Assembly: GCA_910588365.1 (NCBI GenBank) | Contig: CAJUQS010000087.1 | Coordinates: 39-64,038 of the forward strand | From: an uncultured Oscillospiraceae bacterium | Lineage (GTDB): Bacteria > Bacillota > Clostridia > Oscillospirales > Oscillospiraceae | Direction: 5' to 3' | Length of the DNA: 64,000 nt | In this document: piece after piece, positions 1 through 64,000 of the stretch | Position numbering within the stretch: position 1 is the first letter of the stretch | Layout: each line of letters begins with the position of its first letter | Notes under the pieces: generated by a model | Databases searched by the model: none | Seen by the model: the letters and a program-made list of their open reading frames with translations, nothing else | What the model was told of the DNA's origin: nothing | Position numbers and translations under genes: made by a program

Positions 1-1
1 G

Positions 2-676
2 CTGGTCTACTGCGCCGACTGCGGCTCCAAGATGCAGTACGGTTCTTCCAACAACGGCGATTTCTCTCAAGACTTCTTCGACTGCTCTCTGCACAAGAAG
101 AACAGGGAGAAATGCGGCGGGCACTTCATCCGGGTGAAGGTTCTGGAACGCATGGTTTTGAAGCATATCCAACTGGTGACGGACTACATTCTGCGGTATG
201 AGGCCCATTTCCGCATGGTCATGGAACAGCAGATGAAGCTGGAGAGCGCGGAGAAATTGCAGGTCATCCGCAAGCAGCTCAGCCGGGACGAAAAGCGCAT
301 CACCGAACTGAAACGGCTCTTTATCAGGATTTACGAGGACAACGCCAGCGGGCGCTTGAGTGATGAACGGTTCGATATGCTGAGCCAGAGCTACGAGGCG
401 GAGCAGAAGCAGTTGGAGGCCGAGGTCATCACCCTGCGGCAGGATATTGAAGTACAGGAACGACAGAACGAGAATATTGAAAAGTTCATCCAGAAAGCGC
501 ACAAGTATGTGGGTATCGAAACGCTTGACCTCTATGCCCTCCGGGAACTGGTGCAGGCCATCTATGTGGAGGCCCCGGACAAGTCCAGCGGCAAGCGCCG
601 TCAGAGCATCCACATCAAGTATGACGGCATGGGCTTTATCCCTCTGGATGAACTGATGAAAAGGGAAACGGCGTAA
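2..676 (+). CDS. Large serine recombinase, C-terminal portion (5' end outside window)
   Basis: Frame is open from the window edge (LVYCADCGSKM...). Cys-rich zinc-ribbon motif followed by a long coiled-coil region, typical of large serine recombinases of integrative elements. Stop at 674-676. Confidence 0.8.
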   Translation: MVYCADCGSKMQYGSSNNGDFSQDFFDCSLHKKNREKCGGHFIRVKVLERMVLKHIQLVTDYILRYEAHFRMVMEQQMKLESAEKLQVIRKQLSRDEKRITELKRLFIRIYEDNASGRLSDERFDMLSQSYEAEQKQLEAEVITLRQDIEVQERQNENIEKFIQKAHKYVGIETLDLYALRELVQAIYVEAPDKSSGKRRQSIHIKYDGMGFIPLDELMKRETA

Positions 677-741
677 CCGAAGTCACGCCGCCCCTTGAAA
701 ACACAAGGTTTTCAGGCTTTTGCCTAATACTGTTTTACGAC

Positions 742-771
742 CACCGCCCATTTTACCGGAGGCGGTGTTTT
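742..771 (+). terminator. Rho-independent terminator downstream of the recombinase
   Basis: Stem CACCGCC (742-748) / GGCGGTG (761-767) followed by TTTT. Confidence 0.55.
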
Positions 772-847
772 GTGTAAGGCTGACAGCCCATTTCAGGTTA
801 TTGTATTTCTTTGTGTCCCTGTTAAAGCCTATTTCTACCTATTTTTA

Positions 848-2236
848 CTACACATGGGACGGCCGGGGAGAAGGCTCCGGCAGGGGGAGCGTCCGCCGGT
901 TCTGCACCCAGTAGGCCGCGATCAGGAAGATCATCATCAGAACCCAGGTGACAGGCTCCGTGACACAGGTCCCCAGAAAGCCCAGCCGCGGAATCAGCAG
1001 CCACGCGGACAGGATTTTCATGGCAAGCTCAATGCAGCTGGAGATGACCGGCGCGGTTTTCCGCCCCATGGCCTGCATGGTGGTACGCAGGCAGAGCAGC
1101 ACCGCCAGGGCCGGGAAAAACGAGAGGTGGAGCCGCAGGCTGAGCACCGCGTTCTGCACGGTTTCCTCATCCGAGGTCCCTGTGGTGATCCGCACCAGCG
1201 CGCCGCCGAAGATCCACGCGGCACAGCAGGCAAATATCCCCCACAGCAGCTCCAGCCCGATCACCTTCTTCAGCGCCTCTCTGATGCGCTCCAGCTTTTT
1301 CGCGCCCCAGTTCTGCCCCACAAAGGTGGAGTTGGCGGTGGCAATGGTCCCCAAGGGCTGCATCATGATGCTCATGAGGCGCCGGGAGGCGGTGTGGGCG
1401 GTGATATACGCCTCTCCCAGCAGGTTGTTTGCCCGCTGGAAGATGGTTGAGCCCAGATCCACCACGCAGAGCATCAGCGCCATAGCGAAGCCGGTGGAGA
1501 GCAGGTCGGGCAGCAGGGGGCCGATCTGCCGGAAGTGCTCCCTGCGGGGGAGGTACTCCCGATAGCACCGGAAGGTGTAGAGTCCGCAGAGGAGGGCGGA
1601 GATGCTCTGGGCAATGACGGTGGCGGCAGCGGCCCCCGCGAGCCCCAGACGGCATCCCATAACCAGGGCAAGGTCCAGCCCAATATTGACAAAGCAGGAA
1701 ACAATCAGGAAATAGAGGGGCGACCGGCTGTTCCCAAGCGCCCGGAGAATGGCAGAAAACATATTGTAGCAGACCGTGGACAGCATTCCGCCGCACAGAA
1801 TGGCGATGTAGGTAAACGCCTGGGAGAAGATCGCCTCCGGCGTGTTCATGTACCCCAGCAGCGGCCGGAGGAAGAGCAGGGAGAGCCCGGTCACCGCGGC
1901 GGTCACCGCCATGTTCAGCACCATCATTCCCGCGATGGACCGCCGGAGCCCCTCCTGGTCATGGGCGCCGAAATGCCTGGTCACCACAATGCCGTACCCG
2001 CTGTTCATGCCGATGGCGAGGTTCACCAGCAGGTTGTAGAGGGAAGATGTTGCGCCCACGGCGGCGATGGCGGAGTCCCCCAGGCTGTGGCCCACCACCA
2101 TCGTATCCACCATGGTATAGAACTGCTGAAAGATATTTCCGATAAACAGGGGGACCGCAAAGGCCAGAATCAGGCGGATGGAGTCCCCCTCTGTCATATC
2201 CCGAACCCGCATGGCGGGCTTTTCTGCTGTGTTCAA
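848..2236 (-). CDS. MATE family efflux transporter
   Basis: 462-aa polytopic protein with MATE-type sequence (FAVPLFIGNIFQQFYTMVDTMVVGH...). TTG start 9 nt after AAGGAGG. Confidence 0.9.
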   Translation of the reverse strand: MNTAEKPAMRVRDMTEGDSIRLILAFAVPLFIGNIFQQFYTMVDTMVVGHSLGDSAIAAVGATSSLYNLLVNLAIGMNSGYGIVVTRHFGAHDQEGLRRSIAGMMVLNMAVTAAVTGLSLLFLRPLLGYMNTPEAIFSQAFTYIAILCGGMLSTVCYNMFSAILRALGNSRSPLYFLIVSCFVNIGLDLALVMGCRLGLAGAAAATVIAQSISALLCGLYTFRCYREYLPRREHFRQIGPLLPDLLSTGFAMALMLCVVDLGSTIFQRANNLLGEAYITAHTASRRLMSIMMQPLGTIATANSTFVGQNWGAKKLERIREALKKVIGLELLWGIFACCAAWIFGGALVRITTGTSDEETVQNAVLSLRLHLSFFPALAVLLCLRTTMQAMGRKTAPVISSCIELAMKILSAWLLIPRLGFLGTCVTEPVTWVLMMIFLIAAYWVQNRRTLPLPEPSPRPSHV

Positions 2237-2495
2237 GGTTTGATGCCTCCTTAAAACCTGTATTCACAACCGCTGAACACTGTCTGGCCAGTCTTTTTCC
2301 AGCCATACTGCATCGCTTTCCCTTGTCTGGCAGGAAAAGTCCTCGTCCATCCGGCATCCCGCAGTTATGAATACAGATTCTTATTTACAATACGGCCATA
2401 GGCCGGATGATTTCGCATTATATGGAAAAGCGGAAAAAAAGTATTTCATTTTCGTTGGATTGGTTGTATAATTATTTTATAAAAGAGGTGGAGCA

Positions 2496-3233
2496 ATGGC
2501 GGAAAAGGCAGTGAGCGAAAAGGCGCTCCAATACATGGAGCTCCTCAACCGGGAGACCGGAAACCGGCACCACACAGACACCGAGGACATGCGGCAGTAC
2601 GAGCTGCTGCGGGCCGGGGACCCGGGGGCGGTGGACGAGGCGGTTCGGATGTTCTCCTCGAGTCTGCCGGGGCACGTCTCGGACGACCCGGTGCGCAATG
2701 ACAAGTATCTCTTCGTGGCCAGCGTCACTCTGGCCTGCCGCGCGGCCATCGCGGGCGGGATGGAGGCGGAGCGGGCCTACAACATCAGCGATCTGTACAT
2801 CCTGAAGATGGACCAGCTGGATCGCGTGGAGGAGATCCGGGCGCTCCACGGGGAGATGTTCGCGTTCTACACGGCGGAGGTGGCAAAGCTGGACAAGAAG
2901 GCCGTCTACGCCAAGCCCGTTGTCCTCTGCCTCGACTACATCTATGAGCACCTCCACGAACCCATCCGCGTCAGCTCCCTGGCGGAGTTCGCCGGGCTGA
3001 ACCCCAGCTACCTGTCCACGCTGTTCAAAAAGGAGACAGGCGTCTCCATATCGGCGTACGTCCTCTCCAAGCGGATGGAGGCGGCGAAAAATATGCTGAA
3101 ATTTTCGCCGTACAACTATGCGGAGATCGCCGCCATGCTGGCCTTCAGCTCCCAGAGCCACTTTACCCGGGTGTTCAAGGTGCAGACCGGCTATACGCCC
3201 AAGGCCTATCGGAACCGCTTCTACCGAAGATAG
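2496..3233 (+). CDS. AraC family transcriptional regulator
   Basis: C-terminal AraC HTH (LAEFAGLNPSYLSTLFKKETGVSISAYV...FSSQSHFTRVFKVQTGYTPKAYR). Divergent from the MATE gene. SD GAGGTGGAG. Confidence 0.85.
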   Translation: MAEKAVSEKALQYMELLNRETGNRHHTDTEDMRQYELLRAGDPGAVDEAVRMFSSSLPGHVSDDPVRNDKYLFVASVTLACRAAIAGGMEAERAYNISDLYILKMDQLDRVEEIRALHGEMFAFYTAEVAKLDKKAVYAKPVVLCLDYIYEHLHEPIRVSSLAEFAGLNPSYLSTLFKKETGVSISAYVLSKRMEAAKNMLKFSPYNYAEIAAMLAFSSQSHFTRVFKVQTGYTPKAYRNRFYRR

Positions 3234-3236
3234 AGA

Positions 3237-3273
3237 CACGCCCCATGCCGGCACAAAACCGGCATGGGGCGTG
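3237..3273. terminator. GC-rich hairpin between convergent genes (terminator-like)
   Basis: 15-bp perfect stem CACGCCCCATGCCGG / CCGGCATGGGGCGTG with a 7-nt loop. No clear U-tract. Confidence 0.4.
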
Positions 3274-3323
3274 TGTCGCCGGGCCGCTTCCGCTGCGCGG
3301 CAAGGCAGGGGCCGCTTCTCCGG

Positions 3324-3527
3324 TCAGGATGGCTCCTCCTCCCAAAACAGGTCGTCCAGCGTCTTGTCCAGAACCCGGCAGATGGCGATGCACAGCCGGA
3401 TGGTGGGGTTGTAGTCCCCCTGCTCAATGGCGTTGATGGTCTGGCGGGAGGCCCCCACCAGCTCCGCCAGGGCCTGCTGGCTGAGCCCCTTGGCCGCCCG
3501 GGCGGCGCGGAGGCGGAGATTTTTCAT
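3324..3527 (-). CDS. XRE family HTH transcriptional regulator (67 aa)
   Basis: MKNLRLRAARAAKGLSQQALAELVGASRQTINAIEQGDYNPT... Internal ATG chosen. ATGA overlap with the upstream membrane gene. Confidence 0.85.
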   Translation of the reverse strand: MKNLRLRAARAAKGLSQQALAELVGASRQTINAIEQGDYNPTIRLCIAICRVLDKTLDDLFWEEEPS

Positions 3528-4075
3528 ACCCCACCGTCCTCGTTTTTCATTCGCTTCCGGCGGCGTTCGTCGAACAGCGCCAGGGCCAGCAGAACCACGA
3601 TATCCGCCCAGAGGAACACGTAGGCCACCCGCCATACGCCGCCCTTGCTCCAGAACATGCTCTGCCAGACAATCAGGGAGGTGACCCACACTGTTCCGCC
3701 CAGGGCGGGCCGCCCATCTTTCCAACTGCTCCACGCATCCCGGAAGATGCACTCCGCCGTCCAGATCAGGTGTGCCATGAGCAGTCCCATGAGCACCATG
3801 GGCGACACCTCATCCGTCCAGGCCCGGCCGCCCCGCACATCCAGCGCCGCCCAGACAATGAGATACACCACCAGGGCGCACAGCGCGTGGACGCCGGCCT
3901 TCGCCTGGGCAATCCGCTGCCGCTCGTCAAAGCGGCCGCGTCCCTTCTCCTCGTCCTTCTGGGCCTCCGTCCAGCACTCGTGGATAGATGCCGTGATAGG
4001 CCACAGCCCGCAGGCCACGGCCAGCACCACAAAGAACAGGAAGACCGCCAGTTCCAGATTTTCTTTCATTTTCAT
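3524..4075 (-). CDS. Hypothetical integral membrane protein
   Basis: 183 aa with several hydrophobic helices. Translationally coupled to the XRE gene. No family recognised. Confidence 0.7.
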   Translation of the reverse strand: MKMKENLELAVFLFFVVLAVACGLWPITASIHECWTEAQKDEEKGRGRFDERQRIAQAKAGVHALCALVVYLIVWAALDVRGGRAWTDEVSPMVLMGLLMAHLIWTAECIFRDAWSSWKDGRPALGGTVWVTSLIVWQSMFWSKGGVWRVAYVFLWADIVVLLALALFDERRRKRMKNEDGGV

Positions 4076-4140
4076 CAGCCTCCTTCTGTCTGTACTGTAT
4101 CATATATCAATCTATTTGTCAATTATATTTTACATATCAT

Positions 4141-4177
4141 TCAAAAGAACACGCCGGATGCTCCACCCGGCGTGTTC
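4141..4177 (-). terminator. Rho-independent terminator after the aminopeptidase operon
   Basis: Stem GAACACGCCGG (4147-4157) / CCGGCGTGTTC (4167-4177), followed on the minus strand by TTTTGA. Confidence 0.55.
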
Positions 4178-4235
4178 CTCCGCATCTTGGCACCATCTCT
4201 GTTACCGCAGGAGCGGCAGACAGAATATTCCATAA

Positions 4236-4298
4236 GCAAAACGGAGTTTTGCGCAAAAATTCTTTTTTGGTTCTTTTTTTCTTTTAAGAAAAAAGAAC
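4236..4298 (+). repeat. Family-1 bipartite hairpin repeat, copy A
   Basis: Short hairpin GCAAAACGGAGTTTTGC (4236-4252), linker GCAAAAATTCTTTTTTG, long AT hairpin GTTCTTTTTTTCTT..AAGAAAAAAGAAC (4270-4298). Abuts the aminopeptidase stop codon. Confidence 0.85.
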
Positions 4299-5684
4299 TT
4301 AGTTCATATACACAGCCTTGCAGGCCTTGTAGGTCATATAGCAGTCCAGCTTGGAGACCACCTCGAAGGGGGCGTGCATGCTCAGCACCGGCACGCCGGC
4401 GTCCAGGGTGTCAATGTTCCGCTTGGCCATGAAGCCAGCCACGGTGCCGCCGCCGCCGGCGTCGATCTTGCCCATCTCGGCCATCTGCCAGATGACGCCG
4501 TCCGCGTCAAAGATCCGGCGGGCGTAGGCCACCACCTCGGCGGAGGCGTCGGAGGCGCCGCTCTTGCCCCGGCTGCCGGTGTATTTGCACAGACCCACGC
4601 CGTAGTTGAGGCGGGAGGCGTTGTTCTTCTCAAACACGTCGGCGAAGTTGGGATCAAAGGCCGCCGTCACGTCGGTGGACAGGCAGAAGCTCTTCTCCAG
4701 GCACACCCGCACGGGCACATTCTGCACCGCGCACAGATCCTCCATAAAGGTATCAAAGGCGGCGGTCTGCATACCGGACACGCCGGTGGAGCCAACCTCC
4801 TCCTTGTCCGCCAGGATGCACACGGAGGTCTTGGCGGGGATCTGCTCCAGATCCAGCATGGCCTTCAGCGCCGCGTAGCTGCACACCCGGTCGTCGTGGC
4901 CGTAGGAGCCGATCATGCTGGCGTCCAGGCCGATGTCCGTGGCATTCGCGGCCGGCACGGCCGAGAGCTCGGCGGAGATGAAGTCGTCCTCCACAAAGCC
5001 GTACTTCTCGTAAAGCCGCTTCATGACCGCCAGCTTCACCCGGTCCTTCTCCTCGCCCTCGATGGGCTCGCTGCCCACCAGCAGGTTCAGCTGCTCGCCG
5101 GTGATGCCCTCGGCCAGGGTCTTCTTGTTCTGCTCCGCGCCCAGGTGGGGCAGCAGGTCGCTGATGACCAGCTTGGGCTCATTGCCCTCTCCGATGGTCA
5201 CGGGAACGGTCCGGCCGTCCTTGAGCGCCACCACGCCGTGGAGCTCAAGGGGGATGGTCACCCACTGGTACTTGCGTACGCCGCCGTAGTAGTGGGTCTT
5301 GAGGTAGGCCAGCTCGCTGTCCTCATAGAGAGGGGTGGGCTTCAGATCCAGACGGGGGCTGTCGATGTGGGAGGCGGTAATCTGCACACCCTCCGCCAGG
5401 CTCTTCTGGCCGATCACGGCCAGCAGCAGCATCTTCTCACGGTTATTCAGGTAGATCTTGTCCCCGGCCTTCAGCGCCATGCCGCGCACGTAGGGCTGGA
5501 AGCCCTTCGCCTGGGCCAGGCGGATGCCCTCCGCCACGCACTCACGCTCCGTCTTGCCCGCGTCCAGGTACGCCTTGTACTCCTCGCAGTAGGCGTTCAT
5601 GGCTCCACGCTCCGCGGCGGGCATCCGGTCATAGCCGTTCTTCTTCCCGGACAGGAGTGTCTCCTTCAGCTCTTTCAGTTCCAT
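4299..5684 (-). CDS. M18 family aminopeptidase
   Basis: Motifs HIDSPRLDLKP and GSYGHDDRVCSYA. ATG at 5684 is preceded by GGAGGAG with a 9-nt spacer. The frame stays open upstream into coaE. Confidence 0.85.
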   Translation of the reverse strand: MELKELKETLLSGKKNGYDRMPAAERGAMNAYCEEYKAYLDAGKTERECVAEGIRLAQAKGFQPYVRGMALKAGDKIYLNNREKMLLLAVIGQKSLAEGVQITASHIDSPRLDLKPTPLYEDSELAYLKTHYYGGVRKYQWVTIPLELHGVVALKDGRTVPVTIGEGNEPKLVISDLLPHLGAEQNKKTLAEGITGEQLNLLVGSEPIEGEEKDRVKLAVMKRLYEKYGFVEDDFISAELSAVPAANATDIGLDASMIGSYGHDDRVCSYAALKAMLDLEQIPAKTSVCILADKEEVGSTGVSGMQTAAFDTFMEDLCAVQNVPVRVCLEKSFCLSTDVTAAFDPNFADVFEKNNASRLNYGVGLCKYTGSRGKSGASDASAEVVAYARRIFDADGVIWQMAEMGKIDAGGGGTVAGFMAKRNIDTLDAGVPVLSMHAPFEVVSKLDCYMTYKACKAVYMN

Positions 5685-5702
5685 TGCGTTGTTCTCCTCC
5701 AT

Positions 5703-6290
5703 TCTATTGATTAAGAGATCCTTGAACAGATCTCCCATCTGCCTCTTAAAGACCTCGCGGTCCTCCCCCCGGTTCTCCACCAGGAGGGTGCAGTGCTCCC
5801 GGTAATAGCTCTCCGGCTTCTGGGCGGCAATCCGCGCCCGGGCCTGCTCCACGCTGAGGCCGTCCCGGGCCATGATCCGCCCCAGGCGGACCTCGCTGGC
5901 CGCCGTCACTGCTACCGTCAGATCGCACAGTTCTCCTAATCCTGATTCTACCAGATTGACCGCGTCAATAGCAAGTCCTTTTTGTGAACATTTTTGAATT
6001 TTTTGTTCCACAGCGGCGCACATCACCGGATAGACGATGGCGTTGAGCCGGTCCAGCTCCCGCCGGTCGCCGAAAACCCGCTTCGCCAGCGCCCTGCGGT
6101 CCAGATCTCCGTCTGGCAGGAACACCGCCCCGAAGGCCTCCGTCAGGGCCCGCCGCAGATCATCGTCCTCCCGCAGCCGCCGGTAGTACAGCGCGTCGCA
6201 GTCCACGATCTCGAACCCCAGCTCCGCCAGGGCGGTCAGGGCCGTCGTCTTCCCTGCCCCGGTAGGGCCGGTGATGCCGATGATGGTCAT
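5703..6290 (-). CDS. coaE: Dephospho-CoA kinase (no stop codon; reads in frame into the aminopeptidase)
   Basis: MTIIGITGPTGAGKTT P-loop and about 196 aa of CoaE-like sequence. ATG 6290 overlaps the tsaC stop (ATGA). No stop codon before 4299. Confidence 0.85.
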
Positions 6291-7315
6291 CCCTTCCCCT
6301 CCCCCAGGCCGACGATCTGGAAGCCGGCGGCCTTCTTCAGCCGGTTGGCCACCGCCAGCCCCAGTCCGCCCTCCCCGGGGCACTGGGCGAAGATGGCCTC
6401 CACGCCAGTGCCGTCGAAGAAGCGCAGGGCGTCAAAGACCCGCCGGGCCTGCTCCCCCTGGTCCCTGCTGGAGCCCATAGAGCGCACCACGCAGCCGGGG
6501 AACTGATCCCGGTACTCCTCAAAGCAGATCACCCCGGTATGCTCCCCCAGGTGCCGGCGGATATACCCGGCCGTCCGCCGGGCCTCCCCGGTGACGACGG
6601 TGACGGGGGCCCGGGGGGCGTAGTGGCGGTACTTCATCCCCGGGGCCCGGGGCTTCTCCCCGGCGGCCAAGGGGGCGGTCACCGCCTTGTCCACGGCCAC
6701 CTCCCCCAGCACCTCCTCCAGGCTCTCCAGGGGCAGTCCACCGGGCCGCAGCAGCCTGGGAATGGATGTGGTCAGATCCACGATGGTGGACTCCACCCCC
6801 ACGCCGCAGGGGCCGCCGTCCACGATTGCGTCGATCCGCCCGTCCATGTCCTCCGCCATATGGGCGGCACAGGTGGGGCTGGGACGTCCGGACAGGTTTC
6901 CGCTGGGCGCGGCCACGGGCACCCCCGCCGCGCGGATGATGGCCAGGGTGACCGGGTGGTCCGGGCATCGGACCCCCACGGTGTCCAGCCCGGCGGTGAC
7001 GGCGTTGGGCACGTTCTCCCGCCGCCGGAGGATCATGGTCAGGGGCCCGGGCCAGAATTTCTCCGCCAGGGTGTAGGCCGCCGGAGGGATGTTGCGGCAG
7101 TACCGCTCCAGCCATGTCTCATCCGGTATGTGGAGAATGAGGGGGTTGTCCTGGGGCCGCCCCTTGGCCTCGAAAATACGGCGGACCGCGTCCGGGTTCA
7201 GGCCGCTGGCACCCAGGCCGTAGACGGTTTCCGTGGGGATACCCACCAGGCCGCCCTCCCGGAGGATGGCGGCGGCCGTCTCAATATCCTTTTCTGTCAG
7301 ATGCTGCGTCTTCAT
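6287..7315 (-). CDS. tsaC: L-threonylcarbamoyladenylate synthase (Sua5/YwlC type, with C-terminal Sua5 domain)
   Basis: GGLVGIPTETVYGLGA...KGRPQDNPLILHI motifs. 342 aa. Confidence 0.9.
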   Translation of the reverse strand: MKTQHLTEKDIETAAAILREGGLVGIPTETVYGLGASGLNPDAVRRIFEAKGRPQDNPLILHIPDETWLERYCRNIPPAAYTLAEKFWPGPLTMILRRRENVPNAVTAGLDTVGVRCPDHPVTLAIIRAAGVPVAAPSGNLSGRPSPTCAAHMAEDMDGRIDAIVDGGPCGVGVESTIVDLTTSIPRLLRPGGLPLESLEEVLGEVAVDKAVTAPLAAGEKPRAPGMKYRHYAPRAPVTVVTGEARRTAGYIRRHLGEHTGVICFEEYRDQFPGCVVRSMGSSRDQGEQARRVFDALRFFDGTGVEAIFAQCPGEGGLGLAVANRLKKAAGFQIVGLGEGKG

Positions 7316-7339
7316 GGAAATGCCTTTCTGATCGTTACC

Positions 7340-7930
7340 ATTGGGGCTTCCAGCCCCACACCCCAGGTACCTTTTCCCCCGCAGGAAAAGGTACCAAAAG
7401 TGCGCCGGGGGAGGGCCCCCGGTCCCCCGGCATCGCCCTCCGGGCGATACTCCATTCTTTGTTTAGTTGCCCTTTGCTGTAGCTGGGCTGATTCTACCGA
7501 TGGTGCTTACCCTTCGTCTGCCGGACTTCTGCGTCTACCCGCGGGTCCTAACGATAGGCGAAGCAGCGGGGGAGTGCGGCGCAAGTTTACTGCGCAGCGA
7601 TTCGGAGGATCCCCTTTGCAGGCTCTGTCCCTTTAAGAGGCCGGCAGGCGGAGTTGGTTGACCGCCAGACCACTAGATCAGAACCCCGAAGGAAACTTTC
7701 GTTCACGGGGCACCGCAATTCTTCGCTTGCAGGTGTGTCCGAAAAACCCCCGGTTATTTTGGGGGACCGGGGGATACCCCCGGCGCATTTTTGGTTGCTT
7801 TTTGTGCGTACAAAAAGTAACCGCGGGGTGTGGGGGCGCGAAGCCCCCACTTGTCTCGCGTCATTCGGCAGAGCCGAACGACCGCTCGGGCGGTGCAAGC
7901 ACCGCCTTGGACCGCGTAGGCCCCACCCGT
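7340..7930. repeat. Mosaic of family-2 GC-rich repeat modules (ORF-free)
   Basis: Hairpin GGTACCTTTTCC..GGAAAAGGTACC (7366-7395) and an inverted partner GGTTGCTTTTTGTGCGTACAAAAAGTAACC (7793-7822). Each is flanked by GGGGC..GCCCC hairpins. Module 7857-7906 recurs at 24.47-24.58 and 25.16-25.21 kb. 7695-7750 matches the reverse complement of 24335-24400. Confidence 0.8.
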
Positions 7931-7933
7931 CTT

Positions 7934-8096
7934 AGAGCCTGTTTAACATCTCCCCGCGCCCGCCTTGGCGGCATATTTTCCGCCCTGACTGCGTTAAAAA
8001 TCCTTGCAATCCGTCAGGATTGCTGCGGCTTTTTGCCTTGCAGGACATAAAATCTATCTCGCCAATCCGCACACGCTGAGATATTAAACAGGCTCT
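7934..8096. mobile_element. MITE-like element, 163 bp, with terminal inverted repeats
   Basis: AGAGCCTGTTTAACATCTC (7934-7952) is inverted relative to GAGATATTAAACAGGCTCT (8078-8096). No ORF. The same end sequence is at 63978-64000 and the internal part recurs at 60062-60160. Confidence 0.65.
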
Positions 8097-9163
8097 TACT
8101 CCCCAGCCTCTGCCAGTCTGGCGGCCTGATCCGCGGTGACCAGGGCGTCGATGATGGGATCCAGCCCGCCGTTGATAACGGAATCAATGGAAAAGTTCTT
8201 CACATCCCCTGTCAGCCGGTGGTCCGTGACCCGGCCCTGTGGGAAATTGTAGGTCCGGATGCGCTCGGATCGGTCCCCGGAGCCCACCTGACTGCGCCGC
8301 TGAGCGGCGATGGCCGCGTTCTGCCTGGCCTGCTCCGCCTCGTAGAGCTTGGAGCGCAGAATCTTCATGGCCTTGTCCTTGTTCTTGTACTGGCTGCGCT
8401 CATCCTGGCACTCCACCACCACGCCGGTGGGCAGATGGGTGATGCGGATGGCGGACTCGGTCTTGTTGATGTGCTGGCCGCCGGCGCCGGAGGAGCGGAA
8501 GGTGTCGATCTTCAGATCGCCCGGATCGATGCTGAACTCCACCTCCTCCGCCTCCGGCAGCACAGCCACCGTGGCGGCGCTGGTCTGGATGCGGCCGGAG
8601 GACTCGGTCACCGGCACCCGCTGGACCCGGTGTGTCCCGCTCTCGAACTTGAGCCGGGACCACGCGCCCTCGCCCTCCACCAGGAAGCTGATCTCCTTCA
8701 GGCCGCCCAGCTCCGTCTCGCTGCGGCCCACCACCTCCAGCTTCCAGCCCCGGCCCTCCACGTACATGGCATACATGCGGAACAGATCCGAGGCGAACAG
8801 CATGGCCTCCTCGCCGCCCACGCCGCCGCGGATCTCCATGACCACGCTGCGGCTGTCATTGGGGTCCCGGGGCAGCAGCAGGAGCTTCAGCTCCTCCCGC
8901 AGCCGCTCCATGTCCGCCTTGGCGGCCTGCATCTCCTCCTGGGCCATCTCCTTCAGCTCGGGATCCCCCAGGAGCTCCTGGGCGGAGGCCAGATCGTCCT
9001 CCGCCCTGCGGTAGGCCCGGTAGGCCTCCACCACCGGCTCGATCTCCTTCTGCTCCCGGGTCAGGCGGCGCAGAAGGTCCGGACTGCCATAGGTGGCCGG
9101 GTCCTCCAGCTGGCTGGAGAGGGCCTCGTAGCGGTCCGCGATGGTCTTCAGCTTATCCAGCAT
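8096..9163 (-). CDS. prfA: Peptide chain release factor 1
   Basis: GGQ motif (SSGAGGQHINKTESAIRITHLPTG) and RF1-type sequence. 355 aa. Confidence 0.95.
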   Translation of the reverse strand: MLDKLKTIADRYEALSSQLEDPATYGSPDLLRRLTREQKEIEPVVEAYRAYRRAEDDLASAQELLGDPELKEMAQEEMQAAKADMERLREELKLLLLPRDPNDSRSVVMEIRGGVGGEEAMLFASDLFRMYAMYVEGRGWKLEVVGRSETELGGLKEISFLVEGEGAWSRLKFESGTHRVQRVPVTESSGRIQTSAATVAVLPEAEEVEFSIDPGDLKIDTFRSSGAGGQHINKTESAIRITHLPTGVVVECQDERSQYKNKDKAMKILRSKLYEAEQARQNAAIAAQRRSQVGSGDRSERIRTYNFPQGRVTDHRLTGDVKNFSIDSVINGGLDPIIDALVTADQAARLAEAGE

Positions 9164-9656
9164 GGCCGCTCCCCTCCTTTCCTCCGCCCCGGATACTGGT
9201 CAGAAACTCGTCCCGCCAGAAGGTAGAGCCAACAGCGTTGGGCCGGATGGACACGGCGCTGACCCGGGGGGAGCGGACGTAGAGGTCCATCTGGTCAAAG
9301 ACCGCCTCGTAGTGCTCCTCCCCTCCCCTTGTGATGACGTAGGCCACCCGGCGCAGCTCCTCCCCGTACTCCATGAGGAAGCTGCGCACCGGTGCGCTGC
9401 ACCGGCCCGCCCACACCGGCGTGCCGATGATGACCAGATCGTAGACGCTCAGCGGCAGGGCGGTCTTCGGCTTCCTGACCGGCGGCAGACGGCGGGACAT
9501 GGCCTGCATACCGCTGCGGAGCCAGCCCTTCAGCCCCGCTCGGTCCACGCCGTCCTCCAGCCTGACCATCTCACAGCCCAGCTCCTGGGCGATCTCACGA
9601 ATCAGTTTCTCCGTTGTGCCTGTACGGCTGTAGTAGAGGCATAGTGTATAGGGCAT
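9153..9656 (-). CDS. Flavodoxin family protein
   Basis: MPYTLCLYYSRTGTTEKLIREIA... Internal ATG chosen. 11-nt overlap with the prfA start. Confidence 0.75.
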   Translation of the reverse strand: MPYTLCLYYSRTGTTEKLIREIAQELGCEMVRLEDGVDRAGLKGWLRSGMQAMSRRLPPVRKPKTALPLSVYDLVIIGTPVWAGRCSAPVRSFLMEYGEELRRVAYVITRGGEEHYEAVFDQMDLYVRSPRVSAVSIRPNAVGSTFWRDEFLTSIRGGGKEGSGHAG

Positions 9657-9669
9657 ATTGTCCCTCCTT

Positions 9670-10437
9670 TTACCGAAAGACGATGGCCTCCGCCATGGCG
9701 AAAGCCTCGCGGATATAGTAGTTGATGGAAATGGGGAAATACCGGGCCGGCATCCGGGCCGCCACGGGAACCGCCCCCTCCCCCCACAGGCGGGAGGCCC
9801 GGCACAGGTGGTAGCCGCTGGTAACGATGGCAACGGAGCTGTCCTCCCCGATTCCCATGCCGGACAGCAGGGCCTTGGAGTAGCGGACGTTCTGCTCTGT
9901 GTCGTCCGCCTGCTCCTCCAGGATGACGCGCTCCGGCGGGACGCCGCGGCTGGTGAGCCAGTCGTACATGCACCGGGCCTCGGAGATATCCTCCCCCCGG
10001 CCCTGGGAGCCGGTGACCACAACGGGCAGGTCCGGCCGGTCCTGGAGATAGTCCAGAGCGGCCTCCAGCCGGGTCCACAGGCTCAGGGAGGGCTGGGTGC
10101 CGTTGACCCCGGCCCCCAGGACCACCACCGCCTCCACCGGCGTCTCCTCGTCTGTCCGCGCCCAGGAGATCACCCAGACCTCCAGCACGGCGAAGAAGGC
10201 GAACCCGGCCGCCAGCAACGCCAGCAGGAGCCGCCTGGCCCAGCGGGCCCAGGGCCTCGTCTTGCTGAAATGAGACAGCAGGCCCAGCACGGTAAGGACC
10301 GCCGCCGCGCACCAGAACAGGAAGCCCGTGAATCGGACGGCCGTAAAAACGAACCGCATCAGCGCTCCCGCCAGGAGGCAGAGAACCGCCAATCCGTAAT
10401 AAATTTTTTCTTTATTACCAATCGGAATCATTTTCAT
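9670..10437 (-). CDS. YdcF/DUF218 family protein (membrane anchored)
   Basis: N-terminal TM helices plus the DUF218 core (VVVLGAGVNG...VVTGSQGRGEDISEARCM). ATG MKMIPIG chosen. Confidence 0.8.
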   Translation of the reverse strand: MKMIPIGNKEKIYYGLAVLCLLAGALMRFVFTAVRFTGFLFWCAAAVLTVLGLLSHFSKTRPWARWARRLLLALLAAGFAFFAVLEVWVISWARTDEETPVEAVVVLGAGVNGTQPSLSLWTRLEAALDYLQDRPDLPVVVTGSQGRGEDISEARCMYDWLTSRGVPPERVILEEQADDTEQNVRYSKALLSGMGIGEDSSVAIVTSGYHLCRASRLWGEGAVPVAARMPARYFPISINYYIREAFAMAEAIVFR

Positions 10438-12335
10438 CCCTCTGCCGCCTCGGCCAGGGCCTCCCACTTCTCCATCAGCTCCATCAGCCTGCCGTCCAGC
10501 TCCTCCTTCCGGGCGTAGAGCTGGCTGTACTTCTCGTAGTCACAGGCGCTCTGTTCCATCTCGGCCTCGACGGCCTTGATCTCCGCCTCCAGCTTCTCCA
10601 TATCCCGCTCGCAGATGGTCAGCTGCTTCCGGGCGTTCTGCTGGGCCCGTCCCCCCCTGGGGGCGGGCTTGGGCTTCTCCTCTTTTTTCTCCTGCCTGGG
10701 CTGGGACTGGGCCAGGGCCTTCTCCCGCTCCTTGATCTCCCGGTAGCGGGCGAAGGTGACCGGGTAGTCGGTGATGGTGCCGTTCTCCAGCTCCCAGATC
10801 CGGGTGGCGAAGCGGTTGATAAAATAGCGGTCGTGGCTGACAAAGAGGAGGGTCCCCTCGTAGGCCTCCACCGCCTCCTCGATCCACTCCCGGCTGGCGA
10901 TGTCCAGGTGGTTGGTTGGCTCGTCCAGCACCAGGAGGTTGATCTCCTCGTCCATGAGCATACACAGCCGCAAGCGGCTCTGCTCCCCGCCGGAGAGGAC
11001 GGACACGGTCTTGAACACGTCCTCCCCCCGGAAGTTGAACGCCCCCAGCCGGTCCCGGGCGGTCTGGGTGGACATGCCCCGCTTGGCGTAGAGCATGGTG
11101 TCCACCAGGTTCCGCCGGGGATTGTCGAAGTGGATGATCTGGGGCAGGTAGGCGGTGCGGACCGTGGGGCCGTACTTGACCCGGCCCCCGTCGGCCTCCT
11201 CCTCCCCCATGAGGATTTTCAGCAGGGTGGATTTGCCGGTGCCGTTGTCCCCCAGCAGGGCGATGCGCTCGCCGCCCTCTACCCGCAGATCCAGCCCGTG
11301 AAAGAGCTGCCGGTCCCCGAAGGACTTCGCCATATCCTTGATGTGCAGGACCTCGTCGCCGAAAAACTCCATCTCCCCGAACCGGTTGGTCATGGCCCGG
11401 GCCTTGGTGGGCTTTTCGGTCTGGCGGATGCGCTCAATGCGCCGCTCCATGGAGAAGGCCCGCTTGTGGAGCTTGTCCGCCCCCATGAAGGCCCAGAGGT
11501 GGAGCTTGTCCGCCGCCTCCTGCAGCTGCTTGATTTTGGCCTGCTCCTTCTCGTACTGCCGCATTTTCTCCTGGTAGCGGCGCTCCTTCTCAATGGCGTA
11601 GAAGGTGTAGTTGCCGGAGTAGAACTCGGCCTTGCCGTCCAGGACCTCGATGACCCGGTTGATGGTGCGGTCCAGGAAGTAGCGGTCGTGGCTGATGGCC
11701 ACCACGGTGCCCCGGAACCGGCGCACGTAGTCCTCCAGCCACTCCACCGCATGGAGGTCCAGATGGTTGGTGGGCTCGTCCAGCAGGAGGATGTCCGTGT
11801 CCTCCAGAATGAGCCGCCCCAGGTTCACCCGGGTCTTTTCCCCGCCGGAGAGGCTGTCAAAGAGCTGGGAGCGCATCTCCGGCGGAATGGACAGGCCGTT
11901 GGCCACCTTGCCCACGGCGGTGTCCGTGTCATAGCCGCCGATCCCCTCGAACTTGGCGGAGAGCTCCCCGTAGCGCCGCAGGGTGGCCTCGCTGCTGTCC
12001 CCCGCCGCCATGGCGGCGGTCAGCTTCTCCATCTCCTGGGCCAGCTTGTGGTGGCGGGAGAAGGCGGTCTGCAGCACGTCCTCCACGGTGTACCCCTCCG
12101 GATACACGGGAATCTGGGAGATGAGCCCCAGGCGGCGGTTTTTGGCGATGACCACCTCGCCCTCGTCGGCTTCCAGCTCCCCGGTGAGGATCTTGAAGAG
12201 GGTGGACTTGCCCGCGCCGTTGCGGCCCAGCAGGCCCACCCGCTCCCCGGTCTCCACCTGGAAGGTGATGCCGTCCAGGATGTTATTTCCGATTTCAAAG
12301 GACTTTTTCAGTCCGCTGACACTGATTTCAATCAT
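10434..12335 (-). CDS. ABC-F family ATPase (two ABC domains, no TMD)
   Basis: Two Walker A motifs (GRNGAGKST, GDNGTGKST), two LSGGE signatures, an inter-domain linker and a C-terminal coiled coil. Confidence 0.9.
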   Translation of the reverse strand: MIEISVSGLKKSFEIGNNILDGITFQVETGERVGLLGRNGAGKSTLFKILTGELEADEGEVVIAKNRRLGLISQIPVYPEGYTVEDVLQTAFSRHHKLAQEMEKLTAAMAAGDSSEATLRRYGELSAKFEGIGGYDTDTAVGKVANGLSIPPEMRSQLFDSLSGGEKTRVNLGRLILEDTDILLLDEPTNHLDLHAVEWLEDYVRRFRGTVVAISHDRYFLDRTINRVIEVLDGKAEFYSGNYTFYAIEKERRYQEKMRQYEKEQAKIKQLQEAADKLHLWAFMGADKLHKRAFSMERRIERIRQTEKPTKARAMTNRFGEMEFFGDEVLHIKDMAKSFGDRQLFHGLDLRVEGGERIALLGDNGTGKSTLLKILMGEEEADGGRVKYGPTVRTAYLPQIIHFDNPRRNLVDTMLYAKRGMSTQTARDRLGAFNFRGEDVFKTVSVLSGGEQSRLRLCMLMDEEINLLVLDEPTNHLDIASREWIEEAVEAYEGTLLFVSHDRYFINRFATRIWELENGTITDYPVTFARYREIKEREKALAQSQPRQEKKEEKPKPAPRGGRAQQNARKQLTICERDMEKLEAEIKAVEAEMEQSACDYEKYSQLYARKEELDGRLMELMEKWEALAEAAEG

Positions 12336-12371
12336 AGCTTTTTCCTAATTTTATATGCAATTGCGTTCGAC

Positions 12372-12472
12372 AGCCCGGGCGTGCCCCCAAGCGCCTTTTT
12401 GGGTACTTTTTGTGCGTACAAAAAGTACCAAGGCGGCACCTGTGCCACCGGGCCAGTCGTTAGGCAGAGCCC
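12372..12472 (+). repeat. Family-2 repeat, single copy
   Basis: GCGCCTTTTTG + hairpin GGTACTTTTTGTGCGTACAAAAAGTACC (12402-12429) + GC hairpin GGCGGCACCTGTGCCACC. Lies between murF and the ABC-F gene. Confidence 0.8.
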
Positions 12473-12473
12473 C

Positions 12474-13850
12474 TTAAAAGGGGTAATCCCTCAAATAGTC
12501 CGCCAGCAGGTCAAACCGGTTGAGGAAGTGGGACGCCTTCAGCAGCATGGCGTCCCCGGGTCCAAAGAGGGCCGCCAGGTCCTCCTTCACCGCCTCCCGG
12601 TTCTCATACCAGCGGATGTCGGGACATCCGGCGGCCTCCGCCTCGGGCACCATATACTTCTGGCTCCTGGTGCCCACGGCCACAAGGAGCTCGATCCCCA
12701 GTTCCCCCGCCAGCCGGCCCACCGCCCGGTGGCCCGGCTCCTCCGCCGCGCCCAGCTCCGTCATGTCACCCAGCACGGCAATCCGCCTGCCCCCTCTGTG
12801 CTGTGCCAGAATCCGCAGATCCGCGCTGACGGACCGGGGATTGGCGTTGTAGCTGTCGTTGATCATCAGCCGCCCGCCGGGCAGGCGCTCCACCCGCAGG
12901 CGGTTCTCCGCAGGGGCGTAGGCGGACACGCCCCGCTGAATCTCCTCCTTTGTCAGCCCCAGCCGCTCCGCGATGGCAGCCGCCATGGCCGCCAGACCCG
13001 CCATGTGGACGCCGGGGGTGGCGGTGGAGAGGGGATAGCGGTCCTTCTCCGTCGCCACCGTGAAGCGCAGGCCCTCCAGCCCCAGGTCCTGCAAATCCTC
13101 CACGTGGACCGGGCAGTCCCCGGAGAGGCCGCAGAAAAGGGTATCGCAGTCCGGGCGGAGGGTGCGGAGCATCTCGTCGTCCCCGCACAGCACCGCCAGA
13201 CCGCCGGGGCGCAGATTCTCGAAGATCTCCGCCTTGGCGTGGAGAATCTCCTCCCGGCTCTTGAAGTACTCCAGGTGGACGTCGTCCACGTTGGTAATGA
13301 CGGCGATATCCGGCCGCACGGCCCGGCCCAGGGCGCGGATCTGCCCCGGAGCGTCCATGCCCGTCTCAATCACTGCCGCCTGGTGCGCCCGCGTCAGGCT
13401 CAGCAGGGTCAGCGGCGCGCCGATGTCGCCGTTGAGGTTGCCGGGGGTTTTCAAGGTGTTGTACCGCTGGGAGAGGATCCCCGCCAGCAGCTCCTTAAAG
13501 GTGGTCTTTCCCATACTCCCGGTGACCTGCACCACGGGCAGCTCGAACTGCCCCCGGTACCAGGACGCCAGATCCCCCAGGGCCCGGCGGGTGTCCTCCA
13601 CCTGGATATAGACCTTGTCCGGGCGCAGCGCCTCCGGCAGCCGGGCGCAGAAGCAACCCGCCGCCCCGGCGTCCAGTGCCTTGTCAATGTAATCATGGCC
13701 GTCGAACCGCTCCCCCGCCAGGGGGACGAACCACTGCCCCGGCGCGATGGAACGGCTGTCGGTGGAGAGGGCGGTGACGGTCACGGCCTCGCTGCCGTGG
13801 AGCGTGCCGCGGACTGCGTCGCGCATCTGGGCGGTTGTCATGGGGATCAT
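12474..13850 (-). CDS. murF: UDP-N-acetylmuramoyl-tripeptide--D-alanyl-D-alanine ligase
   Basis: Mur ligase motifs (VTGSMGKTT, DSYNANP). ATG at 13850 preceded by AGGAGG. Confidence 0.9.
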   Translation of the reverse strand: MIPMTTAQMRDAVRGTLHGSEAVTVTALSTDSRSIAPGQWFVPLAGERFDGHDYIDKALDAGAAGCFCARLPEALRPDKVYIQVEDTRRALGDLASWYRGQFELPVVQVTGSMGKTTFKELLAGILSQRYNTLKTPGNLNGDIGAPLTLLSLTRAHQAAVIETGMDAPGQIRALGRAVRPDIAVITNVDDVHLEYFKSREEILHAKAEIFENLRPGGLAVLCGDDEMLRTLRPDCDTLFCGLSGDCPVHVEDLQDLGLEGLRFTVATEKDRYPLSTATPGVHMAGLAAMAAAIAERLGLTKEEIQRGVSAYAPAENRLRVERLPGGRLMINDSYNANPRSVSADLRILAQHRGGRRIAVLGDMTELGAAEEPGHRAVGRLAGELGIELLVAVGTRSQKYMVPEAEAAGCPDIRWYENREAVKEDLAALFGPGDAMLLKASHFLNRFDLLADYLRDYPF

Positions 13851-13890
13851 GGCGTGTCCTCCTGTATGCAAAGCGTATTTTCTATTCAGT

Positions 13891-13919
13891 ATAGTATCAA
13901 AATGGGCTAAATGTGTCAA
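13891..13919 (-). promoter_or_regulatory. Putative sigma-A promoter for murF
   Basis: Minus strand TTGACA (13919-13914), 17-nt spacer, TACTAT (13896-13891). Confidence 0.5.
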
Positions 13920-13973
13920 TCTCTTCCGATCCTGACTTCCTTTTTGCCCCTCGTGTTCCCGGTAAACCGGCGT

Positions 13974-14402
13974 TTATAACGCCGCCTCAAAGTAAAACCA
14001 GTTCGCGTCCAGTCTGCGGACAATGCCGTGATTGTCACCCTCTCCGCTCCACTCCCACTCCTGTTCCGAGATTGGTGTCAATGGTTCGTCGGAATTCTGA
14101 AAGGAAACCGGTTCGTTGTCAAACGAATAAAAGAATCCATAATATCGGGAAGCCGAAACGATCCCGCGGCTGACCACGATATATTCGACAATGGGGTGCT
14201 CCCCGTCCCAGTAATTGAAGGTCGTATTCAATTTGCTCGTCGCGCGCCCCGTTTCGATCGTATTGGAAATGTCATCCTCCAGCGCCGCTCTATGGTTATG
14301 AAAGTAGCGTATGGTCCTCTTTTCGGGAGTATCGGCCACACGAACAGCAATTAAAACGCATACGAACAGCAAAAGCAGGACGGCAGCCTTTTTATGCTTC
14401 AT
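13974..14402 (-). CDS. Hypothetical secreted/membrane-anchored protein
   Basis: MKHKKAAVLLLLFVCVLIAV signal/anchor. Visibly lower GC. ATGA overlap with the upstream gene. Confidence 0.6.
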   Translation of the reverse strand: MKHKKAAVLLLLFVCVLIAVRVADTPEKRTIRYFHNHRAALEDDISNTIETGRATSKLNTTFNYWDGEHPIVEYIVVSRGIVSASRYYGFFYSFDNEPVSFQNSDEPLTPISEQEWEWSGEGDNHGIVRRLDANWFYFEAAL

Positions 14403-15370
14403 TCCCTGACCTCCGCAGATCCCATCTGTCCTACTCCCCCCAGGTACAGTTCCAGAAACCGCTCTATCCCCCGGGCAATGCAGGCGATGTTCCCCTCCTC
14501 CAGCACGGTGTCCTTCTTCGTGCGCAGGTGGGGGATGTAGTACCCCAGCCCCGCCAGATACCGGCAGGCGCACACCGTCACATGGAACTTGAACCGCCGG
14601 TTGTCCGAGGGGTAGTATTGCAGGCCCTTGGTGAGCAGCCTGCACCCGTCCTTCTCAGGGAACGCCTCCTCCAGCGCCTCCAGCAGCTCCCCGTCCCACC
14701 GGCTGGCCTTGGAGGGGATGAGCAGGAGATTCTCCCCGTCCCCTACGCAGTCCAGGTTGACAAAGAGAGTCTGGGCGGCCTTGCCCGGGTGGGCCCTCTT
14801 GAAGGCCGACGAGCCCAGCAGGTTCCGCTCGTTGTTGTCCAGGAACACCAGGCACACCCGCTTGTTGTACCCGGCGGCATAGGCGGCGGCCAGCAGTGCC
14901 AGCACGCCGGAGGTGCTGCCGTTGGCATTGTTCCGGTTGGCCGGGCCGTAGGCGGACACCCACAACGCCGCCAGGGCCAGGATCAGAAAAAGGGGCAGCA
15001 TCAGATCCGGCCTGTTGAGGGGAAAGCTGACCGCCAGTGCCAGGGCAAAGGCCGCCGCCGCCAGAGCCATTGCCGCCGCCACGTGGTAGAGCACGTGGGC
15101 CAGGACGTTGGTGGGGGAGACGAAGTCCTGCACCAGCATCCGGGCGGGGGTATCGTAGTGGGCGCAGAGAATCACGTCCGCCCGATCCGGGTCCCCGGCC
15201 ACCACGTTGACGCTGCCGTTGAACCTGCCGTAGGTCTCCTCCCCGGCCTTCCAGCCCGCCCGCTTCAGCTCCCGCACCAGCCACTTCCGGAAGTCCGCTT
15301 TCTGCGCGCCGGTCCTGCGGACCGGGTGGACAGTGAGCAGATATTCCTTCAATTGCGCAATCTGTTCCAT
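14399..15370 (-). CDS. M28-like peptidase with internal TM segments (tentative)
   Basis: ILCAHYDTP and VCLVFLDNNERNLLGSSAF resemble M28 metal-ligand regions. Central hydrophobic helices. Confidence 0.6.
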   Translation of the reverse strand: MEQIAQLKEYLLTVHPVRRTGAQKADFRKWLVRELKRAGWKAGEETYGRFNGSVNVVAGDPDRADVILCAHYDTPARMLVQDFVSPTNVLAHVLYHVAAAMALAAAAFALALAVSFPLNRPDLMLPLFLILALAALWVSAYGPANRNNANGSTSGVLALLAAAYAAGYNKRVCLVFLDNNERNLLGSSAFKRAHPGKAAQTLFVNLDCVGDGENLLLIPSKASRWDGELLEALEEAFPEKDGCRLLTKGLQYYPSDNRRFKFHVTVCACRYLAGLGYYIPHLRTKKDTVLEEGNIACIARGIERFLELYLGGVGQMGSAEVRE

Positions 15371-15385
15371 GAATCCTCCCCGGGA

Positions 15386-17062
15386 TCAAATCCCCTTCCT
15401 GTAGGCCTCCGCCTCGTCCAGCAGCTCCTCCGCACCCGCCAGCATGGCCGCCGTCAGGTGCTCGCCGCCGGTGAGCCGGGCCAGCTCCCGCTTCCGCTGC
15501 TCCCGGTCCAGCCGGAGCACCCGGGTGAAGGTCCGGCCGTCCCGCTCCCCCTTCTCCACAGAGAAGTGGGTGTCCGCCATGGCCGCCAGCTGGGGCAGGT
15601 GGGTGACGCACAGGACCTGCTTGCGGCGGCTGACCTGGGCCAGCTTGGCCGCCACCTTCTGGGCCGCCCGGCCGCTGACGCCGGTGTCCACCTCGTCAAA
15701 GACCAGGGTGCCGATGGTCTCGTTCTCTGCCAGCACATTTTTCAGCGCCAGCATAATCCGGGCCAGCTCGCCGCCGGAGGCCACCTTGTTGATGGGCCGC
15801 AGCTCCTCCCCCACGTTGGCGCTCATGAGGAAACGGACCACGTCCACGCCCGAAGCGTCCGGCTCCTTCTCCCCGAAGCAGATGGCGAAGCGGACCCTGG
15901 GCATGTCCAGCTGGCGCAGCTCGTCCTGGATGCGCAGCTCCAGCTCCTTGGCCGCGGCCTTCCGGGCGCCCGAGAGGAGCCCCGCGGCCTTGATCACCTG
16001 CTTACGCTCCTTCTCCAGCTCCTTCTCCAGCCGGGCCGCCGTGTCGGCGGCAAAGGTGATCTGATCCAGCTCCTTCCGGCACTGCTCCAGGTACTCCAGC
16101 ATGTCCTCCACCGTGGGGCCGTACTTCTTCTTCAGGCGGTAGAGCAAATCCGCCCGGCTCTCCAGATCGTCCAGCTCCCGGGGGCTGAACTCAAAGGACT
16201 CCTCCAGATCCCGCAGCGTCTCCGCCACGTCGTAGGCCTCGGAGTACAGGCCCTCCAGCCGCTCCTGGAGCTGGGCGAACTGCCCGTCCAGGCCCCTGGC
16301 GCCCGCCAGGGCCCCGCCGGCCTCCTGGAGGGCGGACACCGCGCCGCCCCCCTCGTCCCCGCCGCTCAGGTTCCACAGCGCCCCCTGAATGGCGGACATG
16401 AACTTCTCGCTGTTGCGCAGCAGGTTCCGCCGCTGGAGGAGGGCCTCCTCCTCCCCGGGCTTCAGCTCCGCCCGCTCCAGCTCGTCAATCTGAAAGTTGA
16501 GGCTGTCCAGCCGCCGCTCCTTCTCCGCCTCGTCCATCTGCAGGCTCTTGAGCTTCCGCCGGGTGGCCTCCATGGCCTCGAAGCAGGCGGCGTAGGTCTC
16601 CAGATAGCCCTCCACCCGGCCGTAGCTGTCCAGATACGCGCCGTGCTGCTCCTCGTCCAGGAGCTGCTGGCCGTCGTGCTGGCCGTGGATATTCAGAAGG
16701 CTGTTCCCGATCCGCCGCAGCTGTGCCACCGTCACGGGCCTGCCGCTGATGCGGCAGGCGTTCTTTCCGTCCGCGTAGATCTCCCGCTGGAGCAGCAGCT
16801 CCCCCTCCTCCGGGGCGAGGCCGCACTCCGAGAGCGCCGCCAGGGGCGGCACCCCGGTGAACACGGCGCTGACAAACGCCTTGTTCGCCCCCGTGCGGAT
16901 GAGATCCCGGCTGGTCCGCTGGCCCAGCACCGCCCCCATGGCGTCGATCACAATGCTCTTGCCGGCGCCGGTCTCGCCGGTGAGGGCGTTGAAGCCCCCG
17001 TCGAAGGTGATGTCCGCCTCCTCGATGACGGCGATATTCTCAATGTGGAGCAGCTGAAGCAT
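15386..17062 (-). CDS. recN: DNA repair protein RecN
   Basis: N-terminal Walker A (GETGAGKS), long coiled coil, C-terminal SGGE/Walker B (LVFDEVD). Confidence 0.95.
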   Translation of the reverse strand: MLQLLHIENIAVIEEADITFDGGFNALTGETGAGKSIVIDAMGAVLGQRTSRDLIRTGANKAFVSAVFTGVPPLAALSECGLAPEEGELLLQREIYADGKNACRISGRPVTVAQLRRIGNSLLNIHGQHDGQQLLDEEQHGAYLDSYGRVEGYLETYAACFEAMEATRRKLKSLQMDEAEKERRLDSLNFQIDELERAELKPGEEEALLQRRNLLRNSEKFMSAIQGALWNLSGGDEGGGAVSALQEAGGALAGARGLDGQFAQLQERLEGLYSEAYDVAETLRDLEESFEFSPRELDDLESRADLLYRLKKKYGPTVEDMLEYLEQCRKELDQITFAADTAARLEKELEKERKQVIKAAGLLSGARKAAAKELELRIQDELRQLDMPRVRFAICFGEKEPDASGVDVVRFLMSANVGEELRPINKVASGGELARIMLALKNVLAENETIGTLVFDEVDTGVSGRAAQKVAAKLAQVSRRKQVLCVTHLPQLAAMADTHFSVEKGERDGRTFTRVLRLDREQRKRELARLTGGEHLTAAMLAGAEELLDEAEAYRKGI

Positions 17063-17123
17063 GGTGGTCCCTCCTCCTTTTCCCTGTACGGCGCGCTCCG
17101 TGATGGTCCCGGCTGGGGGAGCG

Positions 17124-17576
17124 TCACTTCAGCATCTCGTGAATCTCCTCGCACAGCACCCTGGCGGAGTCGGTGTCCCGCATCACCAGCAGCGCCGTGT
17201 CGTCGCCGGCCAGGCTGCCCACCACGCCGGGAATGCTCATCCCGTCCAGGGCGGCGCCGGCGGCGTTGGCCAGCCCCGGCATGGTCTTGATGACCACGAT
17301 GTTCTGGGCAAAGTCAATGCTGACAATGCTCTCCCGGAAGATGGTGCGCAGCTTGTCCGCCACGTTCAGGCGGTTGCGCTGGCTGGAGACGGTATAGCGG
17401 TACCGCCCCTGGCCCACCGGCTCCTTGATCAGATGCAGCTGCTTGATATCCCGGGAGATCGTGGCCTGGGTACAGCGGATCCCCTGCTCCTGCAGCCGCT
17501 GCTGGAGCTGCTCCTGGGTGTCAATGGGCTCCCGCTCAATGATCTCTAAAATTTTGCTCTGGCGATCATCTTTCAT
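17124..17576 (-). CDS. argR: Arginine repressor
   Basis: RQSKILEIIEREPIDTQEQL winged helix plus the C-terminal GTLAGDDT-like motif (GSLAGDDTALLV). Confidence 0.9.
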   Translation of the reverse strand: MKDDRQSKILEIIEREPIDTQEQLQQRLQEQGIRCTQATISRDIKQLHLIKEPVGQGRYRYTVSSQRNRLNVADKLRTIFRESIVSIDFAQNIVVIKTMPGLANAAGAALDGMSIPGVVGSLAGDDTALLVMRDTDSARVLCEEIHEMLK

Positions 17577-18438
17577 GGCCGATCCCTCCTGTCATTTTGG
17601 TTCGCAGAATCTCGTAAATACTCTTGTCCGTCAGCCGCAGCAGCTCCGTCTCGTACCGGGAGCGGCAGATGCGGACCTTGTCCCCCTGCCGCAGGGCGAA
17701 CGCCTTTCCCCCGTCCACCGAGAGGTAGACCTGCTTCCGGTTCAGCTCCGCCGGGGTCACCGTCACCGTCCCCGCCGCGGAGAGCACGAAGGACTTGGAG
17801 AACACCGAGTGGGCACAGATGGGGCTGATGACAAAGTTCTGGGCCGTGGGCTCCACAATGGGCCCCCCCGCGGACAGGGAGTACCCCGTGGAGCCGGTGG
17901 GGGTGGCCACCACCACGCCGTCCCCGGCGAAGATGCCCAGCTGGTCCTCCCCGGTGGAGATCTGGAGGCGGACCACCCGGGCCATGGCGCCCTTGGTGAT
18001 CACCGCGTCGTTGAGGGCCCCGCCGGTGTACACCGTCCGGCCCTCCCGCAGCACCGCCACATCCAGCATCATCCGCTTTTCCCGGCGGTACTGGCCGCTG
18101 GCCAGCTTCTTCAGCAGCTCCAGCTCCCCCAGCTCCAGATCCGACATGAAGCCCAAACTCCCCAGGTTCACCCCCAGCACCGGAAGCCCCCGCATGGAGG
18201 CCGCCCGGGCCAGGTGGAGGATGGTCCCGTCCCCGCCGAAGGCCACGACCAGATCGCTGGATCGCATCTCCTGCTGGAGGGGGCGGCAGGGCACGCCATA
18301 GTTCCCCTCGCTCTCCGGCTTGAAGGGCAGGCAGAACACGGTGCTCAGCCCCACGCCGCGCAGAATTTCGTCCGCCCGCTTGGCGGCGGCCAGCCCCTTG
18401 TCCCGGTAGGGATTGGGGCACAGGATTACTTTTTTCAA
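17566..18438 (-). CDS. nadK: NAD kinase
   Basis: GGDGT motif (AFGGDGTILH) and NGSLGFM-like motif (NLGSLGFM). TTG at 18438 lies 8 nt after AAGGAG. GTG at 18447 is the alternative start. Confidence 0.9.
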   Translation of the reverse strand: MKKVILCPNPYRDKGLAAAKRADEILRGVGLSTVFCLPFKPESEGNYGVPCRPLQQEMRSSDLVVAFGGDGTILHLARAASMRGLPVLGVNLGSLGFMSDLELGELELLKKLASGQYRREKRMMLDVAVLREGRTVYTGGALNDAVITKGAMARVVRLQISTGEDQLGIFAGDGVVVATPTGSTGYSLSAGGPIVEPTAQNFVISPICAHSVFSKSFVLSAAGTVTVTPAELNRKQVYLSVDGGKAFALRQGDKVRICRSRYETELLRLTDKSIYEILRTKMTGGIGHER

Positions 18439-18443
18439 TCCGG

Positions 18444-19247
18444 TCACTCCTTCAGCGCCTCGTGGGACTGCTCCACCAGCGCCCGTATATCAAAGCTCCG
18501 CTCAGCCGGCGGCCCCTTCTCCAGCCAGCCCAGGTACTCGATGTTCCCCTCCGGCCCGCGGACCGGGGAGAAACTCAGCTCCAGAACCGAGAACCCGCTC
18601 TCCCGGGCGTGCTCCAGAAAGCGCTCCAGCACCTCCTGGTGGACCGCCGGGTCCCGGACCACGCCCTTCTTGCCCACCTTCTCCCGGCCGGCCTCGAACT
18701 GGGGCTTCACCAGGGCGACCGCCTGGCCCCCCTCCCGCAGTACGCCGGCAATGGCCGGCAGAATCAGGCGCAGGGAGATGAAGCTCACATCCACGCTGGA
18801 GAAGTCCGGCTCCTCCGGCACCTGCTCGCGGGTCAGGCCGCGGGCGTTGGTGCGCTCCAGGCACACCACCCGCCCGTCGCTGCGCAGGCTCCAGGCCAGC
18901 TGGCCGTAGCCAACGTCTATGGCGTAGACCTTGGCGGCCCCGTTTTGCAGCATACAGTCCGTGAAGCCCCCGGTGGAGGCCCCCACGTCCATGCAGATCT
19001 TCCCCCGCAAGTCAATGGGCCAGATCTCCAGGGCCTTCTCCAGCTTGAGCCCGCCCCGGCTGACATAGCGCAGGGTGCTGCCCCGGATCTCCACCGCGGC
19101 GTCCTCCGCCACCGGCGTCCCGGGCTTGTCCGCGCGCTGTCCGTTTATAAACACCAGACCGCTCATGATGGTGGCCTGGGCCTTCTGCCGGCTCTCCTGG
19201 AGGCCACGCTCCACCAGGAGCACGTCCAATCGCATTTTCTTACTCAT
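18444..19247 (-). CDS. tlyA: TlyA family rRNA (cytidine-2'-O)-methyltransferase
   Basis: S4 domain (RLDVLLVERGL) plus FtsJ-like SAM fold (DVGASTGGFTD). ATG MSKKMRLD chosen. Confidence 0.9.
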   Translation of the reverse strand: MSKKMRLDVLLVERGLQESRQKAQATIMSGLVFINGQRADKPGTPVAEDAAVEIRGSTLRYVSRGGLKLEKALEIWPIDLRGKICMDVGASTGGFTDCMLQNGAAKVYAIDVGYGQLAWSLRSDGRVVCLERTNARGLTREQVPEEPDFSSVDVSFISLRLILPAIAGVLREGGQAVALVKPQFEAGREKVGKKGVVRDPAVHQEVLERFLEHARESGFSVLELSFSPVRGPEGNIEYLGWLEKGPPAERSFDIRALVEQSHEALKE

Positions 19248-19262
19248 AGGCACCTCGGTATA

Positions 19263-19330
19263 GGCATACATACTTTTTCTTGAAAGAAAAAGTATCAAAA
19301 AGAACTTTTAGGACAAAACGGTGTTTTGCC
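19263..19330 (-). repeat. Family-1 bipartite hairpin repeat, copy B
   Basis: GGCATAC + long hairpin ATACTTTTTCTTGAAAGAAAAAGTAT (19270-19295) + CAAAAAGAACTTTTAG + short hairpin (19312-19329). Inverted relative to copy C. Confidence 0.85.
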
Positions 19331-19958
19331 CGATATGTTTTATTTCCTCATCGAAATTCTGGTAGAAGGCGGCGATGTGCAGGCCGTCCACCAAAGCGTG
19401 GTTGCACAGGATGGACACCGGCAGCAGGACCCTGCCCCCCTGGGGGAAGTATTTCCCGAAGGTGATCCGGGGATTGCTGTCCGCCGGACTGGGCACCGGC
19501 TGGACCAGGGCCGTATAGCTGAGCCAGGGCAAGGACGAGACAAAAAATTTGTCCAGGACCTCCTCCGGGTCCTCCTTAATGCTGGCCCGGCGTTTGGCCG
19601 CCTCCTGGGCCTCCCTCCCCGCCGCCAGATAGCCGCCAAACTCCGGCTCATTCTCCAGCGTGCAGTAGCAGAAGGTCCCGTCCTCCAGCGCCACCGTATG
19701 GGAGGCCCGGCACTGGTCAAATTCGATGATGCCGCCGTCCACAATCCGCTGGCGCAGCTCCGGCACGGCGTTGGCCGAGCGGACCGCGCACCAGCATACG
19801 GCGAGGAAAAACGGCAGCCTCTCCGCCTTAACCCTGCCCAGCAGCTCCGTGATGTCAACATTGGCCGTAGTCCCCACATAGGGGTAGGCCATGGAGCTGA
19901 AATAGGCGAAGTGGTCCCGCCTCTTGTAGGATTCCATCTCAACGGTCTTGTATCCCAT
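19308..19958 (-). CDS. CatA-like (chloramphenicol acetyltransferase fold) O-acetyltransferase
   Basis: CAT-type catalytic region LCNHALVDGLHIAAFYQ. 216 aa. The last codons lie inside repeat copy B. Confidence 0.8.
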   Translation of the reverse strand: MGYKTVEMESYKRRDHFAYFSSMAYPYVGTTANVDITELLGRVKAERLPFFLAVCWCAVRSANAVPELRQRIVDGGIIEFDQCRASHTVALEDGTFCYCTLENEPEFGGYLAAGREAQEAAKRRASIKEDPEEVLDKFFVSSLPWLSYTALVQPVPSPADSNPRITFGKYFPQGGRVLLPVSILCNHALVDGLHIAAFYQNFDEEIKHIGQNTVLS

Positions 19959-19973
19959 ATTTTCCTCCCAAAA

Positions 19974-20050
19974 GCAAAGCGTAAGCTTTGCGCAAAAGGT
20001 TTTTCTTTTTGATACTTTTTCTTTGTTCACAAAGAAAAAGTATGTATGCC
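19974..20050 (+). repeat. Family-1 bipartite hairpin repeat, copy C
   Basis: Short hairpin GCAAAGCGTAAGCTTTGC (19974-19991), linker, long hairpin (20012-20043), GTATGCC. The flank CTCCCAAAAGCAAA is shared with copy D. Confidence 0.85.
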
Positions 20051-20811
20051 TAGATCTCCGCCGCCAGCTCCAGTGCCAGCTGGGCGATCTTGTCCTTCTC
20101 CGTCAGATCGTGCTCGCTGCCCAGGCCCCGCCGGTCCCAGGCCCCGCCGTCCAGGCTGTCCGCCCCGTGGAAGAACTGGAACACGTCCTTCCCCCGGAAC
20201 CGGGCCAAGGCCGCTACCGCTGCGCACTCCATATCCACACAGATGCACCCCTGATCCCGCCGCCGGGCCGCTTTCTCCGCCGTCTCCCGGTAGAACGCGT
20301 CGGTGGTCCACACCCTGCCCTCCACGCAGGAGCAGCCGTGGCGGGCCAGAATCCGGCCGAACTCCTCCCGGTACTTGGGGTTCACCTCGATCACGTCCCC
20401 CGGCGGCGCGTAGTGGAAGCTGGTCCCCTCGTCCCGCAGGGCGGAGGTGGGGACGATGATGCCGCAGTTGGCGATGTCCTTGTCCAGCACCCCGCAGGAC
20501 CCGAACAGCACCACCTTCTCCACGCCGAAGAAAAACAGGTCTTCCAGCCCCCCCACGCAGAACGGCGCGCCGACGCAGGCCGGAAAGAGGGCGAGCTCCC
20601 GGCCCCGGTACGCCGCCCGGTAGATGGGCATCTCCATCGCGGCGCAGCTGACCTGGCCGATCTCCACCGCGCCCAGCCGCTCCACCATCCGCCGGAAGGT
20701 GTGCCGCTCAAAGCAGGACACCGCCGTCTTTGGGCAGTCCGGTATGGGCTGATAGACGTCCGATGGGTTGATCACAGCCACCGGATTGGGATCAAATTCG
20801 TGAAGCAGCAT
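20050..20811 (-). CDS. Nucleoside phosphorylase (PNP/UDP family)
   Basis: Family-like regions (FGSCGVLD, ALRDEGTSFHY, VDMECAA). ATG MLLHEFD chosen. Confidence 0.75.
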   Translation of the reverse strand: MLLHEFDPNPVAVINPSDVYQPIPDCPKTAVSCFERHTFRRMVERLGAVEIGQVSCAAMEMPIYRAAYRGRELALFPACVGAPFCVGGLEDLFFFGVEKVVLFGSCGVLDKDIANCGIIVPTSALRDEGTSFHYAPPGDVIEVNPKYREEFGRILARHGCSCVEGRVWTTDAFYRETAEKAARRRDQGCICVDMECAAVAALARFRGKDVFQFFHGADSLDGGAWDRRGLGSEHDLTEKDKIAQLALELAAEI

Positions 20812-20840
20812 GGAATATCCCTCCTCTGTTTCGCAGCCAC

Positions 20841-21581
20841 CTAGCAGGTGCATTCATACAAGAGCATTTCAGGCTGATCGAGGGATACCGGCTTCTTGTC
20901 AAAGGAGGCATAGACCTGAACCTCCGTGAATCCGGCCTCTCTCAGCATCAGCTCCATCTCTCCCGGCTTATAGAGATGGGTCTGGAAATCCATTGTCTCC
21001 CGCTGGAGCAGTTCCCCGTCCCGGTACAGCTCGTAAATACCGGGTGAAAACTGGGTACGCGATGCCGCGTCATAGGTGTGCCTTGTCTTTAAAACCAGCG
21101 TCTCCCCCGCCGCCGTCCACACGGAGGCCGTCTCCTCATAGTCCTCGCTGTCCGCACACCGGTCCGCCATGGTTTCAGCCGCAAAGACAAATTTCCCGCC
21201 CTTCTTCAGCATGGCCCGCACCTTTGCCAGAATCCGCCCGCACACCTCCAAATCGGTAAAGAGCGAGATGGATCCAGAGGAGATAAAAATATAGTCAAAG
21301 GGCTCCTCCGGCTCATAGCCGGTCATATCCGAGCGCACCACCGGCGCGCCGGGCCGCTTGCGCCGGAGCTTTTCCAGCATCTCCTCCGACAGGTCCATGC
21401 CCTGGATGTCGTATCCCCTCTCGAGAAACGGAATCAGGAATCTCCCGCTTCCGCAGAGCGGCTCCAGAATCCGCTCGCCAGCTCTGGCGTATGAGAGGTA
21501 GAAATCCAGCTCCTCCTGAGGCGCGTCCTTGTGCAGGATCTCATACAGCTCTGTACACAGACTGCCGTAATAATTTTTCAT
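20841..21581 (-). CDS. Class I SAM-dependent methyltransferase
   Basis: Motif I ILEPLCGSGRF and D-loop GMDLSEEM. ATG MKNYYGS preceded by GGGAGGG. Confidence 0.8.
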   Translation of the reverse strand: MKNYYGSLCTELYEILHKDAPQEELDFYLSYARAGERILEPLCGSGRFLIPFLERGYDIQGMDLSEEMLEKLRRKRPGAPVVRSDMTGYEPEEPFDYIFISSGSISLFTDLEVCGRILAKVRAMLKKGGKFVFAAETMADRCADSEDYEETASVWTAAGETLVLKTRHTYDAASRTQFSPGIYELYRDGELLQRETMDFQTHLYKPGEMELMLREAGFTEVQVYASFDKKPVSLDQPEMLLYECTC

Positions 21582-21596
21582 CCTGCCCTCCCAAAA

Positions 21597-21655
21597 GCAA
21601 AACGAAGTTTTGCGCAAAAGTTCTTTTTGATTCTTTTTCTTTCAAGAAAAAGAAT
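21597..21655 (+). repeat. Family-1 bipartite hairpin repeat, copy D
   Basis: GCAAAACGAAGTTTTGC (21597-21613) + GCAAAAGTTCTTTTTG + ATTCTTTTTCTTTCAAGAAAAAGAAT (21630-21655). The dxs stop codon lies in the hairpin loop. Confidence 0.9.
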
Positions 21656-23471
21656 GGACAACCCCCTCCGCGTCCAGTCCCAGCAGCCGTCTCAGCTGGG
21701 GCACCGTGCCCTGGGGGGCGAAAGCATCCTTCAGATTCTTCAAAACCAGCGTTTCCGGCGCGATTCCCGCCATCGCCAGCTCCGAGGCCAGCCGCTGGCC
21801 CACGGACCCGTTCTCAAAGCAGTCCTCCAGCACCAGCAGCCGCCCGGTCCGCCGCACAGACGCCAGCACGGACGCCGCGTCCAGGGGCGCGATCCGGTGG
21901 AGCTTGACGACCTCCGCCTGCACCCCCCTCTCCGCCAGCAGATCCGCCGCCTTGAGCAGCTCGTCCGTCAGCGTCCCGTAGGACACCAGCGTGGCGTCCG
22001 CCCCCTGCCGCAGCACGGACGCGTCCTCCCCGGTCCAGGCCGGGTACTGCCGTCCCTCGCCGCCCCGGGGATACCGGATCGCCACCGGGCCCTCCATGTC
22101 CAGGGCCGCGCGCAGCATGGCCCGCAGCTCGTCAAAGCAGGCAGGGCACAGCACGCTCAGGCCCGGGATCTGGCTGAGGTACCCCACGTCCTGGCATCCG
22201 TGGTGGGTGGGCCCGTCGGAGCCCACCAGCCCCGCCCGGTCCACCGCCAGCACCACATGGAGACGCTGCAAGGCCACATCGTGTATGAGCATGTCGAACC
22301 CCCGCTGCAGGAAGCTGGAGTACACCGCCAGCACAGGGATCATCCCCTGCCTGGCCATGCCCGCCGCCATGGCCACCGCGTGGCCCTCGGCGATGCCCAC
22401 GTCAAAAAACCGCTTGGGCCAGGCGGAGGAAAACTCCTGGAGCCCCGTGCCCTCGGCCATGGCGGCGGTGACGGCGCAGATGCGCCGGTCCCGGCCCGCC
22501 AGCTCCACCAGCTCGTGGCCGAACACATAGGAAAAATCCACCTTCTGCTCGCAGACAATTCCCACCGCCGGGTCAAAGGGGCTGACACCGTGACTGCGCT
22601 CGGGCTGGCTCTCGGCGGAGGCGTAGCCCTTGCCCTTGGTGGTGCGCACATGGAGCAGTACCGGGCAGTTCAGCTCCCGGGCCCAGGCCAGGGTGGTACA
22701 CAATTGGTCCAGGTTGTGGCCGTCCACCGGCCCCAGGTAGGTGAAGCCCATGTCCTCGAACATGGAGCAGGGGTAGATGGCCCGCTTCACGTTCCGCTTG
22801 ATGCGGTGGTTGAAGTCATAGACCCGCTTCCCGCCGGGCAGGCGGTTCATCACCGCGTGGTATCCCTTCTTGAACCGGTAGTACCCCGGCCTGAGCCGCA
22901 GGCGGCTGAGGTGGGTGGCCACGCCCCCCACGTTGGGGTCGATGGACATGCCGTTGTCGTTGAGGATGACCACCAGGGGCTCTCCCGAGGCCCCCGCGTC
23001 GTTGAGCCCCTCGTAGGCCAGCCCCCCGGTGAGGGCCCCGTCGCCGATGAGGGCCGCCACGGCGTAGTCCGCCCCCGCCAGGGTCCGGGCCCGGGCCATG
23101 CCCAGGGCGACGGACACGGAGTTGGAGGCGTGGCCCGCCACGAAGGCGTCGTGGACGCTCTCCTCCGGCTTCGGAAAGCCGGAGAGCCCTCCCAGCTGAC
23201 GCAGGGAGCCAAAGAGCTCCCTGCGGCCGGTGAGGGCTTTGTGGACGTAGCACTGGTGGCCTACATCGAACACCAGCCGGTCCCGGGCGGTGTCGTAGGT
23301 GCGGTGGAGCGCCACCGTCAGCTCCACCGCACCCAGGTTGGAGGCCAGGTGCCCGCCGGTGCGGGACACGCTCTCCACCAGGAAGCGGCGCAGCTCCCCG
23401 CACAGCAGCTCCAGCTCCCCGCCGTTCAGCCGCTTCACGTCCGCCGGGGATGCGATACGTTCTAAAATCAA
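21642..23471 (-). CDS. dxs: 1-deoxy-D-xylulose-5-phosphate synthase
   Basis: TPP-binding motifs (GDGALTGG, HASNSVS region). 609 aa. TTG start 7 nt after GAGAGGTG. Confidence 0.95.
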   Translation of the reverse strand: MILERIASPADVKRLNGGELELLCGELRRFLVESVSRTGGHLASNLGAVELTVALHRTYDTARDRLVFDVGHQCYVHKALTGRRELFGSLRQLGGLSGFPKPEESVHDAFVAGHASNSVSVALGMARARTLAGADYAVAALIGDGALTGGLAYEGLNDAGASGEPLVVILNDNGMSIDPNVGGVATHLSRLRLRPGYYRFKKGYHAVMNRLPGGKRVYDFNHRIKRNVKRAIYPCSMFEDMGFTYLGPVDGHNLDQLCTTLAWARELNCPVLLHVRTTKGKGYASAESQPERSHGVSPFDPAVGIVCEQKVDFSYVFGHELVELAGRDRRICAVTAAMAEGTGLQEFSSAWPKRFFDVGIAEGHAVAMAAGMARQGMIPVLAVYSSFLQRGFDMLIHDVALQRLHVVLAVDRAGLVGSDGPTHHGCQDVGYLSQIPGLSVLCPACFDELRAMLRAALDMEGPVAIRYPRGGEGRQYPAWTGEDASVLRQGADATLVSYGTLTDELLKAADLLAERGVQAEVVKLHRIAPLDAASVLASVRRTGRLLVLEDCFENGSVGQRLASELAMAGIAPETLVLKNLKDAFAPQGTVPQLRRLLGLDAEGVVHSFS

Positions 23472-23487
23472 TACATTTCACCTCTCA

Positions 23488-23546
23488 GTTCTTTTTCTTA
23501 AAAGAAAAAGAACCAAAAAGAATTCTCGGGCAAAACACTGTTTTGC
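23488..23546 (-). repeat. Family-1 bipartite hairpin repeat, copy E
   Basis: Long hairpin GTTCTTTTTCTTAAAAGAAAAAGAAC (23488-23513) + CAAAAAGAATTCTCGG + short hairpin GCAAAACACTGTTTTGC (23530-23546). Confidence 0.9.
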
Positions 23547-23557
23547 CTGTCCGTCTG

Positions 23558-24157
23558 TCACTTCCGCCGTGAGAACAGGTGGAGGACCCGGCCCACCAGC
23601 TGGAGGACGGCGGTGCTCTTTTCAATGGCGAAGGTTTTGCCCACGGCCTTGCCGCCGATGGTCAGGCCGGAGACCAGGGCCGTGATGGCCAGGGAGATCA
23701 CCACGGAGCGGAGGGAAAACGCCTCCTGGAGCCGGGTGACGATGATGGCGGCGGTGGAGCCGGAGATGATGCCGCAGATGTCGCCCACCACGTCGTTGCA
23801 GAAGCTGGAAACCTTGCTGGCCTTCCGGATGAGGCCCAGGGCCTCCCGGGCGCCGGGGGTCTTATGGGCGGCCATGGAGTGGAAGGGCCGCTCGTCGGCG
23901 GCGGTGACCGACACGCCGATGATATCGAACAGAATGCCCAGGCCGATGAAGCAGGCCAGCACCGCGAAGGCCAGGGGGATGCCCGCCCCGCTCAGCGCCT
24001 GATCCGACGCCAGGCTCAGCACGGCGGAGAGTACCACGGAGATGAAAAATACCTGGATCGCCCAGCGGAATCTTCCTTCCTTTTTCCCCTTGTCGTCCTT
24101 CTTCTTTTTCTCGGGCTTCTTCTTTGTTGTTTGACTGCTGCTGTCTCCTGTGTCCAA
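23558..24157 (-). CDS. Four-TM membrane protein, candidate OLE-associated protein OapA
   Basis: Lys-rich N-terminus, then 4 predicted helices and a DVVGD (DxxxD) motif. Directly upstream of dxs. No internal ATG; TTG at 24157 lies 8 nt after AGGAG. The OapA identity is inferred from position and topology only. Confidence 0.5.
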   Translation of the reverse strand: MDTGDSSSQTTKKKPEKKKKDDKGKKEGRFRWAIQVFFISVVLSAVLSLASDQALSGAGIPLAFAVLACFIGLGILFDIIGVSVTAADERPFHSMAAHKTPGAREALGLIRKASKVSSFCNDVVGDICGIISGSTAAIIVTRLQEAFSLRSVVISLAITALVSGLTIGGKAVGKTFAIEKSTAVLQLVGRVLHLFSRRK

Positions 24158-24239
24158 GAGAGGATCTCCTCGCTTTCCAAAATCTAATTTACTTTTTTCT
24201 TCTGCCGCGCTCCGCGCGGGGGAGGTTGGTTCTAATCGG

Positions 24240-24585
24240 GGCCCCGGGTTTACGCAGCCCGGACCCGCGGTTACTTTTTGTGCAAACAAAAAGTAACCAA
24301 AAAGTTGCCAGAACCCATGGTTCTGGACTCCTTTGCTTTACGGGGGCTGTCGGACACGCTTCGCAGGTGAAGAGCTGCGGTGCCCCGTGAACGGGCCCCG
24401 TCTTTTGGCGCTCCATACCGGGCTCGGGGCGTCCATTACTGCCGCCCGGCTCGACAAGGTGACGCTTGCGTCACCCGAACGGTCGTTGGGCGGTACGCCC
24501 AATGACGTGAGCGCTTGCACCACCCGATCCGTCGTTCGGCTCTGCCGAATGACGCGAGCCGGGCGCTTGCACCACCCATGCTGTC
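24240..24585 (-). repeat. Left arm of a long inverted repeat (family-2 modules)
   Basis: Contains hairpin GGTTACTTTTTGTGCAAACAAAAAGTAACC (24269-24298). 24472-24511 is the exact reverse complement of 25164-25203. Confidence 0.85.
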
Positions 24586-24795
24586 CTAGGGCTCGTCGCT
24601 CCTGCCGATCAGATAGTCCACGGATACCTCAAATACATCCGCCATCTTCCACAGCACCGTCGCGGTTGGTTCCCTCTCCCCAGATTCATACCGCCGGTAG
24701 GTCGTAAGGCCGATCTCGCACAGCTCCGCCATTTTTTCTTGTCTCAGTCCCCTGCTTTTCCGCAAGGTCCTCAGTCTTTCTTTCAATAATAACAT
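24586..24795 (-). CDS. XRE family HTH transcriptional regulator (69 aa)
   Basis: MLLLKERLRTLRKSRGLRQEKMAELCEIGLTTYRRYESGEREPT... Internal ATG chosen. Confidence 0.8.
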   Translation of the reverse strand: MLLLKERLRTLRKSRGLRQEKMAELCEIGLTTYRRYESGEREPTATVLWKMADVFEVSVDYLIGRSDEP

Positions 24796-24811
24796 TTTTC
24801 CCCAATTATAC

Positions 24812-24862
24812 TTGACAACCCCGTTCGGGGCGATTATAATAAAAACAATCCCAAACGGGGTT
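24812..24862 (+). promoter_or_regulatory. Consensus sigma-A promoter with palindromic operator candidates
   Basis: TTGACA (24812-24817), 17-nt spacer, TATAAT (24835-24840). The spacer holds the palindrome CCCCGTTCGGGG, and a related CCCAAACGGGG lies downstream. Confidence 0.65.
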
Positions 24863-24884
24863 AGTTTTTCGGGAGGTCGCACGA

Positions 24885-25142
24885 ATGGATGAACTGATCT
24901 ATGCCATGTTTGAGTATGCGGAGCGGAGCCGGATGCCGCTGTATCTTGCGAAGGGCGGACGGAATAAAAAGAGCGACGCGGCGTTGGAGATAGAGGCGAG
25001 TAATCTGCGTGAAACGCTGTCCGGCGATGGAAAGGAGCAGCTGGATGAGCTGCTGTTGGATCTGTTCCAGGCCCAGGATGCACGGCTTGAGGCCATGTTC
25101 CTGGCCGGCTTTTCGTTAGGCCAGGAATTTTCCCGGCTGTAA
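24885..25142 (+). CDS. Hypothetical small protein, divergent from the XRE gene
   Basis: 85-aa ORF behind the consensus promoter with SD GGGAGG. No family recognised. Confidence 0.55.
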   Translation: MDELIYAMFEYAERSRMPLYLAKGGRNKKSDAALEIEASNLRETLSGDGKEQLDELLLDLFQAQDARLEAMFLAGFSLGQEFSRL

Positions 25143-25159
25143 CGCCTCTTTGCAAACAC

Positions 25160-25468
25160 CTGTCTCACGTCATTGGGCGTACCGCCCAACGACCGTTCGG
25201 GTGGTGCAAGCACCCCACCTTGTCGAGCCGGGCGGCAGCAACGGAAGCTCCGCGCCCGGTATGGAGCAAAAAGAATCTCATTCGGAGGCTGGGCAGCACT
25301 TCATCCGCACAGCAGGCCGGAGATCCCTCGCCGAGGCGGCTCGCCGGACAGCGCCTGCGCTGTCTGGCGGCCCCGAGCGGGGTCCAGGGGCGCCCCCTGG
25401 CGCGCTTTTGGTTACTTTTCCCGCGAAGGAAAAGTAACCGCGGGGCGTGGGGCTGCGTAAGCCCCACC
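25160..25468 (+). repeat. Right arm of the long inverted repeat (family-2 modules)
   Basis: Contains hairpin GGTTACTTTTCCCGCGAAGGAAAAGTAACC (25410-25439) and GGGGCTGCGTAAGCCCC. Mirrors the module order of 24240-24585. Confidence 0.85.
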
Positions 25469-25542
25469 TAATAAAATCCATATAAAATCCATCTGACATA
25501 ACGGAGGCGGCCCGAGGGCCGCCAAAAAGTTGAAAAAGAAAA

Positions 25543-26195
25543 GACTAAACGCCGGCAGCAGACGAAGTAAATCTTACGGCTTAGGTACGGGCTGGATTTC
25601 CCCGGGACTCACCCCTCGTTGCCGATCGGGCGGTTTCCCTTTCAGCGCCCCGGCGCGGCGTTGCCCACCGCGCTGCCCGACTGCCACTTAGTCCGCACTG
25701 CAATCCCTCGTCTGCCCAGTGACGACAGCCTAGGTGTTTTCCACCACAGTCAAACCGCTTCTTAGCCTCTTTTGCAGACATGGTTTCAAGGAGCAATCAC
25801 AGCCGCCCCCTGGCCAGGGGACAAGCTGAGTGTTCTCCTATTCGCCATGTCCACGCAAGGCAGGCTACATCTGCACACAGCGTTCACGGCTCAAGGCCGG
25901 GTAGCACCGCAATGCAGGTTTCTACCCTGAGTCGTACACGGGTCGAAGTGCCGCAAAGGGAGTACGCCCATGCACAAGAACAGGTCTCCACGGAAGCAGG
26001 GTCGGCCTCCCCATGCCATTGGGGAACGCCCTGAATCCGCAAGCGCGGGGAGTCCGCGCTTCCCTCCCAGCACCCACCCCAAACTGGGCGTAAGAAGCAG
26101 GCACCAGGGGTTTCACAGCTATGCCCTTTAAAGGATTTTTAGGCCCTTCTTCGGAAGCGGCAGATCTGACTAGGATACTGCGCCGTCGTTTAGCG
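25543..26195 (-). ncRNA. Large structured non-coding RNA (~650 nt), candidate OLE-class RNA
   Basis: No credible ORF. Own promoter. The 5' end (26194-26178) pairs with the 3' end (25561-25544). Lies in the OLE/oapA gene neighbourhood. Not aligned to a covariance model. Confidence 0.55.
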
Positions 26196-26200
26196 GATAC

Positions 26201-26229
26201 AGTATACCACGTCTTCTCTGGATATTCAA
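26201..26229 (-). promoter_or_regulatory. Sigma-A promoter of the large RNA
   Basis: Minus strand TTGAAT (26229-26224), 17-nt spacer, extended -10 TGgTATACT (26206-26201). Confidence 0.65.
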
Positions 26230-26484
26230 GGGGATTATGCAAAATTTTTGTATATTAACAGATTATTCACATAGGCCGGGCTCCGCTGGCGGCAAATTTA
26301 TAGCAAGCTTCAGAATTCATGACAAAAAAGCCCTCTGCAAGAGTTTGCCGCCCGCAGGCGGCAAATAAAATCAAATCGTTTTTCCCGCGGCGTGTACGTG
26401 GGAAAAACACTTCGTGGGGAGCGAGCGTCGAATTGTGCGCCAAAGGCGCACAACCGAGGCGCAGAGCGAAACGAATCCCTTCTC

Positions 26485-26550
26485 AAAAAAGTGGCAGCGC
26501 CACTTTTTTGACACGCAGAGGAGGCGGGGGCAAACGCCCCCGCCTCCTCT
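26485..26550 (-). terminator. Tandem hairpins terminating the phosphodiesterase gene (second one bidirectional)
   Basis: 14-bp stem AGAGGAGGCGGGGG / CCCCCGCCTCCTCT (26517-26550), then A6-GTGGCAGCGCCAC-T6 (26485-26510). Confidence 0.65.
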
Positions 26551-26556
26551 GAATCC

Positions 26557-28395
26557 CTATCCGATTGATGGCGGCGGGCAGCCCTCGCCCTGCCACACGT
26601 ACTCCGCCTGCGGGTGGCTGTCCCGGTAGGCCGAGAGCACGGACGCGATCTCCCCCGGGTAGTCGGTGATGATGCCGCTGACACCCATCTCCAGGTACTG
26701 GCGCATCCGCTCCCCGTCGTATACGCTCCACACGTACACCGGCAGGCCCAGCTCCCGGGCCCGGTCCGTCAGGCGGTTGCTGACCAGGTTCTCCTCCACG
26801 GCCAGGAAGTCCATGTCATAGCGCCAGATCGCATCGTCGATGTCCCCCGCCGCCCCGTAGGCGCAGAAGCCCACCCACCAATCCGGGTGCTCGTCCATGA
26901 TGGACAGCAGGCAGGGGTAGTCCAGGGACATGAACATGGCCCGGCCGCCGAAATCCCAGCGCTCCACCACATCCATCACCGCCCGGGACAACGCCGCCCC
27001 GTTCCGGGCGGCGGGCTTGAGCTCGATGAGCAGGCCCATCCCATCCGGATCCTCCGACAGGGCGGCGACAACCTCCTCCAGGGAGGAGATCCGCTCCCCG
27101 GCCTCCGGCCAGCGGAGATCCGCGATGGGGACGCTCTGCAGCTCCGCCCAGGTCAGCTCCCCGACGCTCCCCTCCCGGCCGGCCATCCGGCGCAGGTTCC
27201 CGTCGTGGAACAGCACCGGAACCCCGTCCGCCGTCAGCTGCACATCAATCTCCGCGTAGTCCATCCCCGCCGCCTGGGCCGCCAGGATGGCGGTCAGGGT
27301 GTTCTCCACGCCGCCCTCGCCGCCCCGGTGAGCAATGGCAAAGGGCCGGTGGAGCAGCAGCGGGTGGGTCAGTGTGGCCAGCAGGCCCGCCGCCAGCACC
27401 AGACACACCGCCGCGCCCCCCAGCTGCCAGCCCCTGCGGCGCAGGCGATCCCTCCACCGGATTTTCCATGACGCCCAGCGGCGGTCCAGAATTTCCAGCA
27501 AAAGCGCACCGTCTCCGCCCCCGGCGGGCGCAGGAACGGGCAGGCCCGCCCGCTCCGCCCCGGAAACCAGCACCCAGATGAGGCATCCCATGCCGGCCGT
27601 TGTCAGAACGGCCATCAGCAGCCAGTAGAGCAGATCCTTCCGGAATGCCTCGCCGTAGATGAGGAGCTTGAGAAAGTTCCCGTCAAAGTCCTCGTTCCCC
27701 AGGAGGACCCGCCGCCAGTACCGGCTGATCTCCGTGGCCGTCCGCTCCCAGGCCGCCAGGATGCACGGAACACCCAGGCGGTGACGCCAGCCAGCCCGCC
27801 GCCAGCACGTCAGGCTCCCCCGGGCGGCAGCGGCGAAGCCCTCCCGCGCCAGTGCCATCCGCACCGGCACGAACAGCAGCGCCAGATGGGCCGCCCACTG
27901 TATCAGATAGACGGCCACGATACCGGCTTGTCCCAAGGTGCTCTTCCGCATCTCCTCAAAGACAAATTCCGGCACGAACACCCGGGGTACCACCGTGTTC
28001 ACGTACCCGATGCCCACCAGGGGCAGAAGCAGCACGTAGTACAGCGCCCCCGGCGCCAGGGACCTCCCCCTCAGCGCCCCCAGGCTCCACAGGGAGCGCC
28101 GCATCACCTGTCCCAGGGCGAAGGGCTCCCCCCGGCGGCAGCAGACGGTGATGTTGATGAGCACGCAGTATTCATAGAATATGAGCGCGGCCGCCGCGAG
28201 AAAAAGGAGCAGGAACAGAACCGCCTGCTTGGGGTCCAGCAGGATCCACACCAGCCCGGTATTGAACTGCAGCCCGCCGGCGGCCACCTGTGTCTGGTAG
28301 ACCTCCCGGAGCAGGGGGTTCACCAGACACAGGCAGATGAGCTTCCAGATGGCCTCGAACCGCAGTATCTCTCTCAATGCTTTTCCAAATCCCAT
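26557..28395 (-). CDS. Membrane-anchored glycerophosphodiester phosphodiesterase
   Basis: N-terminal multi-TM domain plus a C-terminal GDPD domain (FAIAHRGG...ENT...EIDVQLTADGVPVLFHD). Confidence 0.85.
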   Translation of the reverse strand: MGFGKALREILRFEAIWKLICLCLVNPLLREVYQTQVAAGGLQFNTGLVWILLDPKQAVLFLLLFLAAAALIFYEYCVLINITVCCRRGEPFALGQVMRRSLWSLGALRGRSLAPGALYYVLLLPLVGIGYVNTVVPRVFVPEFVFEEMRKSTLGQAGIVAVYLIQWAAHLALLFVPVRMALAREGFAAAARGSLTCWRRAGWRHRLGVPCILAAWERTATEISRYWRRVLLGNEDFDGNFLKLLIYGEAFRKDLLYWLLMAVLTTAGMGCLIWVLVSGAERAGLPVPAPAGGGDGALLLEILDRRWASWKIRWRDRLRRRGWQLGGAAVCLVLAAGLLATLTHPLLLHRPFAIAHRGGEGGVENTLTAILAAQAAGMDYAEIDVQLTADGVPVLFHDGNLRRMAGREGSVGELTWAELQSVPIADLRWPEAGERISSLEEVVAALSEDPDGMGLLIELKPAARNGAALSRAVMDVVERWDFGGRAMFMSLDYPCLLSIMDEHPDWWVGFCAYGAAGDIDDAIWRYDMDFLAVEENLVSNRLTDRARELGLPVYVWSVYDGERMRQYLEMGVSGIITDYPGEIASVLSAYRDSHPQAEYVWQGEGCPPPSIG

Positions 28396-28495
28396 GTTCC
28401 CCGCTCCCCCCGGCTATGTCCTTTTTGAAAAAATCCGGGGGAGATTATACCACGCCCCAGGGGGGATTGCAACAAAAATGCAGCGCGGGCCCAGC

Positions 28496-29092
28496 CTATT
28501 CCATCAGGTGCATGACGCTGACCTCGAAGGCAACCCGCTCTTGGGCACAGCCCTCCACGACCTTGGTGTAGGCCCGGCTCTGCACGCGGCCCTCCAGGGC
28601 GAGCACCTCCCCCACCTCCATGCGTCCGGTGAGCATGGCCACCTGGCCCCAGGCGATGCAGGGGAGGTAGTCGGCCCGGCCGTACCGCCGGTTCACGGCC
28701 AGCATCATGTCGGAGATGCACCGGCCCAGGGGGGTGCGCCGGAGCACCGGCGGCTTGCAGATGACGCCCCGGAGCTGGATGTTGTTCAGATCCCCCTCCT
28801 CCGTCGGGAAGATGGCCTGGGCAAAGACGGAGATCACCAGCTTGCTGCCATAGCCGCTCTTGTTGTTAAAGGAGCGCAGCTGGCCGTCCACGGACAGACG
28901 CTTCCCGGTGAGCGTCCCCAGGCAGCGCAGCTGGTCCCCGGTGGCAATGACCCAGAGATTGTCCGTCTGGCCGGAGAGCCGCCGCACGGCGAAGGGAAAG
29001 CGGTAGAAGCGCTGGCCGTGGTTTTCATGGGAGGGCTCCGGCTCCCCCGCCGCCGTACCCCGCAGCTGGACAAAATTGCGTGTTTCCTCCAT
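28496..29092 (-). CDS. Single-stranded DNA-binding-like protein (tandem OB-fold type)
   Basis: Two repeated OB-like halves (NxVxLxG...R...). 198 aa. Confidence 0.65.
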   Translation of the reverse strand: MEETRNFVQLRGTAAGEPEPSHENHGQRFYRFPFAVRRLSGQTDNLWVIATGDQLRCLGTLTGKRLSVDGQLRSFNNKSGYGSKLVISVFAQAIFPTEEGDLNNIQLRGVICKPPVLRRTPLGRCISDMMLAVNRRYGRADYLPCIAWGQVAMLTGRMEVGEVLALEGRVQSRAYTKVVEGCAQERVAFEVSVMHLME

Positions 29093-29204
29093 ATTCTGTT
29101 CACCTCATTGGTAGTCCGGTCCAAGGGCCGGCCTTAGAAACATATGCGGGGGCGGCGGGGGATAGAACGGGCGCCTTACGGCCCGGCGCGGGAAAAACTT
29201 TTGG

Positions 29205-29233
29205 TTGTATTTTCCGTAAAACAGTGGTACAAT
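29205..29233 (+). promoter_or_regulatory. Putative promoter of the asp23-nusB-xseAB-ispA string
   Basis: TTGTAT (29205-29210), 17-nt spacer, extended -10 TGgTACAAT (29228-29233). Confidence 0.5.
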
Positions 29234-29268
29234 AGGGTCGTTAATCTTCCGAAGGAGTTGTTTACAAT

Positions 29269-29610
29269 ATGGGCGAGAACAAAGACTATATGACCCACCC
29301 CGAGGAGCTGGGGTGCATCCATATCTCCCAGGACGTGCTGGCGTCCATCGCCGCCGGCGCGGTTGCCGAGGTGGAGGGCATCAGCGGCCTGATGAACCTG
29401 GCCTCCAAGAAGACCAGCGCCAGAGGCGTCCGTCTGGCCGTGGATGACGAGGGCGCCGTCATCGACCTCTACGTCATGATCCGCTACGGGTACGCCATCC
29501 CCGAGGTGGCCGAGAAGCTTCAGAGCGCCGTCGCCGGCGCCATCGAGTCTATGGCCGGCTTCGCCGTCACCGCCGTCAACGTCCACGTGGGCGGCATCAG
29601 CCTCCAGTAG
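29269..29610 (+). CDS. Asp23/Gls24 family envelope stress protein
   Basis: ISQDVLASIAAGAVAEVEGISGL... A typical Asp23 family sequence. 113 aa. Confidence 0.9.
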   Translation: MGENKDYMTHPEELGCIHISQDVLASIAAGAVAEVEGISGLMNLASKKTSARGVRLAVDDEGAVIDLYVMIRYGYAIPEVAEKLQSAVAGAIESMAGFAVTAVNVHVGGISLQ

Positions 29611-29658
29611 GCGGCCGCCGGCGCGGTATGTGTGGATTGAGAGAGAAAAGGACCTGCC

Positions 29659-30162
29659 ATGATTAGAAATGTCGCCAGAGAGATTGCCATGCACCTCTCC
29701 TATGAGCTCAGCTTTACCGATCTGACCGCCAGCGAGCTGCTGGACCAGCGCCTCAGCTCCCCCCACTTCGAGGCCCTGGCGCCGGAGTACGAGGTCTACG
29801 GCGAGCTGCCCAACGCCAGTCAGCGCGCTTACATCCGCAAGCTGGTCCAGGGGATTGCCGTCCACGGCTACGAGCTGGACCAGTATATCGAGAAATACGC
29901 CAAGGGCTGGCGGTTCGAGCGCATCCCTCTGGTGGCCGGGGCCGTCATGCGCCTGTGCATGTATGAAATCCTCTATATGCCCGAGATCCCCAACGGCGCC
30001 GCCATCAACGAGGCCGTGGAGATCTCCAAGAAGTATGAGAGCGCCGAGGTGGTCCGTTTCATCAACGGCATCCTGGGGTCCTTTGTCCGCGGCGAGGTCC
30101 GGGAGGAGGCCCCGCTCCCCGCTCCGCCCCCTCCCGCCGGCGGGGAAGGGGAGGACGCATAA
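29659..30162 (+). CDS. nusB: Transcription antitermination factor NusB
   Basis: NusB fold sequence (ARE.A...LY, NEAVEISKKY) with a Pro/Gly-rich C-terminal tail. Confidence 0.9.
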   Translation: MIRNVAREIAMHLSYELSFTDLTASELLDQRLSSPHFEALAPEYEVYGELPNASQRAYIRKLVQGIAVHGYELDQYIEKYAKGWRFERIPLVAGAVMRLCMYEILYMPEIPNGAAINEAVEISKKYESAEVVRFINGILGSFVRGEVREEAPLPAPPPPAGGEGEDA

Positions 30163-30222
30163 CAGGTAAAAAAGGGCGCACGCGTCGTGCGCCCTTCTCA
30201 CGTATGAAAGGACTGCGATAAC

Positions 30223-31437
30223 ATGGAGCGGCACGTATACGGCGTCACCGAGCTCAACGAACTGGTCAAGGCCGTTCTGGACAGCGTCCCGGAGTTCGGG
30301 AACGTCTGCGTCCGGGGGGAGATCTCCAACTACAAGCTCTACCCCTCCGGCCACCACTATTTCACCCTCAAGGACGCCGGCGGCGCCATCCGCTGCGTCC
30401 TTTTCAAGGGACAGGCCCTCCGCCTCCGGTTCCGGCCGGAGAACGGCATGAAGGTCCTGGCCCAGGGCCGGGTGGGCGTCTACCCCAGAGACGGCGTCTA
30501 CCAGCTCTACTGCGACGCCCTCAGTCCCGACGGGGTGGGGGATCTCCACGTGGCCTTCGAGCAGCTCAAGGAGAAGCTGTGGCGGGAGGGCCTGTTTGAT
30601 CCGGCCCGCAAGAAGCCCCTGCCCCCCTACCCCCGCACCATCGCCATCATCACCTCCCCCGCCGGGGCGGCGGTTCACGACATGATCCGCATTCTCCGCC
30701 GCCGCTACCCCCTGGCCAAGGTGAAGCTGCTGCCTGTCCGGGTCCAGGGGGCGGAGGCCCCGCCGGAGATCGCGGGGGCCCTGCGCTACGCCAACCGGCA
30801 CCGGGTGGCGGATGTCATCATCACGGGCCGGGGCGGCGGGTCCATTGAGGATCTGTGGGCCTTCAACGACGAGCGGGTGGCCCGGGCCATCTTCGACTCG
30901 GAGATCCCCGTCATCTCCGCCGTTGGCCACGAGCCCGACGTAACCATTGCCGATTTCGTGGCCGACGTCCGGGCGGCCACCCCCTCCCACGCCGCCGAGC
31001 TGGCGGTCCCCGACCAGGGGGAGCTGGCCGAGCGGATCCAGAGCCTGCGCCTGCACATGGTCCGCAGCCAGGGCAAACGGCTGGAGCTCTCCCGCCGCCG
31101 GCTGGACGCGCTGGCGGCGAAGCGGGTGCTGTCCGATCCCCTGGCGCCGGTGCAGGACAAGCGCCTGCTGCTGGACCACGTACAGAAGGAGCTGTACCAC
31201 GCCGCCATGGGCCGCCTGGCGGAGCCCAGGGCGCGCACCGCCGGACTGGCCGCGTCTCTGGACGCCATGAGCCCCCTGAAGGTGCTGGGCCGGGGCTTCG
31301 CCCTTGTGACGGACGAGGAGGGGAGGCCCCTGCGGCGGGCCTCCGGCGTACCGGCGGGAAGCCGGATCACCGCCAAATTATCCCAAGGCCGGCTGCTCTG
31401 CCGGGTCGAGGAAGCCATTGAGGAGGATGGGACATGA
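30223..31437 (+). CDS. xseA: Exodeoxyribonuclease VII large subunit
   Basis: VTELNELVKAVLDS..., OB fold plus catalytic region (ITSPAGAAVHD, GRGGGSIEDLWAFN). Confidence 0.95.
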   Translation: MERHVYGVTELNELVKAVLDSVPEFGNVCVRGEISNYKLYPSGHHYFTLKDAGGAIRCVLFKGQALRLRFRPENGMKVLAQGRVGVYPRDGVYQLYCDALSPDGVGDLHVAFEQLKEKLWREGLFDPARKKPLPPYPRTIAIITSPAGAAVHDMIRILRRRYPLAKVKLLPVRVQGAEAPPEIAGALRYANRHRVADVIITGRGGGSIEDLWAFNDERVARAIFDSEIPVISAVGHEPDVTIADFVADVRAATPSHAAELAVPDQGELAERIQSLRLHMVRSQGKRLELSRRRLDALAAKRVLSDPLAPVQDKRLLLDHVQKELYHAAMGRLAEPRARTAGLAASLDAMSPLKVLGRGFALVTDEEGRPLRRASGVPAGSRITAKLSQGRLLCRVEEAIEEDGT

Positions 31438-31676
31438 GTCCGAAAAAAAAGGAAGCCCCCAGCTTTGAGGGGAACATCGCCCGTCTGGAGGAAATCGTCG
31501 CCCTGCTGGAGCGGGGGGATACGCCTCTGGCCGGCTCCCTGGCGCTGTTTGAGGAGGGAACCAGGCTGGCCGCCGCCTGCACCGCCATGCTGGACGAGGC
31601 GGAGCAGACCGTGGTGAAGCTGCAGAAGGGCCCCGACGGCGAGCCCGTGGAGCTGCCCTTCCAGGAGGAGGCGTGA
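31434..31676 (+). CDS. xseB: Exodeoxyribonuclease VII small subunit
   Basis: SFEGNIARLEEIVALLERGDTPL. ATGA overlap with xseA. Confidence 0.9.
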   Translation: MSPKKKEAPSFEGNIARLEEIVALLERGDTPLAGSLALFEEGTRLAAACTAMLDEAEQTVVKLQKGPDGEPVELPFQEEA

Positions 31677-31678
31677 CC

Positions 31679-32566
31679 ATGGAGACATTTCAGGCCCAAT
31701 ACGATCGCTATCGGGAGATGGCGGAGGCGGCCCTGCGCCGGATGTTCGCGCAGGCCGATCCCCCCCAGGAGCGGCCCTGGCAGCGGCTCTGGGACGCCAT
31801 GGGCTACAGCGTGCTGGCCGGAGGCAAGCGGGTGCGGCCGGTGATGGCTCTGGCCGTCTGCGAGGCCCTGGGGGGCCGGGCGGAGGACGCCTTGGCGCCG
31901 GCCTGCGCCCTGGAGCTGGTCCACACCTACTCCCTCATACACGACGATCTCCCCTGCATGGACGACGACGATCTCCGCCGGGGACGGCCCACCTGCCACA
32001 AGGTCTACGGGGAGACGCTGGCCGTGCTGGCCGGGGACGCCCTGCAGGCGGAGGCCTTCCGGCTGATTGCCTGCGCGCCGGGGCTCACCGGGGAGCAGAG
32101 GGCCGAGTCGGTCCGGATTCTGGCGGAGGCCTGCGGCGGCGACGGCATGGTGGCCGGGCAGGTGCTGGACGTGGATCAGCTGGCGGGGAACGCCCAGGAG
32201 CTGCGCCAGCTGTGCGCGCTGAAGACCGGCGCCCTGCTGCGGGCGGCGGCGGAGCTGGGCTGCGCCGCCGCCGGGGCCTCCCCGGAGCAGCGGCGGCGGG
32301 CCGCGGACTACGCGGAGCACATAGGGCTGGCCTTCCAGGTCCGGGACGACATGCTGGATGTCATCGCCGACCAGTCGGAGTTCGGCAAACCCGTGGGATC
32401 GGACCGGCAGGAGGGCAAGCGCACCTTTGTGGACCTGCTGGATCTGGCGGGCTGTCAGTGGATGGTGGCGGAGGAGACCCGGCTGGCCCGGGAGGCGGCG
32501 GCCGCGCTCCCGGAGGGGGGATTTCTGCTGGCGCTGGCGGATGCTCTGGCAGACAGGAGGACGTGA
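31679..32566 (+). CDS. ispA: Farnesyl diphosphate synthase (polyprenyl synthetase)
   Basis: DDxxD motifs (LIHDDLPCMDDDDLRRG, QVRDDMLD). ATG 31679 lies 7 nt after AGGAGG. GTG 31673 is the alternative start. Confidence 0.9.
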   Translation: METFQAQYDRYREMAEAALRRMFAQADPPQERPWQRLWDAMGYSVLAGGKRVRPVMALAVCEALGGRAEDALAPACALELVHTYSLIHDDLPCMDDDDLRRGRPTCHKVYGETLAVLAGDALQAEAFRLIACAPGLTGEQRAESVRILAEACGGDGMVAGQVLDVDQLAGNAQELRQLCALKTGALLRAAAELGCAAAGASPEQRRRAADYAEHIGLAFQVRDDMLDVIADQSEFGKPVGSDRQEGKRTFVDLLDLAGCQWMVAEETRLAREAAAALPEGGFLLALADALADRRT

Positions 32567-32569
32567 CGG

Positions 32570-33010
32570 ATGCGTTTCGGGATGCTCTCCACAAACCCCA
32601 TCATCGACTGCGGCCTGCTGGCCTGGTTCCTGGCACAGCTGATCAAGGTGATGCTGGATCTGGTCCTGCTGGGGCGGCTGGACGTGCGCCGCTTCTTCTC
32701 CAGCGGCGGTATGCCCTCCAGCCACTCCGCTCTGGTGGTGGCCTGCACCGCCGCCATCGGGAAGCTGACCGGCGTACAGGGCCCGCTGTTTGCCCTGGCG
32801 GTGATCCTCTCGGCGGTGGTGATGTACGACGCGTGCAACGTCCGCCGCAGCGCCGGGGACACCGCCCGGCTGGTCAACAAGCTCCTGGAGCACATGGAGC
32901 AGCTGACTGCCGAGGATCTGGCCGATAACCTCAAGGAGGTCATGGGCCACACCCCCCTCCAGGTCCTCATGGGCGCCCTGCTGGGACTCGGGGTCGGCCT
33001 GCTGGTGTAG
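32570..33010 (+). CDS. Divergent PAP2 (DUF212) family membrane protein
   Basis: GGMPSSHSALVVA motif. 146 aa. Confidence 0.8.
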   Translation: MRFGMLSTNPIIDCGLLAWFLAQLIKVMLDLVLLGRLDVRRFFSSGGMPSSHSALVVACTAAIGKLTGVQGPLFALAVILSAVVMYDACNVRRSAGDTARLVNKLLEHMEQLTAEDLADNLKEVMGHTPLQVLMGALLGLGVGLLV

Positions 33011-33032
33011 AGGCCGGGACCGGCGGTAAATA

Positions 33033-33070
33033 CGAAAAACGCCATGGACTATCATCGTCCCTGGCGTTTT
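33033..33070. terminator. Bidirectional terminator between convergent genes
   Basis: GAAAAACGCCA (33033-33043) / TGGCGTTTTC (33061-33070), with A- and T-tracts on the two sides. Confidence 0.5.
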
Positions 33071-33118
33071 CTGTATCCTCGTCAGCCCCGCGCCGGCGGT
33101 TTCGGTGCGGGCTTTCCC

Positions 33119-33727
33119 TCAAAGCGCAATCCGGCGGTCCTTGAAATAGAACCTGCGGTCCCGCTCACCCACCTCCCGCAGGACCCGGCAGGGGTTTCCC
33201 ACCGCCACCACGCTGTCCGGCAGATCCCGGGTCACAACACTGCCTGCGCCGACCACCACGTTGTCCCCGATGGTGATGCCGGGGAGGATGATTGCCCCCG
33301 CGCCAATCCAGCAGTTGCGGCCGATCCGCACAGGCATGTTGTACTGGTACTGCTGCTCCCGCAGCTCCGGCAGGATGGGGTGCCCCGCCGTGGCCACCAC
33401 CACGTTGGGCCCGAACATGGTGCAGTCCCCCACATAGATATGGGTGTCGTCCACCATGGTCAGCCCATAGTTTGCGTACACCATGCGGCCGAAATGGACG
33501 TGGTGCCCGCCCCAGTTGGCGTGGAAGGGCGGCTCAATCCAGCACCCCTCCCCCACCTCCGCCAGCAGCTCCCGCAGCAGCGCCTGCCGCCGCTCCTGCT
33601 CCCAGGGCCGGGTCTGGTTGTACTCGTAGAGCAGCTCCATGTATCCCAGCTGCTCCTCCAGCACCTCCGGATCGTTGGGCAGGTACAGCTCCCCGGTGTG
33701 CAGCTTGTCGCGGTTTCCCATCCCCAT
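33119..33727 (-). CDS. Maltose/galactoside-type sugar O-acetyltransferase (left-handed beta helix)
   Basis: Hexapeptide repeats (IGRNCWIGAGAIILPGITIGDNVVVGAGSVV) and a Maa-type N-terminus. Confidence 0.85.
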   Translation of the reverse strand: MGMGNRDKLHTGELYLPNDPEVLEEQLGYMELLYEYNQTRPWEQERRQALLRELLAEVGEGCWIEPPFHANWGGHHVHFGRMVYANYGLTMVDDTHIYVGDCTMFGPNVVVATAGHPILPELREQQYQYNMPVRIGRNCWIGAGAIILPGITIGDNVVVGAGSVVTRDLPDSVVAVGNPCRVLREVGERDRRFYFKDRRIAL

Positions 33728-33756
33728 CTCTCCTCACGTCAATATTTCCGCCCGGC

Positions 33757-34902
33757 TTACCACAGCATGTATCCCTCCGGGATCCAGAAGGAACAGGTAA
33801 GCAGCAGCCTCTCCCGCGTCCCGCCGCTCTCCAGGGCGCCGGCCGCCGCCCGGCGAAGGCCGCTGCCCTCCACGATGGAGAGAATCTGGTCACGGCCCGG
33901 GCGATCCAGACGGAGGTGGTCCTGCACCGCCCGGTAGATGGGATCCCAGGCCCGGCACTGGGTGAACCAGACCCGGCGGTCCCCGCCTCCCTGCGCGGGA
34001 TGGAGGATGATCTGACTGCTCACCTGGATGTCCGGCAGAAAGATCCCCGCCATCTGCTCCGGCAGGAAGTTGAACACGTCCTCCGCCAGCTCCGGTACTG
34101 CGGCCTCATCCAAGAGGGTCTCCAGCAGCTGGTCCGGCTCCATGCCGCTCTCAAAAAGCGCAATGGCCCGGCGGGCCAGATCCCTGGCGCCCTTCCAGGT
34201 GTAGGGGCAGACCACCCGGGTATCCGGATCCTGGGCCAGGACCACATACTGCTTGGCGCTCCTCAGGGGCTGCCCATCCCGCGGCCACTGGCCGGCCAGG
34301 GCGGCCAGCGGCTCCGCCAGCTCCGGCACCGGCCAGCCGTTGATGCGCACCTCGCTGGAAACCTCGTCCCCCACCTGTGCCAGAAAGAGCTTCACGCCGT
34401 AAAAGGACTGGCTCCCCAGGCAGGGCATCACCAGCGCGCTCATGCGGCTCCACAGATCCCGTCCCCCCGGCGGCTCTCCGATCCCCTGGAGGGAGAGGCT
34501 GGAGGCGCTAGCCAGGAAGCGGTGGGTCTGTCCCCAGAGCTCCACCGCAGGCATGGACACCCCCCTCTTCCGCAGGGCGGGCAGCCAGGCGTCCAGGACG
34601 GAGTACAGAATCTGCTGGGCCGCCAGCTCCGCCTTCTCCTCGCCGCTCTCCGCCGCCCCGGCGGCGGATTCCGTCAGGGGCGTAAACAGGCTGGGGTGCT
34701 CCAGACGGACGGCGGTCTGAAACCGGGGGCCATCCAGGACCGGGAAGGTGACGGCGGCAGTGAGCCCATCCGCCGCGAAGCGGATCCGGTCCCCCTCCAG
34801 CCGGGCGCCGGCCCGCTGCGCAAGGATCTCCATGGTCCGCGCCGCCAGGGCGGCGCCGTCCTCACCGTCCGCCAGCGTCTGTTTCCGATAATCCGAAAGC
34901 AT
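33757..34902 (-). CDS. Hypothetical protein (381 aa)
   Basis: Long ORF with balanced, non-shadow composition and a terminal WIPEGYMLW. No family recognised from memory. Confidence 0.6.
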   Translation of the reverse strand: MLSDYRKQTLADGEDGAALAARTMEILAQRAGARLEGDRIRFAADGLTAAVTFPVLDGPRFQTAVRLEHPSLFTPLTESAAGAAESGEEKAELAAQQILYSVLDAWLPALRKRGVSMPAVELWGQTHRFLASASSLSLQGIGEPPGGRDLWSRMSALVMPCLGSQSFYGVKLFLAQVGDEVSSEVRINGWPVPELAEPLAALAGQWPRDGQPLRSAKQYVVLAQDPDTRVVCPYTWKGARDLARRAIALFESGMEPDQLLETLLDEAAVPELAEDVFNFLPEQMAGIFLPDIQVSSQIILHPAQGGGDRRVWFTQCRAWDPIYRAVQDHLRLDRPGRDQILSIVEGSGLRRAAAGALESGGTRERLLLTCSFWIPEGYMLW

Positions 34903-35028
34903 GGTCCAAATTCCTCCCGTCCCGTCCGCCCGGGCACGGTGCCCGCCGCCGGACGCGTCAACACATATGAACCAGTATAGCGCAGTTCTCCGGCCAGTTC
35001 AAGACGTTCCGGGAAATTTTGGTGTTTT

Positions 35029-35976
35029 TTAGCTGTTCCCCCCTATGAACAAATCCTCCAGATGGCCCAGGCCCTCGCCGTCCAGCAGAACGAGCCCGTG
35101 GGCGATGGGCTCCTCCCCCTCCCGGGGGACGTTGTACGCCGTGCGGACTGTCTCCTCCGGGCCTGCCTCCTCCACCAGCACCCAGGCCGCCCCCGCCTCG
35201 CAGCGGATCTCCGGCAGGTCCTCCCCCAGGTCCAGCTCGTCGCGGCGGAGGACGCCGTTCTCCCCGTCAAACTGGGTCACCGCCAGCTTCTCCAGCCGCT
35301 GCGCTTCCTCCACCTGGACGGACACCTCGGTCCGCTCCGTGCTGGCCTCGCCGTTCTCCGTCACCGTGCGCTCGTCGCTTATGGTGAAGCCGAAGCTGCC
35401 GCCTCCGAGGTACATATTGCCGCCGCCGTCCAGATAGGGCCGCCCGTCCTCGGTCTGGTATACCCGGAAGGCCTCCCAGACGGTGCCCGCGTCATTGGCG
35501 TCCCAGCCCTCCTCCTGGCCCAACGGCGGGCCGAAATAGACCACGCCGGAGAGTGTCTGTTCGCGGGTGCCGTCTGTCACCTTGGTAGCGCAGCCCTCCT
35601 CACCGGGAGCCATGCTGCCGACCATCTCCGTGACCTCGCCGTACTCCTCCTGCTTTTCCAGGACGAACAGGCTGTAGCCCCCCTCCAGGCCGGGGAAAAC
35701 GTAGGTGTTGTCCACCTCCCGGGCAAACAGGACCTGGTCGGGAAGCGCAAAGCTGCCGTAACCCTCCAGCTCCACGGTGGAGGAGCCGTACTCCGTCAGG
35801 TTGGGGTTGCCGTGGAACCCCTGGTTGGCGGCGCTCGTGCTGTCCCAGCGGTAGAGGTAGACCCCGGCCAGCCGGTCGCCGAAGCCGCCGTCCGCCTCAG
35901 CCCTGGCCAGGGAGCACCCGCACAGCGTCAGAAGCAGTCCCGCCAGCGCAAGGACCGTCCATTTACGTCTCATCAT
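35029..35976 (-). CDS. Hypothetical lipoprotein
   Basis: MMRRKWTVLALAGLLLTLCGCS signal with a lipobox Cys. SD GGAGGA. Overlaps the XRE gene 3' end. Confidence 0.65.
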   Translation of the reverse strand: MMRRKWTVLALAGLLLTLCGCSLARAEADGGFGDRLAGVYLYRWDSTSAANQGFHGNPNLTEYGSSTVELEGYGSFALPDQVLFAREVDNTYVFPGLEGGYSLFVLEKQEEYGEVTEMVGSMAPGEEGCATKVTDGTREQTLSGVVYFGPPLGQEEGWDANDAGTVWEAFRVYQTEDGRPYLDGGGNMYLGGGSFGFTISDERTVTENGEASTERTEVSVQVEEAQRLEKLAVTQFDGENGVLRRDELDLGEDLPEIRCEAGAAWVLVEEAGPEETVRTAYNVPREGEEPIAHGLVLLDGEGLGHLEDLFIGGNS

Positions 35977-36190
35977 ACTTGTCCTCCAGTCTTCCGTCAA
36001 AGCGCAGAATATCCCCCACGCCGCAGTCCAGGTAGTAGCAGATCCGGTTGATGGTGTGAAAGCGCACGCCGTTGGCCTTGCCCGAGCGGAGGATGGAGAG
36101 GTTGGCCTCCGTAATGCCCACCTTGGCGCACAGCTCCTTGCCCGTCATCCCCTGCTCCCTCAGGATTTCGTCTAAATGTACCGTAATCAT
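35963..36190 (-). CDS. XRE family HTH regulator (YozG-like, 75 aa)
   Basis: LDEILREQGMTGKELCAKVGITEANLSILRSGKANGVRFHTINRICYYL. Confidence 0.85.
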   Translation of the reverse strand: MITVHLDEILREQGMTGKELCAKVGITEANLSILRSGKANGVRFHTINRICYYLDCGVGDILRFDGRLEDKYDET

Positions 36191-36214
36191 ATCCCACTCC
36201 CACGAGGGGCATCC

Positions 36215-36275
36215 ATTCTTTTTTCTTGAAAGAAAAAAGAATCAAAAAAGAACTTTTACGCGAAACTCCGTTTCG
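36215..36275 (-). repeat. Family-1 bipartite hairpin repeat, copy F
   Basis: Long hairpin ATTCTTTTTTCTTGAAAGAAAAAAGAAT (36215-36242) + linker + short hairpin CGAAACTCCGTTTCG (36261-36275). Confidence 0.9.
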
Positions 36276-36330
36276 CTTGTCCCTCCGGGGTTAGAGAAAC
36301 AGAGCCGTGGACATGTTTCAGGAAATATAA

Positions 36331-36390
36331 GCCAAACGCAGTTTGGCGCAAAAAGTTTCTTTTGATTCTTTTCTTTTCAAAGAAAAGAAT
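36331..36390 (+). repeat. Family-1 bipartite hairpin repeat, copy G
   Basis: Short hairpin GCCAAACGCAGTTTGGC (36331-36347) + GCAAAAAGTTTCTTTTG + long hairpin (36365-36390). Inverted relative to copy F. Confidence 0.9.
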
Positions 36391-36396
36391 GGACAC

Positions 36397-37263
36397 CTAA
36401 ATGATTGTCCCGTTGTCATCGCTGACCGCCTTGGCCCGGCGGAAGTACTGGCACAGCAGGCCCAGGACCGCCGCCAGCAGGACGGTGAAAAAGGGGAACG
36501 ACACCGTAAAGCTGGCGGTATGCAGCACCGGGAACAGCACCATCTGCACCACGCTCTCCCCCGCGCACACCAGCACCGACGCCGCGGCCACCCAGCCGCA
36601 CCGGACTCTCACGCGCTCCGCCAGCGCCACCGTCGCCCCGGCGAAGGGGTCCGCCTCCAGGGCGGCGGCCAGCCTTCCGCCCCACCGCAGTACCGCGCAC
36701 CCCAGCAGGGAGGGCACCAGGTCCGCCGACGCCAGCAGGCACAGCGTCAGGTACGTGGGCACAAGGTCCAGCCCCGGCGCCGTGTTGGAGCTGGCTACGT
36801 TCTGCAGCTTCCCCGCCAAATCCAGCCCCTGTGCCAAAATCGCCAGAGCGCCTGCCAGCAGGGCGGCCCAGCTCAGCAGCCGCTCCACGCTCCGCCCCGA
36901 GGCGCCCCGCTCCAGTGCCCGCAGCCACCGCAGCACCGCCCAGGCCAGCAGCACCGTCCCCGTGCCGCCGGCCACCGTCAGGCCCCACAGCTTCGCCGCG
37001 GGCTCCCCCTCCAGCGGAACGCCCAGCAGGGTGGGGTTTACCAGGAAGAACAGTCCGCCGAGGATCTCTCCCCCGGCCAGTGCCAGCAGCCAGTCCCATC
37101 TGCACCTCCCCCGCCAGAGCAGGCCCAGCGCCGGTAGGGCCGCCAGCGCCAGCACAACAGCCCAGGCGGCGGCGTTCCCGCCGGGACCGGAGAGGGACAG
37201 CTCCCGCAGCCACCGGCCGAGCCGGGGCAGGGCCTCCAAAAGAACCTTTCCGCTCCCTTCCAT
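36397..37263 (-). CDS. Hypothetical polytopic membrane protein
   Basis: 288 aa, multiple Ala/Leu/Gly-rich helices. SD AAGGAGGG. No family recognised. Confidence 0.6.
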   Translation of the reverse strand: MEGSGKVLLEALPRLGRWLRELSLSGPGGNAAAWAVVLALAALPALGLLWRGRCRWDWLLALAGGEILGGLFFLVNPTLLGVPLEGEPAAKLWGLTVAGGTGTVLLAWAVLRWLRALERGASGRSVERLLSWAALLAGALAILAQGLDLAGKLQNVASSNTAPGLDLVPTYLTLCLLASADLVPSLLGCAVLRWGGRLAAALEADPFAGATVALAERVRVRCGWVAAASVLVCAGESVVQMVLFPVLHTASFTVSFPFFTVLLAAVLGLLCQYFRRAKAVSDDNGTII

Positions 37264-37279
37264 TCGATCGCCCTCCTTT

Positions 37280-37339
37280 AATTATTGTTTTACAATAATT
37301 TTATAGGGACAGCATACCACAGAAATTATCGTTTGTCAA
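37280..37339 (-). promoter_or_regulatory. Promoter plus perfect palindrome in the leader of the membrane-protein gene
   Basis: Minus strand TTGACA (37339-37334), 17-nt spacer, TGgTATGCT (37316-37311). Palindrome AATTATTGT-3 nt-ACAATAATT (37280-37300) abuts the SD. Confidence 0.5.
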
Positions 37340-37431
37340 TAATCTTTCCGGTGTACAGCTGATCTGGATCCGCTCCAGCCGGTCCAGCGCCCGGCAAAAC
37401 GCTGAAACAGCAGAGATTTTGTCCGGCGTTC

Positions 37432-37460
37432 TTGAAAAATCCGAAAAGATGTGGTAAAGT
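37432..37460 (+). promoter_or_regulatory. Putative promoter of the TSUP/VanZ genes
   Basis: TTGAAA (37432-37437), 17-nt spacer, extended -10 TGgTAAAGT (37455-37460). Leaves a leader of about 180 nt. Confidence 0.55.
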
Positions 37461-37646
37461 AGAGAAACCGTGAAGATTGCGGGACTGCGGCAAAGTTCTC
37501 CCGGAACTTGGGAGTATTTCGCAGATTCTTTACCTGTGTACGTCTTCCCGCAGTCCGTTTCGTTTTCATCCGCATAAGATGATGCAGCATCCGTTTCCCG
37601 GCCGTGGTACCGTCACGCCGCGAAACGGAAGGAGGAGGGACAGCAT

Positions 37647-38414
37647 ATGCCGGAGCTTGTCAAAACGCTGTTGTTGATCTGCCCGCTGATTTTCCTGGGC
37701 GGCTTTGTGGACAGCGTGGCCGGAGGCGGGGGGCTCATCACCCTGCCGGCCTACCTGATGGCCGGGGTGCCGGTCCACATCGCCGCCGGAACCAACAAGG
37801 TGGTCAATGGCAGCGGCTCTTTCATCGCGTCGATCAAATACTTCCGCAGCGGGAAAATCCGTATGCGGCCCGCCCTGTGGGCGGCGGCCGGAGCCCTGGC
37901 GGGCGCCAGCTTCGGCGCACGGATCGCCATCCATCTCAGCGAGCGGGCCCTCCAAGGGCTGATGCTGGTGGCACTGCCGGTGGTGGCGGTCTTTCTGGTG
38001 ACGAAAAAGGAGTTCGGGCAGGAGGGCGGCGGCCGGACCTGCTCCAGCCGCTATGAGCGGTGGGTGAGCCTGGGCATCGGCGTCGCCGTGGGGTGCTACG
38101 ACGGCATCGTCGGTCCGGGCACCGGCACGCTGCTGATCATGGCCTTCACCGCCCTGCTGTATATGGACATGGTCACCGCCTCCGGCTGCGCCAAGGTGGG
38201 AAACGTGGCCTCCAACGTGGCGGCGGCCATCACCTTCGTGCTGGGCGGGAAGGTGATGTGGGCCGTTGTGGTGCCGGCGGCGGCGTGCAGCATCCTGGGC
38301 AACTACTGCGGCGCCCAATACGCCATCCGCGGCGGCGGGAAGCGCATCCGGGGCATGATCTTCGTGGTGCTGGGGCTGATGTTCCTGAAGATGCTGGCCG
38401 ACTCGCTTACCTGA
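37647..38414 (+). CDS. TauE/SafE (TSUP) family anion exporter
   Basis: 255 aa, internally duplicated 4-TM pattern, VAGGGGLITLPA motif. Confidence 0.85.
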   Translation: MPELVKTLLLICPLIFLGGFVDSVAGGGGLITLPAYLMAGVPVHIAAGTNKVVNGSGSFIASIKYFRSGKIRMRPALWAAAGALAGASFGARIAIHLSERALQGLMLVALPVVAVFLVTKKEFGQEGGGRTCSSRYERWVSLGIGVAVGCYDGIVGPGTGTLLIMAFTALLYMDMVTASGCAKVGNVASNVAAAITFVLGGKVMWAVVVPAAACSILGNYCGAQYAIRGGGKRIRGMIFVVLGLMFLKMLADSLT

Positions 38415-38433
38415 GCGCGAAGGAAGTGGCGGT

Positions 38434-38958
38434 ATGAAGTACCTGATAAAATATTTCATAGATTTTACAGTGTTGGTTCTCCTGTATGCCTTCGTCTTTT
38501 TTAAGCGGTGGAGGACCCGGGGCAGAGACAGACTGCTTGTCAACACCCTCCTGTACACATACCTCTCTCTGGTGCTCTATTTTACCATGATGCCGGTGGT
38601 CGTATCCATCCCGTTCATGCTGGACCACCCCTATAAGCCCATGAATCTGGTACCGTTTATCGATGTTTCTTTGGGGCGAGGTGACTTTTTGAGGCAGGTG
38701 CTTTTGAACGTCATCATGACCATGCCCTTCGGGTTCCTGTTTCCACTGACCCGGGACAAAAGGGCCAAATTCGGCGAGACGGTGTTTTTCTGCTTTTTGA
38801 TGAGCCTGGGCATCGAACTGTTTCAGCCCTTCTTCGACCGCTCCTCGGACATCACGGATCTGATTACGAATGTGATCGGCGGAGCGCTGGGCTATGGCCT
38901 TTATGCTGTTTTTAAGCCGGTCGCCTTTTGGGTTCTGGACCGCTTGAAAGCCAGATGA
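38434..38958 (+). CDS. VanZ family protein
   Basis: NLVPFIDV...LLNVIMTMPFGFLFP...ELFQ...DITDLITNVIGGALGY. Confidence 0.85.
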   Translation: MKYLIKYFIDFTVLVLLYAFVFFKRWRTRGRDRLLVNTLLYTYLSLVLYFTMMPVVVSIPFMLDHPYKPMNLVPFIDVSLGRGDFLRQVLLNVIMTMPFGFLFPLTRDKRAKFGETVFFCFLMSLGIELFQPFFDRSSDITDLITNVIGGALGYGLYAVFKPVAFWVLDRLKAR

Positions 38959-39037
38959 CAGGTTGCTGCGGTAAATCCAGATTTGTCAGGGGGGGATTTC
39001 ATCCTTTTACGAACAAACCAACAAGCGGCAGGAACAT

Positions 39038-39077
39038 AAGCGCCCCGGTGACTATTATGGTCGCCGGGGCGCTTTTT
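39038..39077 (+). terminator. Rho-independent terminator after the vanZ-like gene
   Basis: AAGCGCCCCGG...CCGGGGCGCTT stem followed by TTTTTT. Confidence 0.75.
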
Positions 39078-39162
39078 TGCTTCTCCGCACATCAATCACC
39101 ATGCCGTCAAACTTGAATCTGGAGTACTACTACGTAATCGTAACCCCTCCCAACGTCTTGCG

Positions 39163-39990
39163 TCAGAGAAAGCAGAGAGAGAATACAATCGAGTCCAATA
39201 AAGTGCCATGTACTCTCGAATAGTATTGCTTCCGCAGGTAAAGACAGGACAGCAAAGGATGGAGGAAGAAACTGGAAACAGCAGAGGGATGATGCTGTAA
39301 TCTGCGCATAGGTGATTCCGAATTATTCCGGCACTTTCTCCACAATTGTCTTTCGGACATTCTCTTGCTCTTCCGGGGGGCAGAACCATATTCGTCGTGT
39401 ATATGATTTTCCGAATCTCGGTGGGATATGCGAAAAAGGTGCTCAGAATATCCCAGTTTTCCTCCCAGCTTTTGACGCAGGAGGGGTACTGCTTGCCCCA
39501 CTTTTCTTTGAATGCCATCAGGTTTTCCAGAGCCTCATTCTCGGTGACAGCGGTATAGACCTTCTTCAAATCCGCCATCAGCGGCTTGATGTCTTTATAG
39601 CTGACAAAGCGGGTGGAGGAGCGGATCTGATGGACGATGCACCGTTGTACCTGGCTGCGGGGATAGACTGCCCCAATAGCTTCCACGAAGCCCTTCAAAC
39701 CGTCCACACAGAACAGATAAACATCTAAAACTCTCCTGCTTTTGAGATCGTTCAGCACATTCAGCCAGAATTTGCTGCTCTCGTGCTCCCCGATCCAGAC
39801 GCCCAGGATGTCCTTTGTGCCGTCCATGGTGATGCCCAAAACCACATAGGCCGCCTTGGTTTGGTATTGATGGTTTTCCTTCACCTTGTAGTGGATGGCG
39901 TCCAGAAATACGAACGGATACACCGTTTCCAGCGGCCGGTTCTGCCACGCCGTCACCTCCGGCATGATCTTCTCACTGATATGGACAAGA
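39163..39990 (-). pseudogene. IS256 family transposase remnant (5' truncated, 3' decayed)
   Basis: ISEKIMPEVTAWQNRPLETVYPFVFLDAIHYKV...CVDGLKGF...IVHQIRSS...IIYTTN matches the IS256 DDE core. Homology starts after an in-frame stop near 39995 and is lost after 39387. A weak out-of-frame RQLxRKxxNxS trace follows. Confidence 0.8.
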
Positions 39991-40130
39991 CCACAAAATC
40001 AAATTGCGAAACGGACTGCTGACAATTTACACTTATTTCGCAGAATAGTTACAAAAAGAGGCGGGGAAACCACATTGATCTGTGATTTCCTTGCCCCTTT
40101 TTTCTTTTTTGCTTGCCTGAAAATTAGCCG

Positions 40131-40655
40131 CTAAAATCGCTTTTTCAATTCTGCAATCCAAGTTTCAATCGTTTCAGCCAAGACAAACTGCTGACGCAAA
40201 ACCGCCATACCGATTTCGGGAACCTCTGGCGCATTTTCTTTTTCCCGGAGATTTTCTTCCAGATAAGATTTCAAGTCCTGCACATTTTTTTCAATATTGG
40301 CAACGCAGGATTTTTGCATTTTCAAAGGTACACTGTCCAAATTTACAATCACAGCATTGAAGTCCAGAAACATACGGATAGGCTGGGCGGAAAGTTCTCC
40401 CATGAGCCGTTCAAATTCCTGTTCACCGCCGGCTGTCAGCGAGTAGACAGCTTTTTCCGGCATATTGTTTTCTCGCACAGTGACACTTTGGAGCAGCCCC
40501 TTTTCCTCTAACTGAATGACCTTTTTATAGATAGACGGTGTACTGATTTTTACCCATTTTGAAATATTGCGGTATTCCACCAGCTTTTGAATGTCGTAGG
40601 CACTCAGCGGCTGCTTTTTGAGCATCCCAAGGACAATCAAATCTATTGTTGCCAT
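40131..40655 (-). CDS. PadR family transcriptional regulator (with C-terminal extension)
   Basis: IDLIVLGMLKKQPLSAYDIQKLVE...SIYKKVIQLEEKGLL. ATG 40655 after AGGAGA. Confidence 0.85.
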   Translation of the reverse strand: MATIDLIVLGMLKKQPLSAYDIQKLVEYRNISKWVKISTPSIYKKVIQLEEKGLLQSVTVRENNMPEKAVYSLTAGGEQEFERLMGELSAQPIRMFLDFNAVIVNLDSVPLKMQKSCVANIEKNVQDLKSYLEENLREKENAPEVPEIGMAVLRQQFVLAETIETWIAELKKRF

Positions 40656-40681
40656 GCAGAGTTCTCCTTTCGCACTTGACA

Positions 40682-40735
40682 ACTACTATAATTTATAGTA
40701 GTATGTGTTGACTGGCAGATACTATAAAATATACT
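40682..40735. promoter_or_regulatory. PadR operator candidate and divergent promoter region
   Basis: Perfect 10+10 palindrome ACTACTATAA-T-TTATAGTAGT (40682-40702). TTGACT (40708-40713), 16-nt spacer, TATACT (40730-40735) point toward the MATE gene. Confidence 0.55.
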
Positions 40736-40775
40736 ACTTCACATGACTCTGGCTGTCAAGAGAAAGGAGCAAGTT

Positions 40776-42152
40776 ATGGACGGAAACAAAAAGATGGCGC
40801 TTTTGGGGAGCGCGCCCATTCCCAAAGCTCTCCTGGCACTGGGCATCCCAACAATGATTGGTATGCTCATTAACGCGCTCTACAACCTGGTAGATACCTA
40901 CTTTGTGGGTGGGCTGGGAACCGATCAGATGGGGGCCGTTACAGTGGCCTTCCCTCTGGGGCAGATCGTTGTAGGGCTGGGCCTGTTGTTTGGGAACGGT
41001 GCTGCCGCCTATCTGTCCAGGCTGTTAGGCCGTGGCGACAAAGACACGGCGAACAAGGTAGCGAGTACAGCCATATACAGCGGCGTTTCGATTGGGGCAA
41101 TCGTGATCTTATTCTCTATCATCTTCCTGGAACCGATTTTGAAACAGGCCGGAGCAATCGAAAGCGTTATACCCTATGCAGTCACCTACAGCCGCATCTA
41201 TATCGTGTTCTCTATTTTCAACGTGTTCAATGTCACCATGAACAACATCGTTTCCAGTGAAGGCGCGGCAAAAACGGCTATGTGTGCGCTGATGGCTGGC
41301 GCGGTACTGAATGTAATTTTAGACCCTGTTTTCATCTATGCGCTGAACCTCGGCGTAGCTGGTGCGGCGATTGCAACGGCAATTTCTCAAATCATCTCCA
41401 CATTGGTTTATTTGTGCTACATTCTTCGGAAAAAGAGCGTGTTCAATTTCAGCATCAAAGAGTGCTGTTTTGCAAAAGAAATTATGTCCGAAATTTTGAA
41501 AATTGGTATTCCTACACTGATATTTCAACTTCTGACCAGCCTTTCCATTGGCATGATAAACAGTGCGGCAAAAGAATATGGAGGCTCCGCCCTGGCCGCT
41601 ATGGGGCCGGTTACAAAAATCATGTCAATGGGGACGCTGATTGTTTTTGGTTTTCTGAAAGGATTTCAGCCTATCGCTGGATTTAGCTATGGAGCGAAAA
41701 AGTTTGACCGACTGCGGGAGGCAATTAGAATCGCTGTCCTTTGGTCTACCATTTTTTGCGTGATTTTTGGTTTTATTGCTGCCGTATTCTCTACGCAAAT
41801 AGTGTCCCTGTTCACAAAGGAAGATGCAGAGATGGTTCGTATCGGTTCGATTGCTCTACGGGGAAATGGACTTTCTTTTGTCCTCTTTGGCTTTTACACA
41901 GTGTACTCCTTCCTGTTCCTTGTGATGGGGAAAGCCGCAGAGGGCTGTGTCCTGGGCGCTTGCCGCCAGGGAATTTGCTTTGTCCCCGTCATTTTGATAC
42001 TTCCGTTGGTTTTGGGATTGAGTGGTGTTCTCTACGCACAGCCGATTGCAGATGTCATTTCGGCTATTGTCACAGCACTTATGGCGGTTCGGCTGCACAG
42101 AGAATTGCGGACAGCGGAAAATCATATTTCCACTCTACCCCAGGAACATTGA
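40776..42152 (+). CDS. MATE family efflux transporter
   Basis: LALGIPTMIGMLINALYNLVDTYFVG... 12-TM type. ATG 40776 lies 6 nt after AAGGAG. Confidence 0.9.
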   Translation: MDGNKKMALLGSAPIPKALLALGIPTMIGMLINALYNLVDTYFVGGLGTDQMGAVTVAFPLGQIVVGLGLLFGNGAAAYLSRLLGRGDKDTANKVASTAIYSGVSIGAIVILFSIIFLEPILKQAGAIESVIPYAVTYSRIYIVFSIFNVFNVTMNNIVSSEGAAKTAMCALMAGAVLNVILDPVFIYALNLGVAGAAIATAISQIISTLVYLCYILRKKSVFNFSIKECCFAKEIMSEILKIGIPTLIFQLLTSLSIGMINSAAKEYGGSALAAMGPVTKIMSMGTLIVFGFLKGFQPIAGFSYGAKKFDRLREAIRIAVLWSTIFCVIFGFIAAVFSTQIVSLFTKEDAEMVRIGSIALRGNGLSFVLFGFYTVYSFLFLVMGKAAEGCVLGACRQGICFVPVILILPLVLGLSGVLYAQPIADVISAIVTALMAVRLHRELRTAENHISTLPQEH

Positions 42153-42170
42153 TGAAGTAAGGTGGTGTGA

Positions 42171-42368
42171 ATGAACGCAACGCAAAATACTTCTCACTGG
42201 ATATGCTGTCCTGCCTGTAGCGGAAAGACCCGAATAAAAGTATACGAAGATACGGTGCTTGAAAGGTTTCCGCTATATTGCCCCAAGTGCAAGCAAGAAA
42301 TGCTAATCAGTGTCCGACAACTGAATACGTCCATCATAGAGCCAGACGCTCAGACGCAGAGCCGATAA
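42171..42368 (+). CDS. Cysteine-rich KTR zinc-ribbon protein
   Basis: CPACSGKTRIKV...FPLYCPKCKQE, two CxxC pairs. 65 aa. Confidence 0.75.
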   Translation: MNATQNTSHWICCPACSGKTRIKVYEDTVLERFPLYCPKCKQEMLISVRQLNTSIIEPDAQTQSR

Positions 42369-42434
42369 CATATGGGAACCTTCCCCATGGTTATCGGCTT
42401 TGCATTTGAAAAGTCGTGGCTATGTCTGATAAAG

Positions 42435-42471
42435 AGCGGCGGCTTTGAGAAATCAGAGCCGCCGCTTTTTT
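42435..42471 (+). terminator. Rho-independent terminator
   Basis: AGCGGCGGCT..AGCCGCCGCT stem followed by TTTTTT. Confidence 0.75.
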
Positions 42472-42737
42472 CCGTTTTGGCGGCAATTAGGAGGATGCCG
42501 CCATGCGATTGCAGATAGATAGGCACTTGTCAAAAAAAGCCTGACCCTCACAGCAGCATCCCCCACCCAAGTTTGCGAAAATAGTCGTTTTCTGACATCC
42601 CATAATGTTGTATCCAGCGCCCGAATAGCCTTGTGCTGTTCGGGCGCTTTTGATTTTCCTGCGGGCCGTTCTATCTGGTCCCGATGCCGCAGCCCGCCTC
42701 TCCTGTTCAGATTTCGTGATGTGGTACAAAATACAAC

Positions 42738-43533
42738 ATGAGCGTTTACCGGGAGGGCTCAGGTGATACAACGCTGGTCTTCCTGTCAGGCGGCGGAACC
42801 TGTTCTCCGATATTGGATTTCAAATCGCTCTATTCCCGCTTAAGCGATGAATTCAGCATTGCTGTCGTGGAAAAATTCGGATATGGCTTCAGCGATATTA
42901 TTGGCAGGAAAAGGGATATTGACTCCATCCTCGAGGATACGCGCTCCGCACTTGCGGCGGCGGGAGCAACCGCGCCGTATGTCCTCTGCCCGCACTCAAT
43001 GTCGGGGCTGGAAGCTCTGTACTGGGCAAATAAATACCCCGACGAGGTGTCCGCAATTGTTGGGCTCGATATGGCCGTTTCGGAATACTATGACAGCATG
43101 GACATCAATATCCCGCTGATGAGAGCTGCGGACTGGGCGGCAAATATCGGCGTCACCCGTCTGATTCCAGGGATTTCAGACAGCGACGCTATCAGGCACG
43201 GCACATTATCGGAGAGAGAAAAAGGATCTCTACAGAGCGGTTTTCTATCGCCGGACGGCAACTGCGAACATGATAAACGAGACCGAAGCGGTGAAAGAAA
43301 ATGCCAGGACAGTGGACAGTATGGGCGTGCCGCAGCTCCCGATGCTGCTATTCCTTTCAAACGGTTCCGGCGGAACGGGCTTCGACACGGAAGCACGGCG
43401 TGAAATTCCCATCAGTTATCTTTCCCAAGTCCACGATGGAATTTACGTGGAACTGGATCGCCCGCATTATGTTCACAATTACGAGTACGAAGCAATTTCC
43501 GAAACCATGAGAGAATTTTTGTCAAACCAGTGA
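42738..43533 (+). pseudogene. Alpha/beta hydrolase, frameshifted
   Basis: N-part frame (LVFLSGGG..., nucleophile elbow PHSMSG) ends in nonsense. The C-part continues in the +1 frame (KDLYRAVFYRRTATANMINE...PHYVHNYEY). The switch is at the A5 run 43219-43223. Confidence 0.75.
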
Positions 43534-43676
43534 CAACGTACCGGGCCGCTGGATCCCGCCTTGCAATCTCCGCCAATTTGCTGTAAAATATCTCCAAGGC
43601 GCGGCGCCTCCGCGAAATCTTCGGGAGCCCGCGCGGATACCGGAGCCGGCTTTTTTGAGAAAGAGAGGAAGCGAAC

Positions 43677-44279
43677 ATGCCCATTCAACTGAAAATCGTG
43701 TCGGATTTTGTCTGTCCCTACTGCTATGTTCTGGAGACAATGATCGACCAGCTGCGCCCCGAGCTGGATATCGCCATTGAGTACCTCCCCTTTGAGCTGA
43801 CCGAGCCGCCGAAGCCCCAGGTGGACACCTACAACGACCCGGAGCGCCGCTCGCGCTACGCCCAGGAACTGGAGCCCCTCTGCCGCCGGATTGGGCTGAA
43901 GATGTGCCTGCCGCCCAACGTAGTGCCCCGCCCCTATACCCGTCTGGCCTTTCAGGGGTTTTACACGGCCAGGGAGCAGGGCCTGGAGGAGGCCTACTGC
44001 CGCCGCGTCTTCCGCGCCTACTTTGAGGAGGAGCGGGACATCGGGGATCCGGAGGTGCTGGTATCCCTTGCCGCCGAGGCCGGAGTGGATCCCGCGGAAT
44101 TCCGCTCAGCCCTGGAGCGGGGGCAGTGGGCGGAGGAGGAGCAGGAGGCCGTCCGCCACGCGAAGCAGGATCTGGATGTACACGTAGTTCCCACGGCGTT
44201 CCTCGGAGAGCACCGCCTGGAGGGCGGCGCCCAGTCCGTCCAGGAGCTCAGAGAATGGCTGCTGGCCCACAGCGCGTAA
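43677..44279 (+). CDS. DsbA/FrnE family thiol oxidoreductase
   Basis: CPYC active site in IVSDFVCPYCY. 200 aa. Confidence 0.85.
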   Translation: MPIQLKIVSDFVCPYCYVLETMIDQLRPELDIAIEYLPFELTEPPKPQVDTYNDPERRSRYAQELEPLCRRIGLKMCLPPNVVPRPYTRLAFQGFYTAREQGLEEAYCRRVFRAYFEEERDIGDPEVLVSLAAEAGVDPAEFRSALERGQWAEEEQEAVRHAKQDLDVHVVPTAFLGEHRLEGGAQSVQELREWLLAHSA

Positions 44280-44299
44280 GGACCGTACCCGCAAGCGCA

Positions 44300-44337
44300 G
44301 GGAGAGCCCGTCTGCCATCTGGCAGACGGGCTCTCCC
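44300..44337. terminator. Long perfect hairpin between convergent genes
   Basis: 18-bp stem GGGAGAGCCCGTCTGCCA / TGGCAGACGGGCTCTCCC with a 2-nt loop. Confidence 0.55.
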
Positions 44338-44369
44338 TTGTCCTTGATGATTGTACGAAGCCCAGCCGG

Positions 44370-46166
44370 TCAAGCCAGCTGGAGCTGGTAGAGCTTGCGG
44401 TAGATGCCGTCCTGATCCAGCAGCTCCTGGTGGGTGCCGCTCTCCCGGATGCGGCCCTTGTGCATGACGATGATCTTGTCCGCGTGCTGAATGGTGGACA
44501 GCCGGTGGGCCACCATGATGGTGGTGCGCCCGGCCATCAGCGTCTCCAGGGCCTCCTGGATCCACTGCTCGGTCTCCGTGTCGATGTTGGCCGTGGCCTC
44601 GTCCAGGATGAGGATCCTGGGGTCAAAGGCCAGGGTGCGGGCAAAGGAGAGCAGCTGCCGCTGTCCGGCGGAGAAGGTGGCCCCCCGCTCGGAGACCTTC
44701 TCGTCGTAGCCCGCCGGAAGCCGCTCAATGAAGCGGCTGGCGTTGACCTGCCGGGCGGCCTCCACGATGGCCTCATCCGTGATATTCTCATTGCGCAGGC
44801 GGATGTTGCTGCGGATGTCCCCGGTGAAGATGAACACGTCCTGCTGGACCTGTCCGATGGCGGCGCGGATCTGGTCCCGGGTCAGATCCTTGATGTTGAC
44901 GCCGTCAATGAGGATCTCCCCCCGCTGGATATCGTAGTAGCGGCCGATGAGGTTCAGGATGGAGCTCTTGCCCGCGCCCGTGGCGCCCACGAAAGCCACC
45001 CGCTGGCCGGGCTCAATGACGAAGCTGACGTCCCGCAGGACAAAGTCCTCCCCGTCATAGGCGAACCAGACGTTTTTAAACTCAATGCGCCCTCTGACCT
45101 CCGGCAGGACCACCGGCTTTTCCTTCTCGTGAATCTGGGGCTTCTCGTCCAGCAGGGTAAAAATCTTCTCCGCCGAGGCCACCGCCGACTGGAGGGTGGA
45201 CAGCTGCTCCGCCAGATCCTGGATGGGCTCAAAGAAGGTCTTGATGTACTGGATGAAGATGTACATGGTGCCGAAGGATACCGTACCCGCCAGCACGCCG
45301 CTGGCACCCCCGGCGATGACCACCGCCATGGCAATGGTGGAGGACATGACAATGGTAGGCCGGAAGATTGCCCCCAGGGTGATCTCCCGGAAGAAGGCCC
45401 GGTGGAGCTGGCCGCTGCGGTCGGAGAACTCCTGGTACTTCTCCTTCTCACGGTGGAAGATCTGGATGACCTTCATGCCGGAGATGTTCTCAGAGAGAAA
45501 GGTATTCAAAGCCGTCAGCCGGGTCTTGCTCACCTGATAGGCCCGGCGGGAGAGGGTGCGGAACACCACGGTCAGCACCGTCACCACCGGCACCATCACA
45601 AAGGACAGCAGCGCCATGTGCACGTCCAGCAGCAGCATCACCACCGCCAGACCGGCGATCTTCACCACGTTCTTGAACAGCTTCACCAGGATGGTGGAGT
45701 AGAGCTCGTTGACCGACTCCACGTCGTTGGTGATGCGGGTGACTACCTTTCCCACCGGTGTCAGATCGAAAAACCGCATGGACAGGCTCTCCATATGGGC
45801 GAAGAGCTCCCGCCGCATCTCATAGATGATCTCCTGCCCCGTCTTCTGCAGCAGCAAAAACTGGACCCGGTTGCAGACAAACAGGGCCGCCAGCACGGCC
45901 ACGTACGCTCCCGCGGCGATGAGTACGCCGGTAAAGCGCTCCTCCACCGCCTCGCCGGGGGCGTAGCCCCCGGTGATGTAGCGGTCGATGGCGTTGCCGA
46001 TGAGGACGGGCTTGTAGAGCTCCAGGGCCGTGATGGCCAGCACCAGCACCAGGCAGAAGGCCATGGTCCCCACGTGGGGCCTCATGTAGGAGAGCATCCG
46101 CAGCACCGCGCTGCCCTCGTAGTGGATGTCCTCGGGTTCCTCCGTCTTTTTCCGGAACAGGCTCAC
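44370..46166 (-). CDS. ABC exporter half-transporter (TMD-NBD), consensus Walker B, non-canonical signature
   Basis: Walker A GATGAGKSS, signature FSAGQ, Walker B ILILDEAT, H-loop VAHR. Confidence 0.9.
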   Translation of the reverse strand: MSLFRKKTEEPEDIHYEGSAVLRMLSYMRPHVGTMAFCLVLVLAITALELYKPVLIGNAIDRYITGGYAPGEAVEERFTGVLIAAGAYVAVLAALFVCNRVQFLLLQKTGQEIIYEMRRELFAHMESLSMRFFDLTPVGKVVTRITNDVESVNELYSTILVKLFKNVVKIAGLAVVMLLLDVHMALLSFVMVPVVTVLTVVFRTLSRRAYQVSKTRLTALNTFLSENISGMKVIQIFHREKEKYQEFSDRSGQLHRAFFREITLGAIFRPTIVMSSTIAMAVVIAGGASGVLAGTVSFGTMYIFIQYIKTFFEPIQDLAEQLSTLQSAVASAEKIFTLLDEKPQIHEKEKPVVLPEVRGRIEFKNVWFAYDGEDFVLRDVSFVIEPGQRVAFVGATGAGKSSILNLIGRYYDIQRGEILIDGVNIKDLTRDQIRAAIGQVQQDVFIFTGDIRSNIRLRNENITDEAIVEAARQVNASRFIERLPAGYDEKVSERGATFSAGQRQLLSFARTLAFDPRILILDEATANIDTETEQWIQEALETLMAGRTTIMVAHRLSTIQHADKIIVMHKGRIRESGTHQELLDQDGIYRKLYQLQLA

Positions 46167-47929
46167 GACGCCTCGCCTCCTTCCTCCCGCAGCTGCTTCT
46201 CCAGCTGCTGCTTGTCGTAGATGGTCCGGTAGATGCCGCCCCTCTCAAGCAGCTCCCGGTGGGTGCCGTACTCCGCCGCCCGGCCGTCGTCCAGCACCAG
46301 GATGTGGTCCGCGTGCTGGATGGTGGAAATGCGGTGGGCGATGATGATGGTGGTCTTGCCCGCCCGGTTCTCGCCCAGGTTGCGGAGGATCTGCTCCTCC
46401 GTATCCGTGTCCACCGCCGAGAGGGCGTCGTCCAGTATGAGGATAGGCGCGTCCTTCAAAAGGGCCCGGGCGATGGCGCTGCGCTGCTTCTGGCCGCCGG
46501 AGAGGGTCACGCCCCGCTCCCCCACCATGGTGTCGTAGCCCGCGGGAAAGTCCATAATGTTGTTGTGGATGCAGGCGGCCTGGGCGGCCTTGTGGATCTC
46601 CTCCCTGCTTTTCCACTCCGCGCCGAAGGCGATGTTGTGCTCCAGGGTGTCGGAGAAGAGGAAGTTGTCCTGGGGCACATAGGCGATGTCCTGGCGCAGC
46701 ACCGCCAGTGGGATGCGGCACAGGGGGTGGCCGTCAATGCGGATCATGTCGCTTTTCGTGTTGTACAGCCGCAGCAGCAGGTTGGCCAGGGTGGTCTTGC
46801 CGCTGCCCGTGCGGCCCAGGACGGCCAGGGTGCTGCCCCTCTCCACGTGTACTTTGATGGACTCCAGCACCGGCACGTCCGACTGGTCCGGGTAGGCGAA
46901 GGTCAAACCGTCCAGGTCAATCTCCCCCCGGAGGCCCCGGATGTCCTCCACGTCCTCGCTGTCCACGATGTCCGGCTGCTCCCGGAGGATTGCCCGGATG
47001 CGCTTGACGCTGGCCATCCCCTGGGAGATGAAGGTGATGCACTCGCCGGCGGCCAGCATGGGCCAGACCAGCATGGCGATGTAGAGGTTGAACGCCTCGA
47101 ACTGGCCCAGGGAGATCTCCCCCGCAATGGCCAGGTAGCCGCCGTACAGCAGGGTCAGAAGCCCCGAGAGGCCCACCACCAGATCCAGCAGGGGCATGAA
47201 CAGGGCCTCCGTCCGGGCCACGCCCATGTTCCGCTCCTTGTTCTTCTGATTGGTCACCGCGAAGGCCGCCAGCTCCCGCCGCTCCTGGACGAAGCTCTTG
47301 ATGACCCGGATGCCGCTGACCGCCTCCTGGACCTGGTCCGTCAGATCGGAGAAGGCCGCCTGCTTGGCCAGGAACTTCCGGTGCATCACCTTTCCGTAAA
47401 AGTAGTCCCCGTACATGATGAGCAGCAGGGGCAGCGCCGCCACCAGCGTCAGCTTCAGGTTCACGTACCGCACCATCTTCCACAGCACCATCACCAGCAT
47501 CACCGACGCGTCGAAGGCCGTCACCACCGTGGGGCCCAGCAGCATCTGCACCGCGCGCATGTCATTGGTGAAGTGTGCCATCAGATCCCCGGTCTTGTGC
47601 TCGTTGAAGTAGCGCATGGACAGCTTCTCCAGGTGGGCGAACAGATCCTCCTGCAGGTCCCTTCGGATCGTCAGTCCCGTGCCGAAGATGAAAAACCGCC
47701 AGCCGAACCGGCCCACGGCCATCCCCAGGCCCATCAGCAGGATGAGCCCCACCAGGCGCCACACCCCGTCCATGGTCATGGTCCCCGCCCGGAGGCCGTC
47801 GGTGATCTGGCCGGTGAACTGGGGGATGTAGACGTTCATCAAGTCCACCCCCGCCAGGGCGGTGATCCCCAGCAGGTACCGGAGCCAGTGGGTCCGGACG
47901 TATCTGCCAATCAATTTCAGTTCTCCCAT
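46163..47929 (-). CDS. ABC exporter half-transporter (TMD-NBD), degenerate Walker B
   Basis: Walker A GRTGSGKTT, signature LSGGQ, Walker B ILILDDAL (Asp replaces the catalytic Glu). 4-nt overlap with its partner. Confidence 0.9.
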   Translation of the reverse strand: MGELKLIGRYVRTHWLRYLLGITALAGVDLMNVYIPQFTGQITDGLRAGTMTMDGVWRLVGLILLMGLGMAVGRFGWRFFIFGTGLTIRRDLQEDLFAHLEKLSMRYFNEHKTGDLMAHFTNDMRAVQMLLGPTVVTAFDASVMLVMVLWKMVRYVNLKLTLVAALPLLLIMYGDYFYGKVMHRKFLAKQAAFSDLTDQVQEAVSGIRVIKSFVQERRELAAFAVTNQKNKERNMGVARTEALFMPLLDLVVGLSGLLTLLYGGYLAIAGEISLGQFEAFNLYIAMLVWPMLAAGECITFISQGMASVKRIRAILREQPDIVDSEDVEDIRGLRGEIDLDGLTFAYPDQSDVPVLESIKVHVERGSTLAVLGRTGSGKTTLANLLLRLYNTKSDMIRIDGHPLCRIPLAVLRQDIAYVPQDNFLFSDTLEHNIAFGAEWKSREEIHKAAQAACIHNNIMDFPAGYDTMVGERGVTLSGGQKQRSAIARALLKDAPILILDDALSAVDTDTEEQILRNLGENRAGKTTIIIAHRISTIQHADHILVLDDGRAAEYGTHRELLERGGIYRTIYDKQQLEKQLREEGGEAS

Positions 47930-48122
47930 GTCCTCCCCCTATGAAAATCCGTATTCACACCCGGCGGACAAACCCGGCGGGACATGTTTTCCTATTGTAG
48001 CATTCCAAAAGCCGGATCACAAGGATTTTCTTCAAAATTTTCCGCTGTCTGCCAAAAATTTTCGCGCCCTGCCGCAACAGGCGGCAGGGCGCGCTCTATT
48101 CCGCCGCCCGGGGCGGCGGACG

Positions 48123-49526
48123 CTACACGGTCTTCTCAAAATAGGCGAAGGTTTCATCCTCCCCGCCGGGCCGCATACAGGCCTCCAGCATCCTCCTGGA
48201 GGCTTCGTTTTCATGGAAGCACTTGGCTCTCAGACGGCACAGCCCCAGCTCGTAGAGGCTCCACTCCGCCGCCCGGCGGAAGGCCTCCCTGCCGTAGCCG
48301 CTGCCGGCAAACTCCGGCAGGATGCGGCAGCCCAGCTCCGCGCTCCCTTTGCAGTCAAACTGGTAGAGCACCGTCTCGCCGATGATCTGTCCGTCCAGCC
48401 GAACGGCGAAGTTCACCGCCAGCTTGCCGGCAAAATCCCGGCGGGCCACCTCCAGGAAGTAGTCCTCCGTCAGCTCCCCGTCCAGATCCTCCCGGTAGTC
48501 GTAGCCCCACCAGCGGTTGCGCTCATCGTCCAGGCACAGCCGGTTGTACGCCTCCCGGTCCTCCGGCCGGAGGGCGTCCAGGGTCAGCCGATCGCTCTCC
48601 AGCGCGGGAATCTCGTCCAGAAAGGACAGCTCGTTCCGGGCCGTCAGGCGGATTTTGTGCCCCATGTCCGCGGGCAGATACTGGAGCTTGCTGGTGCGCA
48701 GGCCCCGGTCCCCGGCGTCGTCCTCCCGGTTGATCCACGTCAGGCCCTCGCTGTGGGCCGCGGCAAAGGACTGGACCATGAAGGGGTACACCCCCTCGTA
48801 CTGGGGCAGGCCCTTCTCAATGTGGCAGACCAGGGTGCCGCCGCAGACCTCCCCCATGGAGATGGCCAGCAGCCTGCCCTCCAGCTCCACGCACCCGGCC
48901 AGCACCCAGCTCTTGCCCACCTGACGCATCAGCTTCCGGGCGTAGCACAGCTCCTTTTTCGCCAGGGCGTCGGCCTTGTTGAATATCTGGTGGAACTCCT
49001 CCCAGAATTCCTCCACCTTCTCCCCGTCCTCCTCCGTCAGCTCCCGGTAGACGGCGTCCGGGTAGAGCTTGCGGAACTTGTTGATGTGGTTGCGCTGGCC
49101 GGAGTACCGCCGCCCGGCAAAGGTGGACAGGTCCTCCGCCCGGTAGAGGTAGTCGTGCCAGAGCCGGTCGTTGTCCACGGTCGTATAGGGGTAGCGCTCC
49201 ATCAGGTGCTCCCGCTCCTCCGCGGGCACCACGCCGAAGGCGGGCATTACCCCCTTCCGGACGCACCAGGCGTCGATCTCGTCCAGCGCCGCGTCCACGT
49301 CCCCCTCGTTGGGCAGGGGGACCGGGTAGTCAAACAGGGGGCCGTGGTGGGGGCTGTGGTTGAGCACCACCAGGCATCCGTTGGTCTCGGCGTACTCCGG
49401 GTGCCAGTGCTCCCGCCACATGAGCTTCACCCCGGCGGAGTACTCGCACAGGCGGTAGGTACAGTTTGCGTAATATTTGCGCAGCCGGGCCGCGCTCTTT
49501 ACTTGTATCGGTTTGAAATCCAGCAT
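48123..49526 (-). CDS. DUF2156 (aminoacyl-PG synthase-like) domain fused to a GNAT N-acetyltransferase domain
   Basis: The N-terminal two thirds resemble DUF2156 (MLDFKPI start, RNHINKF). The C-terminal ~170 aa is RimJ/RimL-like GNAT (GCRILPEFAGSGYGREA). ATG M14 chosen. Confidence 0.7.
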   Translation of the reverse strand: MLDFKPIQVKSAARLRKYYANCTYRLCEYSAGVKLMWREHWHPEYAETNGCLVVLNHSPHHGPLFDYPVPLPNEGDVDAALDEIDAWCVRKGVMPAFGVVPAEEREHLMERYPYTTVDNDRLWHDYLYRAEDLSTFAGRRYSGQRNHINKFRKLYPDAVYRELTEEDGEKVEEFWEEFHQIFNKADALAKKELCYARKLMRQVGKSWVLAGCVELEGRLLAISMGEVCGGTLVCHIEKGLPQYEGVYPFMVQSFAAAHSEGLTWINREDDAGDRGLRTSKLQYLPADMGHKIRLTARNELSFLDEIPALESDRLTLDALRPEDREAYNRLCLDDERNRWWGYDYREDLDGELTEDYFLEVARRDFAGKLAVNFAVRLDGQIIGETVLYQFDCKGSAELGCRILPEFAGSGYGREAFRRAAEWSLYELGLCRLRAKCFHENEASRRMLEACMRPGGEDETFAYFEKTV

Positions 49527-49539
49527 AAATTTTTTGCGC

Positions 49540-50430
49540 TCACTTCTCTTTCGGCTTATTTTCATCCACCAGATGGACGTTCAGATGGTTGTAGGTCATG
49601 GTAATGCCGTCCTCGGCAAAGCTCTGGCGGATCCCCTCCAGGACCGCGTTGTGGGCGTCCCAGAAGTGCTCCGTCCTCGTCCAGAAGCGGACATGGTACT
49701 CGATGGCGCTCTCCCCGTAGGCCGTCACCACCACCGCGGGCAACGGGTCCGGCAGGATGTTCTCCGTCCGGGAGACCGCCCGGAGGCAGGCGGCACGGAC
49801 CGCCTGGGCGCTGTCGTCATAGGAGGCGCAGACCGTGAGGTCCGCCCGCCGGACGCCCCGCACGGAATAGTTGACAATCTTCCCGGCCACCAGCCTGCTG
49901 TTGGGCAGCATCACCCGCTGCCCGGAGAAGGTGTCCAGCTTGGTGTGGGTCAGCGTGATCTCCTCCACCTCCCCCTCGCCGTCCCCGGTGTCCACATAGT
50001 CCCCCAGGGAGAAGGGCTTGGTAAACAGCAGCACCATCCCGCCGGCCACGTTGCTGAGCACGTCCTGAACCGCCAGGGACACGGCCAGGCCCAGCACGCT
50101 GACCATGGCGATCAGGCTGGTCACGTCGATGCCCAGGCTCCCGGCCACAATCAGGGCGGCCAGCAGATACAGCAGCGTCCGGACGCCCCGGATTACGTAG
50201 CGCCTGACCCGCCCGTCCATGGAGGACCGGGCCGCCAGCCGCTCCACCAGCGCCATCGCCAGCCGCGCCGCCGCCAGGCAGGCCAGCAGCAGCACCAGCG
50301 TGGAGAGCAGTTTCCCCACACTCAGCCTTCCCAGGCTGGCGCTCATCCATTCCCCCAGGGCGGAGACCGGATCCCCGGTGCTCACTTCCTCCAGTATCGC
50401 GGAGGCATCGACCCCATTTCCTGACATCAT
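49540..50430 (-). CDS. Mechanosensitive ion channel (MscS family)
   Basis: VQDVLSNVAGGMVLLFTKPFSLGDYV...GEVEEITLTHTKL. ATG 50430 directly after AAGGAG. Confidence 0.85.
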   Translation of the reverse strand: MMSGNGVDASAILEEVSTGDPVSALGEWMSASLGRLSVGKLLSTLVLLLACLAAARLAMALVERLAARSSMDGRVRRYVIRGVRTLLYLLAALIVAGSLGIDVTSLIAMVSVLGLAVSLAVQDVLSNVAGGMVLLFTKPFSLGDYVDTGDGEGEVEEITLTHTKLDTFSGQRVMLPNSRLVAGKIVNYSVRGVRRADLTVCASYDDSAQAVRAACLRAVSRTENILPDPLPAVVVTAYGESAIEYHVRFWTRTEHFWDAHNAVLEGIRQSFAEDGITMTYNHLNVHLVDENKPKEK

Positions 50431-50721
50431 AGCACTCCTTTCTTTCGGAATACGGGGCTGTCTTCCGCCCCCGATGCAGTATGATACCATATTTTTGTAG
50501 CGGTGAGAAGCAAAACTTTTTCTTTTTAGTGTATTTCCGATGGGAATTGGGAAAAGTTGGACAAACCATTCCCTAAAAATCTGTTAGCTTGCACAAAAAA
50601 TTTTTTGATTTCATGTCAAGACTTTTCTTTTCCGCTCTTTTCGTGTAAAATACCATCATCACCATTTTGAAGTGGGGGCGGAACGGCCCCCTCTGCAGTT
50701 TACGAAAGAGGAGGAGAAAGT

Positions 50722-52059
50722 ATGGATAAGTTCTTTAAGATCTCCGAGCGGGGCAGCAACGTCCGCACCGAGATCGTAGGCGGCATCGTGACCTTTTTCT
50801 CGATGGCCTACATTATCTTCGTCAACCCCAACTACCTGTCCGCCGCCGGCATGAACTGGCACGCCGTCATGCTGGCCACCTGCATCAGCGCCGCCATCGG
50901 CTGTTTCCTGACGGCCATGCTGGCCAATGTCCCCTTCGCCCAGGCCCCCGGCATGGGGCTCAACGCCTTTTTCACCTACACCCTCTGCTTCGGCATGGGG
51001 TACACCTGGCAGCAGGGTCTGGCCATCGTCCTCGTCAGCGGCCTGCTGTTCCTGGCGGTGACCCTCTCCCCCCTGCGCAGCAAGATCATCGCCTCCATTC
51101 CCGCTGATCTGAAGGCGGCCATCTCCGCCGGCATCGGCCTGTTCATCACCTTTATCGGCATGCTGAACGCCGACATCGTCAAGCTCATCGGCGACACGGT
51201 GGAGGACGGCGTGGTGGTGGCCACCGACTACTCCGACATGGGCAACATCCTCCACGGGCCCGCCCTGCTGGCACTCATCGGCCTGCTGATCATCTCTGTC
51301 CTTCTGGCCTACAAGGTCAAGGGCGCCATCTTTATCGGCATCATCGTCACCACCATTATCGGCGTGCCCATGGGGCTGACGGTTTACAACCCCGATCCCG
51401 TCAGCTTCTCCGTGCTGGGCGAGACCTTCGGCAAGCTGAGCTTCTCCGGCATCTTCGCCGTGGACGGCGGCGTGCTGGCCTTCATCACCGCGGTTATCAC
51501 CTTCTTCATCTGCGACTGCTTTGACACCGTGGGCACCCTCATCGGCACCGCCCGCTCCGCCGGGATGCTGGATCGCCGGGGCAACCTGCCCGGCGGCGAC
51601 CGGGCCCTCATCGCCGACGCCGTCGCCACCTGCACCGGCGCCATTTTCGGCACCTCCACCGTCACCACCTTCGTGGAGTCCTCCACTGGCATCGCCGAAG
51701 GCGCCCGGACGGGTCTGAGCTCCCTGGTGGTGGGCGCGCTGTTCCTGCTCAGCTGCTTCTTCGCCCCCATCGCCGGCATCGTGCCCTCCGCCGCCACCGC
51801 CCCCGCCCTCATCATCGTTGGCGTGTTCATGCTCAAGAGCGCGGCGGAGATCGCCTGGGACGACATGGAGATCGCCATCCCCTGCTTCCTGACCATCGTC
51901 ACCATGCCCTTTGCCTACAGCATCGGCGACGGCATCGGCTTCGGCTTCATCTCCTACTCCCTGATCAAGCTGGCGAGGGGGAAGGCCAAGGAGGTCCCCG
52001 TGCTGATCTACGTCCTCTCCGTGGCTTTCGCGGCTATGTTCCTGCTGACCTACCTCTGA
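50722..52059 (+). CDS. NCS2/AzgA family purine (adenine/guanine/hypoxanthine) permease
   Basis: FKISERGSNVRTEIVGGIVTFFSMAYIIFVNP is a typical AzgA/PbuG N-terminus. 445 aa. Confidence 0.9.
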   Translation: MDKFFKISERGSNVRTEIVGGIVTFFSMAYIIFVNPNYLSAAGMNWHAVMLATCISAAIGCFLTAMLANVPFAQAPGMGLNAFFTYTLCFGMGYTWQQGLAIVLVSGLLFLAVTLSPLRSKIIASIPADLKAAISAGIGLFITFIGMLNADIVKLIGDTVEDGVVVATDYSDMGNILHGPALLALIGLLIISVLLAYKVKGAIFIGIIVTTIIGVPMGLTVYNPDPVSFSVLGETFGKLSFSGIFAVDGGVLAFITAVITFFICDCFDTVGTLIGTARSAGMLDRRGNLPGGDRALIADAVATCTGAIFGTSTVTTFVESSTGIAEGARTGLSSLVVGALFLLSCFFAPIAGIVPSAATAPALIIVGVFMLKSAAEIAWDDMEIAIPCFLTIVTMPFAYSIGDGIGFGFISYSLIKLARGKAKEVPVLIYVLSVAFAAMFLLTYL

Positions 52060-52100
52060 TACTTTTTCTTGAAAGAAAACGTATCAAAAGAACGTTAAAA
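52059..52100 (-). repeat. Family-1 hairpin repeat, copy H (short hairpin degenerate)
   Basis: ATACTTTTTCTTGAAAGAAAACGTAT (52059-52084) + CAAAAGAACGTT. Overlaps the last base of the permease stop codon. Confidence 0.8.
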
Positions 52101-52284
52101 TCGGGACTTAAAGCTCTGTTATCCCTGCATTCCTGCCCGGTAACGTTTTTGCGTTTTAATGGGGAATCGTATAAGGATAATCTGATTCAATCCCCGCAGG
52201 CACCTGGGGCCGCTGTCCATTTGGACAGCGGCCCCAGGTGCTTTATCTATGCCGTCAGCGGCTCTGCTCCTTTTTCTCCACTCC

Positions 52285-52449
52285 CTACCGCGTTATGACC
52301 GGCTTCCCCTCGCTGTCCAGCAGCGGCGTGAAGCCCGCCGCCGCCGAGCCGTCCCTGTGGAACACGTAGTTGACGCCCGTCTCACGGTCCACCCAGATTT
52401 CCGTCACCTCAATAGTCCCCTGGCTGTAAACTTTTTCAAATCTTTTCAT
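52285..52449 (-). CDS. Small hypothetical protein (54 aa)
   Basis: MKRFEKVYSQGTIEVTEIWVDRETGVNYVFH... SD GGAGGAA. Lies between inverted repeat copies H and I. Confidence 0.6.
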   Translation of the reverse strand: MKRFEKVYSQGTIEVTEIWVDRETGVNYVFHRDGSAAAGFTPLLDSEGKPVITR

Positions 52450-52464
52450 GATGATTCCTCCAAT

Positions 52465-52500
52465 AAAGTTCTTTTGATACTTCTCTTTCAAAAAAAGTAT
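52465..52500 (+). repeat. Family-1 hairpin repeat, copy I (partial)
   Basis: AAAGTTCTTTTG + ATACTTCTCTTTCAAAAAAAGTAT (52477-52500). Confidence 0.75.
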
Positions 52501-52507
52501 GACTGCC

Positions 52508-53035
52508 TCAGCCCCTCTGCCGCTCCAGCTCCTTGATTTTCCAGGAGCAGCGCCAGACGGCCCGCAGAACGACGGCGATGAACACGATGTAGAATCCCAC
52601 AAGGCACCGGGCCCACAGGCTGCCGGGGAAGCTGAGCAGATTGGTCCACCCGCTCACGGAGGCGCACAGCTCTATCACCAGCAGCCAGGTGAACAGGGCC
52701 CGTATCCGCCGGTACATGGCGATTTGGGAGTCTAAGTCCGTGTAGATCTCGAAGGGCCCCTCCTCCGCCCGCTTGCGGAGATAGACCCACCGGCCCCACC
52801 GCTGGATCACCTCCACCCCGGTGTCGTGCATGAACTCCACGTAGCCCTCGTAGTCGTCCGCCCGGAGTCCCGCCCCCGGCAGCAGGTCGATCTGGTAGAT
52901 GTACTCTCCCGGCTGGCAGGGGACAAAGGTAACCACCCCGACGAAAAAGCCGGCCATGGCCCAGCCCTGCTGGCAGTACTCATTGATCCAGTCCTGTTCG
53001 TCATCCTTGTCAAAGGTGAATTTCCATCGAATCAT
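52508..53035 (-). CDS. DUF2812 domain membrane protein
   Basis: FDKDDEQDWINEYCQQGWAM... plus C-terminal TM helices. ATGA overlap with the PadR gene. Confidence 0.8.
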   Translation of the reverse strand: MIRWKFTFDKDDEQDWINEYCQQGWAMAGFFVGVVTFVPCQPGEYIYQIDLLPGAGLRADDYEGYVEFMHDTGVEVIQRWGRWVYLRKRAEEGPFEIYTDLDSQIAMYRRIRALFTWLLVIELCASVSGWTNLLSFPGSLWARCLVGFYIVFIAVVLRAVWRCSWKIKELERQRG

Positions 53036-53352
53036 GACGTTTCCTCCATTTTTTCGCCGTTTGCCACCAGCTCCCGCAGCCGCTCCAGCTCCGCGGCGAA
53101 TACCGCCCGGCCCTCCGGGGTAATGACGTACTCCTTCTTCCTCCGGGAGCCGGCCTCGGCACTGTAGAGCCGGATCCAGCCCTTGTCCAGCAGGGAATTG
53201 ATGGCCCCGTACAGGGTCCCGGGCCCCAGGTTCACCCGCCCGCCGGTCAGCTCCGCCGCCTCCTGTATGATGCCGTATCCGTGGACTGGCTTTCGGACCG
53301 CCAGAAGGATGTAAAACAGAGCCTCGGTCAGAGGCTGGTTCTTACTCTCCAC
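53032..53352 (-). CDS. PadR family transcriptional regulator
   Basis: LFYILLAVRKPVHGYGIIQEAAELTGGRVNLGPGTLYGAINSLLDKGWI. GTG start. Confidence 0.9.
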   Translation of the reverse strand: MESKNQPLTEALFYILLAVRKPVHGYGIIQEAAELTGGRVNLGPGTLYGAINSLLDKGWIRLYSAEAGSRRKKEYVITPEGRAVFAAELERLRELVANGEKMEETS

Positions 53353-53554
53353 AGCGCAGCCACTTACGCTTCCAGTCTCGGATCCGCACCATAGCCGTAT
53401 CCGGCAGCAGGCTTGCCAGCAGAAATACCATCGCTATGCCCAGCACAAACCCCATCAGGAAGTCCGGGATACCGGGCAGCAAGTTGTTAGCCGCCAGGTA
53501 GAGCAGGCCCAGCAGGCCCCCAGCAGCGGCAAATTTCTTTTTCAGCGAATTCAT
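53342..53554 (-). CDS. Small hypothetical membrane protein (70 aa)
   Basis: Two hydrophobic helices. First gene of the PadR/DUF2812 trio. 11-nt overlap with the PadR gene. Confidence 0.55.
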   Translation of the reverse strand: MNSLKKKFAAAGGLLGLLYLAANNLLPGIPDFLMGFVLGIAMVFLLASLLPDTAMVRIRDWKRKWLRCGE

Positions 53555-53694
53555 AATACGATCTCCAATCTATCAAATTTTGATATATCGTCTAACGATA
53601 TGTTTAATATATCATATCCCGATATATTTGTCAACCCTCCGGCGCCAAAAATACAGGGAGCGCAGACGCGCCCCCTGTACCAATGGATTCAGCA

Positions 53695-53760
53695 GCGGCA
53701 AAGCAGCCCTCTGCCGCAAATGTTCTTTTTGGCTCCTTCTTCCTTCAGGAAAAAGGAACG
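53695..53760 (+). repeat. Family-1-like bipartite hairpin repeat, copy J (diverged)
   Basis: GCGGCAAAGCAGCCCTCTGCCGC + AAATGTTCTTTTTG + imperfect hairpin ..CCTTCAGGAAAAAGGAAC. Abuts the potCD stop codon. Confidence 0.65.
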
Positions 53761-53762
53761 CG

Positions 53763-55763
53763 TCAGATCCCCAGCTCCACCCACAGCTGGGAGTAGAGCT
53801 TCTGTGTCTCAGGCGGCAGGTTCTCGTAGACCTCGCACCGCTCCAGCACCTCGGCCGGGGCGGCCATGATCGCATAGGTCTCCGGATCCAGCTCCTCGCC
53901 GTAGAGCTCCTCGTAGTAGGCGGGATACTGCTCCAGGGCCTCCCGGTTGGGGGAGGCGTACCAGATGAAGTCCATGTTGGCCAAGTTGGCCTCCGTGGAG
54001 GCAATGAAGTTGATCCACTGCTCCGCCTCCGCCTTGTGGGGGGCGTCCTTCAGCACGCACATGGCGTCCACAAACCAGTTGGAGCCCTCCTCCGGAATGA
54101 CAAAGGCCAAATCCTCGTTGTTCTCCGCCATGGTCAGGTAGTCCCCGGCGTAATAGGTGGCGATGGCGGCGTTGCCGCCCTCCATCTTCTGGAACACCTC
54201 GTCCATCACCTTGCCCTGGAAGACGCCCCGGCTGTTGGCGTCCCGGATGAGCTCATAGGCCGCCCGGATCTCCGCCTCGTCGGTGGTGTTCACCGAATAG
54301 CCCAGGCAGCACAGGGCCGCGCCCAGGGCGTCCCGGGAGTTGTTGATGAGCAGCACCTGACCGGCATTGGCATCGTCGTAGAGGGCGGACCAGCTGGTGA
54401 CGGGCCCGTCCACCATGGTGGTGTTGTAGATGATGCCCAGGGTGCCCCAGGTGTAGGGCACGGTATACTTATTCTCCGGGTCGTAGCTCAGATTCTTGAA
54501 CCGATCGTCAATGAGGGAGAAGTTGGGGATGTTCGAGTAGTCCAGCTCCTCCAGCATTCCCTCCTCCAGCAGCTTGGCAATCATATAGTCCGAGGGGACC
54601 ACCACGTCGTAGTCCGCGCCGCCGCTCTTGAGCAGGGAGTAGAGTGTCTCGTTGCTCTCCACGGTCTGGTAATTCACCCGGATGCCGGTCTCCTCCTCAA
54701 ACCGGGTGATGAGGTCCGTGTCGATATACTCGCCCCAGCTGCACACGTTGACCACCGGCCGGGAGCTGGTGGCGCCGGTGAGGAACACCACCGCCGCCAC
54801 GAAGCAGCAGGCCATGGCGGCCCCCGCGCCCCGCTTCACCCACCGCCAGCGGGGGGTGTCGGTGCGCACGGCCAGCTTCTCCACCCACGTCAGGGGCCGG
54901 GGCTCCCGCCGCACCGCCCGACGCTCCTGCCGGGCCTCCCGGACGTTGACAATCACCAGCAGCAGCAGCACCGTGAGAAACAGCAGGGTGGATACCGCGT
55001 TGATCTCCGGGGTGATCCGCCGCTTGGTCATGCCGTAGATGTCCATGGCCAGGGTGGAGATGGAGGATCCGGCGGTGAAGTAGGAGATGACGAAGTCGTC
55101 CACGCTCATGGTGAAGGCGATGAGGGCCCCGGAGACGATGCCGGGCTTGATCTCCGGCAGAATCACCTTCCAGAACGCCTGCATCCACGTACAGCCCAGA
55201 TCCTGGGCCGCGTCCACCAGATGCTTGTCCATCTGCCGCAGACGGGGCGCCACGTTGAGAATCACATAGGGGATGTTGAACGCGATGTGGGCCAGCAGCA
55301 GGGTGCCGAAGCCGAGGGTCAGCCGGGCGGGCAGCTCGACCGCGCTCTGCACGCTGTTGAACCACCGGGCGAAGCCCCCCCACCCCTGGAAGAAGGCCAC
55401 GAAGAACAGGCACAGGCTCACGCCCGTGACAATGTCCGCGTTCATCATGGGGATGTCGTTGACCACCAGCAGAGCGTCCCGCTTGCGCCGGCTGAGACTG
55501 TAGAGGCCGATGGCGGCGAAGGTGCCCGCGGCGGTGGAGATGGCCGTGGCCAGCAGGGATACCAGCAGCGTGATATAGAGGCTCTCCATGATCAGCCGGT
55601 TTCCAAAGAGCTCCCGGTACCAGTGGAGGCTGAAGCCCTTCCATACCGCGCTGCTGTCCCCGGCGTTGAAGGAGAAGATGATGAGCAGGATGATGGGCAG
55701 ATAGAGGAACAGGAACATCAGGCCGATGAGGAGGCGGCTGCCGCCGCGGTTTGTTTTCTTCAC
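53763..55763 (-). CDS. Spermidine/putrescine ABC transporter, fused permease (PotC) and substrate-binding (PotD) protein
   Basis: The N-terminal ~260 aa are a 6-TM PotC-like permease. After a linker TM comes a PotD-like SBP (NVCSWGEYID...VVVPSDYMIAKL...YTWGTLGIIYN). GTG start 7 nt after GGAGGAGGG. Confidence 0.85.
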   Translation of the reverse strand: MKKTNRGGSRLLIGLMFLFLYLPIILLIIFSFNAGDSSAVWKGFSLHWYRELFGNRLIMESLYITLLVSLLATAISTAAGTFAAIGLYSLSRRKRDALLVVNDIPMMNADIVTGVSLCLFFVAFFQGWGGFARWFNSVQSAVELPARLTLGFGTLLLAHIAFNIPYVILNVAPRLRQMDKHLVDAAQDLGCTWMQAFWKVILPEIKPGIVSGALIAFTMSVDDFVISYFTAGSSISTLAMDIYGMTKRRITPEINAVSTLLFLTVLLLLVIVNVREARQERRAVRREPRPLTWVEKLAVRTDTPRWRWVKRGAGAAMACCFVAAVVFLTGATSSRPVVNVCSWGEYIDTDLITRFEEETGIRVNYQTVESNETLYSLLKSGGADYDVVVPSDYMIAKLLEEGMLEELDYSNIPNFSLIDDRFKNLSYDPENKYTVPYTWGTLGIIYNTTMVDGPVTSWSALYDDANAGQVLLINNSRDALGAALCCLGYSVNTTDEAEIRAAYELIRDANSRGVFQGKVMDEVFQKMEGGNAAIATYYAGDYLTMAENNEDLAFVIPEEGSNWFVDAMCVLKDAPHKAEAEQWINFIASTEANLANMDFIWYASPNREALEQYPAYYEELYGEELDPETYAIMAAPAEVLERCEVYENLPPETQKLYSQLWVELGI

Positions 55764-55877
55764 GTCAGCACCCTCCTCCCGTCACCGCAGGAAACCGAAG
55801 GGCCTTTCTCCCGGCCGGCTCCGCATCTCCCGTCACCGTGCAGTAATCCGAGACAAAACAGGCAGAAAAGAGCGCAT

Positions 55878-55919
55878 TAAAGTTCTTTTTGCTTACTTTT
55901 TCTTTCAAGAAAAAGTAAG
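55878..55919 (+). repeat. Family-1 hairpin repeat, copy K (no short hairpin)
   Basis: AAAGTTCTTTTTG + CTTACTTTTTCTTTCAAGAAAAAGTAAG (55892-55919). Lies inside the pot operon between potB and potCD. Confidence 0.85.
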
Positions 55920-55934
55920 GCAGGAAAAAGCAGG

Positions 55935-56778
55935 TCATAGCATCACCGCCTGTTCCTCGCCCTCGCCGAAGTGGTTCATGACCACCATGCACACCACCAC
56001 AATGACCATCATCACCAGGGCGATGGCCGCCCCCAGGTGGGGGTTGTAGGCCCCGCCCAGAAACTGCTGCTCGATGAGATCGCCCAGCATCATCTGGGTT
56101 CCGCCGCCCAGCAGGCGGGAGATGGCGAAGGTGGATACCGACGGGACGAATACCATGGTCACTCCGGAGAGCACCCCGGGCAGGCTCAAGGGCAGAATGA
56201 CCTTCCGGAAGACACGCGCGCCGTTGGCGCCCAGATCCCGGGCCGCCTCCAGGAGGCTGGCATCCATCTTCTCAATGACCGAGTAGATGGGCAGGATCAT
56301 GAAGGGCAGGTAGTTGTACACCATGCCCAGCACCACCGCCCCCTGGGTGTTGATCATGGGGAAGCTCTCATAGGCGGTGCCAAAAATGCTGTTGACCAGG
56401 TCAATGAGGCCGATAGCGGCAAACAGGCGGTTGAGAAGCCCGTTGTTTTCCAGCACGGACATCCAGGAGTAGGTCCGCAGCAGGAAGTTCATCCACATGG
56501 GCAGCATGATGAGCATCATGGCCACACGCTGGAACCGGGGCCCCTCCCGGGAGATCAGGTAGGCCGCCGGGTAGCCGATGAGCAGGCAGATGGCCGTGGC
56601 CAGCAGCGCCAGCCAGAAGGAGCGGGTGAACACGGACGCATAGGTCCCCATGCGCGCGAAGTTCTCCAGAGTGAAGCCCCCCTCCGCAGAGGAGAAGGCG
56701 TAGATGACCACCATGACAATGGGCGCCACCACGAACAGCGCCATCCACCCCACGTAGGGCACCGCAAACAGGGAGCGC

Positions 56779-56789
<11 letters not shown>
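55935..56789 (-). CDS. potB: Spermidine/putrescine ABC transporter permease
   Basis: [24 protein letters not shown]... with an EAA-loop region ([15 protein letters not shown]). Internal ATG chosen. Confidence 0.9.
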
Positions 56790-57957
<1,168 letters not shown>

Positions 57958-58030
57958 TATCCTCCCCCGTTCTTTTCATAAAATTTTTGATTTGGAACCG
58001 CCCCGCGCAGGACGCGGAACATAGAAAATC

Positions 58031-58105
58031 GCCTGTTTTCCCTGAGAACTTTTCCCCCGGAAAAACAGGCAAGATCACTATAGCGTTTTTGTGTCGAAAT
58101 GTCAA
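58031..58105 (-). promoter_or_regulatory. Promoter followed at once by a terminator-like hairpin (pot leader/attenuator candidate)
   Basis: Minus strand TTGACA (58105-58100), 17-nt spacer, TATAGT (58082-58077). Then hairpin GCCTGTTTTTCC...GGGAAAACAGGC (58070-58031) followed by GATTTTCT. Confidence 0.5.
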
Positions 58106-58135
58106 TGATATTTTGGCAAAAAGATATCCAATTTT

Positions 58136-58942
58136 TCAGCCGGACTCCGGGTGCTCGGGCAGTGACTCCTCCTCCGGCAGCGCCTCCGCCCCGGCCTGGA
58201 AACAGCTCTCGTCCTGAAACTCCGTCATGGTCCCCCAGTACCGCTTGGGCATGTGGGTCCGGCGGAGCTTGGGGTTGTGGCGCTCCTTGATCTCCACGGT
58301 GTCGTAGAACCGCTTCCACAGCCGCCGGTACTGGGCCTCCCGGGCCGAGGGGGCGGCCATTTCAAAGGACTCCAGCGGCACAATCGCCCACTGGCCGGGC
58401 CGATGGACCAGGGCCTCCCGGTGGGTGCGGTCATAGAGGATAAAGACCTCGTTGTACATCCGGTCGCAGAAGTGGGGCCGCAGCAGGGGCAGCACCCGGT
58501 TTTTGGGCTGGATCTCCCCGGCCAGCATCCCCTCAAATTCCGAGAAGCGGGTAAAGCCCTTGAGCAGGTGGACCTCTCCGTCCAGGTGGCGCACTGCCTT
58601 GAGCAGGGGGAGCACCGCGTCGTCGCTGAGGCAGCGCAGCAGGGGCCTGCCCCTGCTATACAGGGCGCGGACGAAGCGGTAGAGGATCCTCTCCCTCTCC
58701 GGCGCGCAGGTGAGGAACCCCTTGACCACCAGTTCCCTGGCGTAGGGGTCGATTTTCCCCAGGCTCACCAGAACCCTTTCCGCGCGGCGTGGGTCAGTTT
58801 CCACCTGCCGGGCCGGGAACAGGGACGGCTCCAGGCTGTCCCCGTCCTGGAAGCCCGCAGGGTACTCCTTATATACATAGCTGTCAAAGACACAGCAGAG
58901 GAAGCCCTCAAAGGTTCCATCATAGCGGTAGATCGTTTCCAT
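58136..58942 (-). CDS. TIGR03915-family putative DNA metabolism/repair protein (DUF4130)
   Basis: METIYRYDGTFEGFLCCVFDSY... is the typical family N-terminus. ATG 58942 after GGAG. GTG 58948 is the alternative start. Confidence 0.7.
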   Translation of the reverse strand: METIYRYDGTFEGFLCCVFDSYVYKEYPAGFQDGDSLEPSLFPARQVETDPRRAERVLVSLGKIDPYARELVVKGFLTCAPERERILYRFVRALYSRGRPLLRCLSDDAVLPLLKAVRHLDGEVHLLKGFTRFSEFEGMLAGEIQPKNRVLPLLRPHFCDRMYNEVFILYDRTHREALVHRPGQWAIVPLESFEMAAPSAREAQYRRLWKRFYDTVEIKERHNPKLRRTHMPKRYWGTMTEFQDESCFQAGAEALPEEESLPEHPESG

Positions 58943-59143
58943 CGTCACTTCTCCGGCGCGGACCTGTGTGCAGAGTATTTCTCTTGATTTTATCTTATCC
59001 CATTTCCCGGAAAAGTCAAGAGGCGGGCCAAAGTTTCCCGCGGGGACCTGCGCGGTGCCGCCCGGGCAGGCTCCCAGGCGGCACGGCTTTTCTTGACAGA
59101 AAACCTGCTATCATCCATAATACAGATAAAACATTACGTAACA

Positions 59144-59491
59144 TTATGCTAAATAACGAGTGATATGGAGGTTGCTATGAAGGAGATTCTCAAGCGTCTG
59201 CCGGACGTGCTCCGCTAAAAACACCTCCATTTCTTCGCGTAGCATTTGCAAGGCGCTGTGTATATGATGCCATGCCGTACTCCGGCAGCGTCCGTATATT
59301 TCCCCAATTTCCTGTTGTGTGTAATGCCCAAAAAAGTAAAGGTAAATGATTTCCCTCTTTTTTTCCGGCAGAGAGGACAGGGCTTCGGCAAGCTCCCCAT
59401 TTGTGAGAATAACCCTCTGACCGCATATCATAACCGGGTATTGCTTATAGGGGTCTATGAAATATGCGTCTAATAGTTTGGCGATTTTCAT
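59144..59491 (-). CDS. Chimeric ORF: XRE C-terminal helix fused to a Tn916 ORF7-like sigma region-4 HTH domain
   Basis: LAEALSSLPEKKREIIYLYFFGHYTQQEIGEIYGRCRSTAWHHIHSALQML resembles the conjugative-transposon ORF7 / sigma-70 region 4. The N-terminus (MKIAKLLDAYF) is the tail of an XRE HTH. Confidence 0.6.
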   Translation of the reverse strand: MKIAKLLDAYFIDPYKQYPVMICGQRVILTNGELAEALSSLPEKKREIIYLYFFGHYTQQEIGEIYGRCRSTAWHHIHSALQMLREEMEVFLAEHVRQTLENLLHSNLHITRYLA

Positions 59492-59632
59492 TGCAAGCTC
59501 AAAAGTGGGATTGTATTTATCATTCTCAATCGCTATAATTGTTTGTCAGCTTACGCCTAACTTATTTGCCATATCTTCTTGTCGCAATCCCGCTTCTTTC
59601 CTAAGTTTTTTGCCACATTCCTCATAACAGTT
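59492..59632 (-). pseudogene. XRE HTH N-terminal remnant with an in-frame stop
   Basis: In frame with the ORF below: ..GKKLRKEAGLRQEDMANKLGVS*QTIIAIENDKYNP. TGA at 59546-59548 sits where Arg (CGA) is expected. No start codon. Confidence 0.55.
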
Positions 59633-59770
59633 TTACGCTTTCATCAAAAAATATGTGCCGATAGAAAGCAGAATGGCAACAATCGCAATAACGCCAACGA
59701 TAGTCCAAACAATTTTGTTCGGTTCGTGGTATTCTTCATCGTCAACAATCATTTTTCTTTTCATTGCCAT
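59633..59770 (-). CDS. Possible small single-TM protein (45 aa)
   Basis: MAMKRKMIVDDEEYHEPNKIVWTIVGVIAIVAILLSIGTYFLMKA. Weak support. Confidence 0.3.
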   Translation of the reverse strand: MAMKRKMIVDDEEYHEPNKIVWTIVGVIAIVAILLSIGTYFLMKA

Positions 59771-59792
59771 TTGTGAAAAGCCTTGAATACAT

Positions 59793-60062
59793 ATGGTAAA
59801 ACAAATCTGGGTGATGAAAATGGCTGGCAGATATAAATTTAGTGAGGAAGAAATAAAAGCGATAGAGCAAAAACGCAAGGAAAATAAGGATAAACGAGCG
59901 GAAGCCAGATTGAAAGCGCCGGAGCTTCGTGCCAAAGGAGCCAAAGCCCACGAGGTAGCAGCAGCAACAGGATTTCATGCAGCATATGTGACGCAGCTTG
60001 TAGCAAAATATCGAAACAACGGTCTAAGAAGCTATACCAATAGGCGCCGACACGCATCTTGA
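59793..60062 (+). pseudogene. Transposase N-terminal HTH fragment (IS630-like, tentative), truncated
   Basis: MAGRYKFSEEEIKAIEQKRKENKDKRAEARLKA..GAKAHEVAAATGFHAAYVTQLVAKYRNNGL resembles the N-terminal HTH of DDE transposases. No catalytic domain follows. Confidence 0.45.
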
Positions 60063-60160
60063 CGGAAAAATTTTCGTCTGGCTGCGTCAGAAACTCTTGA
60101 AATCCGTCAGGATTCCTGCAAGTTTCTTCCTTGCCAAGCAAAAATTTTTCTCGCCTATCT
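60062..60160 (+). repeat. Homologue of the internal/right part of the 7934-8096 MITE
   Basis: ..CTGCGTCAGAAACTCTTGAAATCCGTCAGGATTCCTGCAAG..TCTCGCC aligns with 7969-8066 (..CTGCGTTAAAAATCCTTGCAATCCGTCAGGATTGCTGCGG..TCTCGCC). The terminal repeat is missing. Confidence 0.55.
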
Positions 60161-60188
60161 GCATACCGTCACCGATTGGTACAACTTC

Positions 60189-60779
60189 TTACATTGGACA
60201 GCCCGAAAACGTCTGCCAAAATATCCTGATACCGCTGATGTAACGATAAACAAACGGTTTTTCGACCTGTGCCTCCATGTTCTGCCAATAGGCAATCTCT
60301 CTATCGGTGCGTCCGCCATATTGTCTTTCAATCGTTTCCTGGCGGTTCCGGTAAAAATCCTCCGCAGAGGTTTCCGCCGGGTCAAGCTCCGCCTGATATG
60401 CAATCATGCCGTATGGATCATAGTAATTGCTATCGACTAGGCAGAAGTAGCTTTCCTGCTCCAAATGCTCCTTGATGATATACAGGCCGTTTCCATTGGA
60501 CGCCTCCCGCACATTTTGAAAGAACCGTTCATCCATGACCTGCCCGTTGATGCTCTGTTTTCCCTCGAATATCCGTTACCTCTGCTCCGCCGCGGAGACG
60601 TATTTGCTTATGGTATTCCCGGCCCGGTCTGTCAGCGAGAAGTTTGCGCCGTCGGAATTGCTGACCGGTCTGGCGGTATAGGCCATAAACGCAGCTATTA
60701 CAAGCACCATGATCCATGCCAGTTTGCGCTTCAACAGCTTTTTCAGTTCGTACCAATACAGAGTGCCGAAATTTTTCAT
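60189..60779 (-). pseudogene. Decayed paralogue of the ABC-2 permease gene
   Basis: MKNFGTLYWYELKKLLKRK.. parallels MKNLGTLYCYELRKLLTKR.. of the upstream gene. In-frame TAA at 60576-60578. Ends after about 196 codons, before the C-terminal TM bundle. Confidence 0.7.
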
Positions 60780-60814
60780 ACCATCTTCTCTCCAAATCTC
60801 TCATTAAAGCCGAC

Positions 60815-62035
60815 CTATGCTCTGCCTGCTGCGCTCCGCCGCCAGCCCAGCCAGCACAAGGCCAGCAGAAGAACTGTCAGCAATCCATACAACAAATAAC
60901 CAAACTGGAGCTTATTGAAGGTCATACCTAAAATATGGACCAGGTGGACATCGCTCAATACGGATATGGAATCAAACATGCAGTTCGGCATATACCCCGT
61001 GATCCTCTCTGGAGCAGGGATGCGCAGCATCTGGATGAGCACAAGCAGGGCAGGCACAACCAGCGCGGCGGTGCTGTTCTTCGTCAATGCGGAAATCAGC
61101 ATTGTCACCCCGCCGCACAGCAAGCTATAGAGCAACAGCAGCCCCCACAGGATCAGGATCGCCTGTCCCAAGGTAATGGGAAGGCTGCTTTTCAGGCATC
61201 GCAACTGGACTGCCGCGTCAAGCCCTGACATATTCCCCTTAAGAGAAATCGCGGCAGAGACAGCTCCCATAATCATTCCGCAGCCCGCAAGAACCGCTGT
61301 GCAGCCAGCCAGCACCTTAGCCAGATACAGAGGGAGCCAGCCATATCTGCTACTGAAAATCAGTGTATCTGTTCGGGCGCGTTTATCCTCTGCGAACACA
61401 CCGCACAGGAACACCGCGGCAGCCAGGGGGATGATCTCAGCCAGAAAGGCAGGCCGTGCGTCAAGCATATCCCGGCTTCCCCAGATGTTTTGGTAAACAA
61501 ATGGCTTTGGCACTTTTGCTTCCATCGCCTGCCAGTATGCGGTATCCTGTTCAGATAATCCCTCCATCTGCCATACACGCTCCAAAAGCTGCTGGCGGCC
61601 CGCATAAAACCGCTCCGCAGTGACCGTCGCCGCATCCAGATCCGGGATGTCCTCGATCATGCTGCTGGCCCATGAAAACCGGGGATCTACTGCCATGAAA
61701 TAACTGTGTGCCGTGGAACGATCCGGCAGGAGATATTCGCCGCTGAACAGCGGAAGCTCCCGCACCTGGCGGAAAAACTCTTCGTCCATCGGCAATCCAC
61801 GGATAGGCAGATCACCCTCCCGGTTGATTTTACCCTGTTCCGCCATGGAAAGATATTGGCTGGTGGTATGCCCCTCCCTGTCTGTCAACGTAAAGGTTGC
61901 TCCAATACCTGCGGAGGACGGTGGGCAGGCAGTATAAATCATCAGTGCCGCCAGCAGGAATGTTGTCACCCATGCCATTCTCTTTGTCAGCAACTTCCGC
62001 AGCTCGTAGCAGTAAAGCGTACCCAGATTTTTCAT
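60815..62035 (-). CDS. ABC-2 type transporter permease
   Basis: N-terminal TM, large extracytoplasmic domain, C-terminal multi-TM bundle. ATGA-type overlap with the ATPase gene. Confidence 0.8.
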   Translation of the reverse strand: MKNLGTLYCYELRKLLTKRMAWVTTFLLAALMIYTACPPSSAGIGATFTLTDREGHTTSQYLSMAEQGKINREGDLPIRGLPMDEEFFRQVRELPLFSGEYLLPDRSTAHSYFMAVDPRFSWASSMIEDIPDLDAATVTAERFYAGRQQLLERVWQMEGLSEQDTAYWQAMEAKVPKPFVYQNIWGSRDMLDARPAFLAEIIPLAAAVFLCGVFAEDKRARTDTLIFSSRYGWLPLYLAKVLAGCTAVLAGCGMIMGAVSAAISLKGNMSGLDAAVQLRCLKSSLPITLGQAILILWGLLLLYSLLCGGVTMLISALTKNSTAALVVPALLVLIQMLRIPAPERITGYMPNCMFDSISVLSDVHLVHILGMTFNKLQFGYLLYGLLTVLLLALCWLGWRRSAAGRA

Positions 62036-62733
62036 TCCGCTTCCCCTCCGAACTCCTCCATGTAAAGCTGCTCCAGGTCTGTCCGTTCCTTGTCCCACGG
62101 TTCGTTCAAGATGATTTTGCCCTCGGACATCATCAGCATGTGGTCGGCTATCTTCTCTACATCGGACACGATATGGGTGGACAGCAGCACAATGGTATCC
62201 TGCCCCAGCCCGGCGATCAGGTTGCGGAAGCGCACTCTTTCCTTGGGGTCTAATCCCGCCGTAGGCTCGTCCACGATCAGCAGGCGCGGGTCGTTGAGCA
62301 GGGCTTGGGCAATCCCCAGCCGCTGCTTCATGCCGCCGGAATAGGTCTTGATCTCCTTTTTCCCCGCATCCTGGAGAGATACCAGTTCCAGCAGTTCCCC
62401 GGCCCGGCGTTTCGCATGAGGCCGGGACAGCCCTTTCAACGCCGCCAGATAGAGCAGGAAGTCCAGCCCTGTAAAGTCGGGGTAGTAGCCGAAGTCCTGG
62501 GGCAGATAGCCCAATACGGCCCGGTAGTCCTCGCTGGTCACATCCACCCCATCCAGCGAAATACTCCCCGCTGTGGGCTTCAAAATACCGCACAGCATCC
62601 GCATGAGGGTGGTCTTGCCCGCGCCGTTGGCCCCCAGCAGACCATTGATGCCCTCCGTAAGCCGCAGCGACACGCCATCCACGGCACGCTTGTCCTTATA
62701 CTGCTTTGTCAGATCCCGTATCATCAATTCCAT
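62032..62733 (-). CDS. ABC transporter ATP-binding protein
   Basis: GANGAGKTT, YSGGMKQRLGIAQAL, LLIVDEPTAGLD. Confidence 0.9.
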   Translation of the reverse strand: MELMIRDLTKQYKDKRAVDGVSLRLTEGINGLLGANGAGKTTLMRMLCGILKPTAGSISLDGVDVTSEDYRAVLGYLPQDFGYYPDFTGLDFLLYLAALKGLSRPHAKRRAGELLELVSLQDAGKKEIKTYSGGMKQRLGIAQALLNDPRLLIVDEPTAGLDPKERVRFRNLIAGLGQDTIVLLSTHIVSDVEKIADHMLMMSEGKIILNEPWDKERTDLEQLYMEEFGGEAE

Positions 62734-63437
62734 TGCAATTCCCCCATATTCTTTACATTCAGCGTGAACTCCACACCCGCAGCTATCATTGCCGCCGCCA
62801 GTGCCGCTCCCCACCAGATCAAATTCTCCGGCTGGTACAGGGCTGGTCTGATATTCACCGCAAGCGGCCCCGAAACGCTGATTGCCGCCGCCACGGCGCC
62901 GCAGGCCAGCAATCCCTCCCGGCCACGGATACGGCGGGTCACCTCCATCCCCAGCGCCGCCGTGAGCAGGTAGGGCATCAGCAGATATACGCCGGCCTGG
63001 GCTGCCCCTACAGTGCTCCAGACTGCCAGCAAAGGTGTCAGCAGACCGAACAACGCCAGATGAAATAGTCCCAGCGCCACCATGCGGGCCAGTATGACGC
63101 TCTGCCGGGACATCCGGCAGGCCAGTTCCAGCTCGTCCATCTGGTACAACTGCGCCCGCCCGTTCTCCGTTATCACCAGCAGCGCCAGAAACGGGGTCAG
63201 TGCGGCGATATACCAGGGGGTGGACTCCGCCGAAAGAGTGACTGTCATCAGAATAAAGCTGGACAACACCAGCGACAGCAGCCACACCCACCAGCGAATA
63301 TACCTGACTTGCAGCGTGATCAGCTCCCAGCGGCCCAGTTCCCGGCGGCGATGCCGCTTCAAAAAAGCCGCTTTTCGGGCAGGAGGCGGAGCGTAGAACG
63401 CATCCGACAGGGCCTGTTTGAGTTTTCTGTTCATCAT
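62724..63437 (-). CDS. Polytopic membrane protein in the anti-sigma position
   Basis: 237 aa, cytoplasmic N-terminus then about 6 TM helices. Lies directly downstream of the ECF sigma gene. The anti-sigma function is inference. Confidence 0.55.
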   Translation of the reverse strand: MMNRKLKQALSDAFYAPPPARKAAFLKRHRRRELGRWELITLQVRYIRWWVWLLSLVLSSFILMTVTLSAESTPWYIAALTPFLALLVITENGRAQLYQMDELELACRMSRQSVILARMVALGLFHLALFGLLTPLLAVWSTVGAAQAGVYLLMPYLLTAALGMEVTRRIRGREGLLACGAVAAAISVSGPLAVNIRPALYQPENLIWWGAALAAAMIAAGVEFTLNVKNMGELQWN

Positions 63438-63450
63438 CTCAACCCTCCAT

Positions 63451-63888
63451 TCAGTCCAAGGCTTCTCGAAGCACTTTCAAAATGCGCCTCATTCTCCGAT
63501 GCAGAGAAAATCGTGACTGCTGATACAGCCCGCACAGCACCTTGACCGGCACCTCATTGACATACCGCAGCAATATCAATTCCCGATCCTCCACATCCAG
63601 CTTGTCCAACTCTGCTCTGAGCGCAATGGAGAGCAGCGGGTCGGTTTCCTGGCAGGGCGGTTCTGCCGGTCGAGGGTCACAGTCAGACCGGCGGTATTCG
63701 TCGATACAGAGGTTGCGGGCGATGGTGTAGAGGTATTGGAGCACCTGGTTCGTGTCCCGGTAGGTGTCGCTGGCGAACCAGCGCAGGAACGTCTCCTGGG
63801 TGATGTCCTCCGCCTGCTCCCGGCTGCGGAGCCGGTAGAAGCAATAACGGTATATCTTTTCATACTGTTCTTCAATATCCAGCGCCAC
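63451..63888 (-). CDS. ECF-type sigma-70 family RNA polymerase sigma factor
   Basis: Region 2 (YRYCFYRLRSREQAEDITQETFLRW) and region 4 (LILLRYVNEVPVKVLCGLYQQSRFSLHRRM). GTG start after GGGAGGGAG. Confidence 0.9.
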   Translation of the reverse strand: MALDIEEQYEKIYRYCFYRLRSREQAEDITQETFLRWFASDTYRDTNQVLQYLYTIARNLCIDEYRRSDCDPRPAEPPCQETDPLLSIALRAELDKLDVEDRELILLRYVNEVPVKVLCGLYQQSRFSLHRRMRRILKVLREALD

Positions 63889-63977
63889 AGTCTCCCTCCC
63901 TTCACGTTCTCTATCATGTTTAACGGCTGAAATGACAAAATGTGCGGCTATCGCAAAATTTTTTTCAAAAGTTTATA

Positions 63978-64000
63978 AGAGCCTGTTTAATATCTCAGCG
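63978..64000 (-). repeat. Terminal repeat of another copy of the MITE/IS family (element continues beyond the window)
   Basis: AGAGCCTGTTTAATATCTCAGCG is the exact reverse complement of 8072-8094. Preceded by TA. Confidence 0.6.

Follow-up and report, generated by a model that had tools for sequence, protein, structure and literature searches.

Hairpin repeats adjoining stop codons in Oscillospiraceae gut bacteria and their probable nature as a MITE family

The sequence studied is a window of 64,000 nt from an uncultured Oscillospiraceae bacterium (GCA_910588365.1, contig CAJUQS010000087.1, positions 39-64,038), in which an earlier note had listed 11 copies of one hairpin repeat (family 1) and five of a second (family 2). 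The repeats described are present at all 16 positions. An nhmmer profile built from family 1 found its own 11 copies at E values of 4e-18 to 1e-6 and no others that strong. An independent finder of AT hairpins returned 14 hairpins, every one at coordinates already listed; the copies at 52465 and 53695 were missed because they are too degenerate. The consensus as originally written, with N4 loops, had 0 matches even when mismatches were allowed, because the true loops are N3-4 in the short hairpin and N2 in the long one. The corrected palindrome, CTTTTTCTT-N2-AAGAAAAAG, had 7 matches at up to 2 mismatches versus 0 in 100 shuffles. The unit common to the copies is AAAGTTCTTTTTG plus an AT-rich hairpin, the palindrome of which is 26-32 nt long; the conserved flank TTCTTTTTG, 5' to the hairpin, also duplicates one of its arms. 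Scans of other genomes yielded many more copies: its 30-base core was matched without any change in at least 117 stretches, which come from at least 59 genomes, almost all of them Oscillospiraceae. The idea that the repeats are independently evolved ordinary terminators, or chance low-complexity palindromes, draws on their location near gene ends and on nothing else. We regard it as practically dismissed by the 7-11 matches observed where 0 are expected, by the 45-65 nt or so of non-palindromic sequence common to the copies, flanks included, and by the identity of the 30-base core in so many genomes; nor are the AT hairpins terminators.

Seven family-1 copies have the layout originally proposed for all 11, namely a short GCAAAAC/GTTTTGC hairpin, a linker and an AT hairpin. 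The short hairpin is missing from the copies at 52059, 52465, 53695 and 55878, the first and last of which form a separate, longer subtype (CANQCS-type). The short-hairpin copies are variant or truncated derivatives. As had been stated, the repeats are intergenic and abut start or stop codons, with exceptions in detail at dxs and the CAT gene; of the 11 family-1 copies in the window, 8 have a stop codon in contact with the AT-hairpin end. At 4234..4298 (plus strand, a profile match) the AT hairpin adjoins the TAA stop (4299-4301) of the CoaE/M18 peptidase gene; the copy lies in the 3' UTR, and a canonical GC-rich terminator (4150-4178) and the promoter of the next gene are found beyond it. Between the CAT gene and tlyA is a minus-strand copy with a 7-nt tail, GGCATAC (19263..19333); the CAT gene reads into its short hairpin and ends at a TAA (19308-19310) in the linker. 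The copy at 19972..20050 (plus strand), a 'GTTCAC' long-loop variant with the tail GTATGCC, is located between the PNP_UDP_1 stop (a TAG that shares the last base of the tail) and the CAT ribosome-binding site. Two copies flank dxs. One, between dxs and a methyltransferase gene (21595..21662, plus strand, tail GGACAAC), encodes the last four dxs residues (HSFS) and carries the dxs TGA (21642-21644) in its hairpin loop; the other (23488..23550, minus strand) is upstream, with a TGA and the dxs ribosome-binding site directly after it.

The copies at 36208..36280 (minus strand, tail GGCATCC) and 36329..36397 (plus strand) are the left and right halves of a tight inverted doublet with the AT hairpin outermost; the right half has TAA on either flank and adjoins the stop codon of the gene at 36397..37263. 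At 52060..52166 (minus strand) there is a near full-length CANQCS-type element (model positions 6-114) with the termini TAC…GTA and the flanks TTA and TCA, the latter being the stop codon of the Xan_ur permease gene in reverse complement. A degenerate copy at 52450..52508 (plus strand), made up of core, AT hairpin and the tail GACTGCC, adjoins the stop codon of the DUF2812 gene. A diverged copy at 53696..53760 (plus strand) is 3 nt from the stop codon (53763) of a permease/solute-binding fusion gene, and here too the element is followed by a canonical terminator (53654-53682) and a promoter. The second CANQCS-type element, at 55824..55919 (plus strand), lacks its left end (model positions 21-114) and is 15 nt from the stop codon of the gene at 55935..57008.

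In family 2, the modules form the inverted ends of larger composites, which are non-coding. One such composite, at 7343..7850, consists of an inverted module (7343-7430), a GC-rich interior of about 300 nt and a second module (7745-7850), and folds into a single long hairpin. A separate MITE, with GAGCCTGTTTAA-type inverted repeats and a TTA duplication, is found at 7932-8096. The solo module at 12377..12460 (plus strand) corresponds to the right end of a composite of about 750 bp, a paralogue of that at 7343..7850, which is present at this site in two of eight strain contigs (L001 and L003) and missing from the six others, the window among them. The module at 24226..24330 (minus strand) has an AT hairpin, GGTTACTTTTTGTGCAAACAAAAAGTAACC, that on the other strand is identical to copies in another genus-level genome. 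The last module, at 25384..25470 (plus strand), is just past the 3' end of the OLE RNA; its orientation does not suit a role as the OLE terminator. That families 1 and 2 form one superfamily, as the earlier note held, is supported by their common layout (hairpin, TTTT(T)GG, xTAC-TTTTT…AAAAA-GTAx) and by a copy in L028 that is intermediate between the two, but the profile link is weak (E 6e-4 to 0.4). All five inverted doublets reported before are real and have an identical arrangement, with the AT hairpin outermost in each. Rfam 15 covariance models matched only the OLE RNA; the repeats had no match even at E ≤ 5, with the sole exception of a chance-level match at 24226-24300. The earlier note did not recognize the sequence as a described family, and no description of it was found in the searchable literature or Rfam.

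The transposable unit is not the bipartite hairpin; the AT hairpin is a terminal module, and the other parts of the element vary between genomes. The variable remainder is a short AU hairpin in the family-1 copies of the window, a module of about 75 nt in the CANQCS-type and GC-rich hairpins in family 2. The hairpin forms the end of a well-delimited element, about 114-118 bp long and bounded by TAC…GTA, in related genomes and at one place in the window (52060-52166). In the genome CANQCS this element is about 118 bp long, and conservation falls to zero at the base of the hairpin. Identical TNA flanks were found in 13 of the 26 CANQCS copies (permutation mean 4.2, maximum 11 in 10,000), and shifted registers gave only 0-1 matching flanks. 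The duplication was replicated in five other genomes (7/16 copies); in total, 21 of the 44 full-length copies are flanked by matching 3-bp TNA target-site duplications, and the single near full-length copy in the window has TNA at both flanks. The two ends of CANQCS-type elements are similar hairpins (TACTATTCT…AGAAGTA and TACTTTTTCTT…AAGAAAAAGTA) that make up a short imperfect inverted repeat. Long inverted ends are seen in doublets and family-2 composites, and solo family-1 units have none. The short-hairpin family-1 units, tailed doublets and family-2 composites of the window exhibited no consistent duplication or terminal inverted repeats. They are nevertheless likely to have been mobile, judging from the homology of their terminal modules and from empty sites in other species. 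Most window copies, with their solo ends and lack of a clean duplication, are probably old, fixed in the species and partly decayed.

Stem variants are specific to particular genomes (ATA/TAT in CANQCS; CTT/AAG and GTT/AAC in JAAWCD), which points to amplification within each genome. The outer positions of the stem are able to pair in 136 of 141 copies, using 15 pair combinations (shuffle mean 38), and the pairing thus appears to have been kept by compensatory change. Most often, two neighboring copies are inverted relative to each other, with the AT hairpins on the outside (40 pairs versus 13-16 for each other arrangement). Of the two resemblances suggested in the earlier note, REP/REPIN and MITE, all three properties agree with the second, and the last two with the first as well. 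REP sequences are imperfect palindromes of 20-40 nt with a GTAG or CGTC tag, accompanied by a single-copy RAYT gene (Y1_Tnp) that is flanked by repeats. On such an account the hairpins would be copied as single strands by a domesticated tyrosine transposase of the HUH type (RAYT or IS200/IS605 TnpA), and the inverted doublets would be replicating REPIN units. Compensatory maintenance of the hairpins, the frequent inverted doublets, the arm-duplicating TTCTTTTTG flank, the short-hairpin units without terminal repeats or duplication and the inheritance of the family across a whole bacterial family are all consistent with it. The family resembles REP, BIME and REPIN systems in further ways: the hairpins are short, occur at the 3' ends of genes in either orientation, form mosaic clusters that include other small modules and have persisted vertically over long periods. 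However, HUH single-strand transposition makes no target-site duplication, and the full-length copies have one; the stems are AT-rich rather than GC-rich, and the GTAG/CGTC tag is absent. Furthermore, no Y1_Tnp gene, whether RAYT or of the IS200/IS605 type, occurs in the window or among 736 genes around copies in 59 genomes (about 0.94 Mb of repeat-bearing loci). We therefore consider a REP/REPIN origin very unlikely; it is the MITE resemblance that is supported, by the sharp ends, the TNA duplication, the empty sites and the polymorphic composite.

Comparison of filled and empty sites is informative in this respect. In L127 and L128 the dxs|next gene and CAT|tlyA junctions overlap as ATGA with no repeat, and in L127 the PNP|CAT junction reads TAA-GAGGGAAA-ATG; the window and L126 have family-1 inserts of 65-95 nt at all three junctions. 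The 23488 copy is missing from L126-L129, and the arrangements downstream of prfA differ between three genomes. Within the species, presence/absence polymorphism was seen for the family-2 composite, but every family-1 site examined was fixed.

Among the matches listed, 86 of 117 copies lie with their AT-hairpin end toward a stop codon (median gap 5.5 nt), and in 59 copies the gap is within 15 nt. The stop codon overlaps or comes after the last stem base. This adjacency would be explained by insertion with a 3-bp TNA duplication, since an element entering a TGA or TAA regenerates the stop. One could also suppose that the repeats are host signals at gene ends, conserved because they are useful: a hairpin that stabilizes or processes mRNA, a spacer that decouples translation, a protein-binding palindrome or, for family 2, an intrinsic terminator. 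Their precise position at stop codons would suit this, as would the stability of the predicted hairpins (z-scores of -2.6 to -4.8 in most orientations) and the first, GC-rich internal hairpin with its T-run, which passes the terminator consensus in 4 of 5 family-2 copies. The core is nearly invariant across genera, whereas neighboring genes are 66-85% identical; such constancy is not typical of selfish DNA that evolves neutrally, and a host function or frequent horizontal transfer is conceivable. On the other hand, both orientations relative to transcription are seen, the AT hairpins all lack a U-tract and fail the terminator scan, and at 4236 and 53695 the canonical terminator and promoter lie beyond the element. 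The same junctions are repeat-free in close relatives, and the dxs and CAT genes of the window now terminate within an element, having lost their native C-termini through the insertions. The duplications, genome-specific variants and modular partners likewise indicate transposition. We judge a host signal to be an unlikely primary explanation; secondary co-option of some copies is possible.

Neither an autonomous element nor a transposase with matching ends turned up in the window, among the neighbors of more than 200 copies (which are housekeeping genes) or in plasmid and phage collections, where the repeats themselves had no match. The transposase content of the window is an IS256 fragment only. 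Comparable known elements are the bacterial MITEs that stem from the IS1031 group of the IS5 family and the eukaryotic Tourist and PIF-Harbinger MITEs. They too are non-coding, measure about 115 bp, duplicate a 3-bp TNA target, reach many copies per genome and accumulate preferentially outside coding sequence; a TNA target preference is documented for the IS1031 group (PMC1676026). The present family differs in that no parent IS or DDE (DDE_Tnp_1-type) transposase partner was found, internal modules are swapped between genomes, and the termini are TAC…GTA, themselves AT-rich palindromic hairpins, rather than GAG/GGC-type IS5 inverted repeats. The traits described for MITEs, namely a size below 200 bp, A+T-richness, TA termini, a target-site duplication, stem-loops in the transcript and occasional co-translation with upstream genes (PMC2229807), are shared with Correia/NEMIS of Neisseria, RUP of S. 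pneumoniae, ERIC and YPAL of Yersinia, which are likewise intergenic and often downstream of genes. Here, in contrast, the host is a GC-rich member of the Oscillospiraceae, the sequences are not similar, TNA is duplicated instead of TA, and the insertions are strikingly precise on stop codons.

Taken together, we consider it probable (roughly 80%) that the 16 repeats are copies of a previously undescribed MITE family, common among Oscillospiraceae gut bacteria, that tends to land on stop codons. The family is a known kind of selfish DNA and no new biological system. Its terminal module, AAAGTTCTTTTTG plus the AT-rich hairpin, would presumably be recognized by a transposase supplied in trans, and insertion may be carried out by a cut-and-paste DDE enzyme that prefers TNA targets, like those of the IS1031 group of IS5 or of PIF/Harbinger. 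In a genome of 63% GC, the TNA sites at which insertion is tolerated would mostly be TGA and TAA stop codons and their reverse complements. Regeneration of the stop by the duplication would make insertion nearly neutral, and copies would accumulate at gene ends. It is rather unlikely that AAAGTTCTTTTTG plus hairpin is instead the substrate of an unrecognized transposition system acting on a structured hairpin end and directed to TNA or stop codons, or that many copies have been co-opted as 'operon punctuation'. Such punctuation, if real, would mean that formerly overlapping genes have been uncoupled, and that mRNA 3' ends or stability are set by these repeats across the Oscillospiraceae.

The repeats in the window belong to a MITE superfamily that is real and abundant and has apparently not been described. 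The window is Firmicutes-like DNA of about 63% GC; mouse-gut metagenome contigs and MAG GCA_948609955.1 encode proteins identical to its own, and among named organisms Oscillibacter and other Oscillospiraceae are nearest to it. Repeats were plainly visible on reading the sequence at all 16 coordinates listed in an earlier note, 11 belonging to family 1 and five to the GC-flanked family 2, a density of roughly one per 4 kb. The literal consensus proposed in that note had no match in the window even with mismatches allowed, and the four-base loops that it assumed were in fact of three to four and of two bases; an HMM and a corrected pattern were used instead. Alignment of the 11 family-1 copies gave the core AAAG-TTCTTTTTG-[ATxCTTTTTCTT-TC-AAGAAAAAGxAT]. 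The family-1 profile recovered precisely 11 sites in the window (E-values 4e-18 to 1e-6), the corrected palindrome matched seven times in the window and never in shuffled sequence, and a generic AT-hairpin finder added no further site there. The layout originally described, with a short hairpin accompanying the AT hairpin, holds for most family-1 copies, but four have no short hairpin. All copies are intergenic, as claimed, and all five inverted doublets have the AT hairpins outermost. Identification as a known RNA family was rejected, since no Rfam model matches the repeats. In the literature searched, no paper contains the repeat sequence and none connects MITEs with these taxa, in agreement with the earlier view that this is not a recognized family.

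Further copies are plentiful elsewhere. The 30-base core TTCTTTTTGNTNCTTTTTCTTNNAAGAAAAAGNA has exact matches in at least 117 stretches of at least 59 reference genomes; among the matches listed, nearly all carriers are Oscillospiraceae, of the genera Oscillibacter, Flavonifractor, Pseudoflavonifractor, Intestinimonas, Lawsonibacter, Pelethomonas and others. This recurrence, the profile E-values and the absence of matches in shuffles exclude chance palindromes or independently evolved terminators. Genomes differ in which form of the three outer stem pairs prevails, ATA/TAT in the repeat-bearing genome CANQCS and CTT/AAG or GTT/AAC in JAAWCD. These pairs are fully complementary in 136 of 141 copies, in 15 combinations (shuffle mean 38, maximum 58); compensatory changes have thus preserved the formation of the hairpin. 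Loop variants differ between orthologous copies in different strains.

The core was also found on six IMG/VR contigs. The putatively viral IMG/VR contigs L130 and L134 (108-109 kb, 42-50% GC) carry the exact 30 bases despite a GC content much below that of Oscillospiraceae hosts; these are possibly a route of horizontal spread, or misbinned host fragments. Exact matches in two MAGs labelled as non-Oscillospiraceae, L052 (Nitrospirae; 2139-2185) and L115 (Christensenellaceae), could reflect contamination, mislabelling or genuine transfer. Head-to-tail tandem arrays of the AT-hairpin unit, resembling BIME-like clusters, were seen in the repeat-bearing contigs L097 (5879-6257; four copies spaced about 110 nt), L102 (1681-2164 and 7797-7953) and L115 (2641-2767).

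The limits of the unit are clearest in CANQCS, where conservation on one side ceases precisely at the base of the hairpin and on the other continues for about 90 nt, thus defining a discrete element of about 118 bp with the layout TAC-TATTCTCCCATTAGAAGTAT…CGTTACCGTGCGG…GCAACGCTTTGAGAGCGAT…TTAAAGTTCTTTTTG-ATACTTTTTCTTTCAAGAAAAAGTA. Identical 3-base flanks, all TNA, border 13 of the 26 CANQCS copies; permutation of the flanks gave a mean of 4.2 and a maximum of 11 matches in 10,000 trials, and a shifted-register control gave 0-1. Matching TNA flanks also border 7 of 16 full-length copies of five other genomes, or 21/44 overall. The matching flanks represent a target-site duplication, the hallmark of a transposition event. 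PIF/Harbinger-Tourist elements prefer 3-bp TNA targets. The IS1031 group of the IS5 family has the same known preference (PMC1676026). The hairpin-shaped TAC…GTA ends of the repeat element are atypical for IS5.

The earlier note had likened the repeats to REP/REPIN or MITE systems. The MITE half of this comparison is borne out by the TNA duplication and by empty sites in relatives, described below. Assignment to REP/REPIN-RAYT elements fails: a target-site duplication is present and the GTAG/CGTC tag is missing. No RAYT or IS200-type gene was found in the window, which has only an IS256/Mutator transposase fragment, nor was a Y1 transposase seen among the genes near copies. Enrichment of any transposase beside the copies was likewise rejected, as clustering of 736 neighbouring genes yielded housekeeping families only; the genes enclosed by inverted pairs 1-1.7 kb apart are unrelated housekeeping genes. 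The plasmid and phage collections gave no match to the element, and searches of the window, the copy neighbourhoods and these collections turned up neither an autonomous element nor a transposase with matching ends. The identity of the transposase would tell an unusual IS5-like enzyme from something new.

In the window, a near full-length CANQCS-type element lies at 52060-52166 (termini TAC…GTA, flanks TTA and TCA), and a second, lacking its left end, at 55824-55919. The short-hairpin family-1 copies have only the right ~55-65 nt in common with this element, and many have an extra 7-nt tail, GNAYRCC, past the hairpin; no consistent target-site duplication was found in the tailed doublets. We therefore take the short-hairpin copies to be variants or decayed derivatives, not intact units. 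In all genomes together, adjacent copies form 40 inverted pairs with AT hairpins outermost, whereas the other arrangements number 13-16 each; almost every pair less than 450 bp apart is of the inverted type.

Eight of the 11 family-1 window copies abut a stop codon with their AT-hairpin end. Among the matches listed from the 59 genomes, this end faces a stop codon in 86 of 117 copies, with a median gap of 5.5 nt (15 nt or less in 59 copies). The last stem base is overlapped or directly followed by a reverse-complement stop (TCA, TTA, CTA); copies whose hairpin end points to a start codon have a Shine-Dalgarno sequence within about 5-20 nt beyond it. The TNA duplication explains this rule, since TGA, TAA and their complements are TNA sites. 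Upon insertion in TGA or TAA, the duplication would restore the stop codon, and few other TNA sites would be harmless in a genome with about 90% GC at third codon positions. Beyond the element, both at 4236 and at 53695, come a GC-rich terminator of canonical type and a TTGACA-17-TAxxxT promoter; the element thus lies in the 3' UTR and is neither terminator nor promoter. A promoter role was rejected more generally, as the elements have no sigma-70-like hexamers and canonical promoters lie outside them. None of the AT hairpins of the window copies passed a terminator consensus scan; the first hairpin and T-run passed in four of the five family-2 window copies.

Filled and empty sites were compared by a protein search for dxs orthologues and inspection of their contigs. 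Where these orthologues are 83-85% identical, the operon junctions are tight: the dxs stop overlaps the next ATG, the CAT stop overlaps the tlyA ATG, and the PNP|CAT junction reads TAA-GAGGGAAATTGTT-ATG. In the window and in the related contig L126 (90% identity), family-1 units of 65-95 nt occupy exactly those junctions. The dxs product ends in …GVVHSFS* in the window, with the TGA in the hairpin loop, versus …GVVEQVQEIL* in relatives; CAT ends in …IGQNTVLS*, within the short hairpin and linker, versus …IAEAVR*. The 23488 copy upstream of dxs is absent in the related contigs L126-L129, and three genomes have three differing arrangements downstream of prfA. Within the species, no empty family-1 site was found in 8 + 8 strain contigs, the examined sites all being fixed. 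A host function, for which the near-invariant core leaves room in the form of co-option of some copies, is weakened by these empty sites and lost native C-termini, by the presence of copies in both orientations, variable with respect to transcription, and by the exchange of partner modules between genomes.

CAT was also considered as the cassette of a composite transposon with family-1 copies at its ends, and this was rejected; CAT occurs in the same operon of repeat-free relatives and is therefore an old operon member. The dxs-tlyA interval (window 18444-23471) varies in gene content by species inside an otherwise conserved dxs-tlyA-nadK-argR-recN cluster: methyltransferase, PNP_UDP_1 and CAT in the window; GNAT, DUF402, GNAT, PNP_UDP_1 and CAT in L127; CAT only in L128; and DUF402, GNAT, PNP_UDP_1 and NUDIX in L129.

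All five family-2 copies share one layout, consisting of a first hairpin with covarying arms, TTTT(T)GG, an AT hairpin (G)GTwAC-TTTTT…AAAAA-GTwACC, and a GC-rich tail with hairpin. Conservation of the family-2 hairpins extends across genera: one 30-nt hairpin of the window has five identical counterparts in CANQCS, and the repeat-bearing contig L028 carries a copy intermediate between families 1 and 2. At 7343-7850, two inverted modules flank about 300 nt of GC-rich non-coding DNA, and the whole folds into a single long hairpin. A paralogue of this composite, 82-85% identical, occupies the 12402 site in strain contigs L001 and L003; six others, the window among them, have only the solo module at this site, a within-species presence/absence polymorphism. 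The interior (window 7430-7745; paralogue L001 ~19220-19811), about 300 nt with no ORF and no Rfam match, shows length variation between paralogues that looks like variable stems, and could be a structured RNA or merely element interior. The ~640-bp non-coding composites of CANQCS terminate in GC hairpins and have family-2 modules as their inverted ends; a repeated 'gene start' beside these modules was rejected as it belongs to the composite. No clear target-site duplication was seen around the CANQCS composites, and none was consistent for family-2 composites. The minus strand carries a full-length OLE (ornate large extremophilic) RNA at 25536-26202 (Rfam RF01071, 413 bits); a family-2 module lies directly beyond its 3' end.

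Other features were noted in the window. Immediately behind the stop codon of prfA lies a separate MITE (7932-8096); it is bounded by terminal inverted repeats of ~19 bp, (A)GAGCCTGTTTAAYATCTC…GAGATATTAAACAGGCTC(T), has TTA on either flank and looks IS5/IS1031-like; pieces 88-90% identical to it occur in other Oscillospiraceae (L071 2935-3034, L112 1-101). A small GC-rich hairpin module (…CGTCGTTCGGCTCTGCCGAATGACGCGAG…) is repeated in the window, at 24504-24570 and as similar pieces at 7855-7900 and 25157-25211; its 67-bp copy at 24504 is absent in strain contig L006, and the module is therefore another independently varying mini-repeat. VanZ, PadR, a MatE efflux pump and a hydrolase lie in the region 38000-44000 together with the IS256/Mutator transposase fragment (39096-39965); this low-GC island (46-54% versus ~63%) was probably acquired horizontally.

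Oscillospiraceae are abundant gut bacteria known mostly via metagenome-assembled genomes, and since repeats are where contigs break, one with a high copy number affects how these genomes are assembled and binned. Gene calling is affected as well: repeats sited at stop codons generate false ORF extensions and the recurrent pseudo-peptides that the earlier note had pointed out. The copies also offer a marker set for strain typing. In dxs and other essential genes the element genuinely alters the C-terminus, and it parts genes that overlap in relatives, changing operon structure. It provides an evolutionary example in which TNA preference, together with target duplication, renders insertion into the stop codons of GC-rich genomes safe.

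Follow-up and report, generated by a model that had tools for sequence, protein, structure and literature searches.

A full-length OLE RNA gene in a split gene neighborhood of an uncultured Oscillospiraceae bacterium

Between 25.5 and 26.25 kb of the window (the whole 64-kb stretch of DNA analyzed here, from an uncultured member of Oscillospiraceae), no open reading frame is longer than 106 aa, which raises the question of what this gap encodes. The initial annotation had guessed from the genomic position that it harbors an OLE RNA and had named a different or new class of large RNA as the fallback. OLE RNAs are large, highly conserved, and membrane-associated and may span the membrane.

Identity of the gap

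The guess is borne out by the covariance model of OLE RNA (Rfam RF01071), which matches the minus strand from 26202 to 25536 with 413.3 bits (gathering score, 50) and an E-value of 5.7e-118. The alignment covers model positions 1-616 of 616, that is, the match is not truncated. The feature is:

26202..25536, minus strand: OLE RNA gene (ole), full-length type, by its match to Rfam RF01071

When the whole window was scanned against Rfam 15 at curated thresholds, OLE RNA was the sole match; the window holds no tRNA or tmRNA genes. In a second Rfam scan of the region 24100-26600 with permissive filters (E <= 1), no family other than OLE overlapped the gene, and the five other matches lie outside OLE, at chance level and all far below their cut-offs. 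The models of ROOL, GOLLD, HEARO, and raiA, which the initial annotation had proposed to run alongside RF01071, gave no match in the same scan. The alternative that the large structured RNA of the gap belongs to another class, be it one of these four or one not yet described, is thus refuted, and its probability is negligible: only RF01071 matches, at 413 bits and from end to end.

Relative to the RF01071 consensus, the copy shows deletions of 1-2 nt each and three insertions of 21, 15, and 18 nt, which account for the excess of its 667 nt over the 616 positions of the consensus. The full-length OLE architecture of about 600 nt is preserved, with all stems of the model present and the P7-P9 region retained. 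Because only such minor deletions and the three insertions separate it from the consensus, the copy is of the full-length type and does not belong to the OLE variants 1 and 2 (TANB77, RF39), which are shortened (PMC11332333). We consider it almost certain that the region is the ole gene of a gut anaerobe of the Oscillospiraceae (Bacillota, Clostridia), encoding a full-length OLE RNA of about 650 nt. It represents an already known RNA class and adds no new class or principle; a standard Rfam annotation would label the gene outright, and a GTDB-wide survey has reported 2,822 OLE matches in Bacillota (PMC11332333).

A protein-coding reading of the gap would have to rely on its longest open frame, a stretch of 106 codons rich in Arg, Pro, and Gly on the minus strand (26242..25922). 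This frame does exist, but it begins upstream of the ole promoter and is disrupted in the 67 relatives, of which 65 carry frameshifting indels and two a stop codon. Moreover, frames as long as this one are common in DNA of this G+C content: inside the OLE genes of the relatives, the median length of stop-free stretches is 131 codons. The 106-aa ORF is rejected as a gene on account of the lack of conservation of its frame in the 67 relatives, leaving a vanishingly small probability for a protein product, and the original statement that the gap holds no credible ORF stands.

Promoter, terminal helix, and conserved elements of the RNA

If the gap is the ole gene, the next question is where its transcript begins and ends and which elements of the class it has kept. 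Conservation was assessed in alignments of 68 OLE loci from Oscillospiraceae genomes. The features at the ends of the gene are:

26201..26229, minus strand: sigma-A-type promoter of ole, by consensus scan and positional conservation in relatives
26182..26194, minus strand: 5' strand of the terminal helix, taken as P1 (GCUAAACGACGGC), by covariation, energies, and the MFE fold
25544..25556, minus strand: 3' strand of the terminal helix, taken as P1 (GCCGGCGUUUAGU), by the same evidence
25526..25543, minus strand: U-rich tail CUUUUCUUUUUCAACUUU directly after the 3' strand of P1, read from the sequence

An independent consensus scan recovers the near-consensus sigma-A promoter that had been described as firing into the gap, with a -35 box TTGAAT (26229-26224), a 17-nt spacer, and an extended -10 box TGgTATACT (26209-26201). 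In the alignment, an extended -10 box and a TTGnnT -35 box occupy the same place in about 60 of the 68 loci, where the promoter ends 19-21 nt upstream of the invariant GCAGUAU. Judging from the spacing, the transcript of ole probably begins at about G26194, where the terminal helix also begins, and the mature 5' end would therefore need no processing.

Additional motifs are found around the promoter. In many relatives, a 10-bp palindrome, TGAATATTCA, overlaps the -35 box; the version in the window, at 26219-26228, is TGAATATCCA. Just upstream of the palindrome, at about 26230-26250, lies a conserved A/T-rich box (TTTGCATAAT or TTTGTATATTC). The two elements could be an operator or an UP element. 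The palindrome TGAATATTCA has only one other near-match in the 64-kb window, and its half-site spacing does not fit what we take to be the ARG-box consensus.

The ends of the RNA are joined by a helix of 13 pairs (G26194-C26182 with G25556-U25544), which is interrupted by one A.G mismatch (A26186/G25552) and includes one terminal G.U pair. That the two strands are complementary had been noticed at the outset, and the covariation in relatives that was to be examined is present: 11 of the 13 pairs change on both sides in the 68-sequence alignment, and compensatory cells number 95, as opposed to 36 +/- 5 in column shuffles, none of 500 of which reach the observed value. Of the cells, 79% are paired, and shifting the partner strand by 1-3 columns lowers this share to 25-62%. 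Each RNA also binds its own 3' strand better than a foreign one (mean -19.7 vs -13.8 kcal/mol; 64 of 66 sequences), and the MFE fold of the single sequence recovers the helix with a z-score of -3.6. The boundaries first given for this helix require correction, however, as its two outer ends were each off by one and the three innermost pairs (26180-26178 with 25561-25559) do not belong to it; the Rfam model pairs 25561-25559 within a different helix, at 25567-25557.

The Rfam model leaves the terminal helix unannotated, and its consensus is complementary at this place (GUGGU ... ACCAC). The helix is taken to be the published P1, which is listed, together with P2 and P10-P15, among the substructures of OLE domain 2 (PMC12265935). 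The 3' strand is followed directly by the U-rich tail. A T-tract is present at the same place in 34 of the 68 relatives (50%), compared with 6% of random windows, and the Rfam OLE consensus likewise has a run of U after the 3' strand of P1. The U-tract may contribute to the formation of the 3' end, which is speculative.

The interior of the RNA has preserved the loops that are characteristic of the class. The alignment places in the window copy an A-rich CCUAAAAAUCC loop, GCCCAG and AAUGGCAUG loops, and a palindromic UGGCCA loop, and the motifs CCUAAAAAUCC, ACGCCCAGU, CAAUGGCAUG, and CUGGCCAG are present in it and invariant across the 68 relatives. The published dimer contacts of OLE RNA comprise an A-rich loop of P4, complementary loops of P5.1 and P6.1, and a palindromic loop of P9 (PMC12265935); roles of the loops in dimerization are also described in PMC12286853. 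Based on their order and description, the loops in the window would correspond to these contacts.

One departure from the consensus is the insertion of 21 nt, which forms a hairpin between the stems taken as P5 and P6:

26041..26061, minus strand: lineage-specific 8-bp hairpin AAGCGCGG-ACUCC-CCGCGCUU in J5/6, an insertion relative to the Rfam consensus (RF01071)

This hairpin is present in 57 of the 68 Oscillospiraceae OLE RNAs and absent from more distant ones. Its strands are paired in 96.5% of cells, and six of its eight pairs show changes on both sides. OapC binding requires a region that includes J5/6 (PMC9723947). At the k-turn near P5, the site of OapC, the flanking nucleotides of the consensus are kept, and the covarying hairpin is inserted in the adjacent J5/6. 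Lying next to the published k-turn site, the hairpin might matter for the contact with OapC.

The oapA gene and the split neighborhood

An OLE RNA gene is expected to be accompanied by oapA, and downstream on the same strand lie:

24157..23558, minus strand: oapA, 199 aa, TTG start, by OapA homology, membrane segments, and DxxxD motif
21642..23471, minus strand: dxs, by Pfam DXP_synthase_N (E 3e-110)

The 199-aa protein, which had been recorded merely as a protein with four transmembrane segments downstream of the gap, shares 40% identity over 171 residues (E 5e-38) with OapA of Clostridium acetobutylicum, for which the supplement of the OLE cryo-EM study (PMC12286853) gives the sequence. Its four hydrophobic segments lie at about residues 32-52, 57-85, 122-141, and 148-170, and its N-terminus is Lys-rich, with 11 Lys/Arg among the first 30 residues. 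The motif D122-V-V-G-D126, which is invariant in 18 homologs, aligns with NDVIGD of C. acetobutylicum OapA; the OapA mutant PM1 carries D100A/D104A, again a DxxxD spacing (PMC9723947). The protein weakly resembles CNNM/DUF21 (E 1e-3, below the cut-off), and a weak homology of OapA to this family has been reported (PMC11332333). A database protein of the same length and sequence occurs on 164 contigs. Judged by its sequence, the membrane protein is a true OapA. Among the other known partners, OapC and bS21 gave no significant tblastn match within the 64-kb window; genes for OapB and OapC would not be expected in the vicinity of ole.

The surroundings of ole contain the classical neighbors, in accordance with the gene calls from which the OLE position had originally been deduced: dxs, tlyA (S4+FtsJ), nadK, argR, and recN do follow downstream on the same strand, after oapA. 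What had been missed are three genes between dxs and tlyA, which encode a methyltransferase, a PNP/UDP-family phosphorylase, and a CAT-family acetyltransferase. Upstream of ole on the same strand are genes for a membrane GDPD phosphodiesterase and an SSB-like protein, and farther upstream, on the opposite strand, are asp23, nusB, xseA, xseB, ispA, and a DUF212 gene. Relative to the minus-strand array from ole, oapA, and dxs to recN, the nusB-xseA-xseB-ispA block (plus strand, 29659-32566) is therefore inverted; within the segment 26557-32566, the genes for the GDPD phosphodiesterase, the SSB-like protein, and Asp23 lie between this block and ole. Because of this inversion and the three intervening genes, the classical adjacency of ispA and ole is lost, and the neighborhood is present but split into two divergent halves. 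The OLE position claimed for the gap thus holds with respect to the usual neighbors, with two corrections of detail: oapA lies 1.38 kb away, and the ispA block has the opposite orientation to ole.

Strains also differ in what lies between dxs and tlyA (19308-21617). In the conspecific assemblies L082 and L084-L086, the CAT gene alone precedes tlyA; in L081, L083, L087, and L088, the methyltransferase and phosphorylase genes follow dxs, and these loci end thereafter.

The distance between ole and oapA is due to a spacer with genes of its own:

24158..25535, no strand assigned: spacer cassette of 1.38 kb between ole and oapA, by ORF, repeat, and promoter scans
24798..24586, minus strand: RstR/XRE-type HTH gene, between the inverted repeats
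24812-24840, plus strand: perfect TTGACA-17-TATAAT promoter, by consensus scan
24885-25142, plus strand: orphan ORF of 85 aa, between the inverted repeats

The HTH gene and the 85-aa ORF diverge from the TTGACA-17-TATAAT promoter and are flanked by imperfect inverted repeats of about 270 nt (24246-24511 and 25164-25464), the sub-arms of which are 75-96% complementary. Among 5.8 billion proteins, the 85-aa ORF has homologs only at identities of at least 92%, and it was found only in this species. In a blastn search against 80 related loci, the spacer gave a single match, of 61 nt. The cassette is variable between conspecific assemblies and is partly degraded in L083; it has the same orientation in all eight of them, with no inversion seen. 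The idea that the spacer is a shared mobile or invertible element finds no support in either the 80-locus search or the eight assemblies.

A palindromic element, GGTTACTTTTT...AAAAAGTAACC, recurs in intergenic DNA at 24269-24298, 25410-25439, and 7793-7822. Its 10-mer has 12 matches with at most one mismatch, where 1.1 are expected. The element looks like a REP-like or terminator hairpin family.

The spacer bears on two alternative explanations of the gene. In the first, the RNA acts in cis rather than in trans and controls the downstream oapA-dxs operon as a leader or riboswitch-like element. Its same-strand location ahead of oapA and dxs and the U-tract after P1 agree with such a role, but 1.38 kb with an opposite-strand ORF and hairpins intervene before oapA, no riboswitch family matches, and the class is known to act as a ribonucleoprotein particle (PMC12265935, PMC9723947), which renders a leader function extremely unlikely. 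Owing to the 1.38-kb spacer with its opposite-strand ORF and terminator-like hairpins, co-transcription of ole and oapA as in Halalkalibacterium halodurans is likewise doubtful; a consensus scan recognized no promoter of oapA.

In the second explanation, the gene is a decaying, non-functional relic, cut off from oapA by the inserted cassette. The 1.38 kb of unrelated sequence between ole and oapA and the unrecognized oapA promoter would be compatible with decay, but the OLE model is matched over its full length and without large deletions. Decay is also at odds with the conserved promoter and P1, the latter with compensatory changes. A segment-wise comparison covered six conspecific metagenome assemblies that contain the complete ole-oapA region, which is collinear in all of them. 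In five of the six, no segment of the locus is better conserved than OLE, at 99.9% identity (95.8% in L083), whereas the left spacer repeat has only 78-85% and carries indels; oapA is intact and 98.3-99.0% identical. The better conservation of OLE relative to the spacer repeat fits purifying selection on the RNA.

Comparison with other species provides the remaining argument. An OapA profile scan of the GTDB representative genomes yielded 80 loci, none of them outside the Oscillospiraceae and allies, with 88% identity for the best; the closest are all from genomes of Oscillospiraceae, Oscillibacter, Dysosmobacter, or Pelethomonas. The species in the window itself has been seen only in metagenome assemblies. 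In 73 of the 80 loci, a search with the window OLE (nhmmer) found an OLE RNA that precedes oapA in the same orientation. Three of the seven loci without a match have almost no upstream flank; L004, L021, L022, and L060 have no OLE within 4 kb upstream of oapA. Several related species too have a gene between ole and oapA, which further speaks against the gene in the window being a relic, and we regard decay as very unlikely.

Ten of these related species have 2.4-2.8 kb between ole and oapA (L006, L007, L012, L013, L015, L018, L019, L020, L037, and L069; e.g., L037:1552-3891 and L007:1302-3944). The two gaps that were inspected (L037 and L007) contain a gene on the same strand whose product, of 780-880 aa, has an N-terminus resembling a signal peptide or lipobox and is probably a lipoprotein.

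Nothing like the cassette of the window occurs at the same site in other species. The presence of different inserts at the ole-oapA junction across species shows that the junction tolerates insertions and is repeatedly interrupted in this clade.

Proposed working and comparison with known systems

How the OLE RNA in the window would work can be proposed from the published OLE RNAs of H. halodurans and Clostridium, for which the protein partners, the location at the membrane, and roles under stress have been described (PMC12265935, PMC9723947, PMC11332333). By homology, the RNA would dimerize via its conserved loops and would bind a dimer of the four-helix membrane protein OapA together with OapB, OapC, and bS21. 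The resulting particle would be retained at the cell membrane or possibly extend across it (in a recent structural model of OLE, the P3 stems are proposed to cross the bilayer), and it would aid growth under stress from alcohol, cold, an excess of Mg2+, or poor carbon sources.

Beyond this, the OLE RNA of the lineage might be transcribed as a self-contained unit instead of being excised from a polycistronic transcript, starting at P1, with P1 and the U-tract acting as a terminator that spans the whole RNA, with ole uncoupled from oapA, and with an OapC contact that the J5/6 hairpin might have altered or replaced. We consider this a tentative and rather unlikely extension. The value of the locus is comparative: it represents a clade of gut Oscillospiraceae of high G+C content with its own conserved ole promoter, a repeatedly broken linkage of ole and oapA, and an extra hairpin at the junction that binds OapC. 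Such natural variants could help to define which features of the OLE particle are dispensable.

ROOL, GOLLD, HEARO, and the raiA motif resemble the RNA of the window in being large, highly structured non-coding RNAs whose biochemical function is known at most in part, but they match it neither in sequence nor in structure, occur in other gene contexts, and have no OapA partner. On the protein side, the weak, sub-threshold CNNM similarity is shared with the Mg2+ transport proteins of the CNNM/DUF21 type (MpfA family). By contrast, these possess CBS and CorC domains; the 199-aa protein of the window lacks both, comprises no more than four hydrophobic segments, and clusters with OapA.

The shortened OLE variants are of the same RNA class and likewise stem from uncultured Clostridia-like hosts in the gut. 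Their P7-P9 region is reduced or absent and the OapB site on P13 is often missing, whereas the copy in the window is free of large deletions.

The closest counterparts are the characterized OLE RNAs (H. halodurans; C. acetobutylicum and C. botulinum, with partial cryo-EM). Differences concern the length of 667 nt with three insertions, including the J5/6 hairpin, the G+C content of 59% found here, and the organization of the locus. In characterized loci, oapA is adjacent to ole; in the window, the two share a strand but are 1.38 kb apart, with oapA downstream, and the nusB-ispA block has the opposite orientation to ole. The ole cluster of H. halodurans is reported to be transcribed as one polycistronic transcript (PMC12265935), whereas ole in the window has its own conserved promoter, which ends 6-8 nt upstream of P1. 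Shared with the characterized systems are the match over the full model and the terminal helix, the conserved loops and junctions, all of which are retained, the neighboring genes dxs, tlyA, nadK, argR, recN, and ispA-xseAB-nusB, and a host that is an anaerobic member of the Bacillota.
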